This document shows, one piece after another, positions 1-64,000 of a stretch of DNA of 64,000 nucleotides. The position numbers and the translations under genes are program-made. The notes under the pieces were generated by a model. It was given only the letters and a program-made list of their open reading frames with translations, did no database searches and had not been told where the DNA came from. The DNA is taken from positions 2,720,001 through 2,784,000 of the forward strand of contig OZ243974.1 in the NCBI GenBank assembly GCA_965214775.1. The letters run 5' to 3'. The DNA is from Nitrosopumilus sp. (GTDB lineage: Archaea > Thermoproteota > Nitrososphaeria > Nitrososphaerales > Nitrosopumilaceae). How positions within the stretch are numbered: position 1 is the first letter of the stretch; the number at the start of each line of letters is the position of its first letter.

Positions 1-31
1 GTGAGATATCCAAGTGAGGAGTGTATTCTAT
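1..31 (-). pseudogene. IS3-family transposase 3' fragment (cut by window edge and by the IS66 derivative)
   Basis: Nearly identical to 50449-50479, which encodes the RIHSSLGYL motif of the IS3 integrase fragment. Confidence 0.55.
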
Positions 32-554
32 GTATGAGTTTACCCCTCAGGCGACGTTTCCAGTCAGGGTCTTGGCGACCATCTCACTCACGTTGCAACC
101 TTGGGCGCGCCAGTTCATCGTGCATGTCATCAGCACGGTGAACATCTCCATGCCCTCCATGGTACGGAGTCCCTGGAATATCTTGCGCGCAATTACGGAC
201 GGCCTCAGTGTGCGTTCGGCCAGGTTGTTGGTGGGATCCATCCCATGACGCGTCATAAACGTGTAGAGAAACTCCGAGGTGTTGTCAACCCTTGTGGCAT
301 AGCTGTTGCATCCTTCCTTTTTGTATGTGGCGACAATCTCGTGTGTTTCTGCCACCCGACTGTTGTGCTGCCTGGCAGCCTCCTCCTCCTCCGGCGACCC
401 CAGCCCCTTGGCGCAATGCATCTGCCACTTGAGGCGCTGGCCTGCGGCGCGAACCTCCGGGGGTATGAGGTCACGTCCCTTACTAGCTAGGCGTGGAAAT
501 CATAATTATACATACCAATTCGTGCTTGATTGGTGGGGATAGGTGACCACATAC
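32..554 (-). mobile_element. IS66-family internally deleted element
   Basis: ORF 47..421 carries the IS66 TnpC C-terminal motif PTNNLAERTLRPSVIARK; ends GTATGAGTTTACCCC and GGTGACCACATAC resemble the ends at 24326-24344 and 60056-60070. Confidence 0.75.
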
Positions 555-609
555 ATATTCAGTCTCAACTGCACATGCCGTGTTCTCCTGATGGTTTCTT
601 CTCAAGACT

Positions 610-1803
610 CTAGAGTGCCTGGAACTCTTCGCTCCATTTGTGATATGCCCTAACCATCTCGCCTGAAACGCTTGGTTTTCTCCTTGCCATGATTTCCTTG
701 AAATCGGCAGTCGTCAACTCTCTTGGTTGAACCGGTTCCTCTCCTTCGACTGGCTCATGGTAGTCCGGGGAGTTGAAAATCTCATGAACCGTTTTGATTT
801 GTGCTGCCTGACAGACATCCTTGATGTCGCTGGCACTATAGCCGTCAAAGATCTTTGCCAGGCTGGCAGAGTTTATGCGGTAATCCTTTCTCAGGGGGGC
901 AGTATACTGATTAAACAAATTCTCTCTTGCCTCTTGTGTCGGAAGGGATACATAGATTCGCTTTTGGAATCTTCTCAAAAACGGCCAGTCAAGACTCCAT
1001 GGTTTGTTGGTTGCGCCAATAACATATAGCATCAAATCTTTTCCTTTGCCGTTAACGCCGTCCATTTCGGTCAGAAACTGGTTTTTAGTTCTGACTTCAC
1101 CTCCAACCTCACTGTTTCTAGAACCCAGCAGCGAATCGACCTCGTCTACAAATAGTATTACGGGCTTGCCTTCTTTCTCAGCATAGGTTCTTGCCATTAC
1201 AAATAACTTTGAGACATTTTTTTCTGCCTCACCCAGCCATTTGCTCATCATAGAGGATGCATCCACATTGATAAAGTAGCCGTCCATTTCATTTGCAGTA
1301 GCAGCTGCCAGCATCGTCTTGCCGGTTCCCGGCGGCCCATAAAGCAGCATGCCTTTTGGCCATCCCAGTGGGAACAGGTCCGGCCTTTTAGTAGGATAAA
1401 CGATGGATTCGCGTAATGCCGACTTTGCATCTTCTAGGCCAACCACTTGATCCCATGTAACATCTGGCTTTTCTTTTAGAACCAGATCCTCAAAATCATT
1501 TTCTGCTTCCTGCCTTTGAACGGACTTTTTTTGCTCTTCAGGAGTTGCCTTGGGATCAACTGCAGGATCAACGCCATGGGCCTGCTGTAACGCGTTAATC
1601 CGATTATGATAGGAATTGCATCTATCCTTGTAAATCGGGTTTAGCTTGCTGTTGGGGTATAGCTGCAACAGTTTTACCAGCGCGTCAATTGCATGCTGAT
1701 AGTGAGTGATTGCCATGCCACGGGCGCCTTGGGAGTCGCATTTGATTGCCTCCGAAGCGCTTTTGCTAGCAGTGTTTTCTAATTCCTGGGGGGCCAAACT
1801 CAT
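610..1803 (-). CDS. cdvC: Vps4-like AAA+ ATPase, cell division protein CdvC
   Basis: N-terminal MIT-like helical domain, Walker A GPPGTGKT, Walker B LFVDEVD, Vps4-type C-terminus. Confidence 0.93.
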   Translation of the reverse strand: MSLAPQELENTASKSASEAIKCDSQGARGMAITHYQHAIDALVKLLQLYPNSKLNPIYKDRCNSYHNRINALQQAHGVDPAVDPKATPEEQKKSVQRQEAENDFEDLVLKEKPDVTWDQVVGLEDAKSALRESIVYPTKRPDLFPLGWPKGMLLYGPPGTGKTMLAAATANEMDGYFINVDASSMMSKWLGEAEKNVSKLFVMARTYAEKEGKPVILFVDEVDSLLGSRNSEVGGEVRTKNQFLTEMDGVNGKGKDLMLYVIGATNKPWSLDWPFLRRFQKRIYVSLPTQEARENLFNQYTAPLRKDYRINSASLAKIFDGYSASDIKDVCQAAQIKTVHEIFNSPDYHEPVEGEEPVQPRELTTADFKEIMARRKPSVSGEMVRAYHKWSEEFQAL

Positions 1804-1812
1804 CGATATTAC

Positions 1813-2307
1813 CTACGCAGTATTCCCTTGAGGTTTTTGTTGGTATTCTACGGTGTTAACCTCTGTCACAATTTTGGTTAAATTAATTGCACTTGTTTCA
1901 TGCTTGTCATAGTCAGGACCGTCATGGTATCTTTCCTTGAAATCGGATTTGTCAGAGATGTGGGCATGCATGTCCTTGACCTTGCCAATGGAGTCTTCGG
2001 CCTCCAAAATCAGTTCAGATACCTCATCATCAATCTCTTCTAGCGATTTTGCAGAATCAGAGATGATGTCTACAAATTCCTTGAGGATGGAGCGCGTCTC
2101 TTTTTTGTCCTGGTATTTTGCAAGCATGAATTTGGCAATGCCTACAACCTTCTCCAAGTCCTGCAGTTCTTCCAGGGTTAGTTTGTCAAGCCTGTCTTTT
2201 TCTGAGGATGGTTTTGCCTCAGAGATTTTCCTTTCTAGTTTTGATGAAATGGACTTGATTCGATCTAAATCCTTTGAAAGACTCCGTCTAGTGTTTAGCA
2301 TCTTCAA
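1813..2307 (-). CDS. Hypothetical coiled-coil protein in the cdvC operon
   Basis: 164-aa ORF tightly coupled between neighbours; host-like composition. Confidence 0.7.
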   Translation of the reverse strand: MKMLNTRRSLSKDLDRIKSISSKLERKISEAKPSSEKDRLDKLTLEELQDLEKVVGIAKFMLAKYQDKKETRSILKEFVDIISDSAKSLEEIDDEVSELILEAEDSIGKVKDMHAHISDKSDFKERYHDGPDYDKHETSAINLTKIVTEVNTVEYQQKPQGNTA

Positions 2308-2906
2308 GTGTCACATGTTTTCAAAAAGCCAACATTAGGATATGACTTGCACATTTTAGAGTTCGTCATCAATTTTACTTTATCAAGTACGGATGCTGAT
2401 TCCTCATTTGACTGCCTAAAGTCAAATCTTGCCTTTGTCAGTGCGGCAGAATCCATCACGATGCTTCCCAAGTGAACTGACAACTCGGATAGTTTTTGGC
2501 TGCAATCAGGCAGGATTTCATACAGTCTTGCACTGATTGTTCTGATCATCTGGATTACAGATGGCAACACTTCAGGAAGGCTAGTTATGCCATTTATTCC
2601 AGATGCCCTCTTTTTTACAACATACAGTACCTCATGGCAATACCAGCAGGTCCTTTCCAACTCCAAGGATTCCAAATGGGCAGCATCCTTTTCATCAAAA
2701 AAAGATGCTAGGTCTTTGTTTGATTCTTTTATCTCTGATTTTTTTTCTGACAGAGTTTCAATGATTTCAGATAGCAAATTGACAGAATATTCCAATCTTG
2801 GAACCAACGTCACTGAATGGGAGACGATGCTAAAATCATCAGATGGCCCTAGGCTGTAATTTACCAACATACCGAATTGGTTTGAAATTTTGTATATCAG
2901 AACCAT
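2304..2906 (-). CDS. Probable divergent ESCRT-III/CdvB paralogue
   Basis: All-helical 200-aa ORF two genes upstream of cdvC, the position of a CdvB paralogue in Nitrosopumilus as I recall it; family call rests mainly on context. Confidence 0.5.
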   Translation of the reverse strand: MVLIYKISNQFGMLVNYSLGPSDDFSIVSHSVTLVPRLEYSVNLLSEIIETLSEKKSEIKESNKDLASFFDEKDAAHLESLELERTCWYCHEVLYVVKKRASGINGITSLPEVLPSVIQMIRTISARLYEILPDCSQKLSELSVHLGSIVMDSAALTKARFDFRQSNEESASVLDKVKLMTNSKMCKSYPNVGFLKTCDT

Positions 2907-3027
2907 GTATCAAAGAAAACAGTAACCGCAGTTACACCCGTCTGCAGATACAATTTTGATTTTTTTTGAGTATTTGTGTAAAGGAATTTAGCTCTCAATT
3001 TTACCTAATAACAAATCAAGCAGAATC

Positions 3028-4188
3028 ATGGCCAATGAACACGCACTAACTGTCAGTCTCGAGGAATTCGGCCTAAGCAAGTACGAAGCACAGGCTTATG
3101 TGTCATTAATTTCCAAGGGAACGATCTCTGCAAGCGAACTGGCATATTATTCAGAGATTCCCAGGACAAAGATCTACCCGACTCTGCTCAAACTAGAAAA
3201 AAAGAAGCTGGCAATCACCTCCAAAGGCAAACCAATCATGTGTACTGCAATTGCGCCCGAAGATGCCTTTGATGAGATTATTCACGAGCAGATCAACAAG
3301 GTAAATGCAATGAACACGCTTGTTTCCAGTCTGAAAAAGGCAAGCGAGGAGAGTAGAAAATCAAGGGGTTCAGAGGAGAAGAGGTACTTTCACATTTCAG
3401 CTAACATGGTATTGAACCAGTTGCAGACCATGATCGAAGGCTCCAAATCTTCAATCAGAATCATGGCAGACCAGTGGGGATTGGGATTGCTAGCCGAATG
3501 CAAAGAGCAGCTAGTTTCATCTCTTAGGCGAAATCTAGATGTCAAGGTAGCAGTTCAGCCATCACAGATCTGCTCTGAACCGTTCAGAAGGATTCCTGAC
3601 GGCGTGGAGATCAGGGGGTCTGACGTTACACAGAATTGCTTTATCTTTGATGAGACGGAGCTGTTAATGGTAAACAGCAACAATGGCAAGGGCGCGATAT
3701 TTTCGTCGACTGACATTTTAGGAGTCAATCAGGAAAAAGTATTTTCAAACATTTGGAAAAACGCAATCAGAACAAAGGCATTAGCTGATATGACAAAGGC
3801 TGAAGCCCAAGAGATTTGCAAAATTATCAAGACAGTAAATGACTCAGGTTTATCCCACATTCTAAACTCTGCAATGGTTTCCAAGAAACCAGTGTCTGAC
3901 ATGCTCGAATTGCTGGAGAAAAACGGGATTCCCATAAAATCAAAGCCGCTTGACGATGTCATAGAAATCATTGACGCGGTATTGCAAATTACATGCTCAG
4001 GTCATGTCAACTTTGAGGCAAACACCAAAAACATCACAGTCGAGTCAAAACTGAACAGTGGCCACTCCCTGCCATGGGTTTCAATTCTTGACGGATGCCT
4101 GCAAAAGCAGGGCTACAAGACAAGAACCGTGTATCAGGACAATTCCTCAAAAGGCGAAAAAATACACATTAAAATTTCCAAAAGTTAG
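3028..4188 (+). CDS. TrmB-family transcriptional regulator
   Basis: N-terminal LEEFGLSKYEAQAYVSL...IPRTKIYPTLLKL wHTH signature. Confidence 0.88.
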   Translation: MANEHALTVSLEEFGLSKYEAQAYVSLISKGTISASELAYYSEIPRTKIYPTLLKLEKKKLAITSKGKPIMCTAIAPEDAFDEIIHEQINKVNAMNTLVSSLKKASEESRKSRGSEEKRYFHISANMVLNQLQTMIEGSKSSIRIMADQWGLGLLAECKEQLVSSLRRNLDVKVAVQPSQICSEPFRRIPDGVEIRGSDVTQNCFIFDETELLMVNSNNGKGAIFSSTDILGVNQEKVFSNIWKNAIRTKALADMTKAEAQEICKIIKTVNDSGLSHILNSAMVSKKPVSDMLELLEKNGIPIKSKPLDDVIEIIDAVLQITCSGHVNFEANTKNITVESKLNSGHSLPWVSILDGCLQKQGYKTRTVYQDNSSKGEKIHIKISKS

Positions 4189-4378
4189 GCAGGCCCATAG
4201 GCTTGCTGAGACAGTATCCATAGCACCTACGATATCTAGTGAACCACGATTTTACAGCATCATGCATGTTTTGTAGCAAAAATAATTGATTTGTAACCGT
4301 AGACAGTACTGCCATGCAGCAGCAGTAGTAGTTATCAAGTAAAACCTAAATCAAGTCAAAGACAGTCACAAGCATATC

Positions 4379-4834
4379 ATGTCTGAAGACAGATTAGCAT
4401 CGCTAGGAATCACGCTTCCAGAAGCCCCGGTCCCCGCCGGAAACTACATCCCGGCAGTAAAAACAGGAAACTTGCTCTTCATTTCAGGACAAATTCCGCT
4501 TGAAGGCGGAAAAATCACTTTCACTGGCAAAGTTTCAGATGACAATTTAGAGACTGCCCAAAAATCAGCCAAAGTCTGTGCAGTCAACATTTTAGCACAG
4601 ATTAAAAGAGAACTAGGAAGCCTTGACAGGGTTACAAGAATTGTAAGGCTGTCGGGATTTGTCAATTCGGTTCCAGAGTTTGCAATGCAGCCCAAAGTAA
4701 TCAACCCGGCATCAGACTTGATGTTTGAAGTGTTTGGGAAGAAAGGAAGGCATTCAAGAATCGCAGTAGGGGTATCTAGTCTTCCGCTAGATTCCATGAC
4801 TGAGATTGATGCAATAGTAGAATTTGCAGGATAA
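4379..4834 (+). CDS. RidA/YjgF/YER057c family protein
   Basis: PAGNYIPAVKTGNLLFISGQIP and GRHSRIAVGVSSLP motifs. Confidence 0.92.
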   Translation: MSEDRLASLGITLPEAPVPAGNYIPAVKTGNLLFISGQIPLEGGKITFTGKVSDDNLETAQKSAKVCAVNILAQIKRELGSLDRVTRIVRLSGFVNSVPEFAMQPKVINPASDLMFEVFGKKGRHSRIAVGVSSLPLDSMTEIDAIVEFAG

Positions 4835-4889
4835 AATTCGGGTGTTTTCCTAAATAGATTTTTCACGCCATAGTATCCATGGCACAGAA

Positions 4890-5048
4890 ACAGATGAGTC
4901 AGGATTAGAGACGGCAAATGCCCGGGATTTTTTCATACATTGACCAGGTAACTTACATATGACTGCCAATTGAATGTGTTTTAATCGATTTAGTGATGCA
5001 AAGTTTGTTTATACACGATCCGAATTTGCTAATTTTGAATCAACTCTC
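4890..5048. mobile_element. MITE family A, long degenerate variant
   Basis: Ends in GCTAATTTTGAATCAACTCTC like the other family A copies; reverse homologue at 8153-8319. Confidence 0.55.
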
Positions 5049-5096
5049 AGCATAGAAGACGAGATATTCAGTTATGAGAACATGTCTGTACATAGG

Positions 5097-5260
5097 TAGT
5101 GCTCGCATCAAAAAAACGGATCACAATTTTGAATGCATCGTGCCTATTTCGATAAAAAAATATCCGATTTTCAACCGATCATCTGATCTTTGTAAGCATG
5201 GGCTCTGATACGGGTGCCTATTTCGATAAAAAAATATCCGATTTTCAACTATGTGCACTG
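5097..5260. mobile_element. TAGT...ACTA-type (IS630-like) MITE containing a 36-bp duplication plus insert
   Basis: Colinear with 48554-48640 once one repeat copy and the 38-bp insert are removed. Confidence 0.6.
5140..5249. repeat. 36-bp direct repeat pair flanking a unique 38-bp insert (site 1)
   Basis: GTGCCTATTTCGATAAAAAAATATCCGATTTTCAAC at 5140-5175 and 5214-5249, 36/36 identical. Confidence 0.95.
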
Positions 5261-5375
5261 GAATACCATGGTGAGTGGAGGATGTACTTTTCGCGGTACA
5301 TGAAGAACGGCAGACCCCGCCGATTGCATTCTGTGACAAAAAGATCACAGAAGTGATCAGAGAAAAAGACCCAAA

Positions 5376-5493
5376 GTAACAGGTTAGTCCCTGCCTAGAG
5401 TTGGAGTTGCATCCCTTGCCGGCCAAGCATGAAAATCACAACTGCAGGCAGATTCATGCCTGATTGCTGCCTAGGCAGGGGCTATCCTGTTAC
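5376..5493. mobile_element. IS66-type MITE (GTAAC...GTTAC)
   Basis: About 23-bp imperfect TIRs; perfect 8-bp TSD GACCCAAA. Confidence 0.85.
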
Positions 5494-5527
5494 GACCCAA
5501 AATGGATGGAGAGAGACACCGATGAAT

Positions 5528-5638
5528 GTAACTGATCGGGTTCTGGAAGTCGTTTCCGATTTTAAGCACAGATTCTGTTTGATCGGCATGCATCAGTAGC
5601 AAAATTCGTGCCTGAACTTCCAGAGCCCGAGCTGTTAT
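5528..5638. mobile_element. IS66-type MITE family B, degenerate
   Basis: Homologous to 31299-31408 with decayed TIRs. Confidence 0.7.
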
Positions 5639-5706
5639 CTATGAGATTACCTGACAAGTGTGCAAAAAAATCGGGTATTTGTGCGGTTTCTAATTTCGGA
5701 TCATCT

Positions 5707-6135
5707 CTAAGCACTACAGCTCTCAAACGAACCTGCCTGACTATCATAATAGGCACAATAACGAACGATCAGGCTGTCAACTCCAACCTCACCTATCACG
5801 CCTCCCAGTCCAGAGGATGACAGATCGATGTCGGCCCAGACAACCTCCCCTGGTGCAATCTGCAGGTCATAAGACAGGTCAGCAGCTCCAACCTCGTTGT
5901 CGCCGTCATAAAACCGCACGTCGGCACGATTCAGAACCGCCTCTACGTTGCCGAGGTTTTCCATACAAATGCTAACACGGAGATCAAGTCCCTCCATGTC
6001 CGCCCCGTAACCGCAATATGCAACGTCGGCAAAAGCCTTGTTCTGTTCGACGTCCGTCGAGATCTGTCCAAGAAGTGCAGACAGAACGCCAATTATGGCA
6101 ACGCCAACAATTACTAGTACTATCTTTTTTCCCAC
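5707..6135 (-). CDS. Membrane-anchored/secreted protein, possibly LEA_2-like beta-sandwich
   Basis: N-terminal hydrophobic helix, acidic beta-rich body with ENLGNV...IAPGE pattern and four Cys. Confidence 0.55.
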   Translation of the reverse strand: MGKKIVLVIVGVAIIGVLSALLGQISTDVEQNKAFADVAYCGYGADMEGLDLRVSICMENLGNVEAVLNRADVRFYDGDNEVGAADLSYDLQIAPGEVVWADIDLSSSGLGGVIGEVGVDSLIVRYCAYYDSQAGSFESCSA

Positions 6136-6221
6136 GGTAACGCTTGCAGAATTTCTATTTAACCACGTTGTTTGTGGCGGGGTTGTCCAAAAAATTTCCT
6201 CAAAATGACCGCTAAGCTTAT

Positions 6222-6710
6222 AGACGCTATATGAAATCTTATCAGTATCCTGTGATATACAATTACCGTTGGGCCTGAGAGTCGATATGATCTTACCATG
6301 TACAAGGGTGTCTTACAGACTGACTCGCAACAGCAGGCGGAAAGCAATGTACCGCGCAGACGGTGAATGGGAGATTCCGCCCGGATCAGGCATTTTGATC
6401 AAAAAGGAGGTGATAACATGATCAACGTAGGAATAGACGTACACAAAAAGACATGCGTTGCAGCAGTAAAGGACGACTCTGGCAAGCTGCTAGAGCGATC
6501 CAAGTTTGAGAACAGCGTTTCTACAACAACGAATTTTGCAACAGACCTCAAGGCACAATACCCTGGACAGCTGTCAATCATGGCAGTATGCGAGTCCACT
6601 GTCACGCAGAGAAAGTATAAGAGGATGCATCGCTTAGCAACATCGTCCTGATTCGGAACACTGAGCTGGCAAGGGTCCACGGTAGGATTAGGTACGATTT
6701 CATATGGGAG
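6222..6710 (+). mobile_element. IS110 copy A, internally deleted (non-autonomous), both ends intact
   Basis: Ends match copies B/C; AG core at 6222-6223 and 6709-6710; recombinase deleted between CEST and TQRKY. Confidence 0.92.
6240..6382 (+). ncRNA. Putative bridge RNA of IS110 copy A (alternative target guides)
   Basis: Same stems as copy B; guides ATGATCT (6287-6293) and CTTACAG (6312-6318) match its own flanks CTTAT-AG-ATCAT; transcript ends not determinable. Confidence 0.7.
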
Positions 6711-6765
6711 ATCATGGGCGTAATACGCCGAAAACAATTTTGATCAGCCGATCCTGGCTATTTCA

Positions 6766-7678
6766 ATGAGTAACAACAGAAAGAACACAGAATACTACCG
6801 ACTCTACGAGCAAAAGCGCAGGCAGGAGAGCCCCCGCAAGAAGAGGGCAAGGAAGAACCTGGGAAAGATCGTGCGCAGGGTGGCCAAGAAGATGGCGGAC
6901 AAAACGGGAATCGATGCCAAACTTGCATGGTCTGCCATACGCATTGCGATCCTCAGGATCGAGAACCACCTGTCCTACAGGATCATGGCCACGCATCTGG
7001 AGACAAATCCGGACGATCTCAGGAGGTGCGGCCTGGACCACACACTCTCCAAGTCCACCATACACAACAGGGTGAAGATGCTCTGGGAAATGGGCAAGGA
7101 CTTTATGGACGAGGTCGTGCTGGCCATGTCAGACGGCGAGCGCATAGCGGACCTGCATGGTGACTCGACGGGGTTTGGCCTCCGCAAGTACAAGAGCTGG
7201 CATCATGCCAAGTACGGGGAGATGACAGGACACGACTTTGCAAAGCTGCACATAGCAGGTGCAGTAGGAGGCAGGATACTGTCATTTGAGGCCACGCCTG
7301 GTACATCGGCCGACTCGCCGGAGTTTGCCCGCATGTTTTCCCGCATTCCAAAGGGAGGATACGGCATAGTGGCGCTGGATTCGGCATACGATTCGTACAA
7401 AAACTGCGAGCTGATTGCAAAAAGCGGCCGCGGACCTGCCATAAAGCCGGCAAAGGGAAACGAAAAGCCTTGGCGGGTTCAGTCCCCGGGCCAAGATGCT
7501 GCAGTGGCTGCGTGACAGGCCAGACGAGTTCTGGCGCGCCTATCACATGAGGAGCCAGGTAGAGGCCCTGTTCTCGGCAATGAAGGAAAGGACTGGATCC
7601 GTCCTGCGCTCAAAGCTGGACGGAACCATTACAGTCGAGCTGTTCGCTCGCGTGTTGTGCTACAACCTTACGGTATAA
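6766..7678 (+). pseudogene. IS5-family DDE transposase, frameshifted near 7470
   Basis: DSTG, ALDSAYDS and YHMRSQVEALFSAMK motifs split over ORFs 6766..7515 and 7496..7678. Confidence 0.82.
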
Positions 7679-8152
7679 TTTTTATCATAATTCCGTACTG
7701 TTGTTGAACCGCAGCACTACCGTAAGGTATGGCCCGCATGGATATTTACGTTGCCTTTTGCGCATGGCCGGCCGAAAATGTCCCGTTCTGCATCTGAATT
7801 TACATACATACGGGGGCAGACTGGCAGATTATGGCAGCCTCTTGGAAATTTTTTGGACAACCCCGTTTGCGGCTCTTTCCACTTCCTCACTTCCGGGCTT
7901 TCATCCAACTGCCAATCCATAATTTGAGGCCCCGTTTTTGACTTGGGTTGATCAGCTGCTGCCACATGTACAGTTAAAAACCAAATATTCTTGTGTCAAA
8001 ATAGGCATCATAATACAATGACAATGCTATAATCCGCCATTTGGTTGACGTACTGAGCATTTGTGTGTCTTAGAAAGAAGGTACAAGAAGGTCTCGCCAC
8101 CACTTGGTAATTAAACACGAACTACATGCAACTATGGCTTTCATGCTAGTCA

Positions 8153-8319
8153 GAGAGATGATTCGAAATTAGCAGATTCGGATCATGCATAAACGAATTT
8201 ACGTTATTAAATCGACTAAAAGATTCACAAATGACAAGTCGTCTGCAAGATTACTCGATTGGCAAGCGTACAGAAAAATCCGGGTATTTGCACGGTCTCG
8301 AATTCCAGCAGATCACCCA
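8153..8319. mobile_element. MITE family A, long variant, reverse orientation
   Basis: Starts GAGAGATGATTCGAAATTAGCAGATTCGGAT, the reverse complement of the family A right end. Confidence 0.6.
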
Positions 8320-8394
8320 TCAATAATTGTGGCTGGATCAAGAAGAATTTCAATGAATCATATGACAAGAAGGATTCACAGATTCTTGCATCGA

Positions 8395-9624
8395 TTATTT
8401 TATCTTCTTGTTTAGTTCTGTGATGAATTTTCTTATTTTTGGTTTTGGAATGACTGCGCCACATGCTTTATCGTGTCCTCCACCAGAGCCTCCAAGGTCA
8501 GTTGCCAAAACATTAACAATTTTTCCCAAGTGAACTTTGCAGTCCTTAGAGCCTCTTACAGATACTGCATAGATTCCATGGTCAACACGCTCTTTGTACG
8601 CAATCCCAACGTCTTTGCCAGACAATCCCATTACAAAGTTGACAGCTCCGCTTGCGCCAGAGTCTAGAATTTCCATGTAGCCAAGATTCTTCATTGTTTT
8701 CATTCCATCCTTTACTTTGGCAATCATTTGTGATAGTTTTTCAACCTGGATCTGTGCAAACTCAAACGTGTTTGGAATTTCATGTGGGAATTTTGAATTC
8801 GCAAGCTCCTCTACCAAATACAACAGATAGTCCGGTTCTTTTTGGTGTCCAACGATATTGTAAGTAAGAACAGTTGCACTGATTAGTGCAAATTGCCTGT
8901 CGTAGATTTGAAGCAGTTTTGAGCCAGTTGGACGGTCCTCCATATAATCAGTAATTGCAGCACATGCTGCGACAAATGACGCATGATCATTGAGTTTTGA
9001 TTTGAATGCAGAATAAACTTGGACTGCGGTACATTCATGGATATCATGAATTACTTTGACTTTGAGTCCCTCTAATGCTTTGACAACATTAGGGTCAATG
9101 TCATGGTGGTCAATGTAAGTGACTGCTACTTTGTTTTTTCTCAATGTGGACATAATATTGATAAATTCATCCTGAGTCTTTTTGCTAAGACCCAGATCGC
9201 AAACGTAGAGGGATTTTAGTTTTTCATCTAGTGCTGCCTGACTTAATGCCTCCATCTGCCCCGGATAATCTACAAGAATTGCATCACCACCAAATGCCTG
9301 CCTTACCAAAGCAGCTGAGCTAATTCCGTCTGCGTCTTCCTTGTGAGAGATGCAGATTACTTTGGTGCGCTTTGGTTTTGCAGTTTTTTTAACAGCTTTC
9401 TTTGCAGTTGTCTTTTTTGCTGTCTTTTTGGGTGCTGTCTTTTTGGGTGCTGTCTTTTTGGGTGCTGTCTTTTTGGGTGCTGTCTTTTTGGGTGCTGTCT
9501 TTTTGGGTGCTGTCTTTTTGGGTGCTGTCTTTTTGGGTGCTGTCTTTTTGGGTGCTGTCTTTTTGGGTGGTTTCTTGGCTACTCTTTTGGCAGTTTTTTC
9601 AGTTGTTTTTTTAGATCCTACCAT
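8395..9624 (-). CDS. DHH/DHHA1 phosphoesterase-family protein with Lys-rich histone-H1-like N-terminal tail
   Basis: SHKEDADG, DLG, IDHH and SGGGHDKACG motifs; PKKTA repeats. Confidence 0.88.
   Translation of the reverse strand: MVGSKKTTEKTAKRVAKKPPKKTAPKKTAPKKTAPKKTAPKKTAPKKTAPKKTAPKKTAPKKTAPKKTAKKTTAKKAVKKTAKPKRTKVICISHKEDADGISSAALVRQAFGGDAILVDYPGQMEALSQAALDEKLKSLYVCDLGLSKKTQDEFINIMSTLRKNKVAVTYIDHHDIDPNVVKALEGLKVKVIHDIHECTAVQVYSAFKSKLNDHASFVAACAAITDYMEDRPTGSKLLQIYDRQFALISATVLTYNIVGHQKEPDYLLYLVEELANSKFPHEIPNTFEFAQIQVEKLSQMIAKVKDGMKTMKNLGYMEILDSGASGAVNFVMGLSGKDVGIAYKERVDHGIYAVSVRGSKDCKVHLGKIVNVLATDLGGSGGGHDKACGAVIPKPKIRKFITELNKKIK
9419..9568. repeat. Perfect 15-bp tandem repeat x10 (encodes PKKTA)
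   Basis: GCTGTCTTTTTGGGT repeated ten times. Confidence 0.97.
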
Positions 9625-9671
9625 TTCATTTGGAAAAATTACAGACCCTCATTTAAATGAAGAATGGAAAA

Positions 9672-9881
9672 TTATTTCTTTGATTTTTTGACGCTCTGCT
9701 CAACTAACGAACCAGAGTCAAGACACACATCATAAAGGGACAGGCCCTCAAGTTGAGTTTCTGAATCAATGGATTGTATCTTTTCTAATTCCTCTGGTGA
9801 GGCATTGATTACCAGGTCGTCTAGTTTTTGCAAACGTTCTCGCTCTTTTGGAGTCATTAGTTTTTGATTAAAAATTCTCAT
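9672..9881 (-). CDS. Small hypothetical protein
   Basis: 69-aa ORF filling the gap upstream of the DHH gene, host-like composition. Confidence 0.5.
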   Translation of the reverse strand: MRIFNQKLMTPKERERLQKLDDLVINASPEELEKIQSIDSETQLEGLSLYDVCLDSGSLVEQSVKKSKK

Positions 9882-9973
9882 TTATGGCCAAATGTTGCCA
9901 TATTAGACTAAATGCTGAACTTGGGAGACATTTTTTTGCGAAAACATAATAGAACAGTTCAGGTAGGCTCGGC

Positions 9974-11137
9974 ATGGAGACCAAAAATATCGGCCTAAGA
10001 GGAATCGAGGTGGCAGATACGAGGATTTCCAACATTGATGGGGAAAAAGGCAAGCTGATCTATCGTGGCTATGACATTTTAGATCTCACAAAAAATTCCA
10101 CATTTGAAGAAACCGCATTTCTGTTACTTTATGACCACCTTCCAACCAAACTGCAGTTAGACGAATTTACTGCAAAACTGGTTGATGCCAGATTCATTCC
10201 AAAGCAGATGCAAAAGAACATGGGCAACTGGAGAAAGGATGCAGACCCAATGGACATGCTTCAGGCATTCGTTTCAGCTCTGGCAGGATACTATGATGAA
10301 GAGTTTGCCAGCAAGGAAGCAAGTTATGACAAAGCGATCAACCTCATTGCAAAGGTTCCGACAATCATTGCAAGCTGGCAGAGGATCAGAAACGGGCTGG
10401 ACATTGTTGATCCAGACTCCTCTCAAAGTCATGCTGCAAACTTCCTATACATGATGTCAGGAGAAAAGCCAGACCCCGAAGTCGAGAGGGTTTTTGACGT
10501 GTGTCTTATTTTACACGCAGATCACACATTTAACGCATCTACATTTACAGCTAGACAGGTCGCATCGACTAGAGCTCACATGTATTCTGCATCAAGCGCA
10601 GCAATAGGGGCACTAAGCGGGGAATTGCACGGAGGGGCAAACACCGAAGTCATGAAGATGCTTTTAGAGATCGGGGAGGTTGGCAAAGTAGAAGAATGGA
10701 TAAAAAAGAATCTTGACGGCGGTCAAAGAATCATGGGAATGGGTCATGCAGTTTACAAGACATATGACCCAAGAGCACAGGTTCTAAAGGAACTATCAAG
10801 GAAACTTGCAGAGAAGACCAAAGAGAGATGGTTTGACATGACAGAAAAGGTAGAGACGGCAACCATCTCCCACATGAAATCTCAAAAAGGCAGAGACATT
10901 TATCCAAACGTGGATTTGTACAGTGCATCAATTTACTACATGCTAAAAATCCCAGTCGATCTGAACACGCCGATCTTTGCAATCTCCAGGGTTGCGGGAT
11001 GGGCAGCTCACATCATCGAAGAAAAGTTTGCAGAAGCCGCACCAAAGCCGGCACTGTACAGGCCAAAGGCAGTTTATGTCGGAAAGTATTGCGGGCCGCA
11101 AGGTTGCAAATATCAGACACTAGACTTGAGGAAATAA
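9974..11137 (+). CDS. gltA: Citrate synthase
   Basis: GLRGI, LHADHTFNAST, GELHGGAN, GMGHAVYK..DPR, YPNVDLYS motifs. Confidence 0.96.
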   Translation: METKNIGLRGIEVADTRISNIDGEKGKLIYRGYDILDLTKNSTFEETAFLLLYDHLPTKLQLDEFTAKLVDARFIPKQMQKNMGNWRKDADPMDMLQAFVSALAGYYDEEFASKEASYDKAINLIAKVPTIIASWQRIRNGLDIVDPDSSQSHAANFLYMMSGEKPDPEVERVFDVCLILHADHTFNASTFTARQVASTRAHMYSASSAAIGALSGELHGGANTEVMKMLLEIGEVGKVEEWIKKNLDGGQRIMGMGHAVYKTYDPRAQVLKELSRKLAEKTKERWFDMTEKVETATISHMKSQKGRDIYPNVDLYSASIYYMLKIPVDLNTPIFAISRVAGWAAHIIEEKFAEAAPKPALYRPKAVYVGKYCGPQGCKYQTLDLRK

Positions 11138-11140
11138 TCT

Positions 11141-11347
11141 TTAATTTCTTGTGCCAAGCCAATCTTTTGCCTTAGAGTTCACATCATATTTGTACAAAAC
11201 TTCAAAGACCATATCATAAAATGAGATGCCTTTTTTCTGGGCCTGATCATCTAACCACTTTATTCCGTCAGCCAGTTCAGGATCATACTCTGAGAATTCG
11301 ACTAGTTCGTCTACTATCCTTGAGAAGCAGGTGCGGGATTCAAGCAT
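11141..11347 (-). CDS. Small conserved hypothetical protein (likely start MLESRTC)
   Basis: C-terminal 68 aa of ORF 11141..11428; similar ISFYDM motif to the 9672..9881 protein. Confidence 0.55.
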   Translation of the reverse strand: MLESRTCFSRIVDELVEFSEYDPELADGIKWLDDQAQKKGISFYDMVFEVLYKYDVNSKAKDWLGTRN

Positions 11348-11874
11348 AGTTGTACATTTCAATCTGTGATCATAAGGGATGTATTCAAAATATGTTGATA
11401 AAAAACCACTTTTTGATTGACTTATCATACTGTTAATTAACGATGGTCACGCCTGTTGATGTATGAGAGAGGGTATATAATCATACTACAGGGTGGTCGT
11501 CCCGTTCTAGGACGTCTGCGACAGGCACAATCATTCAAAGCGCCTGACCAGGATGCTCTCAAAGTTTGACACCGCCGGTATGGAGATTCGGCCCGTAGAG
11601 TACCGGGAGAGATACCGCGACGAGTTCGGCGGTGGCATAGCTCTGGCGTCTCGATGTTGGTGTTGAGGTGCTCATGACTATCCCTATCTTGTCCTGCGTA
11701 TTCCATGTTTTCTTGGTCATTTTGTGATTCGACCTCCTTATTCAAAAAGTGTGCATTGCAGATCGTTCCTTCTTTTTTGGGGTCCGCACCAGATCGTAGC
11801 CACATGTGTCTCAAAAACAAAGTTCAGAGGGTGTCAGAATAAACGGCAATGCAAACAAACTACCCCAGAAAGGA

Positions 11875-12795
11875 TCAGTCATAGGGCGAGGGCATAGACC
11901 TCTGAAGATCGATCTCGCCCCGGAGCACACTCATGCCCTCCTGAGAGGCCATGCTGTATATGTGCTCCATGGCACCGACAAAATCCTCCTCGCCCCTCCA
12001 GAACGGAAACCCGCCCAGATGCTTGGGCAGGACTGCATGTGTCGCCGGGATCGACGCGTCCCATTGGTTGTGGGTGCCGTGATCGGCGCCCCAGAAGGCG
12101 TCAGGATCGGCGGGAAGTGGTTCGGCCTTGTGCTGCCTTCTGTTTTTGGATCCTGTCTTGTGCACAGGCTTGAGGCCGGCAGCCCCCAGCAGGTCATCCC
12201 TCTCGAATCCGCGCAGCCTGAATATTAGGAACGGATTGCGCTCTAGCCTGTCGGCAAGCAGGAAGACGGCCGCCCCCACATGGACGCATGGCCCGGGCAT
12301 GCGGCCGCACATGCACCTTACCGTGGAATCGGCCTTGCCCGGAAGCAGACGCAGGCCGGCTGCCGCGAACACCTTCTCGATGTCATCGGGCATCTGGCCT
12401 GAGGCGATCTTTGAGGCCGCGGCAGGCCTCGCCAGGAGCGCCGCGGCCAGTGCCTTCAGTCCGGACTCGTCCACCGTGTCGATCCGTATGTCCACCCAAT
12501 AGATGTATCCATTGGCCACCTGTACGCCCACGCGCACCTCGCCCTTGCGCATATATGCCATTCTTGCCTTTCTATCCACCACGTACTTTCTGCCGTGGCT
12601 TGCGGAGGCACGACTTTGAAAGGTACTGGGCATGCCGATCAGGCGATCGACCCACCATGTGTATTTCATGCCGCGAACCCTCTTGGACACCGCTATCCGG
12701 GATGCCGCATCCCGACCCTGCTGGGCCATGTCCTGATGATCCCTGAGATTGGGATCCGATGTCCACACCCATTCCCGTCCTCCGTATCTGTTCAT
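11875..12795 (-). CDS. SWIM zinc-finger protein (Snf2 partner)
   Basis: CMCG...PCVHVGAAVFLLADRLERNPFLIFRLRG motif; ATG overlaps Snf2 stop (ATGA). Confidence 0.87.
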   Translation of the reverse strand: MNRYGGREWVWTSDPNLRDHQDMAQQGRDAASRIAVSKRVRGMKYTWWVDRLIGMPSTFQSRASASHGRKYVVDRKARMAYMRKGEVRVGVQVANGYIYWVDIRIDTVDESGLKALAAALLARPAAASKIASGQMPDDIEKVFAAAGLRLLPGKADSTVRCMCGRMPGPCVHVGAAVFLLADRLERNPFLIFRLRGFERDDLLGAAGLKPVHKTGSKNRRQHKAEPLPADPDAFWGADHGTHNQWDASIPATHAVLPKHLGGFPFWRGEEDFVGAMEHIYSMASQEGMSVLRGEIDLQRSMPSPYD

Positions 12796-15700
12796 ATCCT
12801 GATTGCCTCCGTACTCAGGGCCAGCACCTCGCGGATGTCCCTGTCTGAGAGCTTTGTCAGCCAGCCCTCGCCGGTTCCGACGACCTCGTCTGATATCTTC
12901 TGCTTGTGGCGCATCAGCTCGTCTATCCTCTCCTCCAGCGTGCCAGAGCATATCATCTTGTGCACCTGTACGTTGCGCTTTTGTCCTATGCGGAAGGCCC
13001 TGTCGGTTGCCTGGTTCTCGACGGCGGGGTTCCACCACCTGTCGAAGTGGAACACGTGGCTTGCCGCCGTCAGGTTGAGGCCCGTGCCGCCTGCCTTGAG
13101 GGATGCCACGAGTACGCTGGCACCCCCCTCCTGGAACCGCTCCACCAGGGCATCGCGCTGCCTTCGAGGCACCCCGCCGTGCAAGAACAGCACCTCGCGG
13201 CCCGACGTCTCGCGTATGTGCCGCTGTAGGATCTCGCCCATCTCGACGAACTGGGTGAACACGAGTGCCTGCTCGCCTGACTCTATGATCTCACCGAGCA
13301 TATCCGTCAGCCTTGCAAGCTTGCCGGACCTGTCCGGTATGGCCGAGCCGTCCTTGAGCAGGTGCGCCGGGTGGTTGCAGGCCTGCTTGAGTTTGGTCAG
13401 TGCTGCCAGTATCAGGCCCTTTCGTCGTATGCCGCCTGCATCGCGCATCATCTCCTCCAAATCCGAGAGTACTGCGGCATACAGGGAGGCCTGCTCGCGG
13501 GTCAGCGAGCAGTACACGTTGAATTCCATCTTTTCTGGCAGATCCGAGATCACCGACCTGTCTGTCTTGAGCCTGCGTAGCATGAATGGGCCGACTATCC
13601 TCCTGAGCGTCCCGGCCGCCTCCGTGTCGTGCTCCTTCTGTATGGGGACGAGAAACCTGCGCCTAAAGCCGGCCCGGGTACCGAGCAGTCCGGGGTTGAG
13701 AAACTCCATTATCGACCAGATGTCGCCGACGCTGTTCTCAACGGGTGTTCCTGTCAGCGCGAATTTGAAGCCTGCGTCAAGCGTCCTGACTGCGCGCGCC
13801 TGTTCTGTGTCGGGATTTTTGATGTTCTGTGCCTCGTCAAGCACCACCCCGCCCCACGGCTCTAGTCCGACGGATCCGGCATCGCGTCGTACCAGCCCGT
13901 AGCTGGTTATCACGACGTCGTGTTTTTTGACCTCCCTTGAAAACGCGCCTCCCCTCTTGCGGCTCGCACCGTGGTGGATCATGACAGACAGCCCCGGGAC
14001 AAACCGGGAGGCCTCTTTCTTCCAGTTGTCCATGACTGATGTGGGACAGACGACGAGTGCCGGCTGTCCGCCGTCTGAGATGTGCCGCCGGATCAGCGCG
14101 AGCACCTGGATAGTCTTGCCAAGCCCCATGTCGTCTGCCAGGCACCCGCCCAGGCCGGCCTCACGCAGGAACGACAGCCACGAGTAGCCACGGGCTTGGT
14201 ACGGCCGCAGCGTCCCGGCAAACCCGTCAGGCTGCGGCAGCTCCTCCATGGTCTTGCTCCCGCGCAGCAGCCTGATCATGCCCCCGATCCTGGCGTCGCG
14301 GCCTGACACGTCTATCTCCTGCCCCCCGGACGCGTCGCCCGCGCCGAGCCCCGTCGCTATGTAGTCGCGAACCGTCATCGTCTTGTTTCTCTTTACAAAG
14401 TCAGCGGCCCGCCGGAGCTGGCCGGATCCCGTGTCGACCCATCGGCCATGCACCCTGACCAGCGGCCTCTTCTCCATGGCAAGCTTCTGCAGCTGCGCAA
14501 GCGTGATCCGCCGGTTCCCGAGGGCCAGCTTCCAGTCGAACCTGACTATGGAGCGCATATCCAGCATGCCGCCGCCTCGCGCCGCGGTTCTCGCCTCTGC
14601 CCGCATTGAGATGTTGGTCCTTGTACGGCCGCTTGACCACCACTGCGGCGTCATGATGCCGTATCCGAGCTGTTCGAGGACTGGTGCCTCAGAGCTGAGA
14701 AATCTGTACGCCCCGGCCACGTCCACCGTGTGTCCCCTGACCCCGTGCTCCCCGAGGCCATCAGACATTCCAGAGACGATCTTGGAGACGCGTCCCAGTG
14801 ACTCAAGCAGAAGCTGCCTTGCGCGCGTGCCGTCCAGCCCGGCGATTTTGGCCTTGCCATTCCATATCCTGCAGGCAGGAATGGTGACCTCTGGATCCCT
14901 GCGTGGCTGCACTAGATACTTGATGAACCACGGCCCGTGACCTCCTGCATTCTTTCTGGGCTCCTCTAGCCGGAGGCAGAGCCTCAGCGGCGGATCCGCG
15001 GGAGCCGTGTCCGATCTCCACTTGCGTACCATTGTCTCAAGATTGGCCGCGTCCGTCGAGGTATCCATGTAGCCGCTTCCCGTTCTCAGGCCGTCCAGCC
15101 ATTCGTCATATATGCTTGTAAATCTCATCCGCCTCATGTATCTGCTTGGCGCCGCGGCCCACGCGGCCCGACGCACCATGCCGTTGATCATCACCGTTAT
15201 TGCCCTCTTGAGGATCGAGGTGGCCGGCTCGGATGGCTTGTCATTCGGGCTACTGCTCAGTGCGCGGGCGGCAGCAGGCATGGCCTTGGCCAAGGCGGCA
15301 TGCCGCCTTTCATCACCACCTGAAAACACGGGAACCCACGAGGCGGCAAAACTGCTCTTGCCGGCGACCAGATCTGGCAGGAATCGCTGGCGCGCCACCA
15401 GGTACCCTGCAAAGCTCATGACCTCAGACCAATATGCCAGATCCGGGCCGACGGTCATGCCTGCTATGGCATCCCGGTTGCGCGCAACCTCCGAGAGTAT
15501 CCCCATAGCGTTGTCCCAGGAAATATTCAGCGTGTCTATATACCACTGCATGAGACTGATCCTAGCACCTGATCGCGGCCGTTCGGCGGCGCTGCCAGAT
15601 GGGAGTGGCTCTCCTCCGCTACTCGGGAGCCATATGTACCCACTGCCATAATACTGGTACATGCCTTCCCGGGCCGCGCGCGGCCAGAGCGCGCTGATTA

Positions 15701-15824
15701 TGCTCCGCGTGTACATGGAGTGTGGATGCTTGCCGCTACGTGTAGATCTGCGTGCCGGGCCGTCGACCAACTCGCCCCACAGCGCCATGTGGTCACCCAT
15801 CTGACACGCGTGCAGGATAGTCAT
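12792..15824 (-). CDS. SWI2/SNF2-family ATPase (SSO1653/YwqA-like)
   Basis: LRPYQ, LADDMGLGKT, DEAQ, LTGTPVEN, WWNPAVENQATDRAFRIGQ. Confidence 0.95.
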   Translation of the reverse strand: MTILHACQMGDHMALWGELVDGPARRSTRSGKHPHSMYTRSIISALWPRAAREGMYQYYGSGYIWLPSSGGEPLPSGSAAERPRSGARISLMQWYIDTLNISWDNAMGILSEVARNRDAIAGMTVGPDLAYWSEVMSFAGYLVARQRFLPDLVAGKSSFAASWVPVFSGGDERRHAALAKAMPAAARALSSSPNDKPSEPATSILKRAITVMINGMVRRAAWAAAPSRYMRRMRFTSIYDEWLDGLRTGSGYMDTSTDAANLETMVRKWRSDTAPADPPLRLCLRLEEPRKNAGGHGPWFIKYLVQPRRDPEVTIPACRIWNGKAKIAGLDGTRARQLLLESLGRVSKIVSGMSDGLGEHGVRGHTVDVAGAYRFLSSEAPVLEQLGYGIMTPQWWSSGRTRTNISMRAEARTAARGGGMLDMRSIVRFDWKLALGNRRITLAQLQKLAMEKRPLVRVHGRWVDTGSGQLRRAADFVKRNKTMTVRDYIATGLGAGDASGGQEIDVSGRDARIGGMIRLLRGSKTMEELPQPDGFAGTLRPYQARGYSWLSFLREAGLGGCLADDMGLGKTIQVLALIRRHISDGGQPALVVCPTSVMDNWKKEASRFVPGLSVMIHHGASRKRGGAFSREVKKHDVVITSYGLVRRDAGSVGLEPWGGVVLDEAQNIKNPDTEQARAVRTLDAGFKFALTGTPVENSVGDIWSIMEFLNPGLLGTRAGFRRRFLVPIQKEHDTEAAGTLRRIVGPFMLRRLKTDRSVISDLPEKMEFNVYCSLTREQASLYAAVLSDLEEMMRDAGGIRRKGLILAALTKLKQACNHPAHLLKDGSAIPDRSGKLARLTDMLGEIIESGEQALVFTQFVEMGEILQRHIRETSGREVLFLHGGVPRRQRDALVERFQEGGASVLVASLKAGGTGLNLTAASHVFHFDRWWNPAVENQATDRAFRIGQKRNVQVHKMICSGTLEERIDELMRHKQKISDEVVGTGEGWLTKLSDRDIREVLALSTEAIRI

Positions 15825-15933
15825 ATGGTGGAATCACAGGAGGGCTTTCATAAGCGTGTCGTTGATCGTTTGCGTCTGTCTTGTACAGAAATTAGATCCG
15901 CCCAAGGCGTACGATCGCAGCCACATGAGTCTC

Positions 15934-16025
15934 AAAAAGTACAACTTCAGGTCCTATTTATACTGGCAAGCAAATACTTCCTAGATTCCTAGGCGGTTTA
16001 AATAGGACCTGAAGTTGTACTTTTT
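15934..16025. repeat. 27-bp perfect inverted repeat with 38-bp spacer
   Basis: AAAAAGTACAACTTCAGGTCCTATTTA (15934-15960) and its reverse complement (15999-16025). Confidence 0.92.
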
Positions 16026-16027
16026 TT

Positions 16028-17614
16028 CTATTTTATCTGGTTTCTTCTAACGGTCCTGTTGTATGCAACGCCAAATCTGTGGGTCTCATCTCTTACATGC
16101 TGTAAAATTTGAAGCGACGGCTTTGTCTTTGAAATTACTATCGGAGTTTTTCTTTTTGGAACAAATACTTCCTCGTTTTCCTTGGCAAGCGAGACACACG
16201 GCAACTCTAGTCCCAGTGCAGCCAGGGATTTTACTGCGGCATTTAGCTGTCCTTTTCCCCCGTCAACAACAACAAGATCAGGCATTTCAGAACCTTCTTC
16301 TGCAAGTCTATAGTATCGCCGTTTGATTATCTCGCCGATCATTGCAAAGTCATCACGTCCTTGAACCGTTTTGATTTTAAATTTCCGGTATCCGGATTTG
16401 TTTGGCTTTCCGCCGACAAATTGAGACATCGAACCTACTGCAAAGTCATCACCGTGATTAGAAACATCAAAGCATTCCATGACGTTTGGAATCGTCGGTA
16501 GGCTAAGAACGTCTTTGAGTTCAACCAGCCCCGGATCGCCTCCCTTGGAGTGGACCAGATTGATGTTTTTTATAATCAGGCTTATGATGTCCTTTTTCTT
16601 TCCTTTGGCTGGAAGAGTGATTTTTACTGCAAATCCAGCTTGTTCAGACAGCAGTGATTCCAGTAATTTTTGGTTTTCAGGCAATTCGCTTACTATGACA
16701 AGCTTTGGGATTTTGTGTGTCGAGTAATACTGGTAAAGAAAATTGGAAAACGAATTATCACCAACTAGATCAAAAAAGAATTTATCGCTGTCACGAATCA
16801 CTCCGTTAATCATTCTAAAATTCATTACAACTGCAGACTGTCCCTGAATTCCAATTCCAAAGTATTCCTCATCAGAATTTTCGACATATTCCATTTTCTG
16901 CCCGGTCTGAAGGCTTCCTAATCGAATCAGGGTATCACGAATCTCCTTGGCGCGCTCAAATTGTTGCAGTTCAGCTGCCTGGCGCATCTGCTCTTCTAGT
17001 TTCTTTGCAAAGACCCTGGTTTGATTTTTTCCCCTTAGAACGTCTTCTAGGGCTTTGACATGTTTGGAATATCCCTCCTGAGCTTCTCTGAATTGACACG
17101 GGCCCTCACAGTTTCCAAGGTGGTATTCCAAGCAGACTTTTTTGGGCAGGGTCTTGCAGATTCGAATTTGGAATGCCTTTCGCAACGCGCCAATGGTTAG
17201 AAGTTTGGAGCTTCCCTGGGTAAAAGGCCCATAGGTTCTTCCCTTTCCTAGAAATTTTCCATCACGTGTACGTCTTGCCACTAGCAGGCGGGGGTATTTT
17301 TCGTCAGAAACCCTAAGATACGTGTATCGTTGCTGGTCTTTTAGTTCGATGTTGAATCGCGGGCGATATTTTTTGATCATGTTTGATTCAAGTAAGAATG
17401 CCTCACTTTCATTATCAGTCAAAACAAACTCAATCTCATCAATGCTTTGAACTAATTTTTGAGTCTTGTAGTTTTGGTTTTTCAAAAAATATGACTTTAC
17501 ACGTTTTCGAAGATTCTTTGCCTTGCCAATGTAGATGATCTTCCCGTCAGAATCTTTCATCATGTAGATGCCAGGATTGGTAGGAATGGCGGTTTTTGCT
17601 ATGTCAAAGGTCAT
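16028..17614 (-). CDS. uvrC: Excinuclease ABC subunit C
   Basis: GIY-YIG (PGIY...YIGKAKNL), RNase H-like domain with DGGKGQL, RDETHRF. Confidence 0.96.
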   Translation of the reverse strand: MTFDIAKTAIPTNPGIYMMKDSDGKIIYIGKAKNLRKRVKSYFLKNQNYKTQKLVQSIDEIEFVLTDNESEAFLLESNMIKKYRPRFNIELKDQQRYTYLRVSDEKYPRLLVARRTRDGKFLGKGRTYGPFTQGSSKLLTIGALRKAFQIRICKTLPKKVCLEYHLGNCEGPCQFREAQEGYSKHVKALEDVLRGKNQTRVFAKKLEEQMRQAAELQQFERAKEIRDTLIRLGSLQTGQKMEYVENSDEEYFGIGIQGQSAVVMNFRMINGVIRDSDKFFFDLVGDNSFSNFLYQYYSTHKIPKLVIVSELPENQKLLESLLSEQAGFAVKITLPAKGKKKDIISLIIKNINLVHSKGGDPGLVELKDVLSLPTIPNVMECFDVSNHGDDFAVGSMSQFVGGKPNKSGYRKFKIKTVQGRDDFAMIGEIIKRRYYRLAEEGSEMPDLVVVDGGKGQLNAAVKSLAALGLELPCVSLAKENEEVFVPKRKTPIVISKTKPSLQILQHVRDETHRFGVAYNRTVRRNQIK

Positions 17615-20430
17615 TTTTTCAATAGTCTTTTGAGATATTTCCCCGTATAACTGCCAGGTGCCTCGCTGACCTGCCGAGGAGTCCCGGCGGCAACAATCCT
17701 GCCCCCCTCGTCTCCCCCTTCTGGTCCAAGATCAATCAACCAGTCAGAATTCTTGATAACATCCATGTTATGCTCAATGACGACTACGGTGTTGCCCAAG
17801 TTTACCAATCGATTCAAGACATCAAGCAGCTTTTGAACATCGGCAAAATGAAGGCCAGTCGTAGGCTCATCAAGAATATAGAAGGTATTTCCCGTACCCC
17901 GCTTTGATAATTCCGAGGCCAATTTTACCCTCTGGGCTTCCCCGCCAGACAATGTCGTAGATGATTGTCCCAGCTTGATGTAGCCCAATCCGACATCATA
18001 TATTGTCTGCAACTTTCTTTTGATTGCAGGAACGTTTTCAAAAAAGTTCAATGCCTCATATACTGTCATATCTAGCACATCAGAGATGCTTTTGCCCTTG
18101 TACAATACAGACAGGGTTTCTGAATTGTATCTTTTGCCCTTGCACTCGTCACATTTTACATATACATCAGACAGGAACTGCATTTCGATTTGTTTTACGC
18201 CATCACCATCACATGCAAAGCATCTTCCGTCTGCCACATTAAATGAAAATTGTCCTGGCGCATACCCACGCTCTCTGGACAATTCTGTGCTTGCATACAG
18301 TTCCCTTATCGGTGTAAATGCGCCGATATATGTTGCAGGATTTGAACGCGGGGTTCGGCCAATCGGAGACTGGTCAATTGCAATTACCTTGTCGATGTTT
18401 TCTAGACCGGTAATTTCTTTATGATTGCCCGGTCTCTTGTTTGATTTGTAAAAGTGGTTTTCAAGTGCTTTGAGCAGGATATCGTTTACCAGAGTAGACT
18501 TGCCAGAACCAGAAACCCCGGTAACAGACACGAACAGTCCCAACGGAATCTCAACATCAATTGCCTTGAGGTTGTTTTCAGCTGCTTTCTTTATTTTTAG
18601 AGAGCCTGAAGGATTTCTAATTTTTTCATCCAGTTTGATCAGCGAGTCATCTTTCAGATAGTTGCCTGTTACTGATTTGTGCCCGTTTAGAATTTGATCA
18701 ACTGTCCCCTCAAAGACAACGTTTCCCCCATGAACGCCGGCACCTGGTCCCAAATCGACCATCCAGTCCGAATTCCGTATAATTTCCTCGTCATGCTCTA
18801 CCACAATAACGGTATTTCCCAGGTTTCGTAGCTTTATCAGCGTTTTAATTAGTCGCTCATTGTCACGCTGGTGCAGTCCAATTGTGGGCTCGTCAAGAAC
18901 GTACAGGACTCCGGTGAGATTAGAGCCGATCTGGGTGGCCAGGCGAATCCTTTGGGACTCGCCTCCAGACAGAGTGGAGCTTGGTCTGTTTAACGTAAGG
19001 TAGTTTAATCCGACATTCATTAAAAATTCAAGACGTTCTCTGATTTCCTTAAGAACGTCCCGTGCAATGTATTGCTCAGTTCTCGTCAATTTCAACGTAG
19101 AAAAAAAGTCATAGCAGTGATCAATTGACATGTCGCAGACATCCATGATTCCCTTTTTGTTAATTTTTACTGCAAGCGATTCGGGCTTGAGTTTGTTTCC
19201 ATCACAGACATTGCAGGGGGTATCCCGCATGAACTGCTTTAGCCATTCGCGCTTTGATTCAGAATCAGTTTCCATAAAGACACGCTGAAGATTAGGCAGC
19301 ACGCCTTCAAACGCATCGGTATATTGCCAGGAAGAATCCCCGGATTTCGAGCGGTACTTGAAATCAATCAGGTCATCAGTCCCACGAAGAATTACTTCAA
19401 GATGCCTTGGTTTTATCTTGTTTATCGGAGTCATCAAATCAAACCCAAATTTTTTTCCCACTGCCCGCAGTGCCTGTCTTCTAAAGGAAGAGAACCTTCC
19501 GCTCCATGGAACTATTGCTCCATCAAGAATGGATTTTGCTTTGTCAGGGACTACCAAGTCAGGATCAAATTCTAGCTTGACTCCAAGGCCGTTGCATGTT
19601 TTGCACATTCCAAACGGGGAGTTGAACGAAAAGGTCCTTGGTTCCAATTCACCAACTGTCAGGCCGCAATAAGGACATGCGTTGTTTTGGGAAAAGATTT
19701 TTTCGGTTTTCTCAGACGCAATCATCACGTCCCCTTTTGATGCCTTTATGGCAGTCTGAATTGCCTCAAACAGTCTTGAGCGTTCTGCTTTTTCAGCATT
19801 AATTCTGTCTACGACAATCTCGATGTTGTGCCATTTTTGCCTGTCAAGTGGCGGAATCTCCCCGTCTAGGCTCAGAACTTCGCCATTTAGGCGCATTCTA
19901 GAGTACCCGTCACGCCTGATTTGCTCAAATAGTTTTTCATATGTTCCCTTTTTGTGCTGTACGACAGGAGACAGTACGAGAATTTTCCTGCCTCTGAAAT
20001 CCTTGAGAACAGAATCGCATATTGTTTCAACTGACTGTGTGGAGATTTTTCTTCCGCAGTCAGTGCAGTACGGTATTCCGATTCTTGCAAAAAGCAGTCT
20101 CATATAGTCGTAAATCTCAGTAGTCGTTCCAACAGTGGAACGGGGATTCTTGCTAGTTGTTTTTTGCTGGATAGAGATTGCAGGAGACAGCCCTTCAATG
20201 GAATCAACGTCTGGTTTGTCCATCATCTCCAAGAATTGACGTGCATATGCAGAAAGTGATTCCACATAACGTCTTTGGCCTTCAGCATAAATAGTATCAA
20301 ATGCCAGGGTAGATTTTCCCGAACCAGACAGTCCGCTTATTACAACCAGGTTGTTTTTTGGGATGTCAATATCGAGATTTTTTAGGTTGTGGTGACGTGC
20401 ACCGCGAATTTTTAATTTATTTTCTACCAT
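17611..20430 (-). CDS. uvrA: Excinuclease ABC subunit A
   Basis: Two ABC modules (GLSGSGKS, GVSGSGKS, LSGGE), zinc fingers. Confidence 0.98.
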   Translation of the reverse strand: MVENKLKIRGARHHNLKNLDIDIPKNNLVVISGLSGSGKSTLAFDTIYAEGQRRYVESLSAYARQFLEMMDKPDVDSIEGLSPAISIQQKTTSKNPRSTVGTTTEIYDYMRLLFARIGIPYCTDCGRKISTQSVETICDSVLKDFRGRKILVLSPVVQHKKGTYEKLFEQIRRDGYSRMRLNGEVLSLDGEIPPLDRQKWHNIEIVVDRINAEKAERSRLFEAIQTAIKASKGDVMIASEKTEKIFSQNNACPYCGLTVGELEPRTFSFNSPFGMCKTCNGLGVKLEFDPDLVVPDKAKSILDGAIVPWSGRFSSFRRQALRAVGKKFGFDLMTPINKIKPRHLEVILRGTDDLIDFKYRSKSGDSSWQYTDAFEGVLPNLQRVFMETDSESKREWLKQFMRDTPCNVCDGNKLKPESLAVKINKKGIMDVCDMSIDHCYDFFSTLKLTRTEQYIARDVLKEIRERLEFLMNVGLNYLTLNRPSSTLSGGESQRIRLATQIGSNLTGVLYVLDEPTIGLHQRDNERLIKTLIKLRNLGNTVIVVEHDEEIIRNSDWMVDLGPGAGVHGGNVVFEGTVDQILNGHKSVTGNYLKDDSLIKLDEKIRNPSGSLKIKKAAENNLKAIDVEIPLGLFVSVTGVSGSGKSTLVNDILLKALENHFYKSNKRPGNHKEITGLENIDKVIAIDQSPIGRTPRSNPATYIGAFTPIRELYASTELSRERGYAPGQFSFNVADGRCFACDGDGVKQIEMQFLSDVYVKCDECKGKRYNSETLSVLYKGKSISDVLDMTVYEALNFFENVPAIKRKLQTIYDVGLGYIKLGQSSTTLSGGEAQRVKLASELSKRGTGNTFYILDEPTTGLHFADVQKLLDVLNRLVNLGNTVVVIEHNMDVIKNSDWLIDLGPEGGDEGGRIVAAGTPRQVSEAPGSYTGKYLKRLLKK

Positions 20431-22372
20431 CTTTGAGTTTAATCTCCTTTTCTAGTCTTTTTATTGTATCCCTGCATTCAATTGCTCGCTCAAAATCCAA
20501 ATCCTGCGAATATTCTTTCATTTGTGCCTCCAAATCTATAATGTCTGCTGCCAAATCATGAGTTGATTTTAATTTTGCATCATCAAGAGTGGATGTCTGA
20601 TCAGGGATTGGCTTGATGATTGTTGCAGGAGTGATCTTGTGCTTTTTGTTGTATTCTAGTTGCCGTTCTCTACGCCTATGAGTTTCATCCATTGCATTTT
20701 TCATCGACTGGGTTACGTTATCTGCATACATTATCACAGAACCGCCATCATTTCTTGCAGCCCTTCCAAACGTCTGGATTAGACTAGTGAAATTTCTCAA
20801 AAATCCTTCCTTGTCTGCATCCAGAATTGCAACCAGAGAGACTTCGGGAATATCCAGTCCTTCTCTGAGAAGATTGATTCCGACTAGAACGTCAAACTCC
20901 CCCAGCCGCAGCTGCCTGATCAGCTCAGTTCTCTGAAGACCTTCAATTTCAGAGTGCATGTATCGTACTCTGACCTCCTTTTTTGAGAGATATTCTGCAA
21001 GATCTTCGGCCATCCTCTTAGTCAGGGTGGTGACCAAAACTCGCTCAGATCTCTCAGCTCTTTTCTGAATTTCGCCAACCAGGTCATCCATCTGGCCTTT
21101 TGTGGTCCTAATCTCGACTGCAGGGTCAAGCAATCCAGTAGGCCGGACTAGCTGCTCTGCAACTGTGCAGGAGGCCTTTTTCTCGTAATCAGAAGGGGTT
21201 GCCGAAACAAAGATTGTGTTTTTGAGATATTCTTCAAATTCCTCAAATTTTAGAGGCCTGTTATCATATGCGCTTGGAAGTCTAAACCCGTAAGTTACAA
21301 GCTCTTTTTTTCTAGAGTGGTCTCCCTTGTACATCCCATGCAGCTGAGGCAGCGTTACATGTGATTCGTCAATTATCAAAAGATAGTCATCGCCAAAAAA
21401 ATCCATCAGGCAAAATGCTTTTTCGCCGGCTTTTCGTCCATCAAAATGCCGGGAATAGTTCTCAATTCCAGAACAATAGCCCAATTCCTCTATCATTTCA
21501 AGGTCATATTTCGTTCTCATCTCCAACCGCTGTCGTTCTAGCTCACCTAGTTCCGGAAGCCGTTTTGCCAGCTCATCCTTGATTGATTTAACTGCTTTTT
21601 TCCTGACATCGCTTGCAATAAGATAGTGCTTTGCAGGAAATATTTTAAATGAGAAAGTCTTTCCTTTCTCCCTAAGCGAGACGTGATCAAGTATTGCAAT
21701 CTTGTCAATTTCGTCTCCAAACATCGAGATACGAACCAGGTCTTCAGAATATGCCGGAGTAACATCCAGAGTGTCACCTTTGACTCTAAAGTTTCCTGGC
21801 GCAACCTCCGTGTCATTTCTTTGGTAACGGGCATCGACCAGTTTTCTAATCAGTTCGGTCCGTTTGATCTTTTCATTTGTAGAAACCGTGATTGCCAGGT
21901 CCTCCCAGTCCTCAGGATTGCCAAGAGAGTATATACAAGAGACTGTGGACACTATGATTGTCGGGTCTCCAGACAGCAGCATTGCAGTTGCCTCCAAGCG
22001 AAGTTTTTCAATTTTTTCATTAATCTGAGTGTCTTTTTCTATGTAGGTATCGGTTTGTGGAAGATAGCTTTCCGGCTGATAATAGTCATAGTATGAAACA
22101 AAGTAGCCAACGTTGTTTTTTGGGAAAAACTGCTTTAGTTCAGAGTAGAGTTGTGCTGCCAATGTTTTGTTGTGGGAGATGACCAGTGTGTTTTTTCCAG
22201 TTTTTGCAATGACGTTTGCGACTGAAAATGTCTTGCCGCTGCCAGTCACGCCTAGCAGTGTCTGTACAGACCTTTTCCTCACACCTTTGACCAGTTCATC
22301 GATTGCCTGAGGCTGATCTCCGGTAGGCTCAAAATCAGATACGAGTTCGAATTTCGGGGATTGTTCCAACAC
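20417..22372 (-). CDS. uvrB: Excinuclease ABC subunit B
   Basis: GVTGSGKT, YYDYYQPE, DESH, GRAAR, C-terminal UVR motif. Confidence 0.98.
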   Translation of the reverse strand: MLEQSPKFELVSDFEPTGDQPQAIDELVKGVRKRSVQTLLGVTGSGKTFSVANVIAKTGKNTLVISHNKTLAAQLYSELKQFFPKNNVGYFVSYYDYYQPESYLPQTDTYIEKDTQINEKIEKLRLEATAMLLSGDPTIIVSTVSCIYSLGNPEDWEDLAITVSTNEKIKRTELIRKLVDARYQRNDTEVAPGNFRVKGDTLDVTPAYSEDLVRISMFGDEIDKIAILDHVSLREKGKTFSFKIFPAKHYLIASDVRKKAVKSIKDELAKRLPELGELERQRLEMRTKYDLEMIEELGYCSGIENYSRHFDGRKAGEKAFCLMDFFGDDYLLIIDESHVTLPQLHGMYKGDHSRKKELVTYGFRLPSAYDNRPLKFEEFEEYLKNTIFVSATPSDYEKKASCTVAEQLVRPTGLLDPAVEIRTTKGQMDDLVGEIQKRAERSERVLVTTLTKRMAEDLAEYLSKKEVRVRYMHSEIEGLQRTELIRQLRLGEFDVLVGINLLREGLDIPEVSLVAILDADKEGFLRNFTSLIQTFGRAARNDGGSVIMYADNVTQSMKNAMDETHRRRERQLEYNKKHKITPATIIKPIPDQTSTLDDAKLKSTHDLAADIIDLEAQMKEYSQDLDFERAIECRDTIKRLEKEIKLKDGRK

Positions 22373-22423
22373 AGAAATTCATCAAAAACTGAACTTATAG
22401 ATAACGGATGTAAAACCAAGGCT

Positions 22424-22560
22424 GAAAGGCGATCCGAAACTAGAAGCCGTACGAATTTTTCAAGTGGTTTTACAGACGGTTTGTGTTTTGCTGGTATTTG
22501 GGGCTGTCTTGTGCAATTGTTTACACATGATCAGAATCTGTCAATTTCAAACCAACTCTC
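22424..22560. mobile_element. MITE family A (about 137 bp)
   Basis: Colinear with 23674-23811, 37370-37507 and 56332-56470. Confidence 0.75.
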
Positions 22561-22825
22561 AGGTCTGCACGACTTGTGTCTGGGAGAAACTTGTTTTGTT
22601 TTTCTTTGGAATGTGTTTTCTTTGCTATATCTGCTGCAAAGACGAGTCTGAAAAAAATAAATTTATCACAATGAGCAATTGACAGTTTGGAAACTGAAAG
22701 AAGATCAGGACACAAATTAGGGATACAGAACAAAAAGCCAGCCGGAAAACCAAACTAGGTGCCAAAAAAAATTAAAAGGCTCAAAGATGAAGCCAGAAAA
22801 ACAGAGTCAGAGCACAATTCAGGTT

Positions 22826-23467
22826 TCACCACGCCGGCTCGTCAACCATTTTCAAGCCGTCATGGGTCTCTTCAAAACCCATGATTTTCAGAGTCTCCTT
22901 TGCCGATGGGGAATTTCTCTTTTGGATCAGGCGTGCCAGAATTGTCCTTGATTCAGAGTTTATGTGCTGGCCAATTTTGTATTTGCCAGTCATCTGTTCA
23001 GGAACCACCTTGATTACAGCAGTATGATTTAGGACGTCCATCTCAGAACGAAGAGGTTCGTATTGGCCTTCTGGCTGATATTTTTTCATCATTGCGTTTA
23101 GCGCAAGCGATTTTTCACTAGGATCCTGAACGATTACAGAGTGGCCTTTGATCACGACGCTAATGTAAAGGGTATCGGCCATTGAGGCATCAGTTGGGCT
23201 AGAAAAGTAGGATGGGAGAAACTCCAACTCACGGTCTGCTTCAAAGCCTGATTTTGAGTTTGTCTTGATATTTTCCAGTTTTTCGCCTTTGAGATGAGAG
23301 TGCATGTAAATTGCGTCATTGAAGAATACAAAGTTCATAGGAATGACTTGAGGATATCCATTTGAATCAATTGTAGCTATTCGGCCAACATGCTCTTGAT
23401 TAAGAAACTCGGCCATCTTTTGTCTTGATTGAATCTGTAAGCGACCTACAAGTTGCAACAATCCCAA
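22826..23467 (-). CDS. Pyridoxamine 5'-phosphate oxidase-like flavin-binding protein (NimA-related)
   Basis: GRIAT..GYPQVIPMNF...IYMHS..GEKL, YISVVIKG, MTGKYK. Confidence 0.85.
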   Translation of the reverse strand: MGLLQLVGRLQIQSRQKMAEFLNQEHVGRIATIDSNGYPQVIPMNFVFFNDAIYMHSHLKGEKLENIKTNSKSGFEADRELEFLPSYFSSPTDASMADTLYISVVIKGHSVIVQDPSEKSLALNAMMKKYQPEGQYEPLRSEMDVLNHTAVIKVVPEQMTGKYKIGQHINSESRTILARLIQKRNSPSAKETLKIMGFEETHDGLKMVDEPAW

Positions 23468-23673
23468 CCTAATCGATTTATTTTATAAATCTAGAGATGA
23501 TGGAGGCGTTGTCCAGAATCATGATTTTAGGGCGTGATTTCCGGGGAGATTTGTGCAAAATCATGGCGCAATGACTGCAAACACAGAGACGAATCCGCAC
23601 TCCGGCCCGCATTGTATGGCAACGAGCACGATATGTCAAAATTACGGTCCGTTTTTTTTGATGTGCGCACTAC

Positions 23674-23811
23674 AGAGGTGATCCGAAACTAGAGACCGTA
23701 CGAATCTTTCAAGTAATTTCACAGATAACTTGCATTTTGTTGACATTTTGAACTGTTTTATGCAAATTCGTTCACAAATAATCAGAGTCTGCTAATTTCG
23801 AATCAACTCTC
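23674..23811. mobile_element. MITE family A (about 137 bp)
   Basis: TIR-like ends AGAGGTGATCCGAAACTAG / CTAATTTCGAATCAACTCTC; multiple copies in window. Confidence 0.8.
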
Positions 23812-24344
23812 AGGGACGCCAAGGCGTGTCTCAGTGGACCGGACAAGCTGTCCCGGGAGGATCTGCTGGAGCTTGAGGAGAGGACGGGGATAAGGGCCGC
23901 CGACGGATTGATGGGCCGGCACTCGTCGGAGCTGCGCCGGCTGTTTGAGACTAGGATGCGCAACGTCCTGTTCGGATACAGGGATACGCAGGACGAATCG
24001 TTGAAAACTCTTGTCAGGAGGATGTACAATGCCCTGCCGGGCCTGTTTGCATTCCTAGAATACGAGGACGTCGAGCCCACCAACAATTCTGCAGAGCGGG
24101 CGCTGCGCCCCGTCGTATTGCAGAACAAGATAAGCGGCCAGATCAAGATGACAAGCTCGGGCAGATCCTTGAGGCATAGTCCGTGTCGTATTGCAGGACA
24201 AGATAAGCGGCCAGATCAAGGGCGGCCTGGTCTGGATGGACAGGTACGGATGGCTCAACACATGCACCTCGACGTGGAAGCTGCAGGGCAAGTCCATCAT
24301 GGTTGAGGTAGCCAGAATAATTTATGGGGTAGGTGACCTCATAC
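23812..24344 (+). pseudogene. IS66 transposase 3' remnant with right end
   Basis: EPTNNSAERALRPVVLQNKISG motif; end GGGGTAGGTGACCTCATAC. Confidence 0.8.
24112..24220. repeat. 36-bp direct repeat pair flanking a unique 37-bp insert (site 2)
   Basis: GTCGTATTGCAG(A/G)ACAAGATAAGCGGCCAGATCAAG at 24112-24147 and 24185-24220, 35/36. Confidence 0.95.
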
Positions 24345-24587
24345 GTTAAAGACAACACGGGGCCTCATGTGCGCGGCCAGGCAAGAAGAGACTCGCAAAC
24401 CGCACACAGGCAAGCCGTCACTTTTTTGATTTGGATCAGTGCGCAGCACCAGCATGTGACACCAAGTCCAGATCCACAAACATTCAAACCTCCCGGAATT
24501 TTTTAATTAGAAAAAAGGCTAGTATAACGCTAGCATTACTTGGTTGATACCCAAGGGTTATAAGATAAATTGTGTTTTAAACCCTGT

Positions 24588-24659
24588 GGGTCCCTAGTAT
24601 AACGGGAATACACTTGGTTGATACCCAAGGGATCCGGGTTCGATTCCCGGGGGGGTCCA
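24588..24659 (+). tRNA. Atypical tRNA with GAT anticodon (Ile by anticodon), possibly degenerate
   Basis: Cloverleaf GGGTCCC / GTAT-ATAC / CTTGG-TTGATAC-CCAAG / CCGGG-TTCGATT-CCCGG; extra G and two wobbles in acceptor; TTATAA box about 30 nt upstream. Confidence 0.7.
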
Positions 24660-24702
24660 CAATACATAACCGTGGCGGTTCTGATTCTTGCATGTACTGA
24701 TT

Positions 24703-25931
24703 GCAAGAGTTTACCCCTCCTCCGAGATACGGTGCAGCAGGCGTGATCATAAAGGCTCCAGACAGCAGTGACGTAGTATCTACGTCAGCCATTTGTTCAT
24801 CTTTACCACCTTTATCTCGCCCCTGCGCGTCATACTGCGCAGTGATCTCTGCATCTCCTTGACGGTCTTGTAAAGGCAGTTTGAAGTCGCCTTTTTGAAC
24901 CCGCGCCACTGCCCCTCCGAGTTGTTAAGCTCCGGCGCGTACGGCGGCAGGTACTTTAGCACCACGTCCCCGTTCCACTTGGCCATCATTCCATTGAGTT
25001 CTGCTGACTTGTGGTACGATGCGTTGTCGACAAACAACAACACCTTGCCGTACTTGCGGCGCAGTGTCCTGAGAAACTTGTAGAATGTTCCCGTGTTGGC
25101 CTTTTCGTAAAAGCGATAGTCAAACCTGTTTCTTGAGAGGGCCCCTATGACATAGAACCGCTTCCTAGACAGGCTGACGGGCGTATAGACCGGCTCTCCT
25201 ACGGGGTACCAGCTGTTCTTGACGTTCCATCCCAGTATGAACATGGACTCGTCGCCTATCATTACCGTGTACCCCTTTTTTGAATAGTACTTTGCGCTCT
25301 GCCTAGCTTTTTTTTTTGAACTCCTTTTTCTCGGATTCTGAGGCTGATTTTGGGTGTTTTGGCCTGGGCTTTCTGCATGAGAAGCCGATTCTGTGCAGCA
25401 GGTCGTACATGCTCGTTTCTGCATACGTGATGCCGAACTTCTTTTTGACGTGGGCAATGACCAGCGGCCCTGTCCATGTTGTGGCCTTAAAGCCGCAGTT
25501 GTCCGGGCCCTTGATCAGGTCTGTACGCAGCCGTTCAAGCTGTTTCTTGTCGAGCCTGCACGGGGCGCCATGCTTTATGTCAAACCTGCCCTCCAGGCCA
25601 TGCTTGTGCGCACGCACCAGTCAGTATCGTACGGTTCCATACGGCCTGCTCAGCTTCTCGGCAATATCATATATGCTCGCGCCGCACTTTCTCATGTGGT
25701 ATGCAAGGAGCCGGATTGCCGCCTTGGCGTCCTTCTCGGACTTGTGCATCCTAAAAAGCTCGTCCTTGCTTGCTATCCCGTACAGGAACGCTGTTCCCGT
25801 CGGTAATTCCTTCTTTCCTTTCATGTGTATATATGGGACTAATAGCTCTTAGATCCTTTGGTTGAAAAAAATTGTCCTTTTTGTGATCAATTGGTAGCCG
25901 AGGATACTACGCCTAAGGGGTAAACTCGTAC
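24703..25931. mobile_element. IS66-type MITE (homologue of 59980-60070) split by an IS630 insertion
   Basis: GCAAGAGTTTACCCC at 24703 and GGGGTAAACTCGTAC ending 25931; halves align to 59980-60070. Confidence 0.7.
24774..25909 (-). mobile_element. IS630-family element; split transposase with nonsense mutation
   Basis: TAGTATC...GATACTA ends; GDES, DNASYH, LPPYAPELNNSE; TGG>TGA at 25621; A-run frameshift near 25310; near-identical to 54041-56282. Confidence 0.9.
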
Positions 25932-26035
25932 ATTTGTTGTCTGGCCTTGCGCGACAGCATATCAAACTCCACATGTACGAATTGACTGCTGCTGTCACAG
26001 CAGCGGCAACCTGTCGTGTTATTTGTTGTCTGGTC

Positions 26036-26194
26036 TAGTACGCCTTGCAAAGACGTGAGTGCTTGTCAGAAATTTGCCCCTTGATGTCACGAATTCTTTC
26101 TGTTTTTCAATGCGTGTGCGATGGTTTGCCTGATTCTATATCTTTAGGCCAAAAACAGCTATTGAAACTGTCCGTTTCTTTTATGAGTTGACTA
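26036..26194. mobile_element. TAGT...ACTA MITE family C (about 160 bp)
   Basis: Reverse homologue at 51248-51409; interrupted copy at 56281-56785. Confidence 0.75.
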
Positions 26195-26341
26195 CGTCAT
26201 GCTGACATCCCGAAGGCGGCAGGCCCTCGCCGCCTGGAATTTCTTATGATTTTTGTAAAAAAAATAGACGGTGCAAAATGGCACCAATCCGGTTTCTCAC
26301 CCGATATACCTTATATGTGACGTCCATTAATAAGGATTCGT

Positions 26342-26416
26342 GGGCCGGTGGTGTAATCGGGCAGCACAGTCCGGTTTCTCACCCGACTGGTACGGGTTCG
26401 AATCCCGTCCGGTCCA
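26342..26416 (+). tRNA. tRNA-Glu(CTC)-like gene with irregular anticodon arm
   Basis: GGGCCGG/CCGGTCC acceptor, ACGGG-TTCGAAT-CCCGT T arm; anticodon arm GTCCGG-TTTCTCAC-CCGAC has two extra bases; TTATAT box about 30 nt upstream. Confidence 0.65.
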
Positions 26417-26659
26417 GCCCACATTTTTGTTCAACCCGAAACTGGTGTGTGGCGCCGCGCCGGCGGCATGACGCGATCCCCTGTCATGTGCAATCTAGGA
26501 CGTCTGGGACACGGTGGTCTCCTGATTCGGCAACCGGCATGATTTTCTGGATTCTCCACCACGTTGATCAGGACTGGCGTGGCCGGGACGGATGCGCGGG
26601 TATTTCAGCTTCCGGTTTATTTCGTTGGTAACCATATCAGTAGACGCTATATGAAATCT

Positions 26660-26804
26660 TATCCGTATCCTGTGATATACTATTACTGTTGGGCCTGAGA
26701 GTCGATTGGAACTTACCATGTACAAGGGTGTTCCGTAGACTGACTCACAACAGCAGGCGGAAAGCAATATACCGCGCAGAAGACGGTGAATGGGAGATTC
26801 CGCC
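26660..26804 (+). ncRNA. Putative bridge RNA of IS110 copy B
   Basis: Two stem-internal-loop modules: GAGTC[TGGAACT]ACC..GGT[TCCGTAG]GACTC and GGCGGAA[..]ACCG..CGGT[ATGGGAG]TTCCGCC; guides match target and donor; ends approximate. Confidence 0.72.
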
Positions 26805-26840
26805 CGGATCAGGCATTTTGATCAGAAAGGAGGTGATAAC

Positions 26841-27920
26841 ATGATCAACGTAGGAATAGACGTACACAAAAAGACATGCGTTGCAGCAGTAAAGGATGAC
26901 TCTGGCAAGCTGCTAGAGCGATCCAAGTTTGAGAACAGCGTTTTGGCAACAACGAATTTTGCAACATATCTCAAGGAACAATACCGCGGACAGCTGCCAA
27001 TAAAGGCAGTATGCGAATCCACTGCCAACTACTGGATTATCGTACATGACACGCTTGAGGACTGCGGGATAGACACCGTGCTGGTGCATCCGGCAAAGGT
27101 CAAGGTGATAGCGCACGCCAAGATAAAGGACGACCGCGTGGATGCAAATATACTTGCCGACCTGCTCAGAGCAGACATGCTGCCAGAGTCGTTTGTGCCT
27201 GACAAGCACTATAGGGACCTCAGAATGCTGGGCAGGACCAGAACCGGCAAGACAGCAGAAGCCACCAGGTGCAAGAACAAGATACACGCAATACTTGCAA
27301 AGTATGACTATGATCTGCCCACACACGGCACGTTTACGATTTCTGCCATACAGTACATTCAAGACGGGATAAAGATGTCAGAGATTGACGCGGCAACGGT
27401 GAAGATGTACCTTGATGACATCAAGAGGATACAGGATCAGATAAAGGATCTGGAGCGCAGCATTGCCTCCGTATCCGAAAGCGATCCGAGGGCCAAGACG
27501 ATTATGACCATGCCTGGAATAAGCCATGTCTCTGCACTGACGATAATCTCTGAGATAGTAGATATCAGGAGGTTTGCCACTCCAGAAAAGCTCGTCTCGT
27601 ATGCAGTGCTGACTCCCTCGCGCAGGGACAGCGCAGACAGACACAAAGGAGGCGGCATAACAAAGCAGGGATCCGTGTGGCTGCGCCAAGCCATGGTCAA
27701 CTCGGCCACAGTCGCAGTACGAAACGACCCAAGGCTTGGTTCGATATATGAAAGGATAGGAAAGAGACGTGGATGGCAAAAGGCAAAGATTGCAGTTGCA
27801 AGACACATGCTGGAGATAATCTGGCACATGCTGACAACCGGAGAAGAGTACCGCACTCAGAATAAGACTCTCACGCAGAGAAAGTATATGAGGATGCATC
27901 GCATAGCAACATTGTCCTGA
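26841..27920 (+). CDS. IS110-family DEDD recombinase
   Basis: VGIDVHK, VCES, KDDRVDA, PSRRDSA; RBS AGGAGGTG before ATG 26841; conserved YAGL reads YAVL in this copy. Confidence 0.93.
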   Translation: MINVGIDVHKKTCVAAVKDDSGKLLERSKFENSVLATTNFATYLKEQYRGQLPIKAVCESTANYWIIVHDTLEDCGIDTVLVHPAKVKVIAHAKIKDDRVDANILADLLRADMLPESFVPDKHYRDLRMLGRTRTGKTAEATRCKNKIHAILAKYDYDLPTHGTFTISAIQYIQDGIKMSEIDAATVKMYLDDIKRIQDQIKDLERSIASVSESDPRAKTIMTMPGISHVSALTIISEIVDIRRFATPEKLVSYAVLTPSRRDSADRHKGGGITKQGSVWLRQAMVNSATVAVRNDPRLGSIYERIGKRRGWQKAKIAVARHMLEIIWHMLTTGEEYRTQNKTLTQRKYMRMHRIATLS

Positions 27921-28060
27921 TTCGGAACATCACGCTGGCAAGGGTCCACGGTAGGATTAGGTACGATTTCATATGGGTGTTCCTAGATGTACTTTTGAAG
28001 GCATGATGATTACGTAATTTACCGAGATTTTTTGACCATTACGATCTTAGATCAGGAGGT

Positions 28061-29416
28061 GTGTCAAACATCATCATGATGTCACCAACACAAAACGATG
28101 TGTTTGCACACCAGTACGACATAGCATCACGCCAGTTTAAAACATTGCGACAGCGGTTCCCCAAGCTCGGAATGGCAGTCTCAAAGAGTCACAACGCGGT
28201 GTACGGCCATGCCGACGTACTGCGCGTACTAAGCATCATGTCTGATAGGAAGATGTTTGTCAGGTCTGCCGTGACGCATCTTCGCAGGAAGGCCTCAAAA
28301 TACCACTGGTAGCAGCAGTATGACGGCGGAACTACTGCTGCTGCTGCTGTTACCTCCTCCAAGAAGGGCGGCACATACAGCTCCCGTACACCCCATCCGG
28401 TCTGGATCCTAAAGACCATCCGGAGCGCCGGTCTGGACGAGACGCAAAGGTGGTGCAACTCCATGTTACAGCACACGGTAAGAAACGGCCGCAGGTCCGG
28501 CATGTTACACAACACGGACGTAGTGGCAATAGACGCTACTGACGTCGAATACTATGGCAAGGGCCTAAAGGATGTAGCCAGAAAGTCAAAGCCCAAGAAC
28601 GGTACGTCTACTTTTCTCTCGCACATTACCGTGCACGGAATAGGATCCGATGACGGCTCTGACCTCGTGCTTTCCTCGCTGCAGCTTCCAAAAGATGCAA
28701 AACTGGCCGATTTCGTGTCTAAAATGATCCGCAAAGCGTCCAGATCAGGGACGAAGATCAAGACATACCTGTATGACCGGGGATTCTTTAATGTCAACTG
28801 CATGGTGGCCGCAGGCAAAAGCCCGGGCTACTACGTCATGCCTGCAGTCAAGAACAAGAGGATAAAGGCGGCAATAGAGGAGCATCACCATAAAAAGCGC
28901 GATGCGATATCTGACTATGCCATGACCAACAAGGAGGGCAAAAGCGTCACGTTCAGGCTGGTCATTGTGAAAAAGAAAGAAGATGAAGACGAAAACAAAG
29001 ACAAAGACACAGACAAAAACAAAAACAAAAACAAAGAGGAATGCACAGAAAAAAAGAAGGAAAAGAAAAAAGAAACGGCAGACGACTACTTGGTCTTTGC
29101 CACCAACATGCATGCCAAAAGCGTAGAGGCCGTCATAGCTCAGATACCAGAAGAGTACCGCATGCGGTGGGGAATCGAGACCGGGTTCAGGGTGATCAAG
29201 GGAGTAATGGGCAAGACATGCAGCAATTCGCCGGCAGTCAGGATGTTGTTATTCTACATGCCCCTCATACTGTACAATCTCTGGAGGACTGCCATATTCA
29301 TGGATGTGGAATCCAAATGGGGCGGATTTGCGGGAGGTAAGGAGTTTACCATGGCGTTGTTTGTCGAGTGTATTACAGATGCAGCAGACTCGTTTGTAAA
29401 TGATCGCGGAAAGTAG
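28061..29416 (+). pseudogene. ISH3-family transposase with single in-frame TAG (28310-28312)
   Basis: ORFs 28061..28312 and 28463..29416 are in one frame, open between them; AIDAT, YDRGFF, YRMRWGIETGFR. Confidence 0.82.
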
Positions 29417-29474
29417 TAGCGGCGGCCGCAGTGGTGCCGTGCCAGATGATGGTCTGCAAAAGTACACCTAGGAA

Positions 29475-29892
29475 CTCCCATATGAAATCGTACCTAATCC
29501 TACCGTGGACCCTTGCCAGCGTGATGTTCCGAATCAGGACAATGTTGCTATGCGATGCATCCTCTTATACTTTCTCTGCGTGAGAGCCTTGTTCTGAGTG
29601 CGGTACTCCTCTCCGGTTGTCAGCATGTGCCAGATTATCTCCAGCATGTGTCTTGCAACTGCAATCTTTGCCTTTTGCCATCCACGTCTCTTTCCTATCC
29701 TTTCATATATCGAACCAAGCCTTGGGTCGTTTCGTACTGCGACTGTGGCCGAGTTGACCATGGCCTGGCGCAGCCACACGGATCCCTGCTTTGTTATGCC
29801 GCCTCCTTTGTGTCTGTCTGCGCTGTCCCTGCGCGAGGGAGTCAGCCCTGCATACGAGACGAGCTTCTCCGGAGTGGCAAACCTCCTGATAT
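29475..29892 (-). mobile_element. IS110 copy D, 418-bp 3' fragment in tandem with copy C
   Basis: Duplicates 29893-30310; starts exactly at an internal AG site of the recombinase gene. Confidence 0.9.
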
Positions 29893-29951
29893 CTCCCATA
29901 TGAAATCGTACCTAATCCTACCGTGGACCCTTGCCAGCGTGATGTTCCGAA

Positions 29952-31031
29952 TCAGGACAATGTTGCTATGCGATGCATCCTCTTATACTTTCTCTGCGTG
30001 AGAGCCTTGTTCTGAGTGCGGTACTCCTCTCCGGTTGTCAGCATGTGCCAGATTATCTCCAGCATGTGTCTTGCAACTGCAATCTTTGCCTTTTGCCATC
30101 CACGTCTCTTTCCTATCCTTTCATATATCGAACCAAGCCTTGGGTCGTTTCGTACTGCGACTGTGGCCGAGTTGACCATGGCCTGGCGCAGCCACACGGA
30201 TCCCTGCTTTGTTATGCCGCCTCCTTTGTGTCTGTCTGCGCTGTCCCTGCGCGAGGGAGTCAGCCCTGCATACGAGACGAGCTTCTCCGGAGTGGCAAAC
30301 CTCCTGATATCTACTATCTCAGAGATTATCGTCAGTGCAATGACATGGCTTATTCCAGGCATGGTCATAATCGTCTTGGCCCTCGTATCGCTTTCGGATA
30401 CAGAGGCAATGCTGCGCTCCAGATCCTTTATCTGATCCTGTATCCTCTTGATGTCATCAAGGTACATCTTCACAGTTGCCGCGTCAATCTCTGACATTTT
30501 TATCCCGTCTTGGATGTGCTGTATGGCAGAAATCGTAAACGTGCTGTGCGTGGGCAGGTCATAGTCATACTTTGCAAGTATGGCGTGTATCTTGTTCTTG
30601 CATCTGGTGGCTTCTGCCGTCTTGCCGGTTCTGGTCCTGCCCAGCATTCTGAGGTCCCTGTAGTGCTTGTCAGGCACAAACGACTCTGGCAGCATGTCTG
30701 CTCTGAGCAGGTCGGCAAGTATATTTGCATCTACGCGGTCGTCCTTTATCTTGGCGTGCGCTATCACCTTGACCTTTGCCGGATGTACCAGCACGGTGTC
30801 TATCCCGCAGTCCTCAAGCGTGTCATGTACGATAATCCAATAGTTGGCAGTGGACTCGCATACTGCCTTTATTGGCAGCTGTCCGCAGTATTGTTCCTTG
30901 AGATATGTTGCAAAATTCGTTGTTGCCAAAACGCTGTTCTCAAACTTGGATCGCTCTAGCAGCTTGCCAGAGTCATCCTTTACTGCTGCAACGCATGTCT
31001 TTTTGTGTACGTCTATTCCTACGTTGATCAT
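29952..31031 (-). CDS. IS110-family DEDD recombinase (intact)
   Basis: Same motifs as copy B with canonical SYAGLTP. Confidence 0.94.
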   Translation of the reverse strand: MINVGIDVHKKTCVAAVKDDSGKLLERSKFENSVLATTNFATYLKEQYCGQLPIKAVCESTANYWIIVHDTLEDCGIDTVLVHPAKVKVIAHAKIKDDRVDANILADLLRADMLPESFVPDKHYRDLRMLGRTRTGKTAEATRCKNKIHAILAKYDYDLPTHSTFTISAIQHIQDGIKMSEIDAATVKMYLDDIKRIQDQIKDLERSIASVSESDTRAKTIMTMPGISHVIALTIISEIVDIRRFATPEKLVSYAGLTPSRRDSADRHKGGGITKQGSVWLRQAMVNSATVAVRNDPRLGSIYERIGKRRGWQKAKIAVARHMLEIIWHMLTTGEEYRTQNKALTQRKYKRMHRIATLS

Positions 31032-31067
31032 GTTATCACCTCCTTTCTGATCAAAATGCCTGATCCG

Positions 31068-31212
31068 GGCGGAATCTCCCATTCACCGTCTTCTGCGCGG
31101 TACATTGCTTTCCGCCTGCTGTTACGAGTCAGTCTACTGAACACCCTTGTACATGGTAAGTTCCGATCGACTCTCAGGCCCAACAGTAATTGTATATCAC
31201 AGGATACAGATA
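31068..31212 (-). ncRNA. Putative bridge RNA of IS110 copy C
   Basis: Minus-strand guides CGGAACT (31159-31165) and TCAGTAG (31134-31140); the latter matches the flank TCAGT-AG 7/7. Confidence 0.72.
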
Positions 31213-31298
31213 AGATTTCATATAGCGTCTACTGATATGGTTACGAATTCTGACAAATTAGGTGCCAACCCCGATGGCAGTACAAGGCAAGGCATTCC

Positions 31299-31408
31299 GT
31301 AACAGGTCGGGCTCTGGAAGCTGCTCCTGATTTTAGGCACAATCTACACGGGAGGCCTCCCCAAGATGACAAAACTCGCGCCTGAACTTCCAGAGCCCGA
31401 CCTGTTAC
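31299..31408. mobile_element. IS66-type MITE family B (110 bp)
   Basis: Perfect 22-bp TIR GTAACAGGTCGGGCTCTGGAAG; perfect 8-bp TSD GGCATTCC. Confidence 0.9.
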
Positions 31409-31503
31409 GGCATTCCTTTGTTTTCCTCTAGATTCAGACAAGCCTGATCTTCATACAAGAGTCATCAAGAGATGCAGATGCAATCAAGACAAGACAAGCT
31501 CAA

Positions 31504-33111
31504 TCAGAATATCTCTTTTGGGCGGTATTTGCCAAAGACATCTCTTAACGTATTGCTGATCTCACCAGTGGTTGCAAGTGCCTTGGCCGCTGAAATGATG
31601 TACGGCATCAGATTCCTATCAGCAGTGTCAGCTGCACTCTGCATGGCAGACAATGCTTTTTCCAGTTTCTCAGAGTCTCTTTCTGCACGCAGTTTCTTGA
31701 GGGCCCTCTTTTGCATGATCTCAACTTTGCCTCCAATTCTAAGCAGATCCGGCTGCTTCTCCTTTTCGGCATATTTGTTGACTCCAACAATGATTCTGTC
31801 GCCATCATCAATCTCCTTCTTTAGGCGGTATGCGTTTTGTCTAATTTCAGACTGGAAGAATCCCTTTTCGATTGCCCTGACAGAGCCCCCCATTTTTTGG
31901 ATCTTTTTCAGGTATTTCCAGACACCATCTTCAATTTGGTCACACAGCTCCTCAAGATAATACGAGCCGGCAAGTGGGTCGGCAGTCTTCGTAATGCCGC
32001 TTTCGTGGGCAACGATCTGCTGTGTTCTGAGGGCAATTTTTGCAGATTCCTCGGTCGGAAGTGCAAGTGCCTCGTCCCTAGAGTTTGTGTGCAGTGACTG
32101 GGTGCCGCCGGCAACTGCGGCCATTGTTTGAATTGCAACTCGGACAATGTTGTTGTCAGGTTGCTGGGCAGCAAGGGACTCGCCGCTTGTCTGCGTATGG
32201 AACTTCAGCTGTAACGAACGGGGGTTTTTTGCATGGAACATCTCTTTTAGGATTTTTGCATACACCTTTCTTGCGACTCTAAACTTTGCAACCTCCTCAA
32301 AGAATTCCATTGTACAGCAGAAAAAGAACGACAGCCTGGGCGCAAAGTCATCAATCTTCAAGTCTTGATCAAGGCAGGTTTGGATGTATGCAATGGCGTT
32401 GGCCAACGTGAATGCGACCTCTTGGGTTGCAGTACATCCAGCTTCCCTCATATGATAGCCGGAGATCGAGACAGGATACCACAGGGGAACCTTTTGCGCA
32501 CAGTATCCAATCATGTCACCGATCAACCTCATCGAAGGCTGTGGAGGATAGATGTAGGTGTTTCTTGCAATGTATTCCTTGAGAATGTCGTTCTGAGTCG
32601 TTCCGCGCAATTCATGGCTTTTAAAGCCCTGTGATTCGCCGACTGCAATATAGTATGCCAGCAGAGTCGATGCAGTGGAATTGATCGTCATAGAGGAGCT
32701 GACATTTCCAAGGGGAATGCCGTCAAAGGCAGTCATCATGTCCCTGATAGAAGTAATTGACACGCCGACTTTTCCGACCTCGCCTTCTGCCTGCGGGGAA
32801 TCAGAGTCATATCCAATCTGAGTAGGCAAATCAAAGGCCATGCTAAGACCGGTTTGTCCTTTTTCGAGCATGAACTTGAACCGCTCATTTGTGAGTCTTG
32901 CATCCCCAAAACCAGAATACTGGCGCATGGTCCAGAATCTGTCACGATACATTCCCGGATGAATCCCTCTGGTAAACGGGAATTTTCCAGAGTCTTCGCT
33001 TGGACGCCTCTTTGATGACTTTAGATAGATTCGTTTTACCAGAAAGTTGGAATCCGTGAAAAATCTCTTTTCGGGATCTCTTGGTTTTTTTGCTTTCCTT
33101 GCTGCTGCCAT
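31504..33111 (-). CDS. mcmA: Methylmalonyl-CoA mutase, large (substrate-binding) subunit
   Basis: PFTRG, WTMRQYSGFG, GTTQNDILKEY, SISGYH, QSLHTNSRDEALALP. Confidence 0.95.
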   Translation of the reverse strand: MAAARKAKKPRDPEKRFFTDSNFLVKRIYLKSSKRRPSEDSGKFPFTRGIHPGMYRDRFWTMRQYSGFGDARLTNERFKFMLEKGQTGLSMAFDLPTQIGYDSDSPQAEGEVGKVGVSITSIRDMMTAFDGIPLGNVSSSMTINSTASTLLAYYIAVGESQGFKSHELRGTTQNDILKEYIARNTYIYPPQPSMRLIGDMIGYCAQKVPLWYPVSISGYHMREAGCTATQEVAFTLANAIAYIQTCLDQDLKIDDFAPRLSFFFCCTMEFFEEVAKFRVARKVYAKILKEMFHAKNPRSLQLKFHTQTSGESLAAQQPDNNIVRVAIQTMAAVAGGTQSLHTNSRDEALALPTEESAKIALRTQQIVAHESGITKTADPLAGSYYLEELCDQIEDGVWKYLKKIQKMGGSVRAIEKGFFQSEIRQNAYRLKKEIDDGDRIIVGVNKYAEKEKQPDLLRIGGKVEIMQKRALKKLRAERDSEKLEKALSAMQSAADTADRNLMPYIISAAKALATTGEISNTLRDVFGKYRPKEIF

Positions 33112-33116
33112 TTACA

Positions 33117-34037
33117 TCACTTTAGCAACGACTTTGTAATTTTATCTCCGGCCTGATACGGATCCATGGCCTTTGACTGCAGTTTCAAAAGATATTTTGG
33201 GAACGCCTTGTCTGATTTGAGCATATCATCAATCTTTTCGCGGATGTTATTTAAAATGATATCCTTTAGTTCGGATTCCAGTCGTTCTTGGTCCTTCTGC
33301 TTTTTCGTTTTCTTTTTGGCAGCCATCATATCCTTGAGGGTTTTTGCAAACTCGTTGATTCCACCGGCATTCTTCTTTGCAGAGGTTTTCAGTATTGCTG
33401 GATTTTTCTCCGAGTCGCCAATAAAGTCCCGGACTGCATCAAACAGATGGTTTGCCCCACTCAAGTCACTCTTGTTGACAAGGTAGATATCACCGATTTC
33501 TGTCAGTCCGGCCTTGATTGTTTGGATGCCATCACCGGTGTGAGGGCTAAACACCACAACGGTGATGTCTGCAATGTTGGAAATTTCTATTTCGGTCTGT
33601 CCGGCACCGACGCTTTCAATTATTATCGGATCGAATCCGGCATACTCCAAGACACGAATGCAGTTTCGCAATGAGCGAGAGACTGCACCTGTTGCGCCAC
33701 GTGATGCGATGCTTCGAATGTATGTTCCAGAGTCGGTGGATTCAGTCATCCTGACTCTGTCGCCCAATATCGCACCGCCGGTAACATGGCTTGTAGGATC
33801 AACTGCCAGGACTGCGGGTTTTGTGCGCAGTTTTTTCATTGCAACGGCAGTCTTGTCAATTAGCGAGCTTTTTCCCGCGCCTGCAGGACCGGTGATTCCG
33901 ATGATGCTAGAGTTTCCCGTGTCTTTGTAGATTTTCCTCAAGAGTTTTTTTGCCTGCACTGGATCGTTTTCAACGATTGTTATTGCTTTTGCAATGGCAC
34001 CTCGTTTTCCTTTCTTCAGGTCGGCAAGCAAGTTCAA
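33117..34037 (-). CDS. meaB: MeaB/ArgK GTPase chaperone of methylmalonyl-CoA mutase
   Basis: GITGPAGAGKSS, AVDPTS..TGGAILGDRVRM, ESVGAGQ, NKSD; TTG start at 34037 inferred. Confidence 0.92.
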   Translation of the reverse strand: MNLLADLKKGKRGAIAKAITIVENDPVQAKKLLRKIYKDTGNSSIIGITGPAGAGKSSLIDKTAVAMKKLRTKPAVLAVDPTSHVTGGAILGDRVRMTESTDSGTYIRSIASRGATGAVSRSLRNCIRVLEYAGFDPIIIESVGAGQTEIEISNIADITVVVFSPHTGDGIQTIKAGLTEIGDIYLVNKSDLSGANHLFDAVRDFIGDSEKNPAILKTSAKKNAGGINEFAKTLKDMMAAKKKTKKQKDQERLESELKDIILNNIREKIDDMLKSDKAFPKYLLKLQSKAMDPYQAGDKITKSLLK

Positions 34038-34213
34038 TACAGAATAGACTTTGGAGGTGCAATAAAATCTTGTTTCTGATATGCTCCTGGCAGACGTGCC
34101 TGATTCCTGCCGTGCAGGCGACGGCAACACACGGATCTGCTGAAGGCGGCATGATTAGTTGAACTGTCGGATCCAGAGCCGTCTTACGATGCTGCATCTC
34201 CGGGAATGCAGGG

Positions 34214-34651
34214 TTATGGTGCAGAGAAGATTACCGGGGGGTGAGGAGGCAGTTGGCCATGTGGACGAACCTCTGTTTTGATTTGAACATGTCCAAGTTC
34301 CGGATGCTCTACCTCCAGTACGACAGGATGAACCTTCCATCCGTATTTGGGAAGTATTGGAAACGGGACAATTTCGATAAATTCGTGACCAGAAAAACTT
34401 TTTTGAAATGACTCTTTCATTCCAAGAACTTCCATGACCACTGATTCGGTTTGTTCTGATTTATCAGAAAACGAGACCTCTATGTGGCCTGTGTCATAAT
34501 AGACGGCATTTACATCAAATGTCTGGCGATAGACGGCATTCTTGTCGTCGTCATCATCATCAAGCCATCCCCCTCCTCCGCCTGTAAGCAGCAATATTGC
34601 CAAGACAGTAAACACTCCAAGAAATATAGGAGCTCTGAGTTTTTTAGCCAT
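34214..34651 (-). CDS. Hypothetical membrane-anchored protein
   Basis: N-terminal hydrophobic helix, start overlaps the aminopeptidase stop. Confidence 0.7.
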   Translation of the reverse strand: MAKKLRAPIFLGVFTVLAILLLTGGGGGWLDDDDDDKNAVYRQTFDVNAVYYDTGHIEVSFSDKSEQTESVVMEVLGMKESFQKSFSGHEFIEIVPFPILPKYGWKVHPVVLEVEHPELGHVQIKTEVRPHGQLPPHPPVIFSAP

Positions 34652-37151
34652 TGAATTCGTCTCTCATGCTTCTCAAGAACTTTGAATTGATTCGGATTCG
34701 TTCCAGGGTTTGTGCCTGGGTTCTTTCTGTTCCCGGGGCAGGATTCTTTTTGAAAAACTGCCTGATCTCTTTTTCCATGGAATCATCAGCCACAAGAGGG
34801 ATGCTTGCAATGATTCTGTTGAACAAGGGATTCCCATGTCCAATTTTTTTGTTTAACTTTTTCCAGTTCTTCTTTAGCCAAGGCCACAAAACCTTATCGC
34901 CGTACGGATTTGCAGCAACTTTCATGACGGGCAACTGCATGTTTTGGGAGCGAACGTGCGGTGTTTGAGAGAAATTAAGTGATTTTATCAGTAATGTGGA
35001 AGATCGGAAGCTGCACATTGCGCCCAGGAAGCGCAGCTTCTCCTCCATGGTTTTTGCGTTCTTGTACAGATTTACCAGTTGTGTATGTGTTGTAGAATTT
35101 CCATTCCAGGCTGCAATCGAGCAGACCGGCTCGACCAAATCAGGGGACAGCGAGCTTGGAGATCTTAGAAGCTTTTTGTAGCGTCTCAAAGCCTCTTTGG
35201 TTACGTCTCGGTCATTCATTCTTCCCAGTGCGGAGATTGTAAATGAGCGAAGCAATGCGTCGGTGTGCCTGTCTGATGGTCTTGCATCCCACCCGAGATT
35301 GCGCAGTATTTTTCTAAAGTAATTGACCACATATCCCTTAATCTCTTCGGAGAATTTTTCTTTAAATGCTCGGAGGTACAGCGAGTCAAGATTGTGTGCA
35401 ACATTTACGGATGCAAGATAACTGTCCTCCTCAAGATAGGCATCTGAAAAATCCAGATAGTCCCTGACATTCTCATCGCCAGATATGCACAGTGAGAAGA
35501 GATCATTTTGTATTGCCCACCTGTCAACTGCGGGAATCTTCTTTTCGTCTACCAGCATTTTAAGATCAAGCAAAATGCCTTGATCATACTTTACGCGATA
35601 AAAGCCTCTTCGCCCAAAATTAACGACAGGTCCCACCACGGCATTTCTTGGAATTTTGATGTTGGCAGTTTTGCTTTTCAAAAGATTCTTCGAGATTTCC
35701 CGGTCAAGTCCAACTGAGAGTGGGATTGACCACAGTCCCTTTGAGAATCTCTTGTCTGGTTCTAGCAGGTATCGGCCCTGTTCTAACTTCAGACGGGCTC
35801 CATCCTGATTCACCGTAACTAGCGGAAAACCAGGCTGCCTTAGCCACGTGTTGACCACAGAGGAGACCGGCATGTTTGATGCCCTGCCAATGGCGTTCCA
35901 CAGATCTTGGCCTTCGGCGTTTTTGTATTTGAAATCAGAGAGGTATCTTTTGAGGCCTTTTCTAAAGTTAGGCTCGCCAACATAATGCTCAAGCATTCGC
36001 AAAACGCATCCGCCCTTGTCATAAGATATGGCATCAAAGATCTCGCGAATCTCTGCAGGAGAATTCACTTTAACGTCGATTGGATGGGTTGTTTTCAGCG
36101 CGTCAAGATCCATTGCGGTGTTCATTGCATCCTCAACAAACTGGTCCCACATGTCCCATTCGGGATAGAATTTGTCTATAAATTTGGTTGCCATAAACGT
36201 TGCAAAGCTTTCATTGAGCCACAGATCATTCCACCATTTCATGGTTACAAGGTTTCCGAACCACTGGTGTGCAATCTCATGAGAGAGTACTTCGGCGATG
36301 AACTGTTTGGTTCTGGTAGACGATGTCTTTTGATCATACAGAAGAATGGTCTCTCGAAAGGTTATAGCCCCCCAGTTTTCCATAGCGCCTGCTGCAAAAT
36401 CAGGAACTGCAATCAGATCAAGCTTTGGAAGAGGGTACCTTATTCCAAAGTATTTTTCGTATGAGACAAGCAACTTTTTTGCCAGGTCAAAAGAAAATCT
36501 TCCCCTTGAACTGTTTCCCTTGGTGGTGACTATACGAATCTGGGTTTTGCCAATCCAGCTTGCAAGGTACTCAAATTCGCCGACCCCAAGATAGATCAGG
36601 TATGTAGAGACCACAGGGGTTTTTGCAAAACGATACAACGTCTTGGAGCCAAGTCTTGTCTTTGATTTGACTGGCATGTTTGAGATTGCCGTGAAGTTGT
36701 TGTCGGCAATTATGGAGATGTCAAATGTGGCCTTGGCCTGAGGCTCGTCCCAAGACGGGAATGCACGCCTTGCATCGGCCGCCTCAAACTGCGTCGTGGC
36801 CAGGTATTTTGTCTTGCCGCCTTGAGTGTACTGGCTTCTGTAGAATCCCAACAGCCTGTCATTTAAGACGCCTTGAAATTCAAGATCAATTGTGGCCTTG
36901 CCTTTGATTTTTCGGGACAGCCTGATTTGTAACTCTTCTTTCTTCTCGTTTGTCTTGAAGGATGACCTGATTGTCTCACCAGAATGGGTTGTTACAGAGC
37001 AGGTCTTAATTTTGATTTCAGCACAGTTCATCGAAATCACCAAGGTGGGTTTTTTACAGTTTACAGAAATCTTTTCAGTACCTTCAAAAACAAACCTTTT
37101 CAGATCAGGCTCAAATGTCAATTCATAGTTGGTCGGAATTACGGCGTCCAT
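34644..37151 (-). CDS. M1-family zinc aminopeptidase (puromycin-sensitive/ERAP-like)
   Basis: GAMENWG and HEIAH...LWLNE motifs, YDKG. Confidence 0.96.
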   Translation of the reverse strand: MDAVIPTNYELTFEPDLKRFVFEGTEKISVNCKKPTLVISMNCAEIKIKTCSVTTHSGETIRSSFKTNEKKEELQIRLSRKIKGKATIDLEFQGVLNDRLLGFYRSQYTQGGKTKYLATTQFEAADARRAFPSWDEPQAKATFDISIIADNNFTAISNMPVKSKTRLGSKTLYRFAKTPVVSTYLIYLGVGEFEYLASWIGKTQIRIVTTKGNSSRGRFSFDLAKKLLVSYEKYFGIRYPLPKLDLIAVPDFAAGAMENWGAITFRETILLYDQKTSSTRTKQFIAEVLSHEIAHQWFGNLVTMKWWNDLWLNESFATFMATKFIDKFYPEWDMWDQFVEDAMNTAMDLDALKTTHPIDVKVNSPAEIREIFDAISYDKGGCVLRMLEHYVGEPNFRKGLKRYLSDFKYKNAEGQDLWNAIGRASNMPVSSVVNTWLRQPGFPLVTVNQDGARLKLEQGRYLLEPDKRFSKGLWSIPLSVGLDREISKNLLKSKTANIKIPRNAVVGPVVNFGRRGFYRVKYDQGILLDLKMLVDEKKIPAVDRWAIQNDLFSLCISGDENVRDYLDFSDAYLEEDSYLASVNVAHNLDSLYLRAFKEKFSEEIKGYVVNYFRKILRNLGWDARPSDRHTDALLRSFTISALGRMNDRDVTKEALRRYKKLLRSPSSLSPDLVEPVCSIAAWNGNSTTHTQLVNLYKNAKTMEEKLRFLGAMCSFRSSTLLIKSLNFSQTPHVRSQNMQLPVMKVAANPYGDKVLWPWLKKNWKKLNKKIGHGNPLFNRIIASIPLVADDSMEKEIRQFFKKNPAPGTERTQAQTLERIRINSKFLRSMRDEFNG

Positions 37152-37216
37152 AAGAGACGTATTTTCAGTAGGCCATAAGAATATTTTCCATGTCTGTTAA
37201 ATCATGTCCGAAGACC

Positions 37217-37368
37217 CAGTGATCCCAAGATGTGTTTTTGCAGACCCGATGCGGCATCATCATCATCACCATCACCGCCGCTACTGCTTTCTGCGATCAT
37301 TTGTAAGCGAGTTTGCAGTATATGCAATGCACGCGGCAAAAGCATCATCAGTACAATCCCTTGCATCC
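37217..37368 (-). mobile_element. Diverged ISH3-family right-end remnant
   Basis: Reverse-complement similarity to 29330-29474; starts CAGTGATCCCAAGATGTG. Confidence 0.6.
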
Positions 37369-37369
37369 T

Positions 37370-37507
37370 GAGAGTTGATTCGAAATTAGAAACCGTGCAA
37401 ATTTTTCAAGTAATTTCACAGATAATCTGCATTTTGTTGGTGTTTTGAGCCGTTCTATGCAAATTCGTTGACATGTAATCAGAGTCTGCTAATTTCAAAC
37501 CAACTCT
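37370..37507. mobile_element. MITE family A
   Basis: GAGAGTTGATTCGAAATTAG ... CTAATTTCAAACCAACTCT. Confidence 0.8.
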
Positions 37508-37595
37508 GCAAATCCGCCTCGCATGGATTCCACATCCATGAACAGAGCAGCAAAAGCCACAGCAGTCCTCCACAGAGGCTGTCATGGGTTGGTTC

Positions 37596-37706
37596 GCAAC
37601 AGCTTGGGCTCTGGAAGTTCAGGCGCAAATTTTGCCACCAAAAAGGACTGTTCAAACAGAATTTGTGCCTAAAACCAGAAACAGCTTCCAGAACCCGATC
37701 AGTTAC
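37596..37706. mobile_element. IS66-type MITE family B, reverse orientation
   Basis: Homologous to 31299-31408; near-TSD GTTGGTTC/GCTGGTTC. Confidence 0.78.
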
Positions 37707-37830
37707 GCTGGTTCCTGATCTGCCAGAATTCCTGAAAGCCGTTGGGATGCCACATGGAAGGCATGCAAAAGGGCGGAAATTCGGAAAAAAAGGATGCAGA
37801 TTGAGTCAAGTAAACGGGATCAGGCAGGCA

Positions 37831-37918
37831 TAGTACGCACATCAAAAATTGGAACATGATTTTGGCATGTTGTGCCTATTTTGGCACAAAAATGTTTGAT
37901 TTTCAACTGTGCGCACTA
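37831..37918. mobile_element. Short TAGT...ACTA MITE
   Basis: TAGTACGCAC / GTGCGCACTA ends; similar to 48554-48640 and 5097-5260. Confidence 0.65.
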
Positions 37919-38079
37919 CAGGCCAACAGCGGCAGCATCGGCAGAAGCCTGACGACAGAAGAGTTGCTGCATGTCTTGCCATTGTTCCCTTGGTCACCAC
38001 AAACCCGGTCTCAATTCTAAGAAAATCTGTTCAACGATTCACGTTATTTTTAAGTAGGGCACGAAAATCAGATCAACGC

Positions 38080-38862
38080 ATGGTATCTGGCAACCAAATC
38101 AGACTGAATCGAATCTTAAGAGAAGGAAGAATGCTCTGCATTCCGATGGATCACGGGATTTCAAACGGACCCATCGAGGGTCTTGAAGACCCCGCATCAA
38201 CGATTTACAGATGTGAAGGACACGGACTTACAAGCGTAATCATCAACAAGGGAATTCTCAAAGCCATGCCAAAACCCACAAAGATTGGAGTCTTGGTTCA
38301 CTTTTCAAGCAGTACGTCACTGTCATTGTCTCCAAACAGAAAGATGCTGACAGGAACCGTTAAAGAGGCAGCAGCAATGGGTGCAGACGGAGTTTCGCTT
38401 CACATCAACATAGGTGGAAGAGAGGAGTCAGAGATGCTAGAGCAGCTTGGAATGACAGCTGATCAGTGTCACAGATGGGGAATGCCGCTTTTAGCAATGA
38501 TGTATCCCAGAGGGGAGAACGTCAGGAATCCGCATGATCCAGAAATTGTAGCGCACGCTGCAAGAATCGGAGCAGAGTGCGGTGCGGACATTGTAAAGAC
38601 GGTATACACAGGGGACGTGGATTCATTTTCAAGAATCGTAAAGAGCACGCCGGTACCAATCGTAATTGCCGGCGGCCCAAAGACAGAAACAGATATGGAC
38701 ATCCTTCAAATGACCGAGGATGCGATGACTGCCGGGGCAAAAGGCGTCACATACGGGCGAAACATCTTTGCCCACAAGACTCCTGAAAAAATGGTCGAGG
38801 CACTAGCTGAAATTATTTTCAAGAGGGAAACTGCAAAGGAAGCAATGAAGAGAATTGAGTAA
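38080..38862 (+). CDS. aroA': 2-amino-3,7-dideoxy-D-threo-hept-6-ulosonate synthase (class I aldolase family)
   Basis: PMDHG, AMMYPRG, GADIVKT, AGGPK, GRNIF; first gene of shikimate operon. Confidence 0.9.
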
Positions 38863-39916
38863 AACAAGGGAGCTGATCATTTTGCCAAAAGGCTCACAGG
38901 CACAGTTAGACAAGTTTCTTCCGCAGTTAGAGGCAGAAGGAGTCAGGACGGCTTATCTTGATCCGAAAAAACTGGAAAAAAAGAGATCAAAACTCCAAAC
39001 AGTCTATCCCTCAAATGACGCAAACTTTGTGGTTCTTGAAAAAGAGAGCGCGGTAAAGCCAAAGGGAAAGAAGGCAGGAAGAAGATTTCAGGTTCTTTCA
39101 AATTCAGACATCGAAGACGTTCTCAATGCCGCAAAGAAGGGATTGGACTTTGTAATTGTAGAGGTCAAAGACTGGAAGATCATCCCGCTAGAAAACATCA
39201 TTGCCAAGCTTCACAAAATCCATACCAAGATTTTTGCAACGGCAGGAACTCCCAAGGAGGTTCGAAAGATGTTTTCAGTTTTGGAGATAGGGGTAGACGG
39301 GGTAATCTTTAGCACGTCGTCAATCAACGAGGTCAGAGAGGCAATGATCTATCTGGGAACCAGAAGCTTTGAGATGAAGCCGGCAAAGATCATCCAGATC
39401 AAAGAGGCAGGAGACGGAGAAAGGGTCTGTGTCGATACTGCATCTATGCTTCACAAAGGAGAGGGAATGCTTGTCGGAAACAGATCGAACTTTTTGTTTT
39501 TGGTACACAACGAATCAGTCGGCTCATCCTTTACATCGCCAAGACCGTTCAGAGTAAATGCGGGGGCAGTCCACTGCTATACGCTGTCACCAGACGGGAC
39601 GACCAGTTATCTGTCCGAAGTCGAGACGGGTTCTGAAGTCTTGATTCTCAATTCAAAAGGAAAAGCCAGAAGGGCCACCGTAGGAAGGTCAAAGATTGAG
39701 CGCAGGCCAATGCTAATGATAAAGGCATCAGCAGGGGGGGAGATCGGCGGGATTATTGCCCAGGATGCAGAGACTATCAGATTTGTAAAACAAAACGGAC
39801 AGCTGGTCTCTGTGACCCATCTCAAAAAGGGCGACACGATAATGGTTCATGCAAGACCGGCCACCGGAAGACACTTTGGTATGGAAGTTTCAGACGAGTA
39901 CATACTGGAAAAATAA
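38855..39916 (+). CDS. aroB': 3-dehydroquinate synthase II
   Basis: WKIIPLEN, RVCVDT, RPFRVNAGAVH, QDAETIR, RHFG. Confidence 0.95.
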   Translation: MSKTRELIILPKGSQAQLDKFLPQLEAEGVRTAYLDPKKLEKKRSKLQTVYPSNDANFVVLEKESAVKPKGKKAGRRFQVLSNSDIEDVLNAAKKGLDFVIVEVKDWKIIPLENIIAKLHKIHTKIFATAGTPKEVRKMFSVLEIGVDGVIFSTSSINEVREAMIYLGTRSFEMKPAKIIQIKEAGDGERVCVDTASMLHKGEGMLVGNRSNFLFLVHNESVGSSFTSPRPFRVNAGAVHCYTLSPDGTTSYLSEVETGSEVLILNSKGKARRATVGRSKIERRPMLMIKASAGGEIGGIIAQDAETIRFVKQNGQLVSVTHLKKGDTIMVHARPATGRHFGMEVSDEYILEK

Positions 39917-39939
39917 AAAATGAAACGAGATGAAAAGAA

Positions 39940-40617
39940 ATGGGATACAAAACCTGCGTGTCAATAGCAGAAAAAACGCCACTCAAAGTAAGACAGACTT
40001 CCAAGATTGCGCTAAAAAGATCAGACTATATCGAGGTAAGGCTTGATTTTTTAAAAGTTGAAGATATTCCAAAAACGCTCGAATTAATCAAGAAAAGCCT
40101 CGACAGGACTGTTTGCACCCTAAGACCAAGAACAGAAGGCGGACAGTTTCCCGGAAGCGAGAAAGAGAGAATCGCCATCATCAAACTGGTTGCAGAGTAC
40201 GGCCCATACCTCCTAGATGTCGAGTTTAACACGATAAAGAAAAATGCAGCCCTGGCAGGATTCCTAAAATCAACAAAGACCAAGCTCTTGATCTCATGGC
40301 ACGACTTTAAGAAGACACCGAACACGGCTGAGCTAAGAAAAAAGATGAAAGACATGAGCAGGTTTTCAGATTTTATCAAGATTGTCAGCACGGCAAGATC
40401 AACTGACGACTCTGCCAGAATGCTAGAACTGTACGGTAAAAAGGGAAGAGCCACCAACCTAATTGCATTTGCCATGGGTGATTTTGGAAGGATTTCCAGG
40501 ATTTTGTGCCTGTATTTGGGCAGTCCCTACACCTACGTATCACTGGGAAGGGCAGTGGCACCCGGCCAGTTTAGCGTCGATGAAGTAAGGAAGATCACTG
40601 ACAATCTCAAAAGATAA
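39940..40617 (+). CDS. aroD: Type I 3-dehydroquinate dehydratase
   Basis: EVRLD, EGG, SWHDF, AMG..GRISR, APGQ. Confidence 0.93.
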   Translation: MGYKTCVSIAEKTPLKVRQTSKIALKRSDYIEVRLDFLKVEDIPKTLELIKKSLDRTVCTLRPRTEGGQFPGSEKERIAIIKLVAEYGPYLLDVEFNTIKKNAALAGFLKSTKTKLLISWHDFKKTPNTAELRKKMKDMSRFSDFIKIVSTARSTDDSARMLELYGKKGRATNLIAFAMGDFGRISRILCLYLGSPYTYVSLGRAVAPGQFSVDEVRKITDNLKR

Positions 40618-40659
40618 AAAAATCGAGAGTTTAAATCAATCATAGTGCACTGAGATTGC

Positions 40660-41481
40660 ATGTCAAAAACGTTTGCCGTAATAGGGGATCCGATCGATCA
40701 CTCTCTTTCGCCAAACATTCACAGCGCAGCTTTTAGGGAGCTGGGTTTGGACTGCTCATACATAGCGTATAGAATTCCAAAGGACGAGCTAAAATACGGG
40801 ATCGAGGGACTGAAAAGGATTCAGATCGAGGGGTTTAATGTCACAATCCCTCACAAGATAGAGATGATGAAATACGTGGACAAGCTTGACGAGTCATGCA
40901 GTCTGGTGGGCGCAGTAAATACTGTCAAAAACAACGACGGGGTTCTAAAGGGATACAATACGGACATGGACGGGTTTTTGGATCCGTTTAAGAAAAGAGG
41001 GATTCCGATCGAGGATTCCAGGGTGCTTCTTTTAGGTGCAGGAGGGGTTGCACGTGCAATTGTAGCTGGGTTTGCAAAAGAAAAGGCAGGCGACATCACC
41101 GTTGCAAACAGAACAGTCCAAAAAGCAGAAGAGCTTGCAGAATTTTCAAAAAAGATCGGTTTGGATGCAGTATCAATGAAAATCGGGGACGTAAGAGATT
41201 CTGCAAAAAACTATGACATTATTGTAAATGCCACGTCAGTCGGACTGAAAGGCGAGAAGAGTCCGATCTCGCCAGACAGCATTGTGGAAAATACTGTCGT
41301 ATACGACGTAGTGTACATGCCAATGAATACTGACTTTATCAAAAAGGCAAAAGAGAGGGGGGCCAGGATAATTTTTGGCTATGAGATGCTCCTGGGCCAG
41401 GCAGTTCGCGCATTTGAGGTCTGGCACGGCATAAAGGCACCCTATAATGCCATGAGAAAAGCACTCCTGGGAGGAGTCTAA
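40660..41481 (+). CDS. aroE: Shikimate dehydrogenase
   Basis: HSLSP, NVTIPHK, GAVNT, NTD, GAGG, NATSVG. Confidence 0.96.
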   Translation: MSKTFAVIGDPIDHSLSPNIHSAAFRELGLDCSYIAYRIPKDELKYGIEGLKRIQIEGFNVTIPHKIEMMKYVDKLDESCSLVGAVNTVKNNDGVLKGYNTDMDGFLDPFKKRGIPIEDSRVLLLGAGGVARAIVAGFAKEKAGDITVANRTVQKAEELAEFSKKIGLDAVSMKIGDVRDSAKNYDIIVNATSVGLKGEKSPISPDSIVENTVVYDVVYMPMNTDFIKKAKERGARIIFGYEMLLGQAVRAFEVWHGIKAPYNAMRKALLGGV

Positions 41482-41485
41482 ACAG

Positions 41486-42343
41486 ATGGCAGGGGCAACG
41501 GCTATTGTCCACGGGGCAATCTCACTTGTAAATGCAATTGCCACACAAAAAGGCGCGACACTGGGAATCGACCTCAAAGTAAGAGTGACAGTCGAGGCAA
41601 ACAAGGGGGGGAGGGGAATCTCAATCCGCTCTGAAAACAAGAGTTTGAGTTCAAGACTGATCAACAAGACAGTAGAAAAAATAATTCCAAAAAACGAACT
41701 GCATAAAAACAAGATTGTAGTCACGCTTAATTCGGAAATTCCAACAGGATACGGACTGAAAAGCTCCAGCGCGATATCCTCAGCAGTTGCGCTGGCATGC
41801 GCTAAAATTTTCAAGCCAAAATTGACAGATCAGCAGGTTATTCTTGCAGGAGTTGATGCCTCAATCGAGTCCAAAGTAAGCATTACTGGCGCATATGATG
41901 ATGCATGCTCATGCTATTACGGCGGCTTTAACGTTACAGACAATGCAAAAAGGAAGAGGGTTCGGTTCGAAAGAGGACCAGCAAGCCTAAGAGCGGTGAT
42001 TTTTATTCCAAGAGATCGCAGACGTGGAAACCTCAAAAAACTCAAGATGTTATCCTCGGTGTTTGATAGTGCGTGGGAGCTGGCAAGAAAGGCAAACTAT
42101 TGGGAGGCAATGATCATCAACGGGTTGGCAACTGGATCAACCCTAAACTCTGATCCTAAAATAATCGCCGCGTTGGTCGAAAAGGGCGCACTGGGCGCAT
42201 CTGTTTCAGGAAACGGGCCGTCGATTGCAGCAGTTACTACAAAAGAGAATGAGTATAACGTCAAAAAGATATTTTCGTCTCTGGATGGCAAGATCATTGT
42301 TTCAAAAATAAGCAACAAAAAGGCAGAAGCTCACGAGTTGTAG
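41486..42343 (+). CDS. aroK: Archaeal shikimate kinase (GHMP family)
   Basis: PTGYGLKSSSA, SITGAYDDA, SGNGPS. Confidence 0.93.
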   Translation: MAGATAIVHGAISLVNAIATQKGATLGIDLKVRVTVEANKGGRGISIRSENKSLSSRLINKTVEKIIPKNELHKNKIVVTLNSEIPTGYGLKSSSAISSAVALACAKIFKPKLTDQQVILAGVDASIESKVSITGAYDDACSCYYGGFNVTDNAKRKRVRFERGPASLRAVIFIPRDRRRGNLKKLKMLSSVFDSAWELARKANYWEAMIINGLATGSTLNSDPKIIAALVEKGALGASVSGNGPSIAAVTTKENEYNVKKIFSSLDGKIIVSKISNKKAEAHEL

Positions 42344-42985
42344 AATTTCAAAATCAGGGATTTTACGAGAACAGTTGGTCCTCATAACAGAGGATGATAC
42401 ACAGGGCGATTTTCCTTGCATCCTAGCAGAAAAAGAGAGCCAAAAAGAGAGTACGGCAGAAAATGGCATCCTACTGCTGCCGCCATCATCATCATCATCA
42501 TCAATAGCAGCAGACACCAGATCCGTCATGGAAACATCCACGAAATTTGGCGCAAAGACAGATAATTATTGAGCCATATCCGGCGATTGAGCGGCAGAAC
42601 GATGGAAACATCCACGAAATTTGGCGCAAAGACAGATGCCATCAAACAAGACCGTTTTGCAAAAAAATCAGATAAAAAAATGGAGATAAAGAGGCGCGAC
42701 CCTGTATAGAGGAATGAAAAGCCTTCTCTTCACCCTCAACGCCTTTTGCGTATACAACATGCCTTTTTCGCAGAGCCGCGCAAACTATGCGTTAAAAATT
42801 GCATGTTTTTCCATATATCGTATGAGTTATCATCATATTTAAGAATATATTGTAAATATTTGATATAATCAGACTAGTTATTGTAAATTTTAAAGATGTG
42901 TAGATATTGATGAAAAGGATGGCAGTTACGCAAAAGTTTTTCAAATTTTTCAGAATGAGGAATTATAAGCATCATCTTGCAACGA
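42333..42985 (+). pseudogene. aroA: Decayed EPSP synthase (aroA) remnant
   Basis: Between aroK and aroC; residual HRAIFLAS and ADT...KFGAK in broken frames; putative start reads ACG; much shorter than a full gene. Confidence 0.65.
42528..42637. repeat. 36-bp direct repeat pair flanking a unique 38-bp insert (site 3)
   Basis: ATGGAAACATCCACGAAATTTGGCGCAAAGACAGAT at 42528-42563 and 42602-42637, 36/36. Confidence 0.95.
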
Positions 42986-42988
42986 TAG

Positions 42989-44086
42989 GTGTTGCCCGGA
43001 AGTTCTATTGGCCACCGCCTTGTTCTAACCAGTTTTGGAGAGAGTCACGGAAGAACAGTCGGAGCGGTTCTAGACGGGTTTCCGGCAGGACTAGAGGTTG
43101 ACGAGAAAGACATCCAAGGAATGTTAGATCAGAGAAGGCCCGGTCAGAACCTAATCTCAACGCAAAGAAAAGAGGGGGACGTCGTAGAAATTCTCTCCGG
43201 AGTTTTCAGAGGACATACAACAGGTGCCCCAATTACAATGTTGGTCTGGAACGGTGATCAAAAATCAAGGGATTATGAAAATTTGAGGACAAAGCTTCGT
43301 CCAGGTCATTCAGATTATCCTGCAATGATAAAGTACGATCACCAAAACGACTACAGAGGGGGCGGAAGGTTTTCTGGAAGAATGACGGCTACACACGTAA
43401 TGGGAGGGGCCCTTGCAAGAAAACTTCTCAAGGTGACACTAGGAATCGAGACAAACTCGTTTACATCACAGATTGGAAAGGTGAGGATGGGCAGAAGATT
43501 CAACGGTAAAATGATTGACTCTATTTATAAAAACGATGTAAGGTGTCCTGAAACTAGAATTGCAAAGATAATGAGGGAGAAGATTTTAGAGGCAAAAAAG
43601 AGGGGGGATTCGCTTGGAGGAATAATCGAATCGGTTACAACAAACGTTCCCGTAGGATTGGGTGAGCCGATCTTCAACTCCCTAGAGTCTGATTTGAGCA
43701 GGGCGATGTTCTCCATTCCATCTGTAAAGGGCGTGGAGTTTGGTTCAGGGTTTGAAGGCGCTGAACTATTTGGCTCAGAGAACAATGATTTGTATACAGT
43801 AAAAAGGGGAAAAATTGTTACAAGGACAAACAATTCAGGCGGAATCCTGGGAGGCATCTCCAACGGCATGCCAATTACAATGAAAGTTGCATTCAAGCCA
43901 GCATCATCAATTGCTCAAAAACAGAGCACAGTAGACATCAAAACCAAGAAAGAAACAGTATTACAGGTCAGGGGAAGGCATGACCCCTGTGTTGTGCCCC
44001 GGGCCCCGCCTGTTGTCGACTCCCTAGTTGCACTAACCATAGCAGATCACGCGTTATTGGCAGGAGCAATCAAGCCGGTACTGTAA
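42989..44086 (+). CDS. aroC: Chorismate synthase
   Basis: FGESHG, RPGHSD, GGGRFSGR, GGILGGIS, GRHDPC. Confidence 0.97.
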   Translation: MLPGSSIGHRLVLTSFGESHGRTVGAVLDGFPAGLEVDEKDIQGMLDQRRPGQNLISTQRKEGDVVEILSGVFRGHTTGAPITMLVWNGDQKSRDYENLRTKLRPGHSDYPAMIKYDHQNDYRGGGRFSGRMTATHVMGGALARKLLKVTLGIETNSFTSQIGKVRMGRRFNGKMIDSIYKNDVRCPETRIAKIMREKILEAKKRGDSLGGIIESVTTNVPVGLGEPIFNSLESDLSRAMFSIPSVKGVEFGSGFEGAELFGSENNDLYTVKRGKIVTRTNNSGGILGGISNGMPITMKVAFKPASSIAQKQSTVDIKTKKETVLQVRGRHDPCVVPRAPPVVDSLVALTIADHALLAGAIKPVL

Positions 44087-44089
44087 GAA

Positions 44090-45460
44090 ATGTCCGACAT
44101 TGAAGGCCTGAGAGACAGGATGGACAGAGTGACAATCGAGATGGTAAAGCTGCTCAAGACCAGAACAGAGATTGCAAAGGAGATAGGGGAGGTAAAAAAG
44201 ACCATGGGCAAAGGCGTCACAGATGAATCAAGAGAAAACAACCTGCGCAAAAAAACGATTTCGTTGTGCAATGAGATCGGATTGGAGGAAACGATTGCCA
44301 CCAAATTCCTAAACTTTTTGCTAAACGAATCGGTAAAGGTTCAATCAGAGAACAGACAGACACATCTCTCTGTTTTCTTAAAAGCCAAATCACTAGAGCA
44401 GAAAGGAAAAAGAATCATACACATGGAGGTAGGAGAGCCTGACTTTTTGCCACCTCAAATTGTCAGACATGCGTTAAACGAAGTGTTTGACAGGGGCTTT
44501 CTCAGATATGGCCAGGCAAAAGGAATGCCTTCATTTAGGGGGGCACTGGCAAGATACGCCACGAGGAAATTCAAACATGATGTTTCTGAAGAGGAGATCA
44601 TCGTAAGTCCCGGTGCACGGTTTTCCATATTTGCCGCAATCACAACCCTGCTTAACCCGGGAGACGAGATGGTCATAATCGAACCTGCATGGCCCGCATA
44701 CAAGGACTGTGCGTTGAATGCAGGAGTCAAAGTCAGGGCAGTCAGCACGACACTTGAAGACAGATGGGAGCCAAGCTTAGAAGAGATCAGATCAGCAGTC
44801 AACGCAAACACAAAGATGATAGTGCTAAACTATCCCAACAATCCAACCGGAAAGATTCTTCCAGAAAAACTGCTAGACGGCACAATCCAAATTGCAAAAG
44901 AAAACAACCTGTATGTCCTAAGTGATGAAATTTATTCAGAATATGCAAAAAGCAGCTGGAAGAGCGTCCTAAGGTACGGGTATGACAAGAGTATCGTCAC
45001 CCAGTCATTTTCAAAATCTCATGCAATGACAGGATTCAGAATCGGTTATGCCGTTGCAGACCCCAAGATAACAGAAAAGATGGCAGAATTAGTGGCATTG
45101 TGTCTTACTAGTGTTTCTGAGCCAGTCCAATACGCTGCCATGAGGGCACTGGGGGCAGACACATCCAACAACTCTAATACGGTGCAAAACAGACTAGAGA
45201 TGTTGGCAGAAAAAGCTCAAAAAATGGGACTGGAATTTGTGATCCCTGACGGGGCAATGTACCTTTTTGCCAGGGTAAACCAAGAGGGATTTGACGGCGT
45301 GAGGTTTGCCAGCAGTGCGCTCCAAAATGGATTGGCAGTTGCCCCGGGGGAGGGATTTGGGGATTATCGGGATTTCATCAGGATTTCAGCATGTCAAGAC
45401 GAAAAAACACTAATTGAAGGGATGAATATATTGAGTAATATGGTGGGAGATAACCAATGA
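44090..45460 (+). CDS. Chorismate mutase / class I aminotransferase fusion
   Basis: N-terminal AroQ-like IEGLRDRMD...IGEVK..RE domain; PNNPTG, SDEIY, SFSKSHAMTGFRIG. Confidence 0.9.
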   Translation: MSDIEGLRDRMDRVTIEMVKLLKTRTEIAKEIGEVKKTMGKGVTDESRENNLRKKTISLCNEIGLEETIATKFLNFLLNESVKVQSENRQTHLSVFLKAKSLEQKGKRIIHMEVGEPDFLPPQIVRHALNEVFDRGFLRYGQAKGMPSFRGALARYATRKFKHDVSEEEIIVSPGARFSIFAAITTLLNPGDEMVIIEPAWPAYKDCALNAGVKVRAVSTTLEDRWEPSLEEIRSAVNANTKMIVLNYPNNPTGKILPEKLLDGTIQIAKENNLYVLSDEIYSEYAKSSWKSVLRYGYDKSIVTQSFSKSHAMTGFRIGYAVADPKITEKMAELVALCLTSVSEPVQYAAMRALGADTSNNSNTVQNRLEMLAEKAQKMGLEFVIPDGAMYLFARVNQEGFDGVRFASSALQNGLAVAPGEGFGDYRDFIRISACQDEKTLIEGMNILSNMVGDNQ

Positions 45461-46347
45461 AGAAGAATGTGAAGAAGATGAACAACGGCAACAGCGAAAA
45501 GAAGGTGACAGTCATAGGCGCAGGGGGGCAAATGGGCCAGTGGTTTACAAGATATTTTGCACGCAAGGATTTTGAGGTAACGGGCTATGATTCTGAGAAC
45601 AAGGTATCAGGCAAAGACATCATTCAGGCCGAATCACTCGTAGGCGCAATCCTAAAGGCAGACTATGTCGTGTTATGCACGCCTACAAGAAGGACGCCGG
45701 AGATCATCAGGCTGATTGCAAAAGAGATGAAACGGGGAACGTATCTGATTGAAATCTCTTCAGAAAAATTCAAGGTCGTCTCATCGCTATCAAAAATGCC
45801 TGCAAAAATCAATCCAATTTGCATTCATCCAATGTTTGGCCCAGGCATCAAGACGATAAGGGGGCAGAACGTCATTTCAGTTCCGATCAGGGATGCAAAA
45901 AAAGAGTTGGCCGTTGCAAAATCACTGTTTGAGGGGGCAAACTTTGTTACGATTGACGCAGCCGAACATGACAAAAAGATTGCAGTGATTTTAGGACTGA
46001 CTCATTTGATGAACCTGGTATTTGCAAACATTGTTTCAAAGGACGAGAAGATGCTGCTGACAGAAAAGATGTCCGGAACTACTTTCAGGGTTCAAAAGAC
46101 ACTGGCCGAAAGCATAATGACAGAATCCCCGGAATTGATCGAGACGATCATTGCAAATCCAGAGATTAGGAGGGTTGCCGAAGAACTATGGAAGGACATC
46201 GGACGGCTGCTTACTGCAGTACAAGAGTCAAAGACAGAGGAGATCATAAACTACATCAAGGATTGCCAGGAGAGGTTAGGAAAGCATACAGACGTTAACG
46301 AATCTTACAAAAAGATGACCAGAATGGTCAAAGCCGTTGAAAAATAG
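45457..46347 (+). CDS. tyrA: Prephenate dehydrogenase
   Basis: GAGGQMG, IHPMFGP, EHD...LTH. Confidence 0.9.
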   Translation: MKKNVKKMNNGNSEKKVTVIGAGGQMGQWFTRYFARKDFEVTGYDSENKVSGKDIIQAESLVGAILKADYVVLCTPTRRTPEIIRLIAKEMKRGTYLIEISSEKFKVVSSLSKMPAKINPICIHPMFGPGIKTIRGQNVISVPIRDAKKELAVAKSLFEGANFVTIDAAEHDKKIAVILGLTHLMNLVFANIVSKDEKMLLTEKMSGTTFRVQKTLAESIMTESPELIETIIANPEIRRVAEELWKDIGRLLTAVQESKTEEIINYIKDCQERLGKHTDVNESYKKMTRMVKAVEK

Positions 46348-46352
46348 CGGAA

Positions 46353-46757
46353 ATGCGCTCAACAAAGATCGTCACTTCATTTATCACAGATAACGGCAAG
46401 CTGCTAATCCTAAAGCGAAGCGGCAGGGTAAAGACCATGAAGGGGTTGTGGGCAGGAATTAGCGGCATAATAGAAAAAAACGAAGAGCCGCTTCAGCGTG
46501 CAAAGATCGAGATTTTCGAGGAAACGGGGATTCCCGAAGAGGACATCACACTGGTCAAATCGTCCCAAAAAATCATGGTGGACTCGCCGCAATACGAAGA
46601 TCACGAATGGGAGATTTTTCCATTTTTGTTTGAATCAAGAAATCCGATCATCAGGCTGAACTGGGAAAATTCGGACTTTAGGTGGATTGATGTCAGCGAG
46701 TTGGAAAATTATGAAACCGTCCCTAGCCTGCAAAGGGTGTTACTCAGCTTGCTGTAG
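46353..46757 (+). CDS. NUDIX hydrolase
   Basis: G...E.....A..EIFEETG Nudix box. Confidence 0.88.
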   Translation: MRSTKIVTSFITDNGKLLILKRSGRVKTMKGLWAGISGIIEKNEEPLQRAKIEIFEETGIPEEDITLVKSSQKIMVDSPQYEDHEWEIFPFLFESRNPIIRLNWENSDFRWIDVSELENYETVPSLQRVLLSLL

Positions 46758-48068
46758 TTTTTTGTTTTCCTGGTCATAGTCTTTCTGTTGTGGAAGCATC
46801 ATGTATACACATGCGCCGCCGCACATCGTACAGGGGACGTTGTTTCCAGGATGCTGGCCTGCCCTGCCATGAATTTTTGCCGCCTCCTCAGGATCAATGG
46901 ACAGTGCCAGCTGCCTTTCCCAGTCAAGGGTCCGGCGGGCTTCAGTCATTGCCATGTCCCATTTGATGGCTTTTTCCCTGATCTTTACGAGATCTCCTGC
47001 ATGTGCAGCTATTCTGTATGCAATCAATCCTGCTTTTACTTCTTCGGCATTGGGCAACGCCAGGTGTTCTGAGGGGGTAAGATAGCACAACAGATCGACT
47101 CCCTCGCTTGCAGAAACTGCAGCGCCGATTGCGCTTGCAATGTGATCATGGCCTGATGCAACATCAGTTACAAGTGGTCCCAGAACATAGTAGGGCACAT
47201 CGCCAATCAATGATTTTGCCAGCCTGACATTTGCTGCAACCTCGTTTAATGGAACGTGTCCCGGGCCTTCGACCATTACCTGGACGTCCTGTTCGTGAGC
47301 CCGCTTGGTCAGTTGTGAGATGTTTATCATTTCTTGTACCTGCAGTTCGTCATGAGAGTCCAGAATCGAGCCGGGCCTCAGGGCATCCCCAAGGCTGAAC
47401 GTGACGTCGTATTTCCTTGCAACCTCGATCAGATAGTCGTAATGGGTAAGGTACGGGTTTTCTTTGTCATGCTTTAGCATCCATGCAGCAGTAATGGTCC
47501 CGCCCTTGCTAACTACGCCTCCATGTCTTTGGACTTTTAGGATTCTTTTTGCGATATTCCTTGTTATGCCGCAATGAATCGTGGTATAGTCCACGCCATC
47601 CTTTGCGTTGTTTTCAAATGCCTTGATATAGTCATCTTCAGTTAGATTCAGCGGGTTTTTGTGAACCTCAACTCCATAGTTGTATGCCTCGTAGATTGGA
47701 ACGGTTCCAAACGTTATCGGTGCGGCATCCAGCAGCGTCTGTCTGATCCTTTTTACATCGCCACCGTCACTGAGATCCATGATGGTATCAGCGTGATACT
47801 TTACTGCAACTCTTGCTTTTTCAATCTCCCCATCCAAGTTGACATTTAGTGTCGAGGTGCCAATGTTTACGTTGACCTTGGTTTTCAGGCCTTTGCCAAT
47901 TCCCACATTGTGAATTTTTTGAGGTCTTGCATTATTGCTCGGGATAATGATTGAGCCTTTTGCGATTTTTGAAACTAGCCAGCCAATGGAAACATCCTCG
48001 TCTTTTGCAACTTGTTTCATTTGATCAGTTGCAATACCCCTGCGAGCTGCTGTCATCTGTGTTGCCAC
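46740..48068 (-). CDS. thiC: Phosphomethylpyrimidine synthase
   Basis: KVNVNIGTS, MDLS, SLGDALRPG, EGPGH, CTMCG..C. Confidence 0.97.
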   Translation of the reverse strand: MATQMTAARRGIATDQMKQVAKDEDVSIGWLVSKIAKGSIIIPSNNARPQKIHNVGIGKGLKTKVNVNIGTSTLNVNLDGEIEKARVAVKYHADTIMDLSDGGDVKRIRQTLLDAAPITFGTVPIYEAYNYGVEVHKNPLNLTEDDYIKAFENNAKDGVDYTTIHCGITRNIAKRILKVQRHGGVVSKGGTITAAWMLKHDKENPYLTHYDYLIEVARKYDVTFSLGDALRPGSILDSHDELQVQEMINISQLTKRAHEQDVQVMVEGPGHVPLNEVAANVRLAKSLIGDVPYYVLGPLVTDVASGHDHIASAIGAAVSASEGVDLLCYLTPSEHLALPNAEEVKAGLIAYRIAAHAGDLVKIREKAIKWDMAMTEARRTLDWERQLALSIDPEEAAKIHGRAGQHPGNNVPCTMCGGACVYMMLPQQKDYDQENKKLQQAE

Positions 48069-48194
48069 AAGTAATCTCTAGGCTCACCTGATTTAAACAT
48101 CGTTGAGCCGCCGCAAGCAAATGACCGCAAAATGCAGGGCACTATATTAGGCAGATGGATCGATCTTATATGCAAGAAATGGCAATAGTTCACC

Positions 48195-48293
48195 ATGAGA
48201 TCAATTAGGGAGTGCAAGCATTGCGGAAGAGAGTTTTACAGCATAAGGGATGACTTTTGTTCTTTTGACTGTGTGTCTCAGGCATCATCCTGA
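48195..48293 (+). CDS. 32-aa Cys4 zinc-finger microprotein (below ORF-track cutoff)
   Basis: MRSIRECKHCGREFYSIRDDFCSFDCVSQASS; TTATAT box about 30 nt upstream. Confidence 0.6.
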   Translation: MRSIRECKHCGREFYSIRDDFCSFDCVSQASS

Positions 48294-48553
48294 TTTTATG
48301 GCTGCAGTTATTTGTATGGACAGGCGTCTCTCGGCCTGAATTTTAGGTTCTACTCAAGACAGGCTCAATCATGCCCAGTTTGATCAGGAGAATTTTTGAC
48401 TACCGCTAATTTCAGATTCTCCGGACTGGTTCCAACTCTGCAAAACGCAATGGGGTAGTGTCCAAGTCTCATTTTCTTTTTCAAAAAAAATGTTTTCGGA
48501 GGTTTGCCCGATCTTATGGTTTTGGATTAAAAATAATTGTCAACGCAGTACCG

Positions 48554-48640
48554 TAGTCAACTCATAAAAAAACGGACTGTAATTTTGACATATCGTGCCT
48601 ATGTCGATAAAAAATGTTCAGATTTCAACTGTGCGTACTA
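48554..48640. mobile_element. Short TAGT...ACTA MITE
   Basis: TAGTCAACTCATAAAAAACGGAC...TGTGCGTACTA; shares ends with family C. Confidence 0.65.
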
Positions 48641-50174
48641 GACTTTATGCGTAATCGACCGTGATTAAAAATTCCGTAGGCTTTTCCAAACGCAAATGCG
48701 CTGATCGGATCAAATTACCGCATGCATCTCGTGTCATGACGCACGTAAAAGCCAGTTGCGCCAAAAGAACGTGCGCAACCATGCAGCACGGCAATGTGCC
48801 CCTTTGACAAGTCAGAAAGAATGGCGGTCCGTGCCGCCGTATGTCATGTGTCTGGCAGCAGATGCAGCTGCTGCAGCAGCTGGCCATAGTGTTTTTTCCT
48901 TTTCAGCATAGTCTTGAGGTTCTCAAGACCCGTGATTATCTGCATGAAATAGTTTAGATCCTTGGCAGTTCCGCCAAACGGCATGGTAAGAATGCCATAT
49001 CTTTTGAGCCGCCCTATGTGGTGCTCCACTCTGACGCGGACCCTGCTTATCTGCTTGCGGCGCCTCTTTTGCGTTGCAGTAAGATCCCCGTCCCTGGGCT
49101 TCTTTGGGGGCTGCCTGTGTATGGCGCCCGGAAGCATCTTTTGAATGCCCTCAAATCCCAGGTCGCTGAAAACGACAAACGCCTCTTCCGGATCGTCTGC
49201 GTTTTTTGCATTCCTCATTGATCCGGTGTGCCTTCCAAAGTCCGGGCCGCCCCCTGCGTTCATCACGCCCTTGTCGTTGACGCTTCCGTCCACAGTCTTG
49301 CCGCAGTGCAGTATGAGGCCGTCCAGGTTCGAGGTAATTATCGTGTTGAACATGTGCCGCTTTTTTCTTCCCGAGTATCTGGTCTTTCTTGCGGTCCTGT
49401 CCCCGGGCCTGTCTACCGGAGTCAGGGTGCCGTCAATCAGGAGCGTCTTTTTTGGGATCAGCACCTCCTCCAGCTTGCCTGCCGGGGTCTTGCAGATGAT
49501 GCTTGTTAGCTTTTCGGAGGCAGGCAGGAGATGGCGCAGTAACACGGCACCGTACCGGAGGTACCTGGACATTGTGGACTGGTCGACGTCAAATGTCGCG
49601 GCCAGATGATGCTGCGTTGCCTTGGTCCTTATGCTCATGAGTACTGCAAGCAGCGCGTGCCTGATGTACAGCTTGCACCGGTTTCCGGCATCGCCGCCTC
49701 TTACGTCGTCCTCCCAGAACAGGGGTCTGTCCTCGTCGTCCATGACTTCTTCCGTAAAGCGCTCCAGTATGATCTCAAATGACTCCTTTGTGCATCCCGT
49801 GACGTTGCGAAGGCGCACCGGATCGCCGATTATGCCGTCTGCAACCTCGATTGCGTGCATCCGCAGAGGCGTCCCGCCGCGCACGACTCTTTTTGTCTTG
49901 TTTTCTTCGGACTGCCACAGCGAGTCCTCAAACGCAAGCTGCTTCCTCATACGCTCGTTTTGCTTGGACATCTGTTTGTTTTGCTTGGATACCTGCTCGT
50001 GTTGCTCGACTAGCATCTCGTGTTGCGCTTGTAACGCTTGAAATGCTTGGAGAGTCTTGTCATTTGAGCCCATACAGTCAGGGAATCATACAGATCTTTA
50101 GGGTTGTTGGTGTGCAAATAATGATCTATTGTGTCGTATTTTTAGATCAGATGGGCCGATTACGCATAAAGTCT
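48640..50174 (-). mobile_element. IS5-family (ISL2-like) element, copy 1
   Basis: TIR AGACTTTATGCGTAATCG; 3-bp TSD ACT. Confidence 0.9.
48844..50073 (-). CDS. IS5/ISL2-like DDE transposase
   Basis: IDGT, YSGRKKRH, SDLGF, RVRVEHHIGRLK; HTH LAATFDVDQSTMSR. Confidence 0.9.
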   Translation of the reverse strand: MGSNDKTLQAFQALQAQHEMLVEQHEQVSKQNKQMSKQNERMRKQLAFEDSLWQSEENKTKRVVRGGTPLRMHAIEVADGIIGDPVRLRNVTGCTKESFEIILERFTEEVMDDEDRPLFWEDDVRGGDAGNRCKLYIRHALLAVLMSIRTKATQHHLAATFDVDQSTMSRYLRYGAVLLRHLLPASEKLTSIICKTPAGKLEEVLIPKKTLLIDGTLTPVDRPGDRTARKTRYSGRKKRHMFNTIITSNLDGLILHCGKTVDGSVNDKGVMNAGGGPDFGRHTGSMRNAKNADDPEEAFVVFSDLGFEGIQKMLPGAIHRQPPKKPRDGDLTATQKRRRKQISRVRVRVEHHIGRLKRYGILTMPFGGTAKDLNYFMQIITGLENLKTMLKRKKHYGQLLQQLHLLPDT

Positions 50175-50342
50175 ACTATGTATGCACTACGACACGAAGG
50201 CAGATGCACAGGCTTTTACGTGTCAATCAAGCCAAAGCGCATCCACCTCAACAGGGTTTATCCGAAAAAGTATTTCCGTAGTCAGCAGCTTCAATTCTAA
50301 ATCCTTGCAGAAAGGGATTGATCTTATCATGACTGAATTCAG

Positions 50343-50677
50343 TGTTGAACTGGACCCCGTATTTTCGAACCACTTTTTGGGCATTTTTGAGTAGCTCTGA
50401 CATCATTTGCCTGCCTCCCTTTGGTGCCGTACGATGAACTCCATCGGAGTGAGATATCCAAGCGAGGAGTGTATTCTATCGTGATTATAGTCCCTAAATG
50501 CCTCCTTTATGACGTCTGAGGCGTCCTGGAAGGAGTCAAACTCATGGGGCCACAGGTATTCCCTCTTGATGCTTCCGTGAAACGACTCTATGTGGCCGTT
50601 TTGCTCTGGCGTCCTGTATGCTATGAGCTCGTGCCTGATTCCCAGCTGTTTTAGGGACTCCCTGAACATACGCGATG
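50343..50677 (-). pseudogene. IS3-family 3' remnant with terminal repeat
   Basis: TPEQNGHIESFHGSIKRE, YNHDRIHSSLGY; end TGTTGAACTGGACCCC. Confidence 0.82.
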
Positions 50678-51247
50678 TGTATTATATGAAAATTATGTCG
50701 CACCATCACCGGTATCCTCCTCCATCCATTTCGGGTTGCTTTTCCTGATCGCATCTGTGGCCTTCCTGTCGCAAAATGCCCGCAGAGGCGTCTCGTAGTT
50801 GTCTATATCCAGCGACCAGTGCAGTCTGTCCTCGTTGTAATAGCCGATATATGCAGACAGGCTCTCGTGGTTCCATATCTCCTCCTCGATGCTCCTGTGG
50901 AAGCGCTCCAGCCTGCCGTTGGTCTGCGGGTGATACGGCCTGGAGCTTGTCAGCTCGATTCCGCAGTCGAGCAGCTCCTCCTCCTCAAAGGCAGTGGGCC
51001 TCCACACGCCCTTGGGCGGATTCTTCTTTTTCTTTGGATCCGAGCGCGCCCCGACAAAGCACTTGCCGTTGTCTGAGAGGATTGTGGCAGGCGCGCCGAA
51101 CCGGGCCACGGCCTGCCGCAGGACCGCCATGACGTTCTCCGAGGTGGCCTCCCAGAACAGGCCCGCACCGGTCACGCACCTGAACGAGTCGTCCAGAAAC
51201 GTGACCAGGCTGGGCCCTGCAAAGCGCGGATCCTTCATGGTATGCCA
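50678..51247 (-). pseudogene. IS481-family 3' remnant
   Basis: DDSFR, SDNG, HPQTNGRLERFH, YNEDRLH; TGT terminus at 50678. Confidence 0.8.
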
Positions 51248-51409
51248 TAATCAATTCATAAAAAAACGAACAATTTTGACAACTGCTTTTGATCCAAACA
51301 TTAAGATCATGCAAACCATCGCACATGCATGGGAAAACAGGCAGAATTTGTGGCATCCAGGGACAAATTCCTGGCAAGCAAAGTACTCACGTCTTCGCAA
51401 GGCGTACTA
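51248..51409. mobile_element. MITE family C
   Basis: Reverse homologue of 26036-26194. Confidence 0.72.
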
Positions 51410-51499
51410 GACCCGACAGTATGGAACACGACAGTTATTACTGCAGTAGTTAATTCGTGTATGTGGGGTTTGACATGCTGCCACACAAGACTCTACAAT

Positions 51500-53034
51500 A
51501 GACTTTATGCGTAATCGACCGTGATTAAAAATTCCGTAGGCTTTTCCAAACGCAAATGCGCTGATCGGATCAAATTACCGCATGCATCTCGTGTCATGAC
51601 GCACGTAAAAGCCAGTTGCGCCAAAAGAACGTGCGCAACCATGCAGCACGGCAGTGTGCCCCGTTGACAAGTCAGAAAGAATGGCGGTCCGTACCGCCGT
51701 ATGTCATGTGTCTGGCAGCAGATGCAGCTGCTGCAGCAGCTGGCCATAGTATTTTTTCCTTTTCAACATCGTCTTGAGGTTCTCAAGACCCGTGATTATC
51801 TGCATGAAATAATTGAGATCCTTGGCAGTTCCGCCAAACGGCATGGTAAGAATGCCATATCTTTTGAGCCGCCCTATGTGGTGCTCCACCCTGACGCGAA
51901 CCCTGCTTATCTGCTTGCGGCGCCTCTTTTGCGTTGCAGTAAGATCCCCGTCCCTGGGCTTCTTTGGGGGCTGCCTGTGTATGGCGCCCGGAAGCATCTT
52001 TTGAATGCCCTCAAATCCCAGGTCGCTGTAAATCACAAACGCCTCTTCCGGATCGTCTGCGTTTTTTGCATTCCTCATTGATCCGGTGTGCCTTCCAAAG
52101 TCCGGGCCGCCCCCTGCGTTCATCACGCCCTTGTCGTTGACGCTTCCGTCCACAGTCTTGCCGCAGTGCAGTATGAGGCCGTCCAGGTTCGAGGTAATTA
52201 TCGTGTTGAACATGTGCCGCTTTTTTCTTCCCGAGTATCTGGTCTTTCTTGCGGTCCTGTCCCCGGGCCTGTCTACCGGAGTCAGGGTGCCGTCAATCAG
52301 GAGCGTCTTTTTTGGGATCAGCACCTCCTCCAGCTTGCCTGCCGGGGTCTTGCAGATGATGCTTGCTAGCTTTTCGGAGGCAGGCAGGAGCCGGCGCAGT
52401 AACACGGCACCGTACCGGAGGTACCTGGACATTGTGGACTGGTCGACGTCAAACGTTGCGGCCAGATGATGCTGCGTTGCCTTGGTCCTTATGCTCATGA
52501 GTACTGCAAGCAGCGCGTGCCTGATGTACAGCTTGCACCGGTTTCCGGCATCGCCGCCTCTTACGTCGTCCTCCCAGAACAGGGGCCTGTCCTCGTCGTC
52601 CATGACTTCTTCCGTAAAGCGCTCCAGTATGATCGTAAATGACTCCTTTGTGCATCCCGTGACGTTGCGAAGGCGCACCGGATCGCCGATTATGCCGTCT
52701 GCAACCTCGATTGCGTGCATCCGCAGAGGCGTCCCGCCGCGCACGACTCTTTTTGTCTTGTTTTCTTCGGACTGCCACAGTGAGTCCTCAAACGCAAGCT
52801 GCTTCCTCATACGCTCGTTTTGCTTGGACATCTGTTTGTTTTGCTTGGATACCTGCTCGTGTTGCTCGACTAGCATCTCGTGTTGCGCTTGTAACGCTTG
52901 AAATGCTTGGAGAGTCTTGTCATTTGAGCCCATACAGTTAGGGAATCATACAGATCTTTAGGGTTGTTGGTGTGCAAATAATGATCTATTGTGTCGTATT
53001 TTTAGATCAGATGGGCCGATTACGCATAAAGTCT
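51500..53034 (-). mobile_element. IS5-family (ISL2-like) element, copy 2
   Basis: Same TIRs and length as copy 1; 3-bp TSD AAT. Confidence 0.9.
51704..52933 (-). CDS. IS5/ISL2-like DDE transposase
   Basis: Few substitutions relative to 48844..50073. Confidence 0.9.
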   Translation of the reverse strand: MGSNDKTLQAFQALQAQHEMLVEQHEQVSKQNKQMSKQNERMRKQLAFEDSLWQSEENKTKRVVRGGTPLRMHAIEVADGIIGDPVRLRNVTGCTKESFTIILERFTEEVMDDEDRPLFWEDDVRGGDAGNRCKLYIRHALLAVLMSIRTKATQHHLAATFDVDQSTMSRYLRYGAVLLRRLLPASEKLASIICKTPAGKLEEVLIPKKTLLIDGTLTPVDRPGDRTARKTRYSGRKKRHMFNTIITSNLDGLILHCGKTVDGSVNDKGVMNAGGGPDFGRHTGSMRNAKNADDPEEAFVIYSDLGFEGIQKMLPGAIHRQPPKKPRDGDLTATQKRRRKQISRVRVRVEHHIGRLKRYGILTMPFGGTAKDLNYFMQIITGLENLKTMLKRKKYYGQLLQQLHLLPDT

Positions 53035-53036
53035 AA

Positions 53037-54040
53037 TATGGAACACGACAGTTATTACTGCAGTCAGCCCATCAAATATCGGAACATCTTTACCGGTAGG
53101 ATCTCTCCGCTGGCAAACAGATTCCGCACGGACTGCTCCATCTCATCAAGCGTATCAAACACCTTGGCAGACAGCCTCCGCTTTATCTCCCTCCACTGTA
53201 TCTCTACAGGATTGAGCTCCGGCGTGGACGGCGGCAGGTACTCCAGCATTAACTCGCCCTTGTACTTTTCCAGCGTCTTTTTTACGCCGACAGACTTGTG
53301 GTATGACGCATTATCTAGGAATATCAACACCTTTCCGTATTTTTCGTGCAGATTTTCCAAAAAGTCGCAAAAGCTGTCGGTGTTGGTCTTGTCATAGAAC
53401 ATATGGTAGAATATACCGACTGCCAGCACGCCGAAGATGTACCGGCGCTGCCGTGACAGCGTCAAGGGCGCCGTGATGCTCATGCCGCGCCTGAACCACC
53501 CATGTTTGGGGCTATTTGAGGTCTTTTGTATGGATGACTCGTCTTCTGTCATTACCGTATACCCTTGTGCCTCCTTTTCCCGTATCAGCTCCTGGGATGC
53601 CTCCTCGAACTCGTTCTGCTTGCGTTTTGAGGCGGACTTTGGGTTCTTTGGCCTTGATTTCTTCCAGGAGAACCCAAGCTCGTGTGCCAGCAGCCGCGTG
53701 CCGCTCTTGCTGTATTCTATGCCGAACTTCTTTTTGATGTGCCGCCTTATCAGGCCCGAGTCCCACAAACTGCTCTCAAAGCCGCACTCCTCTGATCCTG
53801 ACTTGAGATCCGCCTCAAGCTGTTTCAGCTGCGACTCACTCAGCTTGTGCTTGCGTCCCCTGCCTGGCCGCTCATGCCTTGCGCGTATTCCCTCGTCCTG
53901 CGCGCGGATGAGCCACCTGGATATGGTGGAATGTGCCCGGTCGAGGTTCTTTGCTATCTGTTCTGTATCGAGGTCGTCCTTGCGCTGCATGTATGCCAGC
54001 AACCTGTCGCGCTTTCTCTTGTCTGTCTCCTTTTTGTACG
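53037..54040 (-). mobile_element. IS630-family element, 5'-truncated by neighbouring IS630
   Basis: EDES, DNASYH, PELNPVE; ORF 53064..54092 reads out of the adjacent element end. Confidence 0.85.
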
Positions 54041-56282
54041 TAGTATCCTCGGCTACCAATTGATCACAAAAAGGACAATTTTTTTCAACCAAAGGATCTA
54101 AGAGCTATTAGTCCCATATATACACATGAAAGGAAAGAAGGAATTACCGACGGGAACAGCGTTCCTGTACGGGATAGCAAGCAAGGACGAGCTTTTTAGG
54201 ATGCACAAGTCCGAGAAGGACGCCAAGGCGGCAATCCGGCTCCTTGCATACCACATGAGAAAGTGCGGCGCGAGCATATATGATATTGCCGAGAAGCTGA
54301 GCAGGCCGTATGGAACCGTACGATACTGGCTGGTGCGTGCGCACAAGCATGGCCTGGAGGGCAGGTTTGACATAAAGCATGGCGCCCCGTGCAGGCTCGA
54401 CAAGAAACAGCTTGAACGGCTGCGCGCAGACCTGATCAAGGGCCCGGACAACTGCGGCTTTAAGGCCACAACATGGACAGGGCCGCTGGTCATTGCCCAC
54501 GTCAAAAAGAAGTTCGGCATCACGTATGCAGAAACGAGCATGTACGACCTGCTGCACAGAATCGGCTTCTCATGCAGAAAGCCCAGGCCAAAACACCCAA
54601 AATCAGCCTCAGAATCCGAGAAAAAGGAGTTCAAAAAAAAGCTAGGCAGAGCGCAAAGTACTATTCAAAAAAGGGGTACACGGTAATGATAGGCGACGAG
54701 TCCATGTTCATACTGGGATGGAACGTCAAGAACAGCTGGTACCCCGTAGGAGAGCCGGTCTATACGCCCGTCAGCCTGTCCAGGAAGGTTCTATGTCATA
54801 GGGGCCCTCTCAAGAAACAGGTTTGACTATAGCAATGATCAGAAGTCTTTGAGCCAAAACGGGATCATTCGAAAAGTATATGGATCGCCTAACCGGCGCA
54901 ATGACATGGCAAAAGAAACAGACAAAAGCCTGTCAGAGGCCATGCGCAAAGAAAAGGATGTCAAAGTCTACAAGAAGATCATGGCGCTGATGTTTGTGCT
55001 AGAAGACGACGTGGGCGTGCCTGAGACTGCAAGAAGGGTCCGGTGCAGTGAGAATTCCGTGCGCAACTGGCTGGCGAGGTTTTCGGAGGACGGCATAGAC
55101 GGTCTCCGGGATCTTCCCCGTTCCGGATGCAGGCCAAAGGTGGACAGAGAAAGTATTGCCGCCATAATGGACCTGTCCACTGCATGCAAAAGTACCGATG
55201 TTATGACGGTACGCGATGACATAAGGGATGCCACCGGGACAGAATACAGCACAGGACATGTCCGAAAACTGATGCGCCAGCACGGCCTGTCGCGCCGCAA
55301 GGTGCAAAACGTGCATGTCAACCATGCCACCCCAAGCTCCGTATACTCGTGGCAACGGTATCTTGAAAACGTGCGGATTCCGTGCCTGAAAAGAGAGGGT
55401 TTTACGCTGGTGTCATCTGATGAGGCGTTCTTCGTGCAGGGCGCATACGACAGATACGTGTGGGGTCCGGTCGGCACCAGAAGCGTGGCATCGTATTCGG
55501 GGGACCACACAAAGGTGGCCGTGTTTGGAAGCATCGCAGAAGACGGCAGAAGGCTGTTCAGGACGTTTACGGGATCGTTTAGGTCAGTGCAGTTCATACA
55601 ATGTCTGGAGGCGTTGCGCGCCAAGTTTGGCAAGGTTGCCGTCTTTTGCGACAGGTGGAGTGTGCACAGATCTATTGACGTCGCAGAATATCTGGCAGGT
55701 CATCCCGACATCAGGCTGATAATGATCCCGAAGGGATCGCCGTACCTCAATATCGTGGAAGAATGCTGGAACCTAGGCAAGCCTGTCGTTTTCAGGGGGA
55801 TAGTGTACAGGAAAATCAGCGAGCTACGGCATGCCATATCCGAGTACTACAGGACGGTGTCGTTTGCCCACCTTTGCATGTACAAGTACATTTACAGATC
55901 GCCGGTCAAAGCCCTCAATTACTTGTGACCGTTGCTATATCGCTTTTACGAAAAGGCCAACACGGGAACGTTCTACAAGTTTCTCAGGACACTGCGCCGC
56001 AAGTACGGCAAGGTGTTGTTGTTTGTCGACAACGCATCGTACCACAAGTCAGCAGAACTCAATGGAATGATGGCCAAGTGGAACGGGGACGTGGTGCTAA
56101 AGTACCTGCCGCCGTACGCGCCGGAGCTTAACAACTCGGAGGGGCAGTGGCGCGGGTTCAAAAAGGCGACTTCAAACTGCCTTTACAAGACCGTCAAGGA
56201 GATGCAGAGATCACTGCGCAGTATGACGCGCAGGGGCGAGATAAAGGTGGTAAAGATGAACAAATGGCTGACGTAGATACTA
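54041..56282 (+). mobile_element. IS630-family element (same as 24774-25909) interrupted by another IS630
   Basis: TAGTATC...GATACTA ends; orfA 54126..54686, orfB split at 54829/55938. Confidence 0.9.
54830..55937 (+). mobile_element. Nested IS630-family element with single-ORF transposase (54849/54907..55928)
   Basis: TAGCAATGATCA / TGACCGTTGCTA ends, TA duplication restores host GACTATCGC; SDEA, DRWSVH, SPYLNIVEECW. Confidence 0.9.
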
Positions 56283-56331
56283 CGTCTTGTGCAGGTAGGA
56301 GCGACTCGTATTTGGCAGGAATTTGCCCCCT

Positions 56332-56470
56332 GTGAGATGATCCGAAATTAGAAACCATACGAATTTTTCAAGTAATTTCACAGATAACTTGTATTTTGTT
56401 GACATTTTGAGCCGTTCTATGCAAATTAGTTCACAAATAATCCGAATCTGCTAATTTCGAATCAACTCTC
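56332..56470. mobile_element. MITE family A nested in a family C MITE
   Basis: Colinear with 23674-23811; family C sequence resumes on both sides. Confidence 0.8.
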
Positions 56471-56474
56471 TGAT

Positions 56475-56710
56475 GCCACAAACTCCTTTCTCTGTCTGTC
56501 CATGCATATGTCGTCATTACGACACTCCCCATCCCTCGAATAGTTAGGCCACAAACTCCTTTCTCTGTCTGTCCATGCATATCAGTACTTCCTAGGTGTA
56601 CTTTTACAGGCACGGTAATTACGTAATTTGGAGAAGATCTTATGCGTAAACGAAGTTAGCGGCTATGGCGTGCCGGGTCTGCAAAAACACATCTAGGAAG
56701 TACTGATATG
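56475..56710. repeat. 36-bp direct repeat pair flanking a unique 37-bp insert (site 4; second copy later hit by ISH3 MITE)
   Basis: GCCACAAACTCCTTTCTCTGTCTGTCCATGCATATG at 56475-56510 and 56548-56582 plus 56710. Confidence 0.92.
56583..56705. mobile_element. ISH3-derived MITE (123 bp) with intact TIRs
   Basis: CAGTACTTCCTAG(G/A)TGT TIRs, ATAT TSD; sub-terminal similarity to both ends of the 26638-31234 element. Confidence 0.88.
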
Positions 56711-56966
56711 CGTATTCCTTGCCTGATCTAAATCTTTGGATCAAAAATAGTTGTCAAAATCGTCCATTTTTTTATGTGTTGACTATGGTGGAGGCGGCCT
56801 GAGGCGAATTAGGCGGCAATCTCCCTCCCCCTCCCCCCTCGGGGGTCACCTGCCATATTCACCTCCTTGCAATACATAGGACGCCTGCCAGTACAGAACA
56901 TACCTCAACAAACTCTGCAACAGAAAAAATGGAAAGGCAGATTAGGCAAGGTGCGCAAAAAACAGC

Positions 56967-58298
56967 ATGAATTTACTTTCCATAGGTGGCTCGGATCCAT
57001 CAACGGGTGCCGGAATCCAGAGCGATGTCAAGTTATTTGCAAACATGGATGCAAACTGCTTTACGGTCATTACTGCAATTACAGGTCAGAACACTTCAAG
57101 TTTCGGACTGGTCGAACCAGTATCAATAAAAATCCTTAAAAATCAACTTGATTTAGTCCTTTCAGATTTTCAAATCGACGTAATTAAAATCGGAATGCTC
57201 TACAATTCCAAAACCATCAGATTCCTTTTCAAAGAATTAAAAAAACTGAAAATCCCAATAGTTCTAGATCCCGTGATAAGGTCCACGACAGGAGCAATGC
57301 TGATAGAAAAATCAGCATTAAATGACTTTAGGAGATACATGGTTCCAATCTCAACTGTCATTACACCTAACAAGTTTGAGGCCCAAATCATTGCAAACTC
57401 CAGAGTTTTGCCGTCCAACAAAATCGAAAAGATTGCAAAAAAGATTCAGGGTATGGGTGCAAAAAACGTCATAGTTACGGGAATTCAGAAGAGCGGCAAC
57501 AAAATAGAGGACCTAATTCTTGAAAAAAATACAAGATACACAATCTCAAGCAAAAAGATCTTTAGGGAGAATCACGGGAGCGGATGCACGTATTCGGCAA
57601 TAGTTGCATATTCTCTTGCAAACAAGAAGAGCATCAAAGAGTCGGCAAAGTTTGCAAAAGAGTTCACGCTACAATCAATAAAAAACGCAAAAAAGATCGG
57701 AGGCGGGATCCCCGTCACATCACCATTACCATCATCATCATCATCATCATCACATGTCCCAACAAAAGACCCGCTTCAAAGCGAGCTGTCATCTGAGATT
57801 CAAAAGTTTACAGAGATCAGAGGCGTTTATCAGTTGATTCCAGAATGTCAGACAAATTTTGTAGTCTCAAAGACAAGACCAAGATCAACAAAAGACGTCC
57901 TGGGAGTTTCCGGAAGAATAGTAAAGGCCGGAACAATGGCCGTCGTTGCAGGGGATTTAACGTACGGCGGATCAAAACACGTGGCAACAGCCCTGCTGGC
58001 AGTCAACAAAAGATTTCCCCGCACAAGATCGGCAGTCAACATAAGGTATCAAGAAAAAACCCTCAAAAAAATTTCAAAAATAGGGTTCCTTGTCGGAAAT
58101 TACGACAGAAAGTCAGAGCCAAAGAGCGTAAGGGCCAGGGGTTCGTCAATCAGATGGGGCATAAACTCTGCAATAAGAGAATCAGAGAAAAGTCCAGACG
58201 TAATCTTTCACAGGGGCGGTTTTGGCAAGGAGCCAATGATGATTGTCTTTGGAGACAGTCCAAAAAAAGTCACAGAGAAGATCATGAAAATCGTATGA
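56967..58298 (+). CDS. thiD: HMP/HMP-P kinase fused to archaeal thiamine-phosphate synthase (ThiDN)
   Basis: GGSDPSTGAGIQSD, TPN..EA, HGSGC; C-terminal IPECQTN...GGSKHVA...GKEPM. Confidence 0.93.
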   Translation: MNLLSIGGSDPSTGAGIQSDVKLFANMDANCFTVITAITGQNTSSFGLVEPVSIKILKNQLDLVLSDFQIDVIKIGMLYNSKTIRFLFKELKKLKIPIVLDPVIRSTTGAMLIEKSALNDFRRYMVPISTVITPNKFEAQIIANSRVLPSNKIEKIAKKIQGMGAKNVIVTGIQKSGNKIEDLILEKNTRYTISSKKIFRENHGSGCTYSAIVAYSLANKKSIKESAKFAKEFTLQSIKNAKKIGGGIPVTSPLPSSSSSSSHVPTKDPLQSELSSEIQKFTEIRGVYQLIPECQTNFVVSKTRPRSTKDVLGVSGRIVKAGTMAVVAGDLTYGGSKHVATALLAVNKRFPRTRSAVNIRYQEKTLKKISKIGFLVGNYDRKSEPKSVRARGSSIRWGINSAIRESEKSPDVIFHRGGFGKEPMMIVFGDSPKKVTEKIMKIV

Positions 58299-58352
58299 GT
58301 CCTTCAGGACAGACATCCTTGAACATAAATACACAGCGCACAAGAAAATAGC

Positions 58353-59054
58353 ATGAAGGCAGTAATTCTAGCAGGTGGACTGGGCACAAGGCTGCAGCCA
58401 TATACAACGTTTTTGCCAAAACCAATGCTGCCTTTGGGGGAAAAGCCGATTTTAGAGCACCTGATCGACTGGAACAAAAAAAACGGGGTAAGATCAATCG
58501 TGCTTTGTGTCAGTTATCTTAGAAGAACCATAGAGGATTATTTTGAGGACGGAAAACGGTTTGGAGTGGACATAAGATACGCAGTTTCAGACAGGCCGCT
58601 TGCCACTGCAGGCCAGCTAAAAACCGCCGAGGAGTTTTTGAAAGAGACCTTTGTCTGCATGTACGGAGATTCAATCTTTGATTTTAGCCTGAGAGGCATG
58701 ATAAAAGATCACGTAAAGAATGGATCGTTTATCACCATGAGTTTACACCAATACAAAACCAATCTTCCTTACGGGGTGATTGAAACTGCAAAAAACGGCA
58801 GGGTTGCAAGCTGGAACGAAAAGCCAGAAATCAAGGCCAATATCAACATGGGATGTTACGTAATGGAGGCAGGAGTCCTCAGATACATTCCAAAAAACAG
58901 GCCGTACGGAATGGATAGCGTGATAAAAAAGGCAATTGGCAGCAGAAAAGCAGTAAATGCGTTTGTTACAAAAAGGGGATTTGTGGATATAGGAGACAAG
59001 GCATCTTACAAAAAGGCATACCAGGAATACATACAAAAGCTAGGCAAGATCTGA
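58353..59054 (+). CDS. Sugar-phosphate nucleotidyltransferase
   Basis: ILAGGLGTRLQP...PKPM, EKP, DIG. Confidence 0.92.
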   Translation: MKAVILAGGLGTRLQPYTTFLPKPMLPLGEKPILEHLIDWNKKNGVRSIVLCVSYLRRTIEDYFEDGKRFGVDIRYAVSDRPLATAGQLKTAEEFLKETFVCMYGDSIFDFSLRGMIKDHVKNGSFITMSLHQYKTNLPYGVIETAKNGRVASWNEKPEIKANINMGCYVMEAGVLRYIPKNRPYGMDSVIKKAIGSRKAVNAFVTKRGFVDIGDKASYKKAYQEYIQKLGKI

Positions 59055-59057
59055 CCC

Positions 59058-59495
59058 ATGACAGAGCCAATTATCCGTGAATTGAAAAAAGGGGATTTGT
59101 GGAACGGGTTTTTGACATCCCTTGACTCGCTGAGGCAGGCAAGCAGAATCGACAGGTCAAGGGCCGATCAGGTTTTTGAAAAAATCAGTTCAAACGAAGA
59201 CCATGTCATTGCAGTTGCAGAGGTTCAGGGAAGGATTGTCGGTTCAGCAACGCTGCTGATAGAGCAAAAGTTCATCCACGACGGGGGTCTTGCAGGACAC
59301 ATAGAAGACGTTGTGGTCGACAAAAGGTTTCAAGGACAGAAAATCGGAGGAAAGATCATAGAATTTTTGCTTGAAAGATCAAAAAACCGGGGCTGTTACA
59401 AAACAGTCCTGGACTGTACAGATGACGTAAGGCCGTTTTATGAGAAATTGGGGTTCAAAGCGACTGCAAGCGAGATGCGGTTTGATCACGCCTAG
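59058..59495 (+). CDS. GNAT acetyltransferase, glucosamine-6-phosphate N-acetyltransferase (GNA1)-like
   Basis: EQKFIH...GHIEDVVV...QGQKIG, GCYK..LDC, FYEKLGF. Confidence 0.88.
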   Translation: MTEPIIRELKKGDLWNGFLTSLDSLRQASRIDRSRADQVFEKISSNEDHVIAVAEVQGRIVGSATLLIEQKFIHDGGLAGHIEDVVVDKRFQGQKIGGKIIEFLLERSKNRGCYKTVLDCTDDVRPFYEKLGFKATASEMRFDHA

Positions 59496-59932
59496 AAATA
59501 TTCTTTCCTTGGGCGCCTCTTCTTGTGTTTGAGCAGGTACACGCCAAATCCCACAACTGGTGCAGACAGCCCCATGAAGAGGAGCGGAACATAGATGACG
59601 GCATCAGTCACGTATGACCCTGGAATTTTTGGAAGAACCAAATAGCATGCGATCATTCCGGCAAGCAGGATGACTCCGCCGCCAATGATTAATCCGCCGA
59701 TTTGTTTGGAGCCGTATTGTCGTGACATGATAAATGCAACAGCTGCCAGTATGCCTGCAGGGGCAACGCCGATGGAGATGAATTGGAGTATTTTAGGATC
59801 AGCTGCAAACCCCTGAGCAAACTCAAAATCGTCAGGAACGTCAACCATGAAATTGTAAATCGAGAACATTTCCCCGGCAAACATTGCAAACAACCCAACA
59901 CTTGCAATTGCAAGCCATTTTTCCAGAGCCAT
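59492..59932 (-). CDS. Four-helix membrane protein
   Basis: Four hydrophobic segments, basic C-terminus. Confidence 0.8.
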   Translation of the reverse strand: MALEKWLAIASVGLFAMFAGEMFSIYNFMVDVPDDFEFAQGFAADPKILQFISIGVAPAGILAAVAFIMSRQYGSKQIGGLIIGGGVILLAGMIACYLVLPKIPGSYVTDAVIYVPLLFMGLSAPVVGFGVYLLKHKKRRPRKEYF

Positions 59933-59979
59933 GATTCAAAGAAGACCGGTTGATAAATAAACCATTCAAAAGGTCACAC

Positions 59980-60070
59980 AGTAAGTTTACCCCATCTCGA
60001 GGAATGCGACGTGGCAGGCACGATCATGAATGTCCCGGCCAACCTTGTCGCCTGAGGGGTAAACTCGTAC
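59980..60070. mobile_element. IS66-type MITE (91 bp)
   Basis: AGTTTACCCC/GGGGTAAACT TIRs; TSD GGTCACAC; right end nearly identical to the 32-55 end. Confidence 0.82.
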
Positions 60071-60072
60071 GG

Positions 60073-61092
60073 TCACACAATGCCTACAAGAGTCGCAAGC
60101 TCTTTTCTGCATGCCGTGCCGAGCTTTTCTGCGGCCTGCTCTGGGGAGACATCGTTGAGATATATGCCATATCCGCGTTCAAGACCAGACCACGTCTTTG
60201 TAATTGGATAAATTTCAATGTGCCAGTGAATCTGACGGCTGTTTTTCTTCTCAGGTGATAAATGGAATACGAGGTTGTATGATACGTTTTTGATGGTTTT
60301 GGACAACCCGCCCAGAGTCGCCCTCAGAATCAGCGACAGATCATTGATCTCCTTTTGGGTGATTTTAGAGAAGAGGGTTGTGTGTTTTTTGGGCGCAACC
60401 CAGAACTCGTACGGATACGAGGGAGACCAAGGACAAAAGGCGATAAAGCCCTCTGTTTGCAGGATCTGCCTGGGGCCGCCCATTTCTTCGTTGACTGTTT
60501 GGCACATGGGACACACGCCTTTTTCGTTTAGGATCTTGTGGGATGCCTCTGCCTCCTCCACAATTAACGGTGGAATCGTAGAGAATGTCAGAACGTTGAG
60601 ATGCGGGTGGGAATTCGTAGTGCCAGACAGCTGGCCCTGATCAGCATAAATTGAGACATAGGTGACTCCCTTTTGGGTATACAGCCAGCGCAGTCTGTCC
60701 TGGACGACAACCAGAATGTTTGACCACTGCTCAACGTCGATTGTTGCAAAGGTATCCTTTTGATTCGGGGATGCGACGACGACATAGTGATAGCCGTATG
60801 AAGGCTCGCTGTAAAACGGCTTGTCACTGTAGGAATTTTCCGCCTCGAGGGAGACGATGGGGTTCTTGCTTTCAAAGACCCTGATTGACCAGCCTTCAAC
60901 ACACCCGTCTTCGCTGTCCTGCAGCCTCTGCAGCATTCCGTCTTTTGCAACAAGGGACAGCACAGAAGGGTTGGTCATCGACTCGTTTCCAGGCGAATAC
61001 GGGGATTTTTTAGGGTTGTTGGTTGCCTTGTCAGTTTTTTTGGAGACGATCATAAAACGTTCAGAAACATAGTCCTTGCGAATGTCTCCCAT
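60073..61092 (-). CDS. galT: Galactose-1-phosphate uridylyltransferase (GalT/HIT) family protein
   Basis: HPHL, CPMC, PYEFWVAPKKH, HWHIEIYP, GLERGYG. Confidence 0.82.
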   Translation of the reverse strand: MGDIRKDYVSERFMIVSKKTDKATNNPKKSPYSPGNESMTNPSVLSLVAKDGMLQRLQDSEDGCVEGWSIRVFESKNPIVSLEAENSYSDKPFYSEPSYGYHYVVVASPNQKDTFATIDVEQWSNILVVVQDRLRWLYTQKGVTYVSIYADQGQLSGTTNSHPHLNVLTFSTIPPLIVEEAEASHKILNEKGVCPMCQTVNEEMGGPRQILQTEGFIAFCPWSPSYPYEFWVAPKKHTTLFSKITQKEINDLSLILRATLGGLSKTIKNVSYNLVFHLSPEKKNSRQIHWHIEIYPITKTWSGLERGYGIYLNDVSPEQAAEKLGTACRKELATLVGIV

Positions 61093-61289
61093 AATTGTAA
61101 TCTGAGGCAGCTGTATGTTAAAACGTTTACTAAGATCTCAGAGAAAACAAAGGACAGGGTTTTGAACTCAAGAAGTTGCAAGAACCATCAAAGACAATTC
61201 TTTTTTTTCTTCTTTTGTTTTTCTCAGAAAGAGGGTTTGCTGATCGCAGTCTTGTAAGACTTAAAGTAGAGAATCAGATCCCTGAAAAC

Positions 61290-62579
61290 ATGAATAATTC
61301 TGACATACGCATGATTTACGTGCTGCTAGACGGGGTCGGGGACCTTCCACATCCGGATCTGGGCGGAAAGACGCCATTACAGGCTGCAAACACGCCGGTT
61401 TTAGACAGAATTGCAGGCAACGGGGCCATCGGCGAGGTGATCTCTGTGGGAAGGGGAATCGCACCAGAATCAGACATTGCAGTCTTTAACATGCTAGGAT
61501 ACAAGTTCAACCATGCAGACTATGCGGGCCGCGGAGTAATCGAGGCAATTGGAATAGGCCTGGATTTCAAAGACGGAGACCTGGCATTAAGAGGAAACTT
61601 TTCCACGCTAGATGATCAAGGCATCATAGTTGACAGGCGTGCCGGAAGACACATTAAAAAAGAGGATGCGGCATATGCTGCAAGGGAGATCGAAGAGAAG
61701 ATAAGATTTTCAAACCCGGGTACGGAGGTTGCAGTTGCGCCAACAATTGCGCACAGGGTCACAGTCAGAATCAGAAGCAGATCCCAAAGACTGTCATCAA
61801 AGATCACAAACACCGATCCGGCATACGCCAATATCGGAGGGATGGGGGTGGCAAAAGCAGTCGGGGACTTTTTAAGAGTTGAAAGATGTCTGCCCTTGGA
61901 GGAGGCAGAAGACTCCAAACTCACAGCAGACCTCGTAAACGAGTTCTCAGATCAGTCCGTCAGAATTTTAAGAGAGAGTCAGATCAATCAAAGACGGGCA
62001 GAGCAAAACAAAAAACTCCTCAGCTGTATCCTCCTAAGGGATGCAGGCAACAGATACCCAGACGTGGTTCCGATTAATGAGAAATATTCGATGAGGTTTT
62101 CATGTATCGTGGATATGCCCGTAGAGCTGGGAATATCAAAAGTCCTGAAGATGAGGGCCTTTGAGGCAGGGGGACTGACAGACTATGAGGAGAAAGCAAG
62201 AGTTGCAGCAGAGGCAATGGAGACGCAAAACGCAATTTATGTTCATCTCAAGGGACCAGACGAGTTTGGTCATGACGGGGATGCGGTTGGAAAAACGAGA
62301 AACATCGAGGAGATTGATCAGAGGTTTTTCAAAACGCTTGTCGAAAACATCGATACTGGCAGGGTGGCAATCGTAGTTTCTGCGGACCATTCAACGCCGT
62401 GCATCATCAAGGGACACAGCGATGATCCAGTCCCTGTCTTGGTTTCAGGGGACTTTATTAAAAAGGACGGAACCACCAGAATGACAGAGCAGCAGGCAAA
62501 GAGGGGAAGCATCGGTTTGCTTGAAGGCTCCCAGGTGGTTGAAAAGTCTCTGGAGTTAATCAAATCTCAAACAGAGTAA
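61290..62579 (+). CDS. apgM: Archaeal 2,3-BPG-independent phosphoglycerate mutase
   Basis: LDGVGD, PESD, HLKGPDEFGHDG, ADHSTP, HSDDPVP. Confidence 0.93.
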   Translation: MNNSDIRMIYVLLDGVGDLPHPDLGGKTPLQAANTPVLDRIAGNGAIGEVISVGRGIAPESDIAVFNMLGYKFNHADYAGRGVIEAIGIGLDFKDGDLALRGNFSTLDDQGIIVDRRAGRHIKKEDAAYAAREIEEKIRFSNPGTEVAVAPTIAHRVTVRIRSRSQRLSSKITNTDPAYANIGGMGVAKAVGDFLRVERCLPLEEAEDSKLTADLVNEFSDQSVRILRESQINQRRAEQNKKLLSCILLRDAGNRYPDVVPINEKYSMRFSCIVDMPVELGISKVLKMRAFEAGGLTDYEEKARVAAEAMETQNAIYVHLKGPDEFGHDGDAVGKTRNIEEIDQRFFKTLVENIDTGRVAIVVSADHSTPCIIKGHSDDPVPVLVSGDFIKKDGTTRMTEQQAKRGSIGLLEGSQVVEKSLELIKSQTE

Positions 62580-63120
62580 GCCGGTTTGCCTGCTGCATTT
62601 CAGCTGCCTTTGCCCTCATCCTGTCAACATCAATGGAATGGTATGTGGAAGGAGAGGTTCCCAGTTTATCTAAGGATCTGCCAAGCATTCCTATGGCTAT
62701 CGTCAGATCATTTTTTTGGCCGTGTGCAAATGCTACTGCCAGCAAGATAATTCCCTGGACCAGTTCTTTTTCACGTCCAAAGCATTGCTTCCAGACGCCT
62801 TCAAAGGCCTCATGGCTTTCCCAGAACCGCTCATTGTTGAAATAAAATATGCCGTCTTGGATTCCCTGTTCTTTGTCAATCTCTTCAAGTACAACATGAC
62901 GGACGTCGTAAAGGGGCCCAATGGATGCAAGTCTTTCTATCAAGGAGTCCAACTTGTCAGGATCTACAGAAACGTCAAGTTCGACGAATCTTCTAGCTAT
63001 CCTGCAGACTCGAATCGAGGCGTTCATGTCTCCGGCCAGATCGCGGGCCCTGTACACGACCTCCCTAGAGTTCTCAGGTGACAGTTTTTCATTTTTGAGA
63101 TGAAGCATATAGCGTTCCAT
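62560..63120 (-). CDS. DUF309 domain protein
   Basis: FNNERFWESHEAFEGVW...QGIILLAVA motif. Confidence 0.85.
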   Translation of the reverse strand: MERYMLHLKNEKLSPENSREVVYRARDLAGDMNASIRVCRIARRFVELDVSVDPDKLDSLIERLASIGPLYDVRHVVLEEIDKEQGIQDGIFYFNNERFWESHEAFEGVWKQCFGREKELVQGIILLAVAFAHGQKNDLTIAIGMLGRSLDKLGTSPSTYHSIDVDRMRAKAAEMQQANRLTLFEI

Positions 63121-63231
63121 GACAGGGTTTCAAAGCAATTTCTTAAATTTCTTGTCTTCAGTGCATTCTTCCCAAAAGTATCACGTCAATATCCTGACTG
63201 GCGTCCAAACGGGGCCGCCGGCAGATCGTAT

Positions 63232-63302
63232 GCCGCTGCTGCCGCTGTTGTTGTTGTTGCTGTTGTTGCTGCTGCTGTTGTTGTTGTTACTACTACTGCT
63301 GC
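63232..63302. repeat. Mixed trinucleotide microsatellite (GCT/GTT/ACT)
   Basis: In-phase run of NNT/GCC triplets between divergent genes. Confidence 0.9.
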
Positions 63303-63374
63303 AAGCCGGTACTTTTGAAAAGACGACTGCATCCAATCAAGGTTTATATGAAATGTCTGGAGGATTTTGGATAC

Positions 63375-63797
63375 ATGTCCATAATTGAGACCGTTGCAGA
63401 CGTTGACAATACGTTTCTATCAAGAAGAGAGATTACATGTAATTTTGCCGGACTGGCAGGCAAGCTCAAGAGAACAGAGGCAGCAGACATGATTGCCAGA
63501 GAGTTCAAGCTTGACGGCAAGGCAATCATCATCCCAATGAGGCTAAAGACCCATGTTGGAAGACCGGTTGTTACCGGAACCTTTTATGTATATGAAGACG
63601 AGGGGCTGGCAAAAAAACACGTGAATCCGACAATTTTCTCAAGACTGGAAAAAAGCAAGGCAAAAGATGCCAAACCAGAATCCACAGAAGACAAGAGCGG
63701 CTCTGCCGAAGGGGTCACAGAAAAGAAAGGAGGAGGAGAGGAGGAGAAGGAGAAAGAAGGTGAGAAGGAAGACAAGAAGGAGGAGAAGTCCGAATAA
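63375..63797 (+). CDS. rps24e: 30S ribosomal protein S24e with acidic/Lys-rich tail
   Basis: NTFLSRREI motif; upstream of S27ae. Confidence 0.85.
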   Translation: MSIIETVADVDNTFLSRREITCNFAGLAGKLKRTEAADMIAREFKLDGKAIIIPMRLKTHVGRPVVTGTFYVYEDEGLAKKHVNPTIFSRLEKSKAKDAKPESTEDKSGSAEGVTEKKGGGEEEKEKEGEKEDKKEEKSE

Positions 63798-63970
63798 TGG
63801 CCGGCAAGAAGGGCTCCAGTCCAAGAATTCACACGTATTTTAAAATAGACGGAGACAAAATTTCACGGCTTAAGAAAATTTGTGCCAGGTGTGGAAAGGG
63901 AGTCTACATGTCAGAACACAAAGACAGACGCGCATGCGGCAAATGTACCGACACGGAATTCATTCAATAA
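63797..63970 (+). CDS. rps27ae: 30S ribosomal protein S27ae (not in ORF track)
   Basis: MAGKKG...CARCGKGVYMSEHKDRRACGKC. Confidence 0.92.
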   Translation: MAGKKGSSPRIHTYFKIDGDKISRLKKICARCGKGVYMSEHKDRRACGKCTDTEFIQ

Positions 63971-63989
63971 GTCAGTCTTCAAAGTCAGC

Positions 63990-64000
63990 AGACTTTATGC
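63990..64000. mobile_element. Probable start of a third ISL2-like copy at window edge
   Basis: AGACTTTATGC equals the first 11 nt of the TIR at 48640 and 51500. Confidence 0.6.

Follow-up and report, generated by a model that had tools for sequence, protein, structure and literature searches.

Probable natural off-target spacer integration in a Nitrosopumilus chromosome: 36-bp target duplications around spacer-sized inserts

The question raised by this locus is which process could place short, mutually unrelated DNA fragments between two copies of the sequence found at each site. The window, by which we mean the whole stretch of DNA analysed (64,000 nt of Nitrosopumilus sp., assembly GCA_965214775.1, contig OZ243974.1, positions 2,720,001-2,784,000 of the forward strand), was described in an earlier note as holding four 36-bp direct repeats around unique inserts of 37-38 bp, and direct reading of the sequence bears this description out (Table 1). 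Repeat identity ends at either side at all four sites, and the four host sequences are unrelated, as had been claimed, the 36-mers being mutually unrelated and the inserts likewise. The range of 56475-56710 that had been assigned to site 4 is correct for the unit itself as far as 56583, while the remainder belongs to an adjoining hairpin element. Site 1 is hosted by a short element present in many copies (109 BLAST hits), site 2 by what remains of the C-terminal part of a transposase of the IS66 family (PF03050, E 2.5e-11), and site 3 is located in unique intergenic DNA with a GHMP-kinase gene (41486-42343) on one side and a chorismate synthase gene (42989-44086) on the other.

Table 1. Target copies and inserts at the four sites of the window (positions are those of the window; genome positions are given where stated).
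Feature	Positions	Strand	Match or remark
Site 1, first 36-bp target copy (GTGCC...TCAAC)	5140..5175	+	36/36 identity with 5214-5249
Site 1, insert, 38 nt, spacer-like	5176..5213	+	38/38 to genome 2445016-2445053
Site 1, second 36-bp target copy	5214..5249	+	36/36
Site 2, first 36-bp target copy (GTCGTATTG...)	24112..24147	+	35/36, A/G at position 13
Site 2, insert, 37 nt	24148..24184	+	36/37 to genome 1599429-1599465
Site 2, second 36-bp target copy	24185..24220	+	35/36
Site 3, first 36-bp target copy	42528..42563	+	36/36
Site 3, insert, 38 nt	42564..42601	+	no source identified in genome and viral comparison
Site 3, second 36-bp target copy	42602..42637	+	36/36
Site 4, first 36-bp target copy	56475..56510	+	35 identical bases, last base mismatched
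Site 4, insert, 37 nt	56511..56547	+	36/37 to genome 2615428-2615464
Site 4, second 36-bp target copy	56548..56583	+	35/36

A scan of the 2.83-Mb chromosome for closely spaced direct repeats no shorter than 28 nt, with the arrays excluded, yielded 18, 16 and 12 pairs at periods of 72, 73 and 74, respectively, while neighbouring periods other than multiples of 3 held mostly 0-3 pairs each. The genome-wide length plot that the earlier note had called for is therefore not flat and shows a sharp peak at 36 plus 36-38, and given this peak chance cannot be the source of the four units in the window. Filtering left 36 core units, with periods of 71 (three units), 72 (seven), 73 (14), 74 (11) and 76 (one). 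The duplication has a mode of 36 bp (apparent length 36 in 15/36; range 34-39) and, with the duplication taken as 36, the inserts measure 35-38 nt in 35/36 units and 40 nt in the remaining one. All core inserts are different, lack common ends, show no enrichment of C at the first base (11/36) and are too short to encode anything; the duplicated 36-mers are also unrelated among units, and they sit in ordinary genes, in IS elements or between genes. Thirteen more units were classed as atypical, with duplications of 26-33 or 43-46 nt.

Sister copies without interruption prove the polarity of insertion for 11 of the 36 core units, and an exact 72-nt gap in a paralogue does so for one atypical unit. 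Within the window, empty sites had been claimed for sites 1, 2 and 4. The claim is well founded for site 2, where eight sister IS66-type copies are uninterrupted (the best 97.1% identical over 312 nt) and a contig of one run (X1) passes directly from 24111 to 24185, so that exactly 73 nt (24112-24184) are missing; it holds more weakly for site 1, where two sister copies span the restored site at 83.5% and 76.8% identity, and it found no confirmation for site 4, the restored site being spanned by 0/209 hits. Nor are the units confined to dispensable DNA, as had been supposed, since 16/36 core units lie inside open frames of at least 150 aa, which is a depletion as compared to the 75.1% for frames of this length (p 1.2e-4). 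Some of these frames are broken and some remain open through an in-frame 72-nt insertion, three of the four core 72-nt units within such frames leaving the frame open; a restriction-endonuclease-domain protein and glycosyltransferases are represented among the broken frames and 24-residue in-frame insertions.

The inserts had been considered foreign, but those of sites 1, 2 and 4 copy distant loci of the same chromosome, and at least 14/36 core units and 21/52 candidates were found to carry self-derived inserts (E<=1e-4), with a perfect match over the full insert length for five of them. Slippage from adjacent host sequence is ruled out, as the sources are situated 161 kb to 1.3 Mb from the inserts; that of the site 1 insert maps 18 kb away from the midpoint of the CRISPR-cas locus. 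The longest genomic match of the site 3 insert is 13 nt, and its 24-nt core has no exact match in viral_contigs; two array spacer cores likewise gave no viral matches. TTN flanks were observed at 6/12 well-covered sources (~1.6 expected), three on one side and four on the other, and no consistent PAM is apparent at these 12 sources. None of the 78 array spacers matches its own genome, and such a difference from the many self-derived inserts is to be expected if a self-spacer is lethal within a functioning array and neutral at other places.

The cas1, cas2 and cas4 genes that the earlier note had proposed to look for are all present, approximately 295 kb outside the window, in a complete type I-B operon (Cas1, Cas2, Cas4, Cas6b, Cas3, Cas5 and Cas7). 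A six-frame search identified exactly one Cas1 in the genome (PF01867, E 7e-69), and Cas1, Cas2 and Cas4 score above the NCBIfam cut-offs. True arrays were found with repeats of 36 and 37 bp and spacers of 34-39 nt, namely a cas-adjacent array of 68 repeats of 37 bp (spacer mode 35, mean 35.0) and an orphan array of 36-bp repeats and 36-39-nt spacers (mean 37.45), near which no cas genes are located. The duplicated target length of the units thus equals the length of the CRISPR repeat in the same cell (36 versus 36/37 bp). Neither array repeat has a copy within 10 substitutions elsewhere in the genome, and the units do not appear to represent functional CRISPR arrays, as they have no common repeat with a conserved 3' handle that Cas6 could recognise. 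An 11-mer common to the site 4 insert and the cas-adjacent repeat is also present in the genomic source of that insert and is therefore a chance match.

Comparison of the 36-mers with the arrays, also advocated in the earlier note, revealed a resemblance of the targets to the junction between leader and repeat in the cas-adjacent array, GGCT/GTCGTAATGAC (the stroke marks the junction here and below). The targets score a mean best match of 6.69/15, the null being 5.32 +/- 0.22 (z 6.2, 0/2000); taken alone, the repeat part reaches z 5.5 and the leader part z 2.9. The initial nine bases of the site 2 target agree with the start of the cas-adjacent repeat at 8/9 (junction score 9/15). A de novo EM motif in the targets has an information content of 9.27 (null 6.63 +/- 0.31), and the off-target sites have in common the junction-proximal motif CT/G...AATG. 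In a congener, G033, which harbours a Cas1 of 53% identity and an array of 36-bp repeats with a period mode of 71, six isolated units were found (duplication 35-37, insert 34-36), two of which have a perfect self source, and their targets match the same cas-adjacent junction with z 5.0 (0/2000). Cas1 was not found with the query used in a second congener, G058, and the first 800 kb of its 1.61 Mb contain no such units; the presence of units in the Cas1-bearing G033 and their absence from the scanned 800 kb of G058 are a correlation that would agree with a dependence of the events on Cas1.

Judged from the sequence, the units very probably represent natural off-target Cas1-Cas2 spacer integration, one event each ('neo-CRISPR'), and the promiscuous Cas1-like integrase that had been envisaged as writing fragments across the chromosome is supported by the length peak, the presence of cas1, cas2 and cas4, the target motif and the non-adjacent sources. 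A Cas1-Cas2 complex loaded with trimmed DNA of ~36-38 nt, in many cases from the cell's own chromosome, would first attack a non-CRISPR site resembling a leader-repeat junction (roughly GCT/GTnGnAA) and then the opposite strand 36 bp away, and gap repair would duplicate the 36 bp between the attacks, resulting in target-insert-target. The persistence of the units would be due to the ordinary sequence of their 'repeats', which Cas6b should not recognise, so that self-derived inserts would cause no autoimmunity there, and selection would purge only those insertions that harm needed genes.

As the most likely enzyme we favour the resident type I-B Cas1-Cas2(-Cas4) module over a second adaptation module gone from the assembly, even if the choice is not settled because the inserts agree in length more closely with the orphan than with the cas-adjacent array. 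A second Cas1-Cas2 module that filled the orphan array, and that has since been lost or is carried on an extrachromosomal element outside the one-contig assembly, would explain why the units, with 36 bp and a mean insert of 37.0 nt, are indistinguishable from the orphan array (p 0.26) and differ from the cas-adjacent array (p 8e-11; still p 6e-5 with one base reassigned), and also why the orphan array is without nearby cas genes. We nevertheless consider such a module less likely, as a single Cas1 is encoded in the six frames, the targets match the orphan junction only at a non-significant z 1.8 as compared to z 6.2 for the cas-adjacent junction, and G033, with an orthologous I-B Cas1, has the same target motif. 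Moreover, the repeat copies are near-identical and five of the sources match their inserts perfectly from end to end, so the events are recent and the loss of the module would be more recent still. It is also conceivable, if somewhat doubtful, that one I-B integrase gives a target-dependent product, i.e. 37 bp and ~35 nt at the cognate repeat and 36 bp and ~37 nt at look-alike sites. Should this be true, final prespacer trimming and the far-side cut would follow target capture and be controlled by it, and the scars would constitute an unselected natural ledger of adaptation, in which self DNA is heavily sampled, perhaps with a concentration near the CRISPR-cas locus, and in which in-frame insertions that alter proteins and the earliest stages of array birth are recorded.

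A mechanism that does without Cas1, be it repair-templated insertion at breaks with staggered ends or the action of some unknown integrase or transposase that cuts with a 36-bp stagger, could accommodate the atypical units with their other duplication lengths, and the link between Cas1 and the events is one of sequence correlation. Such a mechanism is very unlikely in view of inserts that are mutually unrelated, without common ends and devoid of coding capacity, of lengths that track CRISPR repeat plus spacer in two genomes (73 in the present genome, G000, and 71 in G033), and of a target motif equal to the CRISPR leader-repeat junction; moreover, no transposase is known to give 36-bp duplications. 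A transposable element with a target-site duplication was rejected, as there are no shared ends and the inserts copy unrelated loci. An assembly or sequencing artefact might be suspected because no unit could be shown to be spanned by a read or contig of the strain-holding runs (at sites 1 and 2 the contigs break at the repeats), but is most unlikely given the exact 36-bp copies around inserts from such remote loci, the sequence motif carried by the units, their depletion from long frames, their recurrence in the independently assembled G033, and contigs of runs X3 and X4 that agree, without a single difference, with long unique parts of the window.

This kind of event is known already, while the number in one natural genome is unusual. 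Arrays located away from cas genes have reportedly been recognised by their CRISPR-like appearance, their repeats being similar to genuine ones. Off-target acquisition is, according to Shmakov et al., one of three origins proposed for such arrays and, unlike the isolated or mini arrays described there, the duplicated sequences reported here are never within 10 substitutions of either repeat. Neo-CRISPR loci formed by non-canonical spacer integration in the type I-E system of E. coli (Nivala, Shipman and Church 2018; cited in 10.1101/148544, PMC6698737 and PMC7054753) were, according to these citing texts, induced by Cas1-Cas2 over-production and oligonucleotide feeding, and for two other species the citing preprint (10.1101/148544) speaks of circumstantial evidence only. 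As in that account, spacer-sized DNA is found outside an array and a repeat-length target is duplicated to give a repeat-spacer-repeat unit; unlike in that account, the events here are natural, archaeal and set in a type I-B context, with at least 36 fixed in one chromosome and self sources that are traceable. Casposons measure kilobases, carry terminal inverted repeats and duplicate about 14-15 bp of their target. The units would share with them a Cas1-family integrase chemistry with target-site duplication, whereas their inserts are of 35-38 nt without common ends and a second Cas1 homologue was not found in the genome; casposons and their Cas1-family casposases are known in Thaumarchaeota, as stated in the cited excerpts (PMC8464041, PMC6563490). 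In the type I-B system of Haloarcula hispanica, as outlined in the cited sections (PMC4872114, PMC5416893), integration begins at the fixed leader-repeat junction, a motif ~10 bp into the repeat is required, and a ruler from a second motif sets the far cut, changed spacing leading to aberrant duplication sizes. The off-target sites described here similarly have a junction-proximal motif (CT/G...AATG) but, unlike in this canonical adaptation, they lack the rest of the repeat, are duplicated over 36 bp as compared to 37 bp for the cognate repeat, and have no evident PAM.

With at least 36 natural events, many of them with an identifiable source, a rarely seen error becomes a data set, and the scars would reveal, free of experiment, which targets an archaeal type I-B integrase prefers in vivo and what ruler it applies. 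The scars would also record capture before selection, as self inserts make up at least 39% of the core units and none of the array spacers, and this bears on self/non-self discrimination, that is, on the share exerted at capture versus the share exerted by later selection. A period scan set to each genome's repeat-plus-spacer length could gauge the prevalence of such events across prokaryotes, for which insertional mutagenesis would represent a cost of CRISPR carriage besides autoimmunity.

Reading each of the four window sites confirmed the earlier description of a 36-bp direct repeat around a 37-38-nt insert (see the table), with no kinship among the 36-mers nor among the inserts; the range first given for site 4, however, had taken in a separate short element outside the unit, which belongs to a family with ~200 BLAST hits in this genome (G000). 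A genome-wide scan of repeat lengths, proposed in the earlier note, was run on the single contig of G000 (2,833,656 bp, 47% G+C) over all periods from 30 to 160 with both CRISPR arrays excluded, and a period peak at 72-74 was found, as period 72 had 18 repeat pairs of at least 28 nt, period 73 had 16 and period 74 had 12, compared to mostly 0-3 at adjacent periods not divisible by 3. Removal of nine tandem-like pairs from 61 initial candidates (period 69-77, length at least 26) left 52, of which 36 with an apparent repeat of 34-39 and a period of 71-76 constitute the core set; the other 16 comprise three tandem coding repeats and 13 atypical units with a duplication of 26-33 or 43-46 nt. The window contributes four of the units, and no clustering was detected along the chromosome (8 gaps below 20 kb versus 7.9 expected, P 0.56). 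The apparent repeat length in the core is 36 (15 units), 37 (8), 35 (5), 38 (4), 39 (3) or 34 (1), values above 36 arising because chance identity adjoins the true 36-mer. With the duplication fixed at 36, the periods give inserts of 35 (3 units), 36 (7), 37 (14), 38 (11) and 40 (1) nt, with a mean of 37.0.

In the period histogram 81 further pairs fell at period 156 and 13 at 108, presumably from long tandem repeats in coding DNA; a small peak at period 82 is due to the internal repeat of a multi-copy element and bears no relation to the peak at 72-74. The locus with two inserts, a post hoc observation, may represent a neo-array after gaining a second spacer; its degenerate copy, with two substitutions and one deletion, is the furthest from the leader-like side, and two further units lie within 1 kb of it.

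Coordinates and structure of units, elements and CRISPR features in the window, in G000 and in the congener G033
Feature	Coordinates	Structure	Setting	Chromosomal copy of the insert
Site 1	window 5140-5175 + 5214-5249	identical 36-mers, 38-nt insert	in/beside multi-copy short element, 109 BLAST hits	2445016-2445053 (38/38)
Site 2	window 24112-24147 + 24185-24220	35/36 identical, 37-nt insert	C-terminal remnant of IS66-family transposase (PF03050, E 2.5e-11)	1599429-1599465 (36/37)
Site 3	window 42528-42563 + 42602-42637	36/36 identical, 38-nt insert	intergenic, GHMP-kinase gene / chorismate synthase gene	
Site 4	window 56475-56510 + 56548-56583	35/36 identical, last base mismatched, 37-nt insert	in/beside multi-copy short element, 209 BLAST hits	2615428-2615464 (36/37)
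Short element	window 56584-56708	17-nt inverted repeat at ends (cagtacttcctaggtgt ... acatctaggaagtactg)	directly after site 4	
Two-insert locus	G000:C1:1266832-1267014	one 36-mer three times, two different inserts (36 and 37 nt)		
Two nearby units	G000:C1:1266242; 1267835			
Unit in PMT_2 glycosyltransferase	G000:C1:2680484-2680593	73-nt unit		
Multi-copy element	G000:C1:249976, 885706, 903893, 1523218, 1943907, 2105962, 2276086	internal direct repeat, 33-39 nt, period 79-82		
Cas1	G000:C1:2426073-2426972, minus strand		cas operon	
Irregular units 61-65 of A2	G000:C1:2424477-2424825	spacers of 57, 29, 30 and 50 nt	near presumed leader end	
Orphan array A1	G000:C1:1977219-1978062	12 repeats of 36 bp, spacers 36-39 nt, last repeat degenerate		
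G033 mini-array	G033:C1:43914-44022	two repeats of 37 bp, one spacer		

The units are insertions. For 11 of the 36 core units, other copies of the repeated element around them carry one 36-mer and no insert; site 2 has eight such uninterrupted sister copies, of which the best reaches 97.1% over 312 nt. In the sequencing run X1 one contig joins window position 24111 to 24185, omitting exactly 73 nt, and in both X1 and X2 the right flank follows directly after the first repeat copy of site 2; the X1 junction probably comes from a related strain or from another copy of the IS. One atypical unit lies in an 834-aa glycosyltransferase/lectin-domain gene, and in a paralogue of this gene a gap of exactly 72 nt stands in the unit's place; paralogues were compared because no orthologue was found in the 12 congeners searched. 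Two further runs, X3 and X4, contain the strain (0.88-0.89 of sampled words), and among their contigs listed, which break at repeats, none bridges site 1 or 2 and none carries an empty allele, an outcome that counts neither for nor against the units.

The absence of cas genes from the window, stated in the earlier note, holds for the window but not for the genome, where a cas operon with the single Cas1 detected by a six-frame search stands elsewhere and encodes a 591-aa protein, Cas7, Cas5, Cas3, Cas6b, Cas1, Cas2 and Cas4. The 591-aa protein has no family hits and occupies the position expected for the large subunit, the operon as a whole being of type I-B. In genome_contigs the best match to its Cas1, at 52% identity, comes from a Thaumarchaeota MAG. 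The cas-adjacent array (A2) adjoins cas4 and contains 68 repeats of 37 bp with spacers mostly of 34-36 nt (mode 35). Its leader was placed at the cas4 side, because the minus-strand repeat ends in ATTGAAAC, which we take to be the usual 8-nt handle, and because the off-target sites mimic that flank. The 57-nt 'spacer' among the irregular units of A2 holds a degenerate repeat with an internal deletion. The repeat of the orphan array (A1) has a hairpin-forming core and a ATTGAAGC end.

Core targets were compared with the array junctions allowing both orientations and a few possible placements, random sites being given equal freedom. Against the A2 junction GGCT/GTCGTAATGAC the targets scored a mean of 6.69/15, as compared to 5.32 +/- 0.22 for random sites (z 6.2, 0/2000), with z values of 5.5 for the A2 repeat start alone, 2.9 for the last four leader bases alone, 1.8 for the A1 leader junction and 0.9 for the A2 far end with its flank. 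The A1 far end reached z 3.8-4.3, which may be explained by the G1 and the AATG at positions 6-9 that it has in common with the A2 start. The commonest bases in the oriented core were G(-3) in 18, C(-2) in 19 and T(-1) in 16 of the 36 targets, followed by G1 (21), T2 (21), G4 (19), A6 (22), A7 (17) and C11 (20), counts that the choice of orientation has raised; the unbiased measure is the null test. A reference-free EM motif attained 9.27 bits versus a null of 6.63 +/- 0.31 (maximum 7.55 in 60 trials), albeit with a different orientation for some units. This preference fits the integration pattern of the Haloarcula hispanica type I-B system as described in PMC4872114, where the leader-repeat junction fixes the start, a motif ~10 bp in is essential, and the far cut is independent of sequence and set by a ruler.

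The insert mean of 37.0 differs from that of the A2 spacers (35.0, p 8e-11), even with one base reassigned from the repeat to the spacer (p 6e-5), and is close to that of the A1 spacers (37.45, p 0.26). Mainly because of this 2-nt gap between inserts and A2 spacers, a second adaptation module, lost or unassembled, is kept as a rival maker of the units. Units with the best junction match tend towards shorter inserts (36.3 versus 37.4, p 0.026; rho -0.31, p 0.063), a trend that gives a weak hint of a mixture of units. With off-target integration by Cas1-Cas2, the reading we favour, the duplication of 36 rather than 37 bp can be explained if the ruler were to default to 36 bp wherever the repeat's far anchor is absent. 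In the congener G033 the cognate repeat is 36 bp and there is no insert-length discrepancy; by-eye alignment places a TAATGA block at +5 to +10 in both the G033 and the A2 repeats. A second cas module at A1 was rejected, as the nine genes upstream of this array contain no cas family; they matched LamG, type IV prepilin peptidase and, weakly, other families, with the LamG-domain and prepilin peptidase genes co-directional. An origin of the units as remnants of real arrays was likewise rejected, since no copy of the A1 or A2 repeat with at most 10 substitutions occurs in G000 outside both arrays; an 11-mer common to the site 4 insert and the A2 repeat is a chance match, the source locus carrying it too.

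The inserts had been described as foreign, but many are self DNA: 21 of 52 overall and 14 of 36 in the core match a distant locus of the G000 chromosome (E<=1e-4), with at least 85% of the length covered in 12 of the 14 and a perfect match over the full length in five (38/38, 37/37, 36/36, 37/37 and 38/38). Several stem from multi-copy IS or MITE sequences. Units whose insert has a single-copy source are separated from it by 161 kb to 1.3 Mb, a distance on which slippage or local copying was rejected. For the site 3 insert no source was found in G000, and its 24-nt core had 0 exact matches in viral_contigs, as was the case for the 24-nt cores of the A2 leader-proximal spacer and the first A1 spacer. 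None of the 78 A1 and A2 spacers matches G000, and this contrast with the inserts is as expected if adaptation often captures self DNA, in which case self-spacers would be purged from crRNA-producing arrays and tolerated where no crRNA arises. Of the 13 single-copy sources, six stand no more than 200 kb from the CRISPR-cas locus against an expectation of 1.84 (P 0.006, calculated post hoc), and two of these no more than 25 kb from it; they may mark a capture hotspot around the array, as reported in E. coli. TTN stands beside 6 of 12 well-covered sources (~1.6 expected), on the leader-like side in three and the far side in four, with one source in both counts; PAM selection is partial at best and orientation is not kept. 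Cas4 reportedly sets PAM, length and orientation. A PAM-derived first base as in E. coli was not supported, C starting 11 of 36 inserts (p 0.21).

The placement of all units in dispensable DNA, as previously proposed, did not hold either. When frames were read after restoring the sequence, open frames of 150 aa or more held 16 of 36 core targets, as compared to 75.1% of random 36-mers (p 1.2e-4), and frames of 300 aa or more held seven, versus 53.5% (p 3.6e-5). Units of 73 or 74 nt shorten frames, for example from 330 to 0, 551 to 114, 293 to 72 and 271 to 79 aa. Those of 72 nt can keep the frame open with 24 additional residues, as in a protein that combines Ig-like with Mrr restriction-endonuclease domains (591 to 615 aa), a second frame (543 to 567 aa) and an IS240-type transposase fragment (162 to 186 aa); atypical units with an open frame extend 810 to 834 and 240 to 264 aa. 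Across the unit in the PMT_2 glycosyltransferase a 547-aa frame is open, the restored sequence giving 461 aa, and the downstream portion is open in a shifted frame.

G033, labelled as the same genus, is a single contig of 1,699,898 bp (33% G+C) whose Cas1 is 53% identical and adjoins an array of 36-bp repeats, in which the period is 71 in 33 intervals, 72 in 20 and 70 in 10. Outside this array six isolated units were found, with duplications of 35-37, inserts of 34-36 and periods of 69-73, and two of the six inserts are matched perfectly, over their full length, by a source at another G033 locus. Their targets scored 7.83/15 against the A2-type junction of G000, versus 5.14 at random (z 5.0; 0/2000), and more weakly, z 1.1, against the junction of their own main array. 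The repeat of the G033 mini-array resembles that of A2 and not that of the G033 main array. In a second congener, G058, no Cas1 was found with the G000 protein as query, nor any unit in the first 800,000 of 1,612,089 bp, where by our arithmetic ~2.8 would be expected at the density of G033 and ~10 at that of G000.

Off-target spacer integration is a kind of event already known. Over-produced Cas1-Cas2 in E. coli reportedly generates 'neo-CRISPR' units at off-target sites (Nivala 2018, as cited in 10.1101/148544, PMC6698737, PMC7054753), evidence beyond E. coli is described as circumstantial and as concerning two other species (10.1101/148544), and off-target acquisition is one of three origins listed for arrays away from cas genes (Shmakov et al.). 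Neither a natural genome with dozens of off-target events nor an archaeal type I-B case was found in full-text searches of the literature, and 'off-target' and 'mini-array' had 0 occurrences in a survey of thaumarchaeal mobile elements (PMC6563490); similar natural examples may stand in the supplements of Nivala 2018 and Shmakov 2020, and priority for a natural case of dozens per genome is not certain. The earlier interpretation of ectopic spacer integration by a Cas1-like integrase is supported, with corrections as to self inserts, gene locations and cas genes, and the units of this Nitrosopumilus genome form a natural record, for the most part unselected, of how specific the integrase is and what adaptation captures.

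Follow-up and report, generated by a model that had tools for sequence, protein, structure and literature searches.

A non-autonomous IS110-family element, probably re-targeted and mobilised in trans, inside an IS5-like element of Nitrosopumilus

A 487-bp insertion (one core counted) within an IS5-like element of a Nitrosopumilus sp. genome, called copy A or mini-1 here, is most likely a non-autonomous deletion derivative of an RNA-guided IS110 element of the bridge-RNA or seekRNA type that has been re-targeted and mobilised in trans. Based on the comparison of filled and empty sites, the mini form has evidently moved to at least two unrelated kinds of site. Its own transcript presumably serves as the guide, and a circular intermediate and continued activity of copy A are likewise presumed. 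The window, i.e. the whole stretch of DNA that was analysed, comprises 64,000 nt of the forward strand (contig OZ243974.1 of assembly GCA_965214775.1, positions 2,720,001-2,784,000).

The boundaries that the initial annotation had assigned to copy A are correct, with an AG core at each junction (Table 1). Copies A, B and C have common ends, AG-ACGCTATATGAAATC on the left and GATTTCATATGGG-AG on the right, and AG precedes all 20 genomic left ends with an exact ACGCTATATGAAATC. The two arms of the sub-terminal inverted repeat are 10 bp long and perfect in copy A, and they covary in a relative genome (G002), where they read CCATGTGTT/AACACATGG. As the initial annotation had also noted, copy A resembles copies B and C at both ends and in its RNA scaffold, and its recombinase is deleted. 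The deletion junction lies near 6601|6602, and what is missing are positions ~400-1243 in the coordinates of the copy-B query (this query begins at window position 26625, 16 bases left of the element). The DEDD (RuvC-like) and Tnp-domain recombinase is present in the full-length copies B, C and g2030k and absent from copy A, where the remaining stump matches PF01548 over profile positions 1-47 of 155 at 26 bits, below the cut-off of 29. Since only this 77-aa stump is kept and the full-length relatives have the whole recombinase, copy A is a derivative of the IS110 family and not an autonomous member of it.

Table 1. Coordinates of copy A, its parts, its host element and the full-length copies in the window.
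Feature	Position	Strand	Description
Host IS5-like element	6178..7865	+	1688 bp; 22-bp perfect terminal inverted repeats 6178-6199 and 7844-7865
Copy A (mini-1)	6222..6710	+	Non-autonomous IS110-family element with an internal deletion; AG core at both junctions
Left core AG	6222..6223	+	Left target/left end junction
Left sub-terminal inverted repeat	6229..6238	+	ATATGAAATC; exact reverse complement of 6696-6705
Target-binding stem-loop	6279..6326	+	Outer stem GAGTCG/TGACTC, internal loop, inner stem TACC/GGTG
Right-target guide	6287..6293	+	5' loop strand ATGATCT; exact reverse complement of AG-ATCAT
Left-target guide	6312..6318	+	3' loop strand CTTACAG; same sense as CTTAT-AG
Donor-binding stem-loop	6336..6381	+	Outer stem GGCGGAA/TTCCGCC, inner stem TACCG/CGGTG
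Recombinase stump	6418..6651	+	In-frame, 77 aa; first ~61 residues fused to last ~16
Right sub-terminal inverted repeat	6696..6705	+	GATTTCATAT
Right core AG	6709..6710	+	
Copy B	26642..27979	+	Full-length; intact 359-aa recombinase 26841-27920; candidate enzyme source
Copy C	29478..31230	-	Full-length; intact 359-aa recombinase, then tandem partial 3' copy

A 196-nt leader, which precedes the recombinase gene, contains the RNA gene; the right end is short (~58 nt). An alignment of 19 leaders, 16 from the Nitrosopumilus genome (G000) and three from G002, whose elements are ~67% identical to those of G000, supports a six-helix structure that is 93.4% paired across the 19 sequences; 0 of 500 shuffles reached this value. 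Sliding the helix partners lowers pairing to 29-46%, a control that is partly circular because the tested structure came from these same sequences. At six pairs of the leader helices, changes on both sides are found among the 19 sequences. Both helices of the target-binding stem-loop are paired in 100% of cells of this alignment, including one AU-to-GC compensatory pair, and the stem-loop also appears in the single-sequence fold. The 3' strand of the donor-binding stem-loop, ATGGGAG (6367-6373), has the same sequence as the right end with its core, both in G000 and in G002. For a right-donor guide, the 5' strand of the second loop was compared by eye with the left end, and complementarity was limited to 3-4-nt matches in G000 and G002. 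An RNAalifold consensus fold recovered the target stem-loop and drew the second stem-loop differently; it was set aside for the single-sequence fold, with pair counts as the test. Rfam at gathering scores over the whole window gave no match to a bridge-RNA family, and the sole match of an Rfam search with relaxed E-values on 6150-6780 was attributed to chance. A scan of metagenomes for the loop-scaffold pattern found nothing.

The strands of the target loop fit the flanks of copy A closely, as the initial annotation had described. The right-target guide agrees with the right flank AG-ATCAT (6709-6715) at 7/7 positions and the left-target guide with the left flank CTTAT-AG (6217-6223) at 6/7, with one mismatch; the two sister mini-1 copies carry CTTATAG as left guide and agree at 7/7. 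The chance of at least 9 of 10 non-core guide positions matching is ~3e-5. In copies B and C the loop strands are TGGAACT/TCCGTAG and CGGAACT/TCAGTAG, respectively, and the differences from copy A are concentrated in these strands, a clustering that had been proposed from the sequence alone and is borne out statistically. Copy A differs from B in 17 of 205 columns, eight of them within the ten non-core loop columns (hypergeometric p=1.5e-8), and from C in 15 columns, again with eight in the non-core loop (p=4e-9). The four helices flanking the loops are untouched by all nine non-loop differences between A and B. Among 15 copies, the mean pairwise diversity is 0.468 in the loop columns vs 0.046 elsewhere.

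The host of copy A is most similar to IS5 models, which are the best NCBIfam matches of its DDE transposase, yet below their cut-offs, and copy A sits 44 bp in from its left terminus. Genome-wide, four copies of the IS5-like element were found to be empty, and each shows the arrangement that the initial annotation had predicted for an unoccupied site, AAGCTTAT-AG-ATCATGGGCG, i.e. GCTTAT-AG-ATCATG, followed by GGCG in three of the four. An empty site has one AG and a filled site has one at each junction, and the insertion of copy A was therefore precise. A second host repeat of mini-1 gives a similar picture, with five empty copies that read TCTTAT-AG-ATCGGGTGG (TCTTAT-AG-ATCGGG). Across four target families the empty sites have a single AG, and no other duplication is seen. 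The host transposase is spread over two overlapping ORFs, 6766-7515 (249 aa) and 7496-7678 (60 aa), which reflects either a frameshift or programmed frameshifting.

Correspondence between guides and flanks extends over the genome. Seventeen copies in G000 have both loop strands and a left end, and with the three of G002 the set comprises 20 copies; a guide was counted as tracking when at least 4 of 5 non-core bases agree with the flank. Tracking was seen for 18 of the 20 left guides and, among the 12 copies with a right junction, for 10 right guides. In permutations over distinct combinations, left guides reached 62 of 75 matches against a mean of 33.5 (15 combinations, p<1e-5) and right guides 35 of 45 against 24.8 (nine combinations, p=3e-4). 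The left guides of the three G002 copies all differ, and each agrees with the flank of its copy at 7/7; their right guide matches 8/8 in one copy and 7/8 in another. The proposal that loop sequences follow their flanks, on which the initial annotation had rested its reading, stands for the majority of copies and fails for a minority. The left guide of g2169k, CTTATAG, lies in a TCAGT-AG flank (1/5), that of the diverged copy g1690k agrees at 2/5, and the right guides of g2634k and g2831k agree at 2/5 and 3/5. Two fragments with identical flanks in another genome (L032/L034) carry CGGAACT/TTTATAG beside a TCAGT-AG flank, which their left guide does not fit. Such copies may reflect trans guidance, recombination between copies or half-site events. 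Hybrid loops, in which a B-type right guide is combined with an A-type or G1-type left guide, were observed at ~1129864 and ~2169385 of G000 and in L032/L034, and in two of these hybrid-loop copies the adjoining TCAGT-AG flank disagrees with the copy's own left guide. These cases point to reassortment among copies, or to a guide RNA that came from a different copy.

Three intact 359-aa recombinase genes exist in the genome, those of B, C and g2030k. The B protein has the domains PF01548 and PF02371, scores 245.5 bits against the model NF033542 'IS110 family RNA-guided transposase' (cut-off 140), and is similar to the transposases of IS621 and ISCro4 in the PDB (E about 1e-11). The full-length copies agree with mini-1 in the donor loop and in the ends. 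With their ORFs intact as well, they could plausibly provide the enzyme in trans.

Besides copy A, mini-1 comprises g2784515 and g2831780; the three are ~98-99% identical, have the common deletion junction CCACTG|TCACGC and differ at 0-2 positions of the RNA scaffold. Over the shared parts they are ~92% identical to the present full-length copies; mini-1 therefore stems from another lineage, of which truncated copies are all that is left of the autonomous form. The scaffold nearest to that of copy A belongs to such a truncated longer copy, g1129k (2 of 179 positions differ), in which the recombinase gene is kept to query position 796. Its loops, TGGAACT/CTTACAG, combine the left guide of A with a B-type right guide, a mix that points to reassorted loop strands or to stepwise change. 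Movement of the mini copies may date from a time when the lineage that is truncated now was still alive.

A second family, mini-2 (~480 bp, four copies), has the deletion junction ATGATCAAC|TCGGCC and two guide pairs, GTGATCT/TTTATAG and TTAATCT/CAAACAG, each of which fits its own flank. Its deletion is flanked by direct repeats of 9-10 nt and might have arisen recurrently between them. The deletions of mini-1 and mini-2 both preserve the reading frame and the natural stop. Counted from the recombinase's own ATG, the mini-2 ORF has ~74 aa, composed of the first 3 residues and the C-terminal ~71; the ORF at L024 296-521 is listed as 91 aa, with the listing beginning 17 residues further upstream. 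Retention of the frame in both deletion forms may be chance (1 in 9), or a short peptide, or else translation that runs through the end, may have been selected for. In the right-end part of mini-2, inserts of ~1-1.25 kb were noted near ~1240-1282 of the copy-B query, with two copies in this genome and one elsewhere (L024 877-1860, L025, L033). The L024 insert contains a 327-aa ORF without family assignment, so that nesting is three deep, an IS in a mini-IS110 in an IS5-like element.

At least five guide specificities were distinguished, each for a different multicopy repeat, and the suggestion that the specificities in the window point at other mobile elements holds for all five seen. TCAGT-AG-TTCC, with 26 sites, is the tip of the terminal inverted repeats in several IS families. 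The target GGTTTAT-AG-ATCTCC has 7 empty and 3 filled sites, and CAAAC-AG-ATTA about 9 empty and 3 filled. CTTAT-AG-ATC has 23 sites, of which one alone is in unique DNA. Seventeen perfect 12-mer sites, CTTATAGATCAT, are still empty (4 in IS5-like host copies and 13 in a related IS), and present activity is therefore probably low.

Copy A retains what a donor needs, namely both ends with the 10-bp inverted repeats and the AG core, and in addition the whole upstream RNA gene. In the mechanism proposed from these data, its guides specify CTTAT-AG-ATCAT, just inside the left end of the IS5-like element, where copy A was inserted by conservative recombination at the AG core, with the recombinase supplied in trans by one of the three full-length copies. 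Two mini-1 copies occupy the same site in two IS5-like hosts, and the third lies in an unrelated repeat whose flanks share just CTTAT-AG-ATC with the IS5-like site. As the same junction is found in an unrelated repeat with five empty copies, the deleted form itself has evidently transposed. Mini-1 has no transposase, the ends of its partner occur in the same genome and its copies are at different sites, as in MITE-like elements. Mobilisation in trans, which the initial annotation had offered as an inference, gains support from three copies with one junction, one of them in an unrelated repeat, and from the three intact recombinase genes. Among the matches listed for region 5800-7100 (contigs from four runs in four studies, which break at repeats), none was a circle junction or a joint skipping 6224-6710; the loose contig ends over this region, again among the matches listed, are accounted for by further copies in the genome and by IS5-like elements that are empty.

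Alternatively, the mini form could have moved under the guidance of an RNA from a lost autonomous sibling, with its own RNA gene as a passenger. Guide RNA has been found to act in trans experimentally in the available texts of PMC11208160 and PMC11187229, truncated relics of other lineages with related guides exist (g1129k and g1252k, the latter with GTGATCT/CTTATAG and a recombinase gene kept to query position 587), and a few copies occupy sites that fit the guide of another lineage (g2169k and the fragments in another genome). This explanation is nevertheless unlikely: no G000 copy longer than the mini form has the exact pair ATGATCT/CTTAYAG, the RNA scaffold is intact in all three mini-1 copies, and the copy-specific match of guide and flank over 20 copies fits a preference for the element's own RNA.

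The sequences of the hosts bear on a second alternative. Identity of the host of copy A is 98.6% and 98.4% with two empty copies and 97.75% with the other filled host. That copy A is a dead relic whose deletion arose in place, with the extra copies produced by transposition of the IS5-like host or by segmental duplication, is highly improbable, for although two of the three mini-1 copies are in copies of the same host, the divergence of the mini copies (8/488) is similar to that of the hosts (26/1154), and IS110-type excision is precise, so that empty hosts could be secondary, the third copy has an identical junction in an unrelated repeat with five empty copies and a clean AG-bounded insertion, and neither filled host is the closest relative of the other.

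Re-targeted, trans-mobilised mini-1 can be compared with several known systems. Pairing of the guide to both target strands around the core is described for bridge RNA (available text of PMC11208160). According to the same text (structures 8WT6 and others), IS621 of the IS110 group has, like the elements here, a recombinase with DEDD and Tnp domains, an RNA gene upstream of it, and two stem-loops with internal loops, one of them fitting the target; the other fits the element's own joined ends in IS621, and of these the right end with the core is matched here. Its guides overlap at a 2-nt core that is found at both junctions, and a repeated sequence serves as target. Its core is CT and not AG, and its sub-terminal repeats measure 2-3 bp against 10 bp here; unlike IS621, the elements described here have an archaeal host, and copy A is without a recombinase. 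Long sub-terminal inverted repeats are rather a feature of the IS1111 group and seekRNA elements (ISEc11, ISKpn4 and ISPa11 in the available text of PMC11187229), and the 10 bp found here fall within the 7-17 bp given for that group in the portion of PMC11208160 at hand. The order of guides known from IS1111, with the complement of the top strand 5' of the match to the bottom strand, is also found here, whereas the RNA gene lies downstream of the recombinase gene in IS1111 and upstream here, as in the IS110 group (both points after the available text of PMC11187229). Compared with the published texts, the architecture is mixed as judged from sequence, with IS1111-like guide order and inverted repeats and an upstream RNA gene.

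RNA-guided targeting, natural re-programming and trans mobilisation of a mini IS are already published. Natural re-programming between relatives is described in the accessible parts of PMC11187229 and PMC11208160, and a mini IS has been moved experimentally with enzyme and RNA supplied in trans (accessible part of PMC11187229); that mini IS is man-made, whereas mini-1 and mini-2 are natural. No published natural guide-bearing mini-element was found in a search of article texts, and the nearest is MITEPpu9/ssr9 of Pseudomonas putida, a short non-autonomous element with IS110-family-like ends and several copies for which a trans transposase has been proposed. In contrast to mini-1, it is bacterial and carries the regulatory sRNA Ssr9 and not a guide RNA, and the available text of PMC12288879, from which this account is taken, describes no distinct target specificity for it. 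IS110 and IS1111 elements that prefer the end of another mobile element are bacterial and autonomous and have one specificity, against at least five in one genome here. Apparently new are the natural guide-bearing mini-elements, the archaeal host and the mixed architecture.

Engineering is under way to turn bridge and seek RNA recombinases into programmable tools for genome writing, and this genome represents a natural experiment in which the gene for a guide RNA can be maintained and can spread although its enzyme is lost. The target loops change and the protein-binding scaffold stays fixed, with the ten loop positions at ~10x the diversity of the remaining leader. Related guides hop between similar sites, such as TTTAT-AG-ATCTC and CTTAT-AG-ATCAT, which are a few bases apart. 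For archaeal genome biology, these are mobile elements specialised in landing inside other mobile elements. A broader reading is a real possibility but is offered tentatively as a whole: the mini-elements would be guide-only parasites that consist of donor ends and their own programmable guide RNA and borrow the enzyme of full-length copies; their loops would have diversified by single-base steps and strand reassortment, so that the ends of rival mobile elements were colonised one after another in a single archaeal genome; and they would represent a third architecture in which the DNA of the left guide is a half-site for self-insertion and self-truncation.

Three structures have a right end or a truncation exactly at AG after a left-target-like sequence. 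In the recombinase gene of copy C, a right end occurs at the internal gATAGT-AG-ATATCAGG. The tandem partial copy of C, with its junction near 29895/29894, shows a first right end-AG-ATATCAGGAGG (recombinase-internal) and then a second right end; it looks as if one copy had inserted at a half-matching site within another and a homologous deletion had then occurred. In the mini-2 copy L024 (G000 ~2788411), the right end is joined as AG-ACTGACTCG to DNA of a second copy, directly behind that copy's left guide. In L028 (g1348582), the left end breaks off exactly behind its own guide TCAGTAG, where the target repeat TTCCGATTG takes over. The DNA encoding the left guide thus appears from its junctions to behave as a pseudo-target. 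Half-match recombination of IS621 has been reported (bioRxiv 10.64898/2026.08.31.748434, available text), and the three AG-junction structures fit it; junctions at left-guide DNA, which fit the off-target recombination at half matches recently described in vitro, make the costs visible.

Further oddities were observed around other copies. Copies B, C and g2030k have 14 extra common bases, GTAACCATATCAGT, to the left of AG, with unrelated sequence beyond (26628-26641, 31231-31244 and G000 2030270-2030283); this extension is absent from A and all other copies. Transduction or carry-over of flanking sequence was considered as its source, and trials with various cores gave no consistent model. At G000 ~1845234 (minus strand), a sequence resembling joined ends, CATATGGG-AG-ACGC followed by ATATGA, has one T missing and lies in otherwise unrelated DNA. 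About 0.02 such joined-end 14-mers are expected by chance, and the sequence could be a footprint or a donor mimic.

Elsewhere in the window, eleven 15-nt tandem repeats at 9373-9606, within an ORF on the minus strand (8395-9624), encode (KKTAP)n at the N-terminus of a 409-aa protein. Long inverted repeats that are 100% identical, 25310-25911/54039-54640 and 24770-25118/55938-56286, lie ~28-31 kb apart; they probably represent a further mobile element, with one copy on each side of the stretch containing B and C.

Follow-up and report, generated by a model that had tools for sequence, protein, structure and literature searches.

The element considered here, copy B, is a full-length IS110-family insertion sequence of 1336 bp (counting the left AG) that occupies positions 26642-27977, plus strand, of the window, that is, of the whole 64,000-nucleotide stretch of DNA that was analysed. 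Its borders come from a BLAST search of copy B against the whole 2,833,656-bp genome, which located 18 left ends and 14 right ends; contigs from other sequencing runs depart from copy B at the same two positions, 26642 and 27977, and show alternative flanks there. The non-coding DNA of the element is unevenly divided, with 199 nt upstream of the recombinase gene versus 57 nt downstream. Its features are the following:

26642-27977, plus strand: copy B, with borders from the aligned genomic ends (18 left, 14 right)
26642-26840, plus strand: left-end non-coding region, 199 nt, before the recombinase gene
26642-26648, plus strand: 7-bp extension at the left terminus, AGACGCT, which begins with the core AG (26642-26643)
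26649-26658, plus strand: ATATGAAATC, left partner of the subterminal inverted repeat; its reverse complement stands at 27965-27974
26672-26686, plus strand: 5' hairpin GUGAUA-UAC-UAUUAC (helix 1; 6 of 6 pairs with double changes, 72.5% of cells paired)
26699-26746, plus strand: putative target-binding module, basal stem 26699-26704 with 26741-26746, apical hairpin 26714-26730
26707-26713, plus strand: 5' strand of loop 1, TGGAACT, RTG-like, complementary to top-strand AG plus the right flank
26732-26738, plus strand: 3' strand of loop 1, TCCGTAG, LTG-like, in the same sense as left flank TCAGT plus AG, 6/7
26756-26804, plus strand: putative donor-binding module, GGCGGAA 26756-26762 with TTCCGCC 26798-26804, apical hairpin 26771-26787
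26763-26765, plus strand: start of the 5' strand of loop 2, AGC, RDG-like, complementary to left-end bases 5-7 (GCT)
26790-26796, plus strand: 3' strand of loop 2, ATGGGAG, LDG-like, equal to right end ATGGG plus core AG, 7/7
26807-26823, plus strand: hairpin GATCA-N7-TGATC with a T4 run, where RNAalifold pairs 179-183 with 198-202
26829-26836, plus strand: Shine-Dalgarno-like GGAGGTGA, just ahead of the recombinase ATG
26841-27920, plus strand: recombinase gene, 359 aa
27965-27977, plus strand: right subterminal inverted repeat GATTTCATAT with the 3-bp extension GGG

The protein carries the Pfam domains DEDD_Tnp_IS110 (RuvC-like; PF01548, E 3.3e-28) and Transposase_20 (PF02371, E 5.8e-21), and scores 245.5 bits against the NCBIfam model NF033542, 'IS110 family RNA-guided transposase', for which the cutoff is 140. 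When it is aligned with IS621 (chain numbering offset by 2; residue roles as described in PMC11208158), residues D7, E59, D98, D101 and S264 fall opposite the catalytic residues D11, E60, D102, D105 and S241. Remote matches reach the solved IS621 and ISCro4 transposases at E about 1e-11 (IS621: 47.4 bits, E 1.3e-11); the best plasmid-borne relatives found by tblastn are haloarchaeal and rhizobial 'IS110 family transposases' of 36-39% identity. An assignment to the IS1111 or the IS110 branch from the names given to relatives was tried and rejected: the plasmid names say only 'IS110 family transposase'.

The ends are uniform across the genome. All 18 left ends, except that of one diverged copy, begin with AGACGCTATATGAAATC or a variant, and 14 of 14 right ends finish ...GATTTCATATGGG; the next two bases are AG in 13 of these, and TG in copy B (27978-27979), whose flanks read TCAGT/AG on the left and TG/TTCCT on the right. 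The subterminal repeat made up of ATATGAAATC and GATTTCATAT is perfect over 10 bp, and relatives have repeats of the same type. Inserted copies are flanked by AG on both sides and the uninterrupted sites (3 + 7 of them) have a single AG; the element therefore inserts at AG, without further duplication of the target. TATA-like words occur in both the right end and the left end and are not conserved across the family.

Two more copies lie in the window. Copy C is full length and 97% identical to copy B; copy A is an internally deleted derivative. Between copies B and C lies the body of another insertion sequence, in whose terminal repeats both are inserted:

6222-6708, plus strand: copy A, a 487-bp internally deleted derivative with the entire left end kept
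6287-6293, 6312-6318 and 6367-6373, plus strand: the guides of copy A, ATGATCT, CTTACAG and ATGGGAG in that order
27978-29476, no strand assigned: body of an ISH3/IS4-like host insertion sequence, with element copies B and C in both terminal repeats
29477-29894, minus strand: the last ~416 bp of copy C once more, as an incomplete tandem repeat whose joint is the AG of an internal site, ATAGT-AG-ATATC
29895-31230, minus strand: copy C, full length, with its gene at 29952-31031
31159-31165, 31134-31140 and 31076-31082, minus strand: the guides of copy C, CGGAACT, TCAGTAG and ATGGGAG in that order

An initial annotation of this DNA had described the 199-nt left end as two stem/internal-loop modules, and had suggested RNA folding and a covariance model as the check. 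That check gives framed loops by comparison between copies. Taken alone, the sequence of copy B folds with unremarkable energy (z = -0.95; 35 of 200 shuffles are equally good). When 25 left ends were aligned structure-blind with MAFFT and passed to RNAalifold, the stems that frame both loops were recovered, with compensatory changes: for instance, C-G replaces U-A in 7 sequences, and G-C replaces A-U in 8 and in 6. Pairing statistics were taken from 51 matches aligned by the covariance model, which represent 46 distinct sequences: standard pairs occupy 84.1% of cells, versus 76.7% after shuffling and 35-43% with the partners slid, and double changes occur in 18 of 27 pairs versus 12.2 in shuffled sets (0 of 500 shuffles were as high); this alignment is fitted to the structure and is hence flattering, and the structure-blind run agrees with it. 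Both modules are thus backed by compensatory changes across the 46 distinct copies.

The helices do not contribute equally. In the target module, helix 2 (basal) is paired in 97.7% of cells and has 4 pairs changed on both sides, and for helix 3 (apical) the figures are 98.9% and 2; the apical stem of the donor module (helix 5) is paired in 94.2%, with 3 pairs changed on both sides. The basal stem of the donor module, GCGGA/UCCGC, is nearly invariant, and lies one column further in relatives; it therefore neither supports nor contradicts the fold. Two G-U pairs are near-universal (columns 39/122 in 45 of 46 sequences, columns 49/108 in 44 of 46), and as these would be C-A on the opposite strand, the RNA strand is the sense strand. 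Rfam, searched at gathering scores over the whole window, returned two tRNAs and no match to the left end; at E up to 10, the interval 26500-28100 gave two chance-level hits only. A kink-turn or C/D-box reading of the CUGA that follows the loop-1 guide was considered and rejected, as these letters fall in a covarying basal stem and are CUGG or CUAA in relatives.

The first loop holds the words that track the surroundings of each copy. In copy C (flanks TCAGT/AG and AG/TTCCT) the guides match the left side 7/7 and the right side 6/7; in copy A (flanks CTTAT/AG and AG/ATCAT) they match 6/7 and 7/7. In copy B the right guide matches its own flank (TG plus TTCCT) at 5/7 and the AG form of the target at 6/7, and contigs of other runs have the variant CTTAC exactly at the positions of its loop-1 3' strand. 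To this may be added 44 tabulated copies (17 of this genome, 27 of relatives), the latter gathered by a protein search (16 loci, from Nitrosopumilaceae, Nitrososphaera and other thaumarchaeal MAGs) and by a purpose-built covariance model. After deduplication to 33 left and 16 right pairs, left guide and left flank agree at 138 of 165 positions (shuffled mean 64.0) and right guide and right flank at 58 of 80 (shuffled mean 35.4); on either side, 0 of 100,000 shuffles came as high.

Omitted from the shuffle test were L033 (left end rearranged), L060 (truncated) and L040 (from the unpublished genome G132); L045, L051, L054 and L048, whose guides and flank words are identical to those of L037 or L043; and g369543 (L018, left boundary diverged), g2343070 (L031, internal duplication) and a second match in L009. 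Loci L002, L005, L007, L009, L010, L014 and L016 belong to one record, in which the flank at one locus is identical to that of this genome; that record is thus a near relative rather than an independent witness.

Close comparisons display the same dependence. The near-identical L005 and L007 differ in guide and flank together (left GTAAG/GTATG, right TTTAC/GTTAC), and L035, L043 and L058, all of one genome, read GCAAA, GCGAA and TCAAA, guide and flank changing jointly. Three extra copies in this genome, examined after the shuffle test, match on the left at 5/5, 4/5 and 4/5. Some copies match poorly: on the left, g2169386 (1/5) and g1690518 (2/5); on the right, g2634801 (2/5) and g2787934 (1/5); on both sides, L049 (2/5 each). 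Two of these five are visibly chimeric or nested.

The second loop would read the ends of the element itself. Its 3' strand, ATGGGAG, equals right end plus core in every family member for which the right end was located; as both the strand and the right end are invariant, this is consistency only, with no covariation to be had. The 5' strand does vary. Its first three bases follow left-end bases 5-7 (GCT with AGC, GTT with AAC, ACT with AGT, GCC with GGC or GGT), and the correspondence misses in L049, L058, L039 and L046. The match extends over 3 contiguous bases and stops short of the core: where AGCGTCT would be expected, the strand reads AGCAATAT. The corresponding donor guide of IS621 likewise pairs discontiguously, by the account in PMC11208160.

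On these points the initial annotation reads well. The loop-1 strings and flanks that it quoted for copies B and C are present at the positions given; ATGGGAG does equal right end plus AG of the predicted junction at 7/7; copy A does change both loop-1 strands in step with its flanks; and the remark that the other donor strand matches only AGC is correct, with the addition that AGC covaries with left-end bases 5-7.

The reading that we favour, and regard as very probable, is that the 199-nt left end encodes a bispecific guide RNA (a bridge RNA or seekRNA) for the DEDD/serine recombinase downstream. Two other accounts of the same words were weighed. In one, the left end would be no more than a folded 5' leader through which translation of the recombinase is regulated, with the flank matches due to coincidence or shared ancestry; a hairpin and the strong Shine-Dalgarno-like GGAGGTGA do stand just ahead of the ATG. 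Guide/flank agreement that none of 100,000 shuffles attained, guides and flanks that co-vary between near-identical copies, and the retention of the entire region in derivatives that have no gene to translate leave this account scarcely credible. In the other, the flank-like heptamers would act as DNA, either as recombinase-binding sites or as captured copies of the target, and RNA would not be involved. All the evidence here is DNA sequence, and a tandem structure at genome position 2788411, which shows guide-coding DNA able to behave as a target half-site itself, speaks for such an account. Against it, the internal loops that contain the heptamers are bounded by stems with compensatory changes; these stems also have strand-specific G-U pairs, for which double-stranded DNA sites have no need; and RNA is essential in both of the branches of the IS110 family studied, as described in PMC11208160 and PMC11187229. 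A DNA-level role is accordingly given a very low probability.

On the favoured guide-RNA reading, a cycle may be proposed, in which the steps of excision and exchange are modelled on the biochemistry of IS621 and IS1111. The element would leave as a circle, its ends joined through one AG, so that the predicted junction reads ...GATTTCATATGGG-AG-ACGCTATATGAAATC..., with a single AG. The complex of recombinase and RNA would bring this junction to a target of the form NNNNN-AG-NNNN(N). The 3' strand of the target loop (5 nt plus AG), being equal to the left half of the target plus the core, would pair with the bottom strand; AGC of the donor loop would pair with left-end bases 5-7. Strands would then be exchanged at AG (CT on the other strand), without target duplication. 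Changes in the loop-1 strands would retarget the element, and appear to have done so repeatedly in nature; gene-less derivatives of ~480 bp, in which the RNA region and both ends are kept, would be moved in trans by the recombinase, each using its own guide.

A 'handshake' reading would make the two bases that follow each 3' guide collinear with the junction as it stands after insertion. AC after loop 1 fits this in most lineages; a left end AGAT, however, goes with AA in the RNA, and the loop-2 bases fit the right flank only in part.

What the guides are aimed at can be read from the occupied sites and their uninterrupted counterparts. The class TCAGT-AG-TTCC, to which copies B and C belong, lies 4-5 bases inside the terminal inverted repeat of the ISH3/IS4-like element; seven other full copies of that host end ...CAGT/AGTTCC. 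(The host scores 129.6 bits against the ISH3 family model, which is under the cutoff of 225.) The class CTTAT-AG-ATCAT, that of copy A, lies in the leader of an IS5-like element, and there are three uninterrupted copies of the target. The class TTTAT-AG-ATC(A/T)C is found ahead of an IS630-family transposase gene, 24 nt from its start codon, with seven uninterrupted TTTAT-AG-ATCTC sites. The class CAAAC-AG-ATTA lies in a short interspersed repeat; of 13 copies of the CAAAC-AG-ATT repeat, the element occupies three, nine continue with AGAT beyond the site, and the remaining one diverges there. Finally, the class GTATG/GTAAG-AG-... belongs to a second subfamily that is also present in this genome. 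Where the initial annotation saw two natural specificities in one genome, the count as read from guides and flanks is at least five or six, most of them aimed at other insertion sequences.

It may be asked whether any of this is current. One view, unlikely in our judgment yet deserving of weight, grants that the family uses a bridge RNA and supposes that the copies in the window are immobile relics, so that matches between guide and flank record only past insertions. Copies of the element in the genome do diverge by 3-8%, many being truncated or internally deleted; copy B has both a guide mismatch and TG at its right core; and contigs of four other runs, examined over 26400-28300, contain neither a joint of right end to left end (the circle junction) nor a sequence that skips the element (the empty B site). 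Those contigs are short and broken at repeats, and rare molecules are invisible in them; their silence on circle junction and empty site therefore weighs little. Among the 24 sequencing runs listed, none is recorded as RNA. Against the relic view, three full-length copies (B, C and the one at genome position 2030284), all of the TCAGT class, have intact 359-aa frames, and copy C matches its target at 7/7 and 6/7. Moreover, one guide class has been inserted independently at different loci, most clearly the terminal-repeat class, in which the flanks common to B, C and g2030284 extend over only about 14 bases (left) and 9 bases (right).

A further question is where the element belongs among known systems. 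The IS1111 seekRNA elements ISEc11, ISPa11 and ISKpn4 were described by Siddiquee et al. (2024; PMC11187229), with subterminal repeats 'usually 11-13' bp long and with ends that run 7 bp (left) or 3 bp (right) past them. For the branch as a whole, repeats of 7-17 bp were accepted. The present element resembles these in its subterminal repeats (10 bp), its 7/3-bp terminal extensions and the lack of target duplication; in the order of its guides, the complement of the top strand coming first, as Siddiquee et al. report for seekRNAs (PMC11187229); and in natural reprogramming between close relatives. It differs in that the gene is preceded, not followed, by the long non-coding region with the RNA ('usually' downstream in IS1111 elements; PMC11187229), and in its host, an ammonia-oxidising archaeon. 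Rare IS1111-type exceptions with an upstream region, such as ISMtsp17, are already in print (PMC11187229).

The comparison with the bridge RNA of IS621 (Durrant et al. 2024, PMC11208160; Hiraizumi et al. 2024, PMC11208158) runs the other way. Shared with IS621, as there described, are an RNA encoded ahead of the gene, in the left end; the order of parts, a 5' hairpin, then the target loop, then the donor loop; guide strands that both overlap a 2-nt core; and the same catalytic DEDD residues plus Ser. In contrast, the guide order is reversed here, with the left guides on the 3' side; the core reads AG here (CT on the other strand), against CT on the sense strand of the gene in IS621; the subterminal repeats are 2-3 bp there and 10 bp here; and the protein similarity is remote. 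Viewed from the recombination site, we infer, the gene cassette is inverted relative to IS621. In its ends and guide order, as these are read in the DNA, the element is IS1111-like (seekRNA), and only the upstream position of the RNA is IS110-like. The initial proposal of an RNA-guided recombinase system is supported, with refinements: the DEDD protein and the loops that track flanks and element ends stand, on sequence grounds, and the ends and guide order are IS1111-like instead of IS621-type. Known systems, too, aim at sites inside mobile elements; here the mobile elements targeted are other ones, the host is archaeal, and several target classes share a genome, some carried on gene-less derivatives.

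The distribution of the RNA is narrow among the genomes searched. The covariance model finds matches in 9 of 151 sampled genomes of the class, all nine in one family, a tally that includes this genome and one unpublished genome (G132); by family, 8 of 80 other genomes of its own family match, and 0 of 70 in eleven other families. Outside, the model gives weak signals, at E 0.018 upstream of a haloarchaeal gene and E 0.62 downstream of a rhizobial one, both single copies whose ends could not be fixed. Among the papers listed by literature searches, none dealt with bridge RNAs in ammonia-oxidising archaea; the ISfinder-wide predictions of PMC11208160 and PMC11187229 may include relatives.

As the mechanism is already familiar from bacterial IS110 and IS1111 elements, the locus is best regarded as a well-documented addition to known systems rather than a new type of system; the known mechanism is unchanged by it. 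To our knowledge, no class of programmable genome-rearranging systems is newer than bridge and seek RNAs, and the members studied at the bench are all bacterial. The locus offers a compact archaeal counterpart, with a recombinase of 359 aa and an RNA of about 150 nt, and with targeting rules that can be read from nature (5+2+4-5 target bases, AG core). The natural guide swaps within one genome make up a ready series against which bench assays could be checked, and the combination of IS1111-type ends and guide order with an upstream RNA bears on the relation between the two branches of the family.

A broader scheme is advanced tentatively, as a possibility somewhat short of an even chance. It supposes an IS1111-like lineage, confined among the genomes searched to one family of ammonia oxidisers, that moved its bridge RNA upstream and became a multi-guide system: at least five or six guide RNAs would share one or two types of recombinase, several of the guides being encoded on gene-less derivatives of ~480 bp, and the whole would live as RNA-guided parasites, or act as silencers, of other transposons. 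Transcription would start from an archaeal promoter (TATA/BRE), perhaps re-formed where the ends of the circle meet, instead of the bacterial -35/-10. The parasite or silencer reading is drawn from the targets: rival insertion sequences (ISH3/IS4-like, IS5-like and IS630) hold nearly all of them, in their terminal repeats or leaders. As to the derivatives, the only representatives of the target classes other than TCAGT are truncated copies and ~480-bp deletion derivatives of two kinds. The two kinds arose independently, and the 199-nt RNA region is complete in both; the deletion joint of one of them, 26849 to 27714, is also present in contigs of two of the four other runs.

Some copies of this IS110-family element have unusual joins or flanks. 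Behind copy C, the full-length element on the minus strand, lies a partial duplication of that element:

29477-29894, window coordinates, minus strand: partial tandem repeat of the last ~416 bp of copy C, with the junction at 29893-29894

The join between copy C and this repeat passes through AG at an internal site, ATAGT-AG-ATATC (29893-29894), which agrees with the left half of the guide only. The arrangement looks like insertion at a half-matching site within another copy, followed by homologous deletion; the comparison is with 'half-match' recombination, as it is presented in a preprint (bioRxiv 10.64898/2026.08.31.748434).

A second join, at locus L057, lies just outside the window:

2787934-2788694, genome coordinates: gene-less derivative and the left end of a second copy

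Here the right end of the gene-less derivative, an internally deleted copy, is joined via AG to the middle of the left end of the other copy, and the position of the join is exactly the DNA encoding the left target guide (TTTAT-AG|ACTGA); guide-coding DNA itself seems to have been used as a target half-site. In a further copy, at genome 2634801-2633347, the left flank agrees with the element's own guide (4/5), and the right flank is the IS630-family target, with a guide agreement of 2/5. The likely cause is that two copies, inserted at different sites, recombined with each other.

At window 27978-29476 lies an ISH3/IS4-like element into whose two terminal repeats the IS110-family element has inserted. 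This ISH3/IS4-like copy carries ~10 extra inverted-repeat bases (GTAACCATAT) beyond the usual ends, and these were found again only at genome 2030284.

In copy B, the full-length plus-strand element, an ORF finder places the start of the recombinase frame 17 codons further upstream, at an ATG at window 26790 (376 aa) that forms part of the donor guide ATGGGAG. We favour the start at 26841, because the Shine-Dalgarno-like site is conserved and the protein begins MINVGIDVHK.

A metagenome-assembled genome record, CBDCCK010000002.1, carries a near-identical gene-less derivative within the same IS630-family leader (L009, 1531-1668; L010), and at another locus its flank is the same as that of the Nitrosopumilus sp. 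genome at 1191357; these matches mark it as a very close relative of that genome, or as having these elements in common with it. Copies in genome G117 (L037, L045, L051, L054 and L059) have a target loop whose apical hairpin contains a GC-rich insertion of ~40 nt, with guides and stems retained.

Insertion sequences are densely packed over the whole window. Long inverted repeats at 24770-25911 and 54039-56286 (99-100% identity) are a further mobile element present in two copies. Rfam matches add two tRNA genes:

26342-26416, window coordinates: tRNA gene, 225 nt upstream of copy B
24588-24658, window coordinates: tRNA gene

Follow-up and report, generated by a model that had tools for sequence, protein, structure and literature searches.

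Probable bridge-RNA-guided insertion of an archaeal IS110-family element into both terminal inverted repeats of an ISH3-like insertion sequence

[quoted passage not shown] Müller et al. are likewise said to have found, in 2001, IS1383 within the inverted repeats of IS1384 in Pseudomonas putida H. Members of the IS1111 group possess subterminal inverted repeats of 11 to 13 bp and a non-coding region located downstream of the gene (PMC11187229). Bridge-RNA recombinases, represented by IS621 and the IS110 group, are the subject of Durrant et al. 2024 (PMC11208160) and Hiraizumi et al. 2024 (PMC11208158). Two preprints (bioRxiv 10.64898/2026.08.31.748434 and 10.64898/2026.08.14.744561) describe half-match recombination in bacterial elements, together with IS110 loci that are expanded or arranged in tandem. 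The literature searched contained no earlier description of such an arrangement in Thaumarchaeota or Nitrososphaeria, in keeping with the original prediction for the window analyzed here (the whole 64,000-nucleotide stretch from Nitrosopumilus sp.).

Two full-length IS110 copies, B and D, are located inside both CAGTAGTTCC terminal inverted repeats (TIRs) of an ISH3-like element (Table 1). Uninterrupted ISH3-like copies elsewhere in the genome read CAGTAGTTCC[C/T]AG[A/G]TGTACTTTTG at both ends, and direct comparison of the junctions with these copies places B and D, as predicted, in opposite orientation and each after base 4 of the TIR, with AG (TIR bases 5 and 6) once per side. The left side reads ...GTAACCATAT-CAGT-AG(ACGC...CATATGGG)TG-TTCCTAGATGTACTTTTG, and the right side, in reverse complement, ...GTAACCATAT-CAGT-AG(D)AG(C, IS positions 921-1336)AG-TTCCTAGGTGTACTTTTG. 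The IS110 junctions are CAGT-AG-ACGC on the left and GGG-AG-TTCC on the right, against the empty site CAGTAGTTCC. The element has neither TIRs nor a target duplication; the same core flanks it on both sides and is single in the empty site. The core at the right junction is AG in 14/15 copies, the copy to the right of B being TG. The predicted inverted repeat of about 1.3 kb, which may allow the interior to flip as proposed, is also present, with arms of 1,353 nt each (26625-27977 and 29895-31247) that are 97% complementary and spaced 1,917 nt apart. B and D are 97.4% identical (35/1336 positions differ), so neither is a recent copy of the other, and D is 99.2% identical to a further copy, E (11 differences). 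Copy C, a partial tandem copy, repeats the corresponding segment of D with 100% identity, the two being spaced 418 nt apart. It meets the right ISH3 TIR via the core CT (29475-29476), and the right end of D is joined to it via AG (29893-29894, minus strand) at an IS-internal AGT-AG site. None of the public short Logan contigs spans a junction with 31 nt on both sides.

Putative products of half-match recombination lie at three places: the C/D arrangement, a 17-nt scar at position 1209798 of the G000 genome, and a left-end fragment at 1348672.

Table 1. Positions of the IS110 copies, their predicted RNA modules, and the host element within the window
Feature	Position	Strand	Remark
Copy A, 487-nt internally deleted IS110 derivative	6222..6708	+	Entire bridge-RNA region and right end kept
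Outer flank GTAACCATAT	26628..26637	+	Same 10 nt also beside D and copy E
ATAT, read as left ISH3 target duplication	26634-26637	+	Last 4 nt of outer flank
Left ISH3-like TIR tip CAGT, severed from remaining TIR	26638..26641	+	
IS110 copy B, 1336 nt including one AG core	26642..27977	+	
Predicted target-binding module	26699..26746	+	Outer stem 26699-26704 with 26741-26746
Target module, 5′ loop strand AUUGGAACU	26705-26713	+	
Target module, inner stem	26714-26717 with 26727-26730	+	
Target module, 3′ loop strand UUCCGUAGAC	26731-26740	+	
Predicted donor-binding module	26757..26803	+	Outer stem 26757-26761 with 26799-26803
Donor module, 5′ strand AAGCAAUA	26762-26769	+	
Donor module, inner stem	26770-26774 with 26784-26788	+	
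Donor module, 3′ strand AAUGGGAGAU	26789-26798	+	Equals IS right end plus core
Recombinase gene of B, 359 aa, ATG behind GGAGGTGA	26841..27920	+	Open frame 376 aa
Core copy, right junction of B	27978..27979	+	TG, not AG
ISH3-like body and inner parts of both TIRs	27980..29474	+	
Unoccupied perfect 10-nt target CAGTAGTTCC within ISH3 body	28328..28337	-	
Copy C, last 416 nt of IS110 (positions 921-1336)	29477..29892	-	
IS110 copy D, full length	29895..31230	-	Recombinase gene 29952-31031
Right ISH3 TIR tip (ACTG on +), ATAT, GGTTAC	31231..31244	-	Inverted copy of 26628-26641
ISH3-type MITE, CAGTAC... ends	56583..56705		Without AG core

The inserted element belongs to the IS110 family and, within it, to the IS110 group rather than the IS1111 group. 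Its recombinase matches NF033542 at 245.5 bits (cut-off, 140), and the protein of B reaches 98.9 bits with PF01548 and 75.1 bits with PF02371, D scoring much the same. Its sequence relatives include the solved recombinases of IS621 and ISCro4 (E ∼1e-11); the relationship to the solved IS621 chain is distant (E 1.3e-11, aligned over the C-terminal part). A non-coding left end of 199 nt (26642-26840) lies upstream of the gene, and the right end measures 57 nt (27921-27977).

The host element is ISH3-like, as had been proposed: NF033541 is the best match for its transposase, although the intact 465-aa copy scores 141.7 bits against a cut-off of 225, and PF01609 is reached at 44.1 bits, above the cut-off of 23. 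At this locus, two separate frames, 28061-28312 (83 aa) and 28463-29416 (317 aa), make up the split transposase, and the copy is ∼8% diverged from intact ones. Five of the seven copies read encode 463 to 465 aa, and two are split (this locus and G000 1449253). ISH3 elements create 4- to 5-bp target duplications, and such 4-bp duplications (AATC, ACAT, and ACTT) flank 3/4 ISH3-like copies read, with none at 429278. The original prediction held that splitting both TIRs should immobilize the host; the tip of each TIR is indeed separated, but this copy is already a pseudogene, which weakens the claim, and immobilization of the host IS is putative. The sequence at 56583-56705, put forward earlier as an uninterrupted TIR, is instead an ∼120-bp MITE with ends reading CAGTAC... 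rather than CAGTAG... and, lacking the AG core, is not the same target.

The 199-nt left end is predicted to fold into two internal-loop modules comprising 4 helices and 20 pairs. All 140/140 cells are paired across 7 sequences from 5 genomes, including 6 compensatory pairs changed on both sides, compared with only 32 to 43% of cells in slid controls. Three conserved G-U pairs are compatible with the sense strand only, and RNAalifold recovered 3/4 helices from 9 sequences. A search of 26400-31500 against Rfam, at E up to 10, gave nothing relevant, which counts against the best explanation. The model suggests that an RNA of ∼150 nt would be expressed from the left end, and the element would be expected to have a circular intermediate. 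In 5 genomes, the first nucleotides of the left end, read as their complement, covary with the donor-loop 5′ strand.

Pairing with the core, as found in the target loop, is absent from this donor-loop strand, a point that we also counted against the best explanation.

The proposal that insertion is RNA guided agrees with the left-end loop strands, which match the ISH3 site and covary with the flanks across target classes. One strand, UUGGAACU, equals the complement of AG+TTCCAA, and the other, UUCAGUAG, equals TCAGT+AG; the two covary with the flanks over at least 5 target classes, drawn from this genome and two further genera. Comparison of the 3′ strand with the 5 nt to the left of the core gives 65/75 matching positions (all 15 G000 copies with both readable), and comparison of the 5′ strand with the 4 nt to the right gives 32/44 (11 G000 copies). 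With one hand-picked copy per class (10 left and 6 right representatives from three genomes), the left guide gave 47/50 matches against a shuffled mean of 21.2, a value reached in 0/20000 shuffles, and the right guide gave 22/24, reached in 4/720 permutations. A relative in G036 (55% amino acid identity) pairs the left target GTAAT with the guide GUAAUAG and the right target TTAATT with AAUUAA, and a relative in G117 (46%) carries the guides UAAGUAG and CCAGUAG for two types of left flank. Against this reading, the 3′ guide of B has one mismatch to its own site (UUCCGUAG), where the right core is TG, and the copy at 2169386 has the left flank CAGT but the guide CUUAU, matching at 1/5 positions. 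Copies with the same guides at unrelated sites had been named as counterevidence, and one copy is partly of this kind: copy F (G000 2633347-2634801) carries ISH3-class guides, and its left flank fits (CCAGT-AG), but its right flank, ATCTCC, is that of an IS630-class site.

The sequence CAGTAGTTCC occurs 33 times, 31 of them at the termini of two ISH3-like families, which fits the suggestion of a multicopy safe harbor. Genome-wide, 30 perfect ISH3-like termini are empty versus 5 occupied or scarred, indicating that activity is low or past. Every target class lies within another multicopy repeat, and transposase genes are present in four of the host repeats (one ISH3-like, one IS630, one from a second IS110, and one with a weak IS5-like match). 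Empty and occupied sites number 12 versus 3 in the IS630-family class, at least 13 versus 3 in the second-IS110 class, 7 versus 3 in the class beside an open reading frame (ORF) with a weak IS5-like match, and 5 versus 1 in a repeat without a name. In the two hosts checked (the IS630 family and the second IS110), the insertion is upstream of the transposase gene, near the host end. Copy A, with the guides UAUGAUCU and UCUUACAG, is in a different repeat from that of B and D, 58 nt upstream of the ORF with the weak IS5-like match. In G117, a homologue is present in both TIRs of an rve-type IS.

We consider it likely, with a probability of about 0.82, that two or more separate insertions of a bridge-RNA-guided IS110 element took place, each into the outermost 10 bp (CAGT-AG-TTCC) of a TIR, so that both TIRs of an old ISH3-like IS became occupied. 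In the proposed mechanism, the strands of the first loop would pair on the two sides of the site, one with AG+TTCC on the right and one with the complement of (T)CAGT+AG on the left, while the strands of the second loop would match the IS right end (AUGGG+AG) and the complement of the IS left end. The DEDD/Ser recombinase would then exchange strands at AG (CT on the opposite strand), leaving one AG per side and no duplication. Since the two TIRs are inverted copies of one target, the insertions would be head to head, each splitting the 4-nt tip from the remaining TIR. For DDE transposases, a severed TIR tip should block end cleavage, which could be regained only if the IS110 were excised precisely. 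Copy C is probably a partial tandem duplicate from a recombinase-type event at the internal AGT-AG pseudo-site. Within the genome, the lineage has diversified its guides, with each guide class in a different resident multicopy repeat.

The number of guided insertions is the point on which the closest alternative differs. A single insertion may have been followed by formation of the mirror structure via fold-back or inverted duplication, via homologous recombination between ISH3::IS110 composites, or because the machinery of the second IS110 moved a composite. On the left, B, D, and E have an identical 14 nt (GTAACCATATCAGT) and AGTTCCTAG on the right and differ further out. Their 10-nt outer flank, GTAACCATAT, is present in 3/9 CAGT-type left junctions versus 0/30 empty termini (hypergeometric p ∼0.009), a pattern that fits common descent of the junctions better than free, independent targeting. 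The same GTAACCATAT is the left boundary of the second IS110 element, and the locus and its surroundings are rich in rearranged IS fragments. However, the 35 differences between B and D, versus 11 between D and E, argue that D is not a recent copy of B, and ATAT on both sides is consistent with an intact 4-bp ISH3 target duplication. Moreover, no reciprocal product was found (the one ISH3-type end beside ATATGTGTCTC is that of a MITE), and no right end of the second IS110 is near either locus. On balance, a single insertion is unlikely.

Two further explanations are far less probable than a single insertion. Collapsed or misjoined repeats could have produced symmetry or a partial copy C that is not real in the cell, given the 100% identity between C and the corresponding stretch of D, that the genome contains 48 BLAST segments of the IS110 element, and that public contigs break at each repeat border in the region. 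Such an assembly artifact is very improbable: the genome is assembled as a single closed 2.83-Mb contig, 35 sites tell B from D, the junctions are exactly as core-specific recombination predicts, and a second genus shows a comparable double occupancy. Least probable of all is that the protein, unaided, or the local DNA structure of IS ends determines the target, with the left-end matches being coincidence or remnants of earlier insertions. The guide-like segments are short (7 to 8 nt), and the stretch of DNA from which the 3′ guide would be transcribed also serves as a recombination pseudo-site, but the segments change with the flanks (at least 5 classes, three genomes) while the surrounding stems still pair. 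In addition, the IS110 family has been shown by experiment to be RNA guided (PMC11208160 and PMC11208158).

The locus is an instructive archaeal case rather than a new principle, TIR-targeting IS110/IS1111 elements and bridge or seek RNAs being established in bacteria. A wider reading, which we regard as doubtful, is that this archaeal IS110 clade forms a distinct, mirrored-site subclass of bridge recombinases and, within single genomes, a guide-diversifying hyperparasite of resident ISs, each guide class disabling a different repeat and non-autonomous derivatives (bridge RNA and ends only) riding on few full copies. If the host cell gains from IS silencing, this would amount to a naturally occurring, RNA-guided device against transposons. 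Independently of that reading, the genome offers natural guide reprogramming, with at least 5 guide variants of one element, each in its own target repeat, empty sites for comparison, and added support from two more genera, as well as ready-made guide/target pairs and an archaeal scaffold, of polarity mirrored relative to IS621, for bridge-recombinase engineering. In ammonia-oxidizing archaea, a share of the many IS copies is split or scarred by another IS, which has consequences for how ISs are annotated, how transposition potential is estimated, and how rearrangements are interpreted.

Compared with IS621, as characterized in the two 2024 papers, the archaeal element is alike in its DEDD and Tnp domains, its long non-coding left end upstream of the gene, its lack of TIRs and duplication with a 2-nt core on each side, and its two pseudo-symmetric internal-loop modules with strands matching target and donor. 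A further likeness is a handshake-like match of 2 nt, AC, that follows the 3′ target guide. The archaeal element differs in its sense-strand core, AG here versus CT in IS621, and in the strand equal to the left target plus core, which is on the 3′ side of the loop here and on the 5′ side (nt 50-58) in IS621, so that, with respect to the genes, the two have mirrored recombination sites. The partial tandem copy, the scars, and the junctions matching half of a guide set resemble the half-match and tandem IS110 loci of the preprints, the events here being read from static sequence only. IS1383, a bacterial IS110-family element, reportedly also targets the inverted repeat of another IS. The predicted parallel with IS4321/IS5075 is apt, as all are DEDD-recombinase ISs that take a fixed position and orientation inside the TIR of another transposable element and are able to occupy either end of it. 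The element works alike only; IS1111-group membership is ruled out by its upstream non-coding region and its subterminal repeat of ∼10 nt (ATATGAAATC), and its host is an ISH3-like IS of an archaeon rather than a Tn21-family transposon.

In intact copies of the ISH3-like element, both ends read CAGTAGTTCC[C/T]AG[A/G]TGTACTTTTG. Because these copies end alike on both sides, comparison with the junctions of the IS110-family copies B and C/D places the insertions at one position in both terminal inverted repeats (TIRs), as the original prediction had proposed. Each junction holds a single AG (TIR bases 5 and 6), the hallmark of IS110 recombination at a 2-nt core. The anatomy of the locus was derived from the window sequence and from every IS110 element end in the genome, which is closed (2.83 Mb; the window is G000:C1:2720001-2784000, where G000 denotes this genome and C1 its contig). 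Partial copy C is 100% identical to the matching part of D. A 774-nt contig from public runs (X1 and X2) follows 26300-26657 without a mismatch, with only 16 nt inside B. The Logan contigs of four public runs stop at the repeat borders, and none crosses a junction with 31 nt on each side; contig joints with short sides lead from 29583 to 30848 (one X2 contig, side of 26) and from 31329 to 31361.

Coordinates of the split ISH3-like locus, of other occupied or scarred sites, and of IS110 derivatives and pseudo-sites (window positions unless G000 is given)
Feature	Position	Strand	Details
Inverted repeat (1353 nt), left arm	26625-27977		97% identity; 1917 nt separate the arms
Inverted repeat, right arm	29895-31247		Inner edge carries a direct repeat at 418-nt spacing
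Outer flank	26628-26637		GTAACCATAT; read from the sequence
TIR tip	26638-26641		CAGT
IS110-family copy B (occupied site)	26642-27977	+	Starts AGACGC..., ends ...CATATGGG
Right junction of B	27978-27979		TG
DDE element body	27980-29474		TTCCTAGATGTACTTTTG... to ...CAAAAGTACACCTAGGAA
Junction bases	29475-29476		CT
Partial IS110 copy C (occupied site, with D)	29477-29892	-
Junction bases	29893-29894		CT
Full IS110 copy D	29895-31230	-
TIR tip	31231-31234		ACTG
Outer flank	31235-31244		ATATGGTTAC
IS110 copy E (occupied site)	G000 2030284-2031619		Just 13 nt of TIR left, then an IS630 insertion
Scarred site	G000 1209798		17-nt right-end scar; ATT/AG, IS position 1318
Scarred site	G000 1348672		97-nt left-end remnant
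D/C junction			Internal AGT/AG, IS position 919
Two events at DNA encoding the 3' guide	G000 1348576-1348677; G000 2788411		IS position 96
Derivatives of ~490 nt	G000 181545, 808417, 1124124, 2787934, 2784516, 2831779; window 6222-6708

The proteins of B and D (359 aa; PF01548 and PF02371) score 245.5 bits against NF033542 ("IS110 family RNA-guided transposase"; cut-off, 140), and they are related in sequence to the IS621 and ISCro4 recombinases, whose structures have been solved (E ~1e-11). Among the full IS110 copies, B, D, and E are intact, and copy F is interrupted by a 119-nt MITE. A ~111-nt MITE with at least 25 BLAST matches lies right beside the locus, at 31299-31409, and the same ~111-nt MITE interrupts copy F at G000 2634063-2634173. 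Relatives of the element occur in 33 of the 201 genomes searched, all of the same class. The inner element encodes a DDE_Tnp_1 domain; it is called ISH3-like because its best NCBIfam model, ISH3, scores 129.6 bits for the window copy and 141.7 for an intact copy, below the cut-off of 225. The genome holds eight full-length copies (one interrupted) and one truncated copy, with 4-bp duplications at 3/4 copies checked. An open frame of 463 to 465 aa is present in 5/7 copies read; in the window copy, which is ~92% identical to the intact copies, and its nearest relative, the frame is split (83 plus 317/320 aa).

The original prediction had also pointed to 56583-56705 as the same TIR left uninterrupted. 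That stretch belongs instead to a ~120-bp MITE, whose end reads CAGTAC... and therefore lacks the AG core. CAGTAGTTCC occurs 33 times in the genome: at 15 termini of the ISH3-like family, two MITE ends among them; at 16 termini of a second family (CAGTAGTTCCGATTG...); once at 28328-28337 of the window, within the ISH3 body; and once elsewhere. Since one of those 16 consists of a TIR joined to IS110 guide DNA, the genome-wide count of empty versus occupied TIRs, which had been suggested as a check, gave 30 empty termini and 5 occupied or scarred ones, the latter including only sites with both sides readable. The second ISH3-like family (~1245 bp, ends CAGTAGTTCCGATTGTG; G000 430205-431450 and 14 further ends) has 15 empty ends with the same 10-nt target in perfect form, and an IS110 left-end remnant on one end. 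Empty and occupied sites numbered 12 and 3 for the IS630-family class, 7 and 3 for CTTAT/ATCATG, 5 and 1 for CTTAT/ATCGGG, and at least 13 and 3 for the class within a second IS110 element. All target classes are located in multi-copy repeats, and in the IS630-family and second-IS110 hosts the site lies between the element end and the transposase start.

In an alignment of the left ends from every copy in this genome, two short segments varied together with the flanks amid constant surroundings. The bases at 26705-26713 (AUUGGAACU in B) are complementary to AG and the start of the right flank, and those at 26731-26740 (UUC[A/C]GUAGAC) equal the last left-flank bases plus AG; the two segments form the 5' and 3' loop strands of the predicted target-binding module of a bridge RNA.

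Flanks and guide strands of the IS110 copies by target class
Left flank/core/right flank	Host sequence	5' guide	3' guide
TCAGT/AG/TTCC	ISH3-like TIR	UUGGAACU or UCGGAACU	UUCAGUAG
TTTAT/AG/ATCTCC	IS630-family element	UGUGAUCU	UUUUAUAG
CTTAT/AG/ATCATG	Beside an ORF with a weak IS5-like match	UAUGAUCU	UCUUAUAG
CTTAT/AG/ATCGGG	Another repeat	UAUGAUCU	UCUUAUAG
CAAAC/AG/ATTGAG	Second IS110, left end	UUUAAUCU	UCAAACAG
ATTAC/AG	Truncated copy		UCUUACAG

The left flank matched the guide at 65/75 positions (15 copies, every copy in this genome with both readable) and the right flank at 32/44 (11 copies). The poorest left row was copy 2169386 (1/5); the poorest right rows were D (1/4, its flank lying within C) and F (2/4), and the right flank of copy 2787934, which lies in the left end of another copy, matched at 1/4. 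With one representative per class, the left flank matched at 47/50 positions (shuffled mean, 21.2; 0 of 20,000 shuffles as high) and the right at 22/24 (4 of 720 permutations as high); these rows were chosen by hand, with the poorest omitted and relatives from other genomes added, a selection that inflates the figures, so the all-copy counts are the fairer measure. In the closest relative (G036, 55% aa identity), flanks CGTAAT/AG/TTAATT accompany loop strands GUAAUAG and AAUUAAC(A). In G117 (46%), left flank GGTAAGT/AG goes with UUAAGUAG and CCAGT/AG with UCCAGUAG; in G153, CTTACC/AG goes with UUUACCAG.

A single-sequence fold of the left end was uninformative (z-score, -0.95), and a comparative fold was therefore needed. 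Across seven sequences from five genomes, the four proposed helices were paired in 140/140 cells, with changes on both sides in 6/20 pairs, compared with 32 to 43% of cells when partners were slid by 1 to 3 columns. RNAalifold (nine sequences) recovered three of the four helices unaided, and three invariant G-U pairs form on the sense strand only. An Rfam scan of 26400-31500 at E values up to 10 gave no relevant match, with a weak snoRNA-like one at 31396-31459. In every relative, the 3' strand of a second module (AAUGGGAG) is identical to the right end plus core. The 5' strand of this module changes in step with the complement of the first left-end bases (AGC in G000, AAC in G036, UAGUG in G012, UAGUA in G153, and UAGCA/UGGCA in G117). 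A full left-end complement including the core was sought in this donor-loop 5' strand, which yielded a covarying block of 3 to 5 nt only. We infer from the family that the RNA would be expressed and that a circular form and activity would exist.

Seven internally deleted derivatives of ~490 nt retain the bridge-RNA region and right end and have lost the recombinase, the deletions lying at short direct repeats; they are candidate non-autonomous elements with their own guide. Four other junctions fall at AG after left-target-like sequence, two of them at the DNA encoding the 3' guide, which by construction is a copy of the left target plus core. One left-end fragment is joined at its guide's CAGT/AG to a TIR of the second ISH3-like family, and one IS110 right end is joined to guide-region DNA of a different copy. 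These AG junctions resemble the half-match events reported for bacterial IS110 elements (10.64898/2026.08.31.748434, 10.64898/2026.08.14.744561). The right part of copy F, tested as an ISH3-class by IS630-class recombinant, is equally far from all copies (95%).

There are 35 differences in 1336 sites between B and D, compared with 11 between D and E; B and D therefore come from different sublineages, and two insertions are the simplest reading of the symmetric structure. Against a simple two-insertion picture stands the flank GTAACCATAT outside CAGT, which is common to B, D, and E (the third at G000 2030270), with unrelated DNA farther out, and which borders 0/30 empty termini. GTAACCATAT is the left boundary of the second IS110-family element (NF033542, 230 bits; ~1380 bp; ~25 copies, full or deleted), itself sitting at the very tip (G/TA/CAAC) of yet another IS. 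The ATAT present on either side is consistent with an intact ISH3 duplication. An ISH3-type MITE occupies the same ATAT of another second-IS110 copy (G000 1198039), which suggests an ISH3 hot spot at CATATG. The shared flank may reflect such a hot spot, with recombination later. It may also stem from co-mobilization by the second IS110 or from inverted duplication. The 16-nt palindrome made by joining both outer flanks had no match in the genome, and a search for the reciprocal product, ISH3 beside the inner part of the second-IS110 left end, returned just the one MITE junction at G000 1198039. BLAST of the outer flanks found no empty site elsewhere, the right flank entering other small repeats. 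Movement of the ISH3 body by the IS110 pair as a composite transposon was rejected because head-to-head copies of a site-specific recombinase predict inversion and no second composite copy was found.

Given how DDE transposases use their ends, the split ends can reasonably be expected to immobilize the host IS, but the copy in the window was already a pseudogene. Homologous recombination between the arms of the 1.3-kb inverted repeat could flip the interior. Segments 24770-25911 and 54039-56286 are 100% or 99% identical, inverted, and 28 to 30 kb apart, and probably represent a further pair of ISs that could invert the whole region, the ISH3 locus included. The IS cluster immediately adjoins a core metabolic gene, methylmalonyl-CoA mutase (31504-33111, minus strand; PF01642, 707 bits), 260 nt from the composite's right edge. 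Elsewhere in the window, a tandem array at 9373-9606 (15-nt unit TGCTGTCTTTTTGGG; 11 overlapping copies of an 84-nt reference) is probably a repetitive coding stretch.

Double occupancy recurs in another genus, in G117, where an rve-type IS (PF00665) has TIRs ...GGTAAGT/AG/TTCCGCCTA. At locus L035 (G117:C1:1676800-1685000), a homologue with 46% identity occupies both TIRs head to head (2729-4235 and 5748-7256); at L037, the other of the two copies of this IS, both TIRs are empty. L035 also has a third IS110 copy, in tandem and 1.7 kb upstream. A further G117 locus, L034, was left out as an example of double occupancy: in its two inverted copies, the right end seems to be cut short.

Targeting of TIRs by bacterial IS110/IS1111 elements, namely IS4321/IS5075 and IS1383, is reportedly established. 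RNA guidance with natural reprogramming is likewise established (PMC11208160, PMC11187229). For soil ammonia oxidizers, a 2012 fosmid study simply listed transposases of the IS110, ISH3, and IS630 types. Our literature search found no such description for Thaumarchaeota/Nitrososphaeria, in agreement with the original prediction; archaeal or mirrored elements may already figure in the supplementary target tables of PMC11208160 and PMC11187229. The present case is an archaeal bridge-RNA element, well resolved, whose polarity is mirrored and whose guides have radiated within one genome against other mobile elements. IS621 is ordered LE-recombinase-RE, uses CT cores, joins LT to RD at LE, and places the left-target guide (nt 50-58) ahead of the right-target guide (nt 77-80) (PMC11208160, PMC11208158). 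In contrast, the core of the archaeal element is AG on the sense strand, and, within the loop at 26705-26740, it is the 3' strand that equals left target and core. The two bases that follow this strand (AC) match the left-end start in the manner of a handshake guide. With the antisense strand taken as the top strand, the archaeal arrangement is isomorphic to that of IS621 throughout; thus, its recombination sites are inverted relative to its genes.
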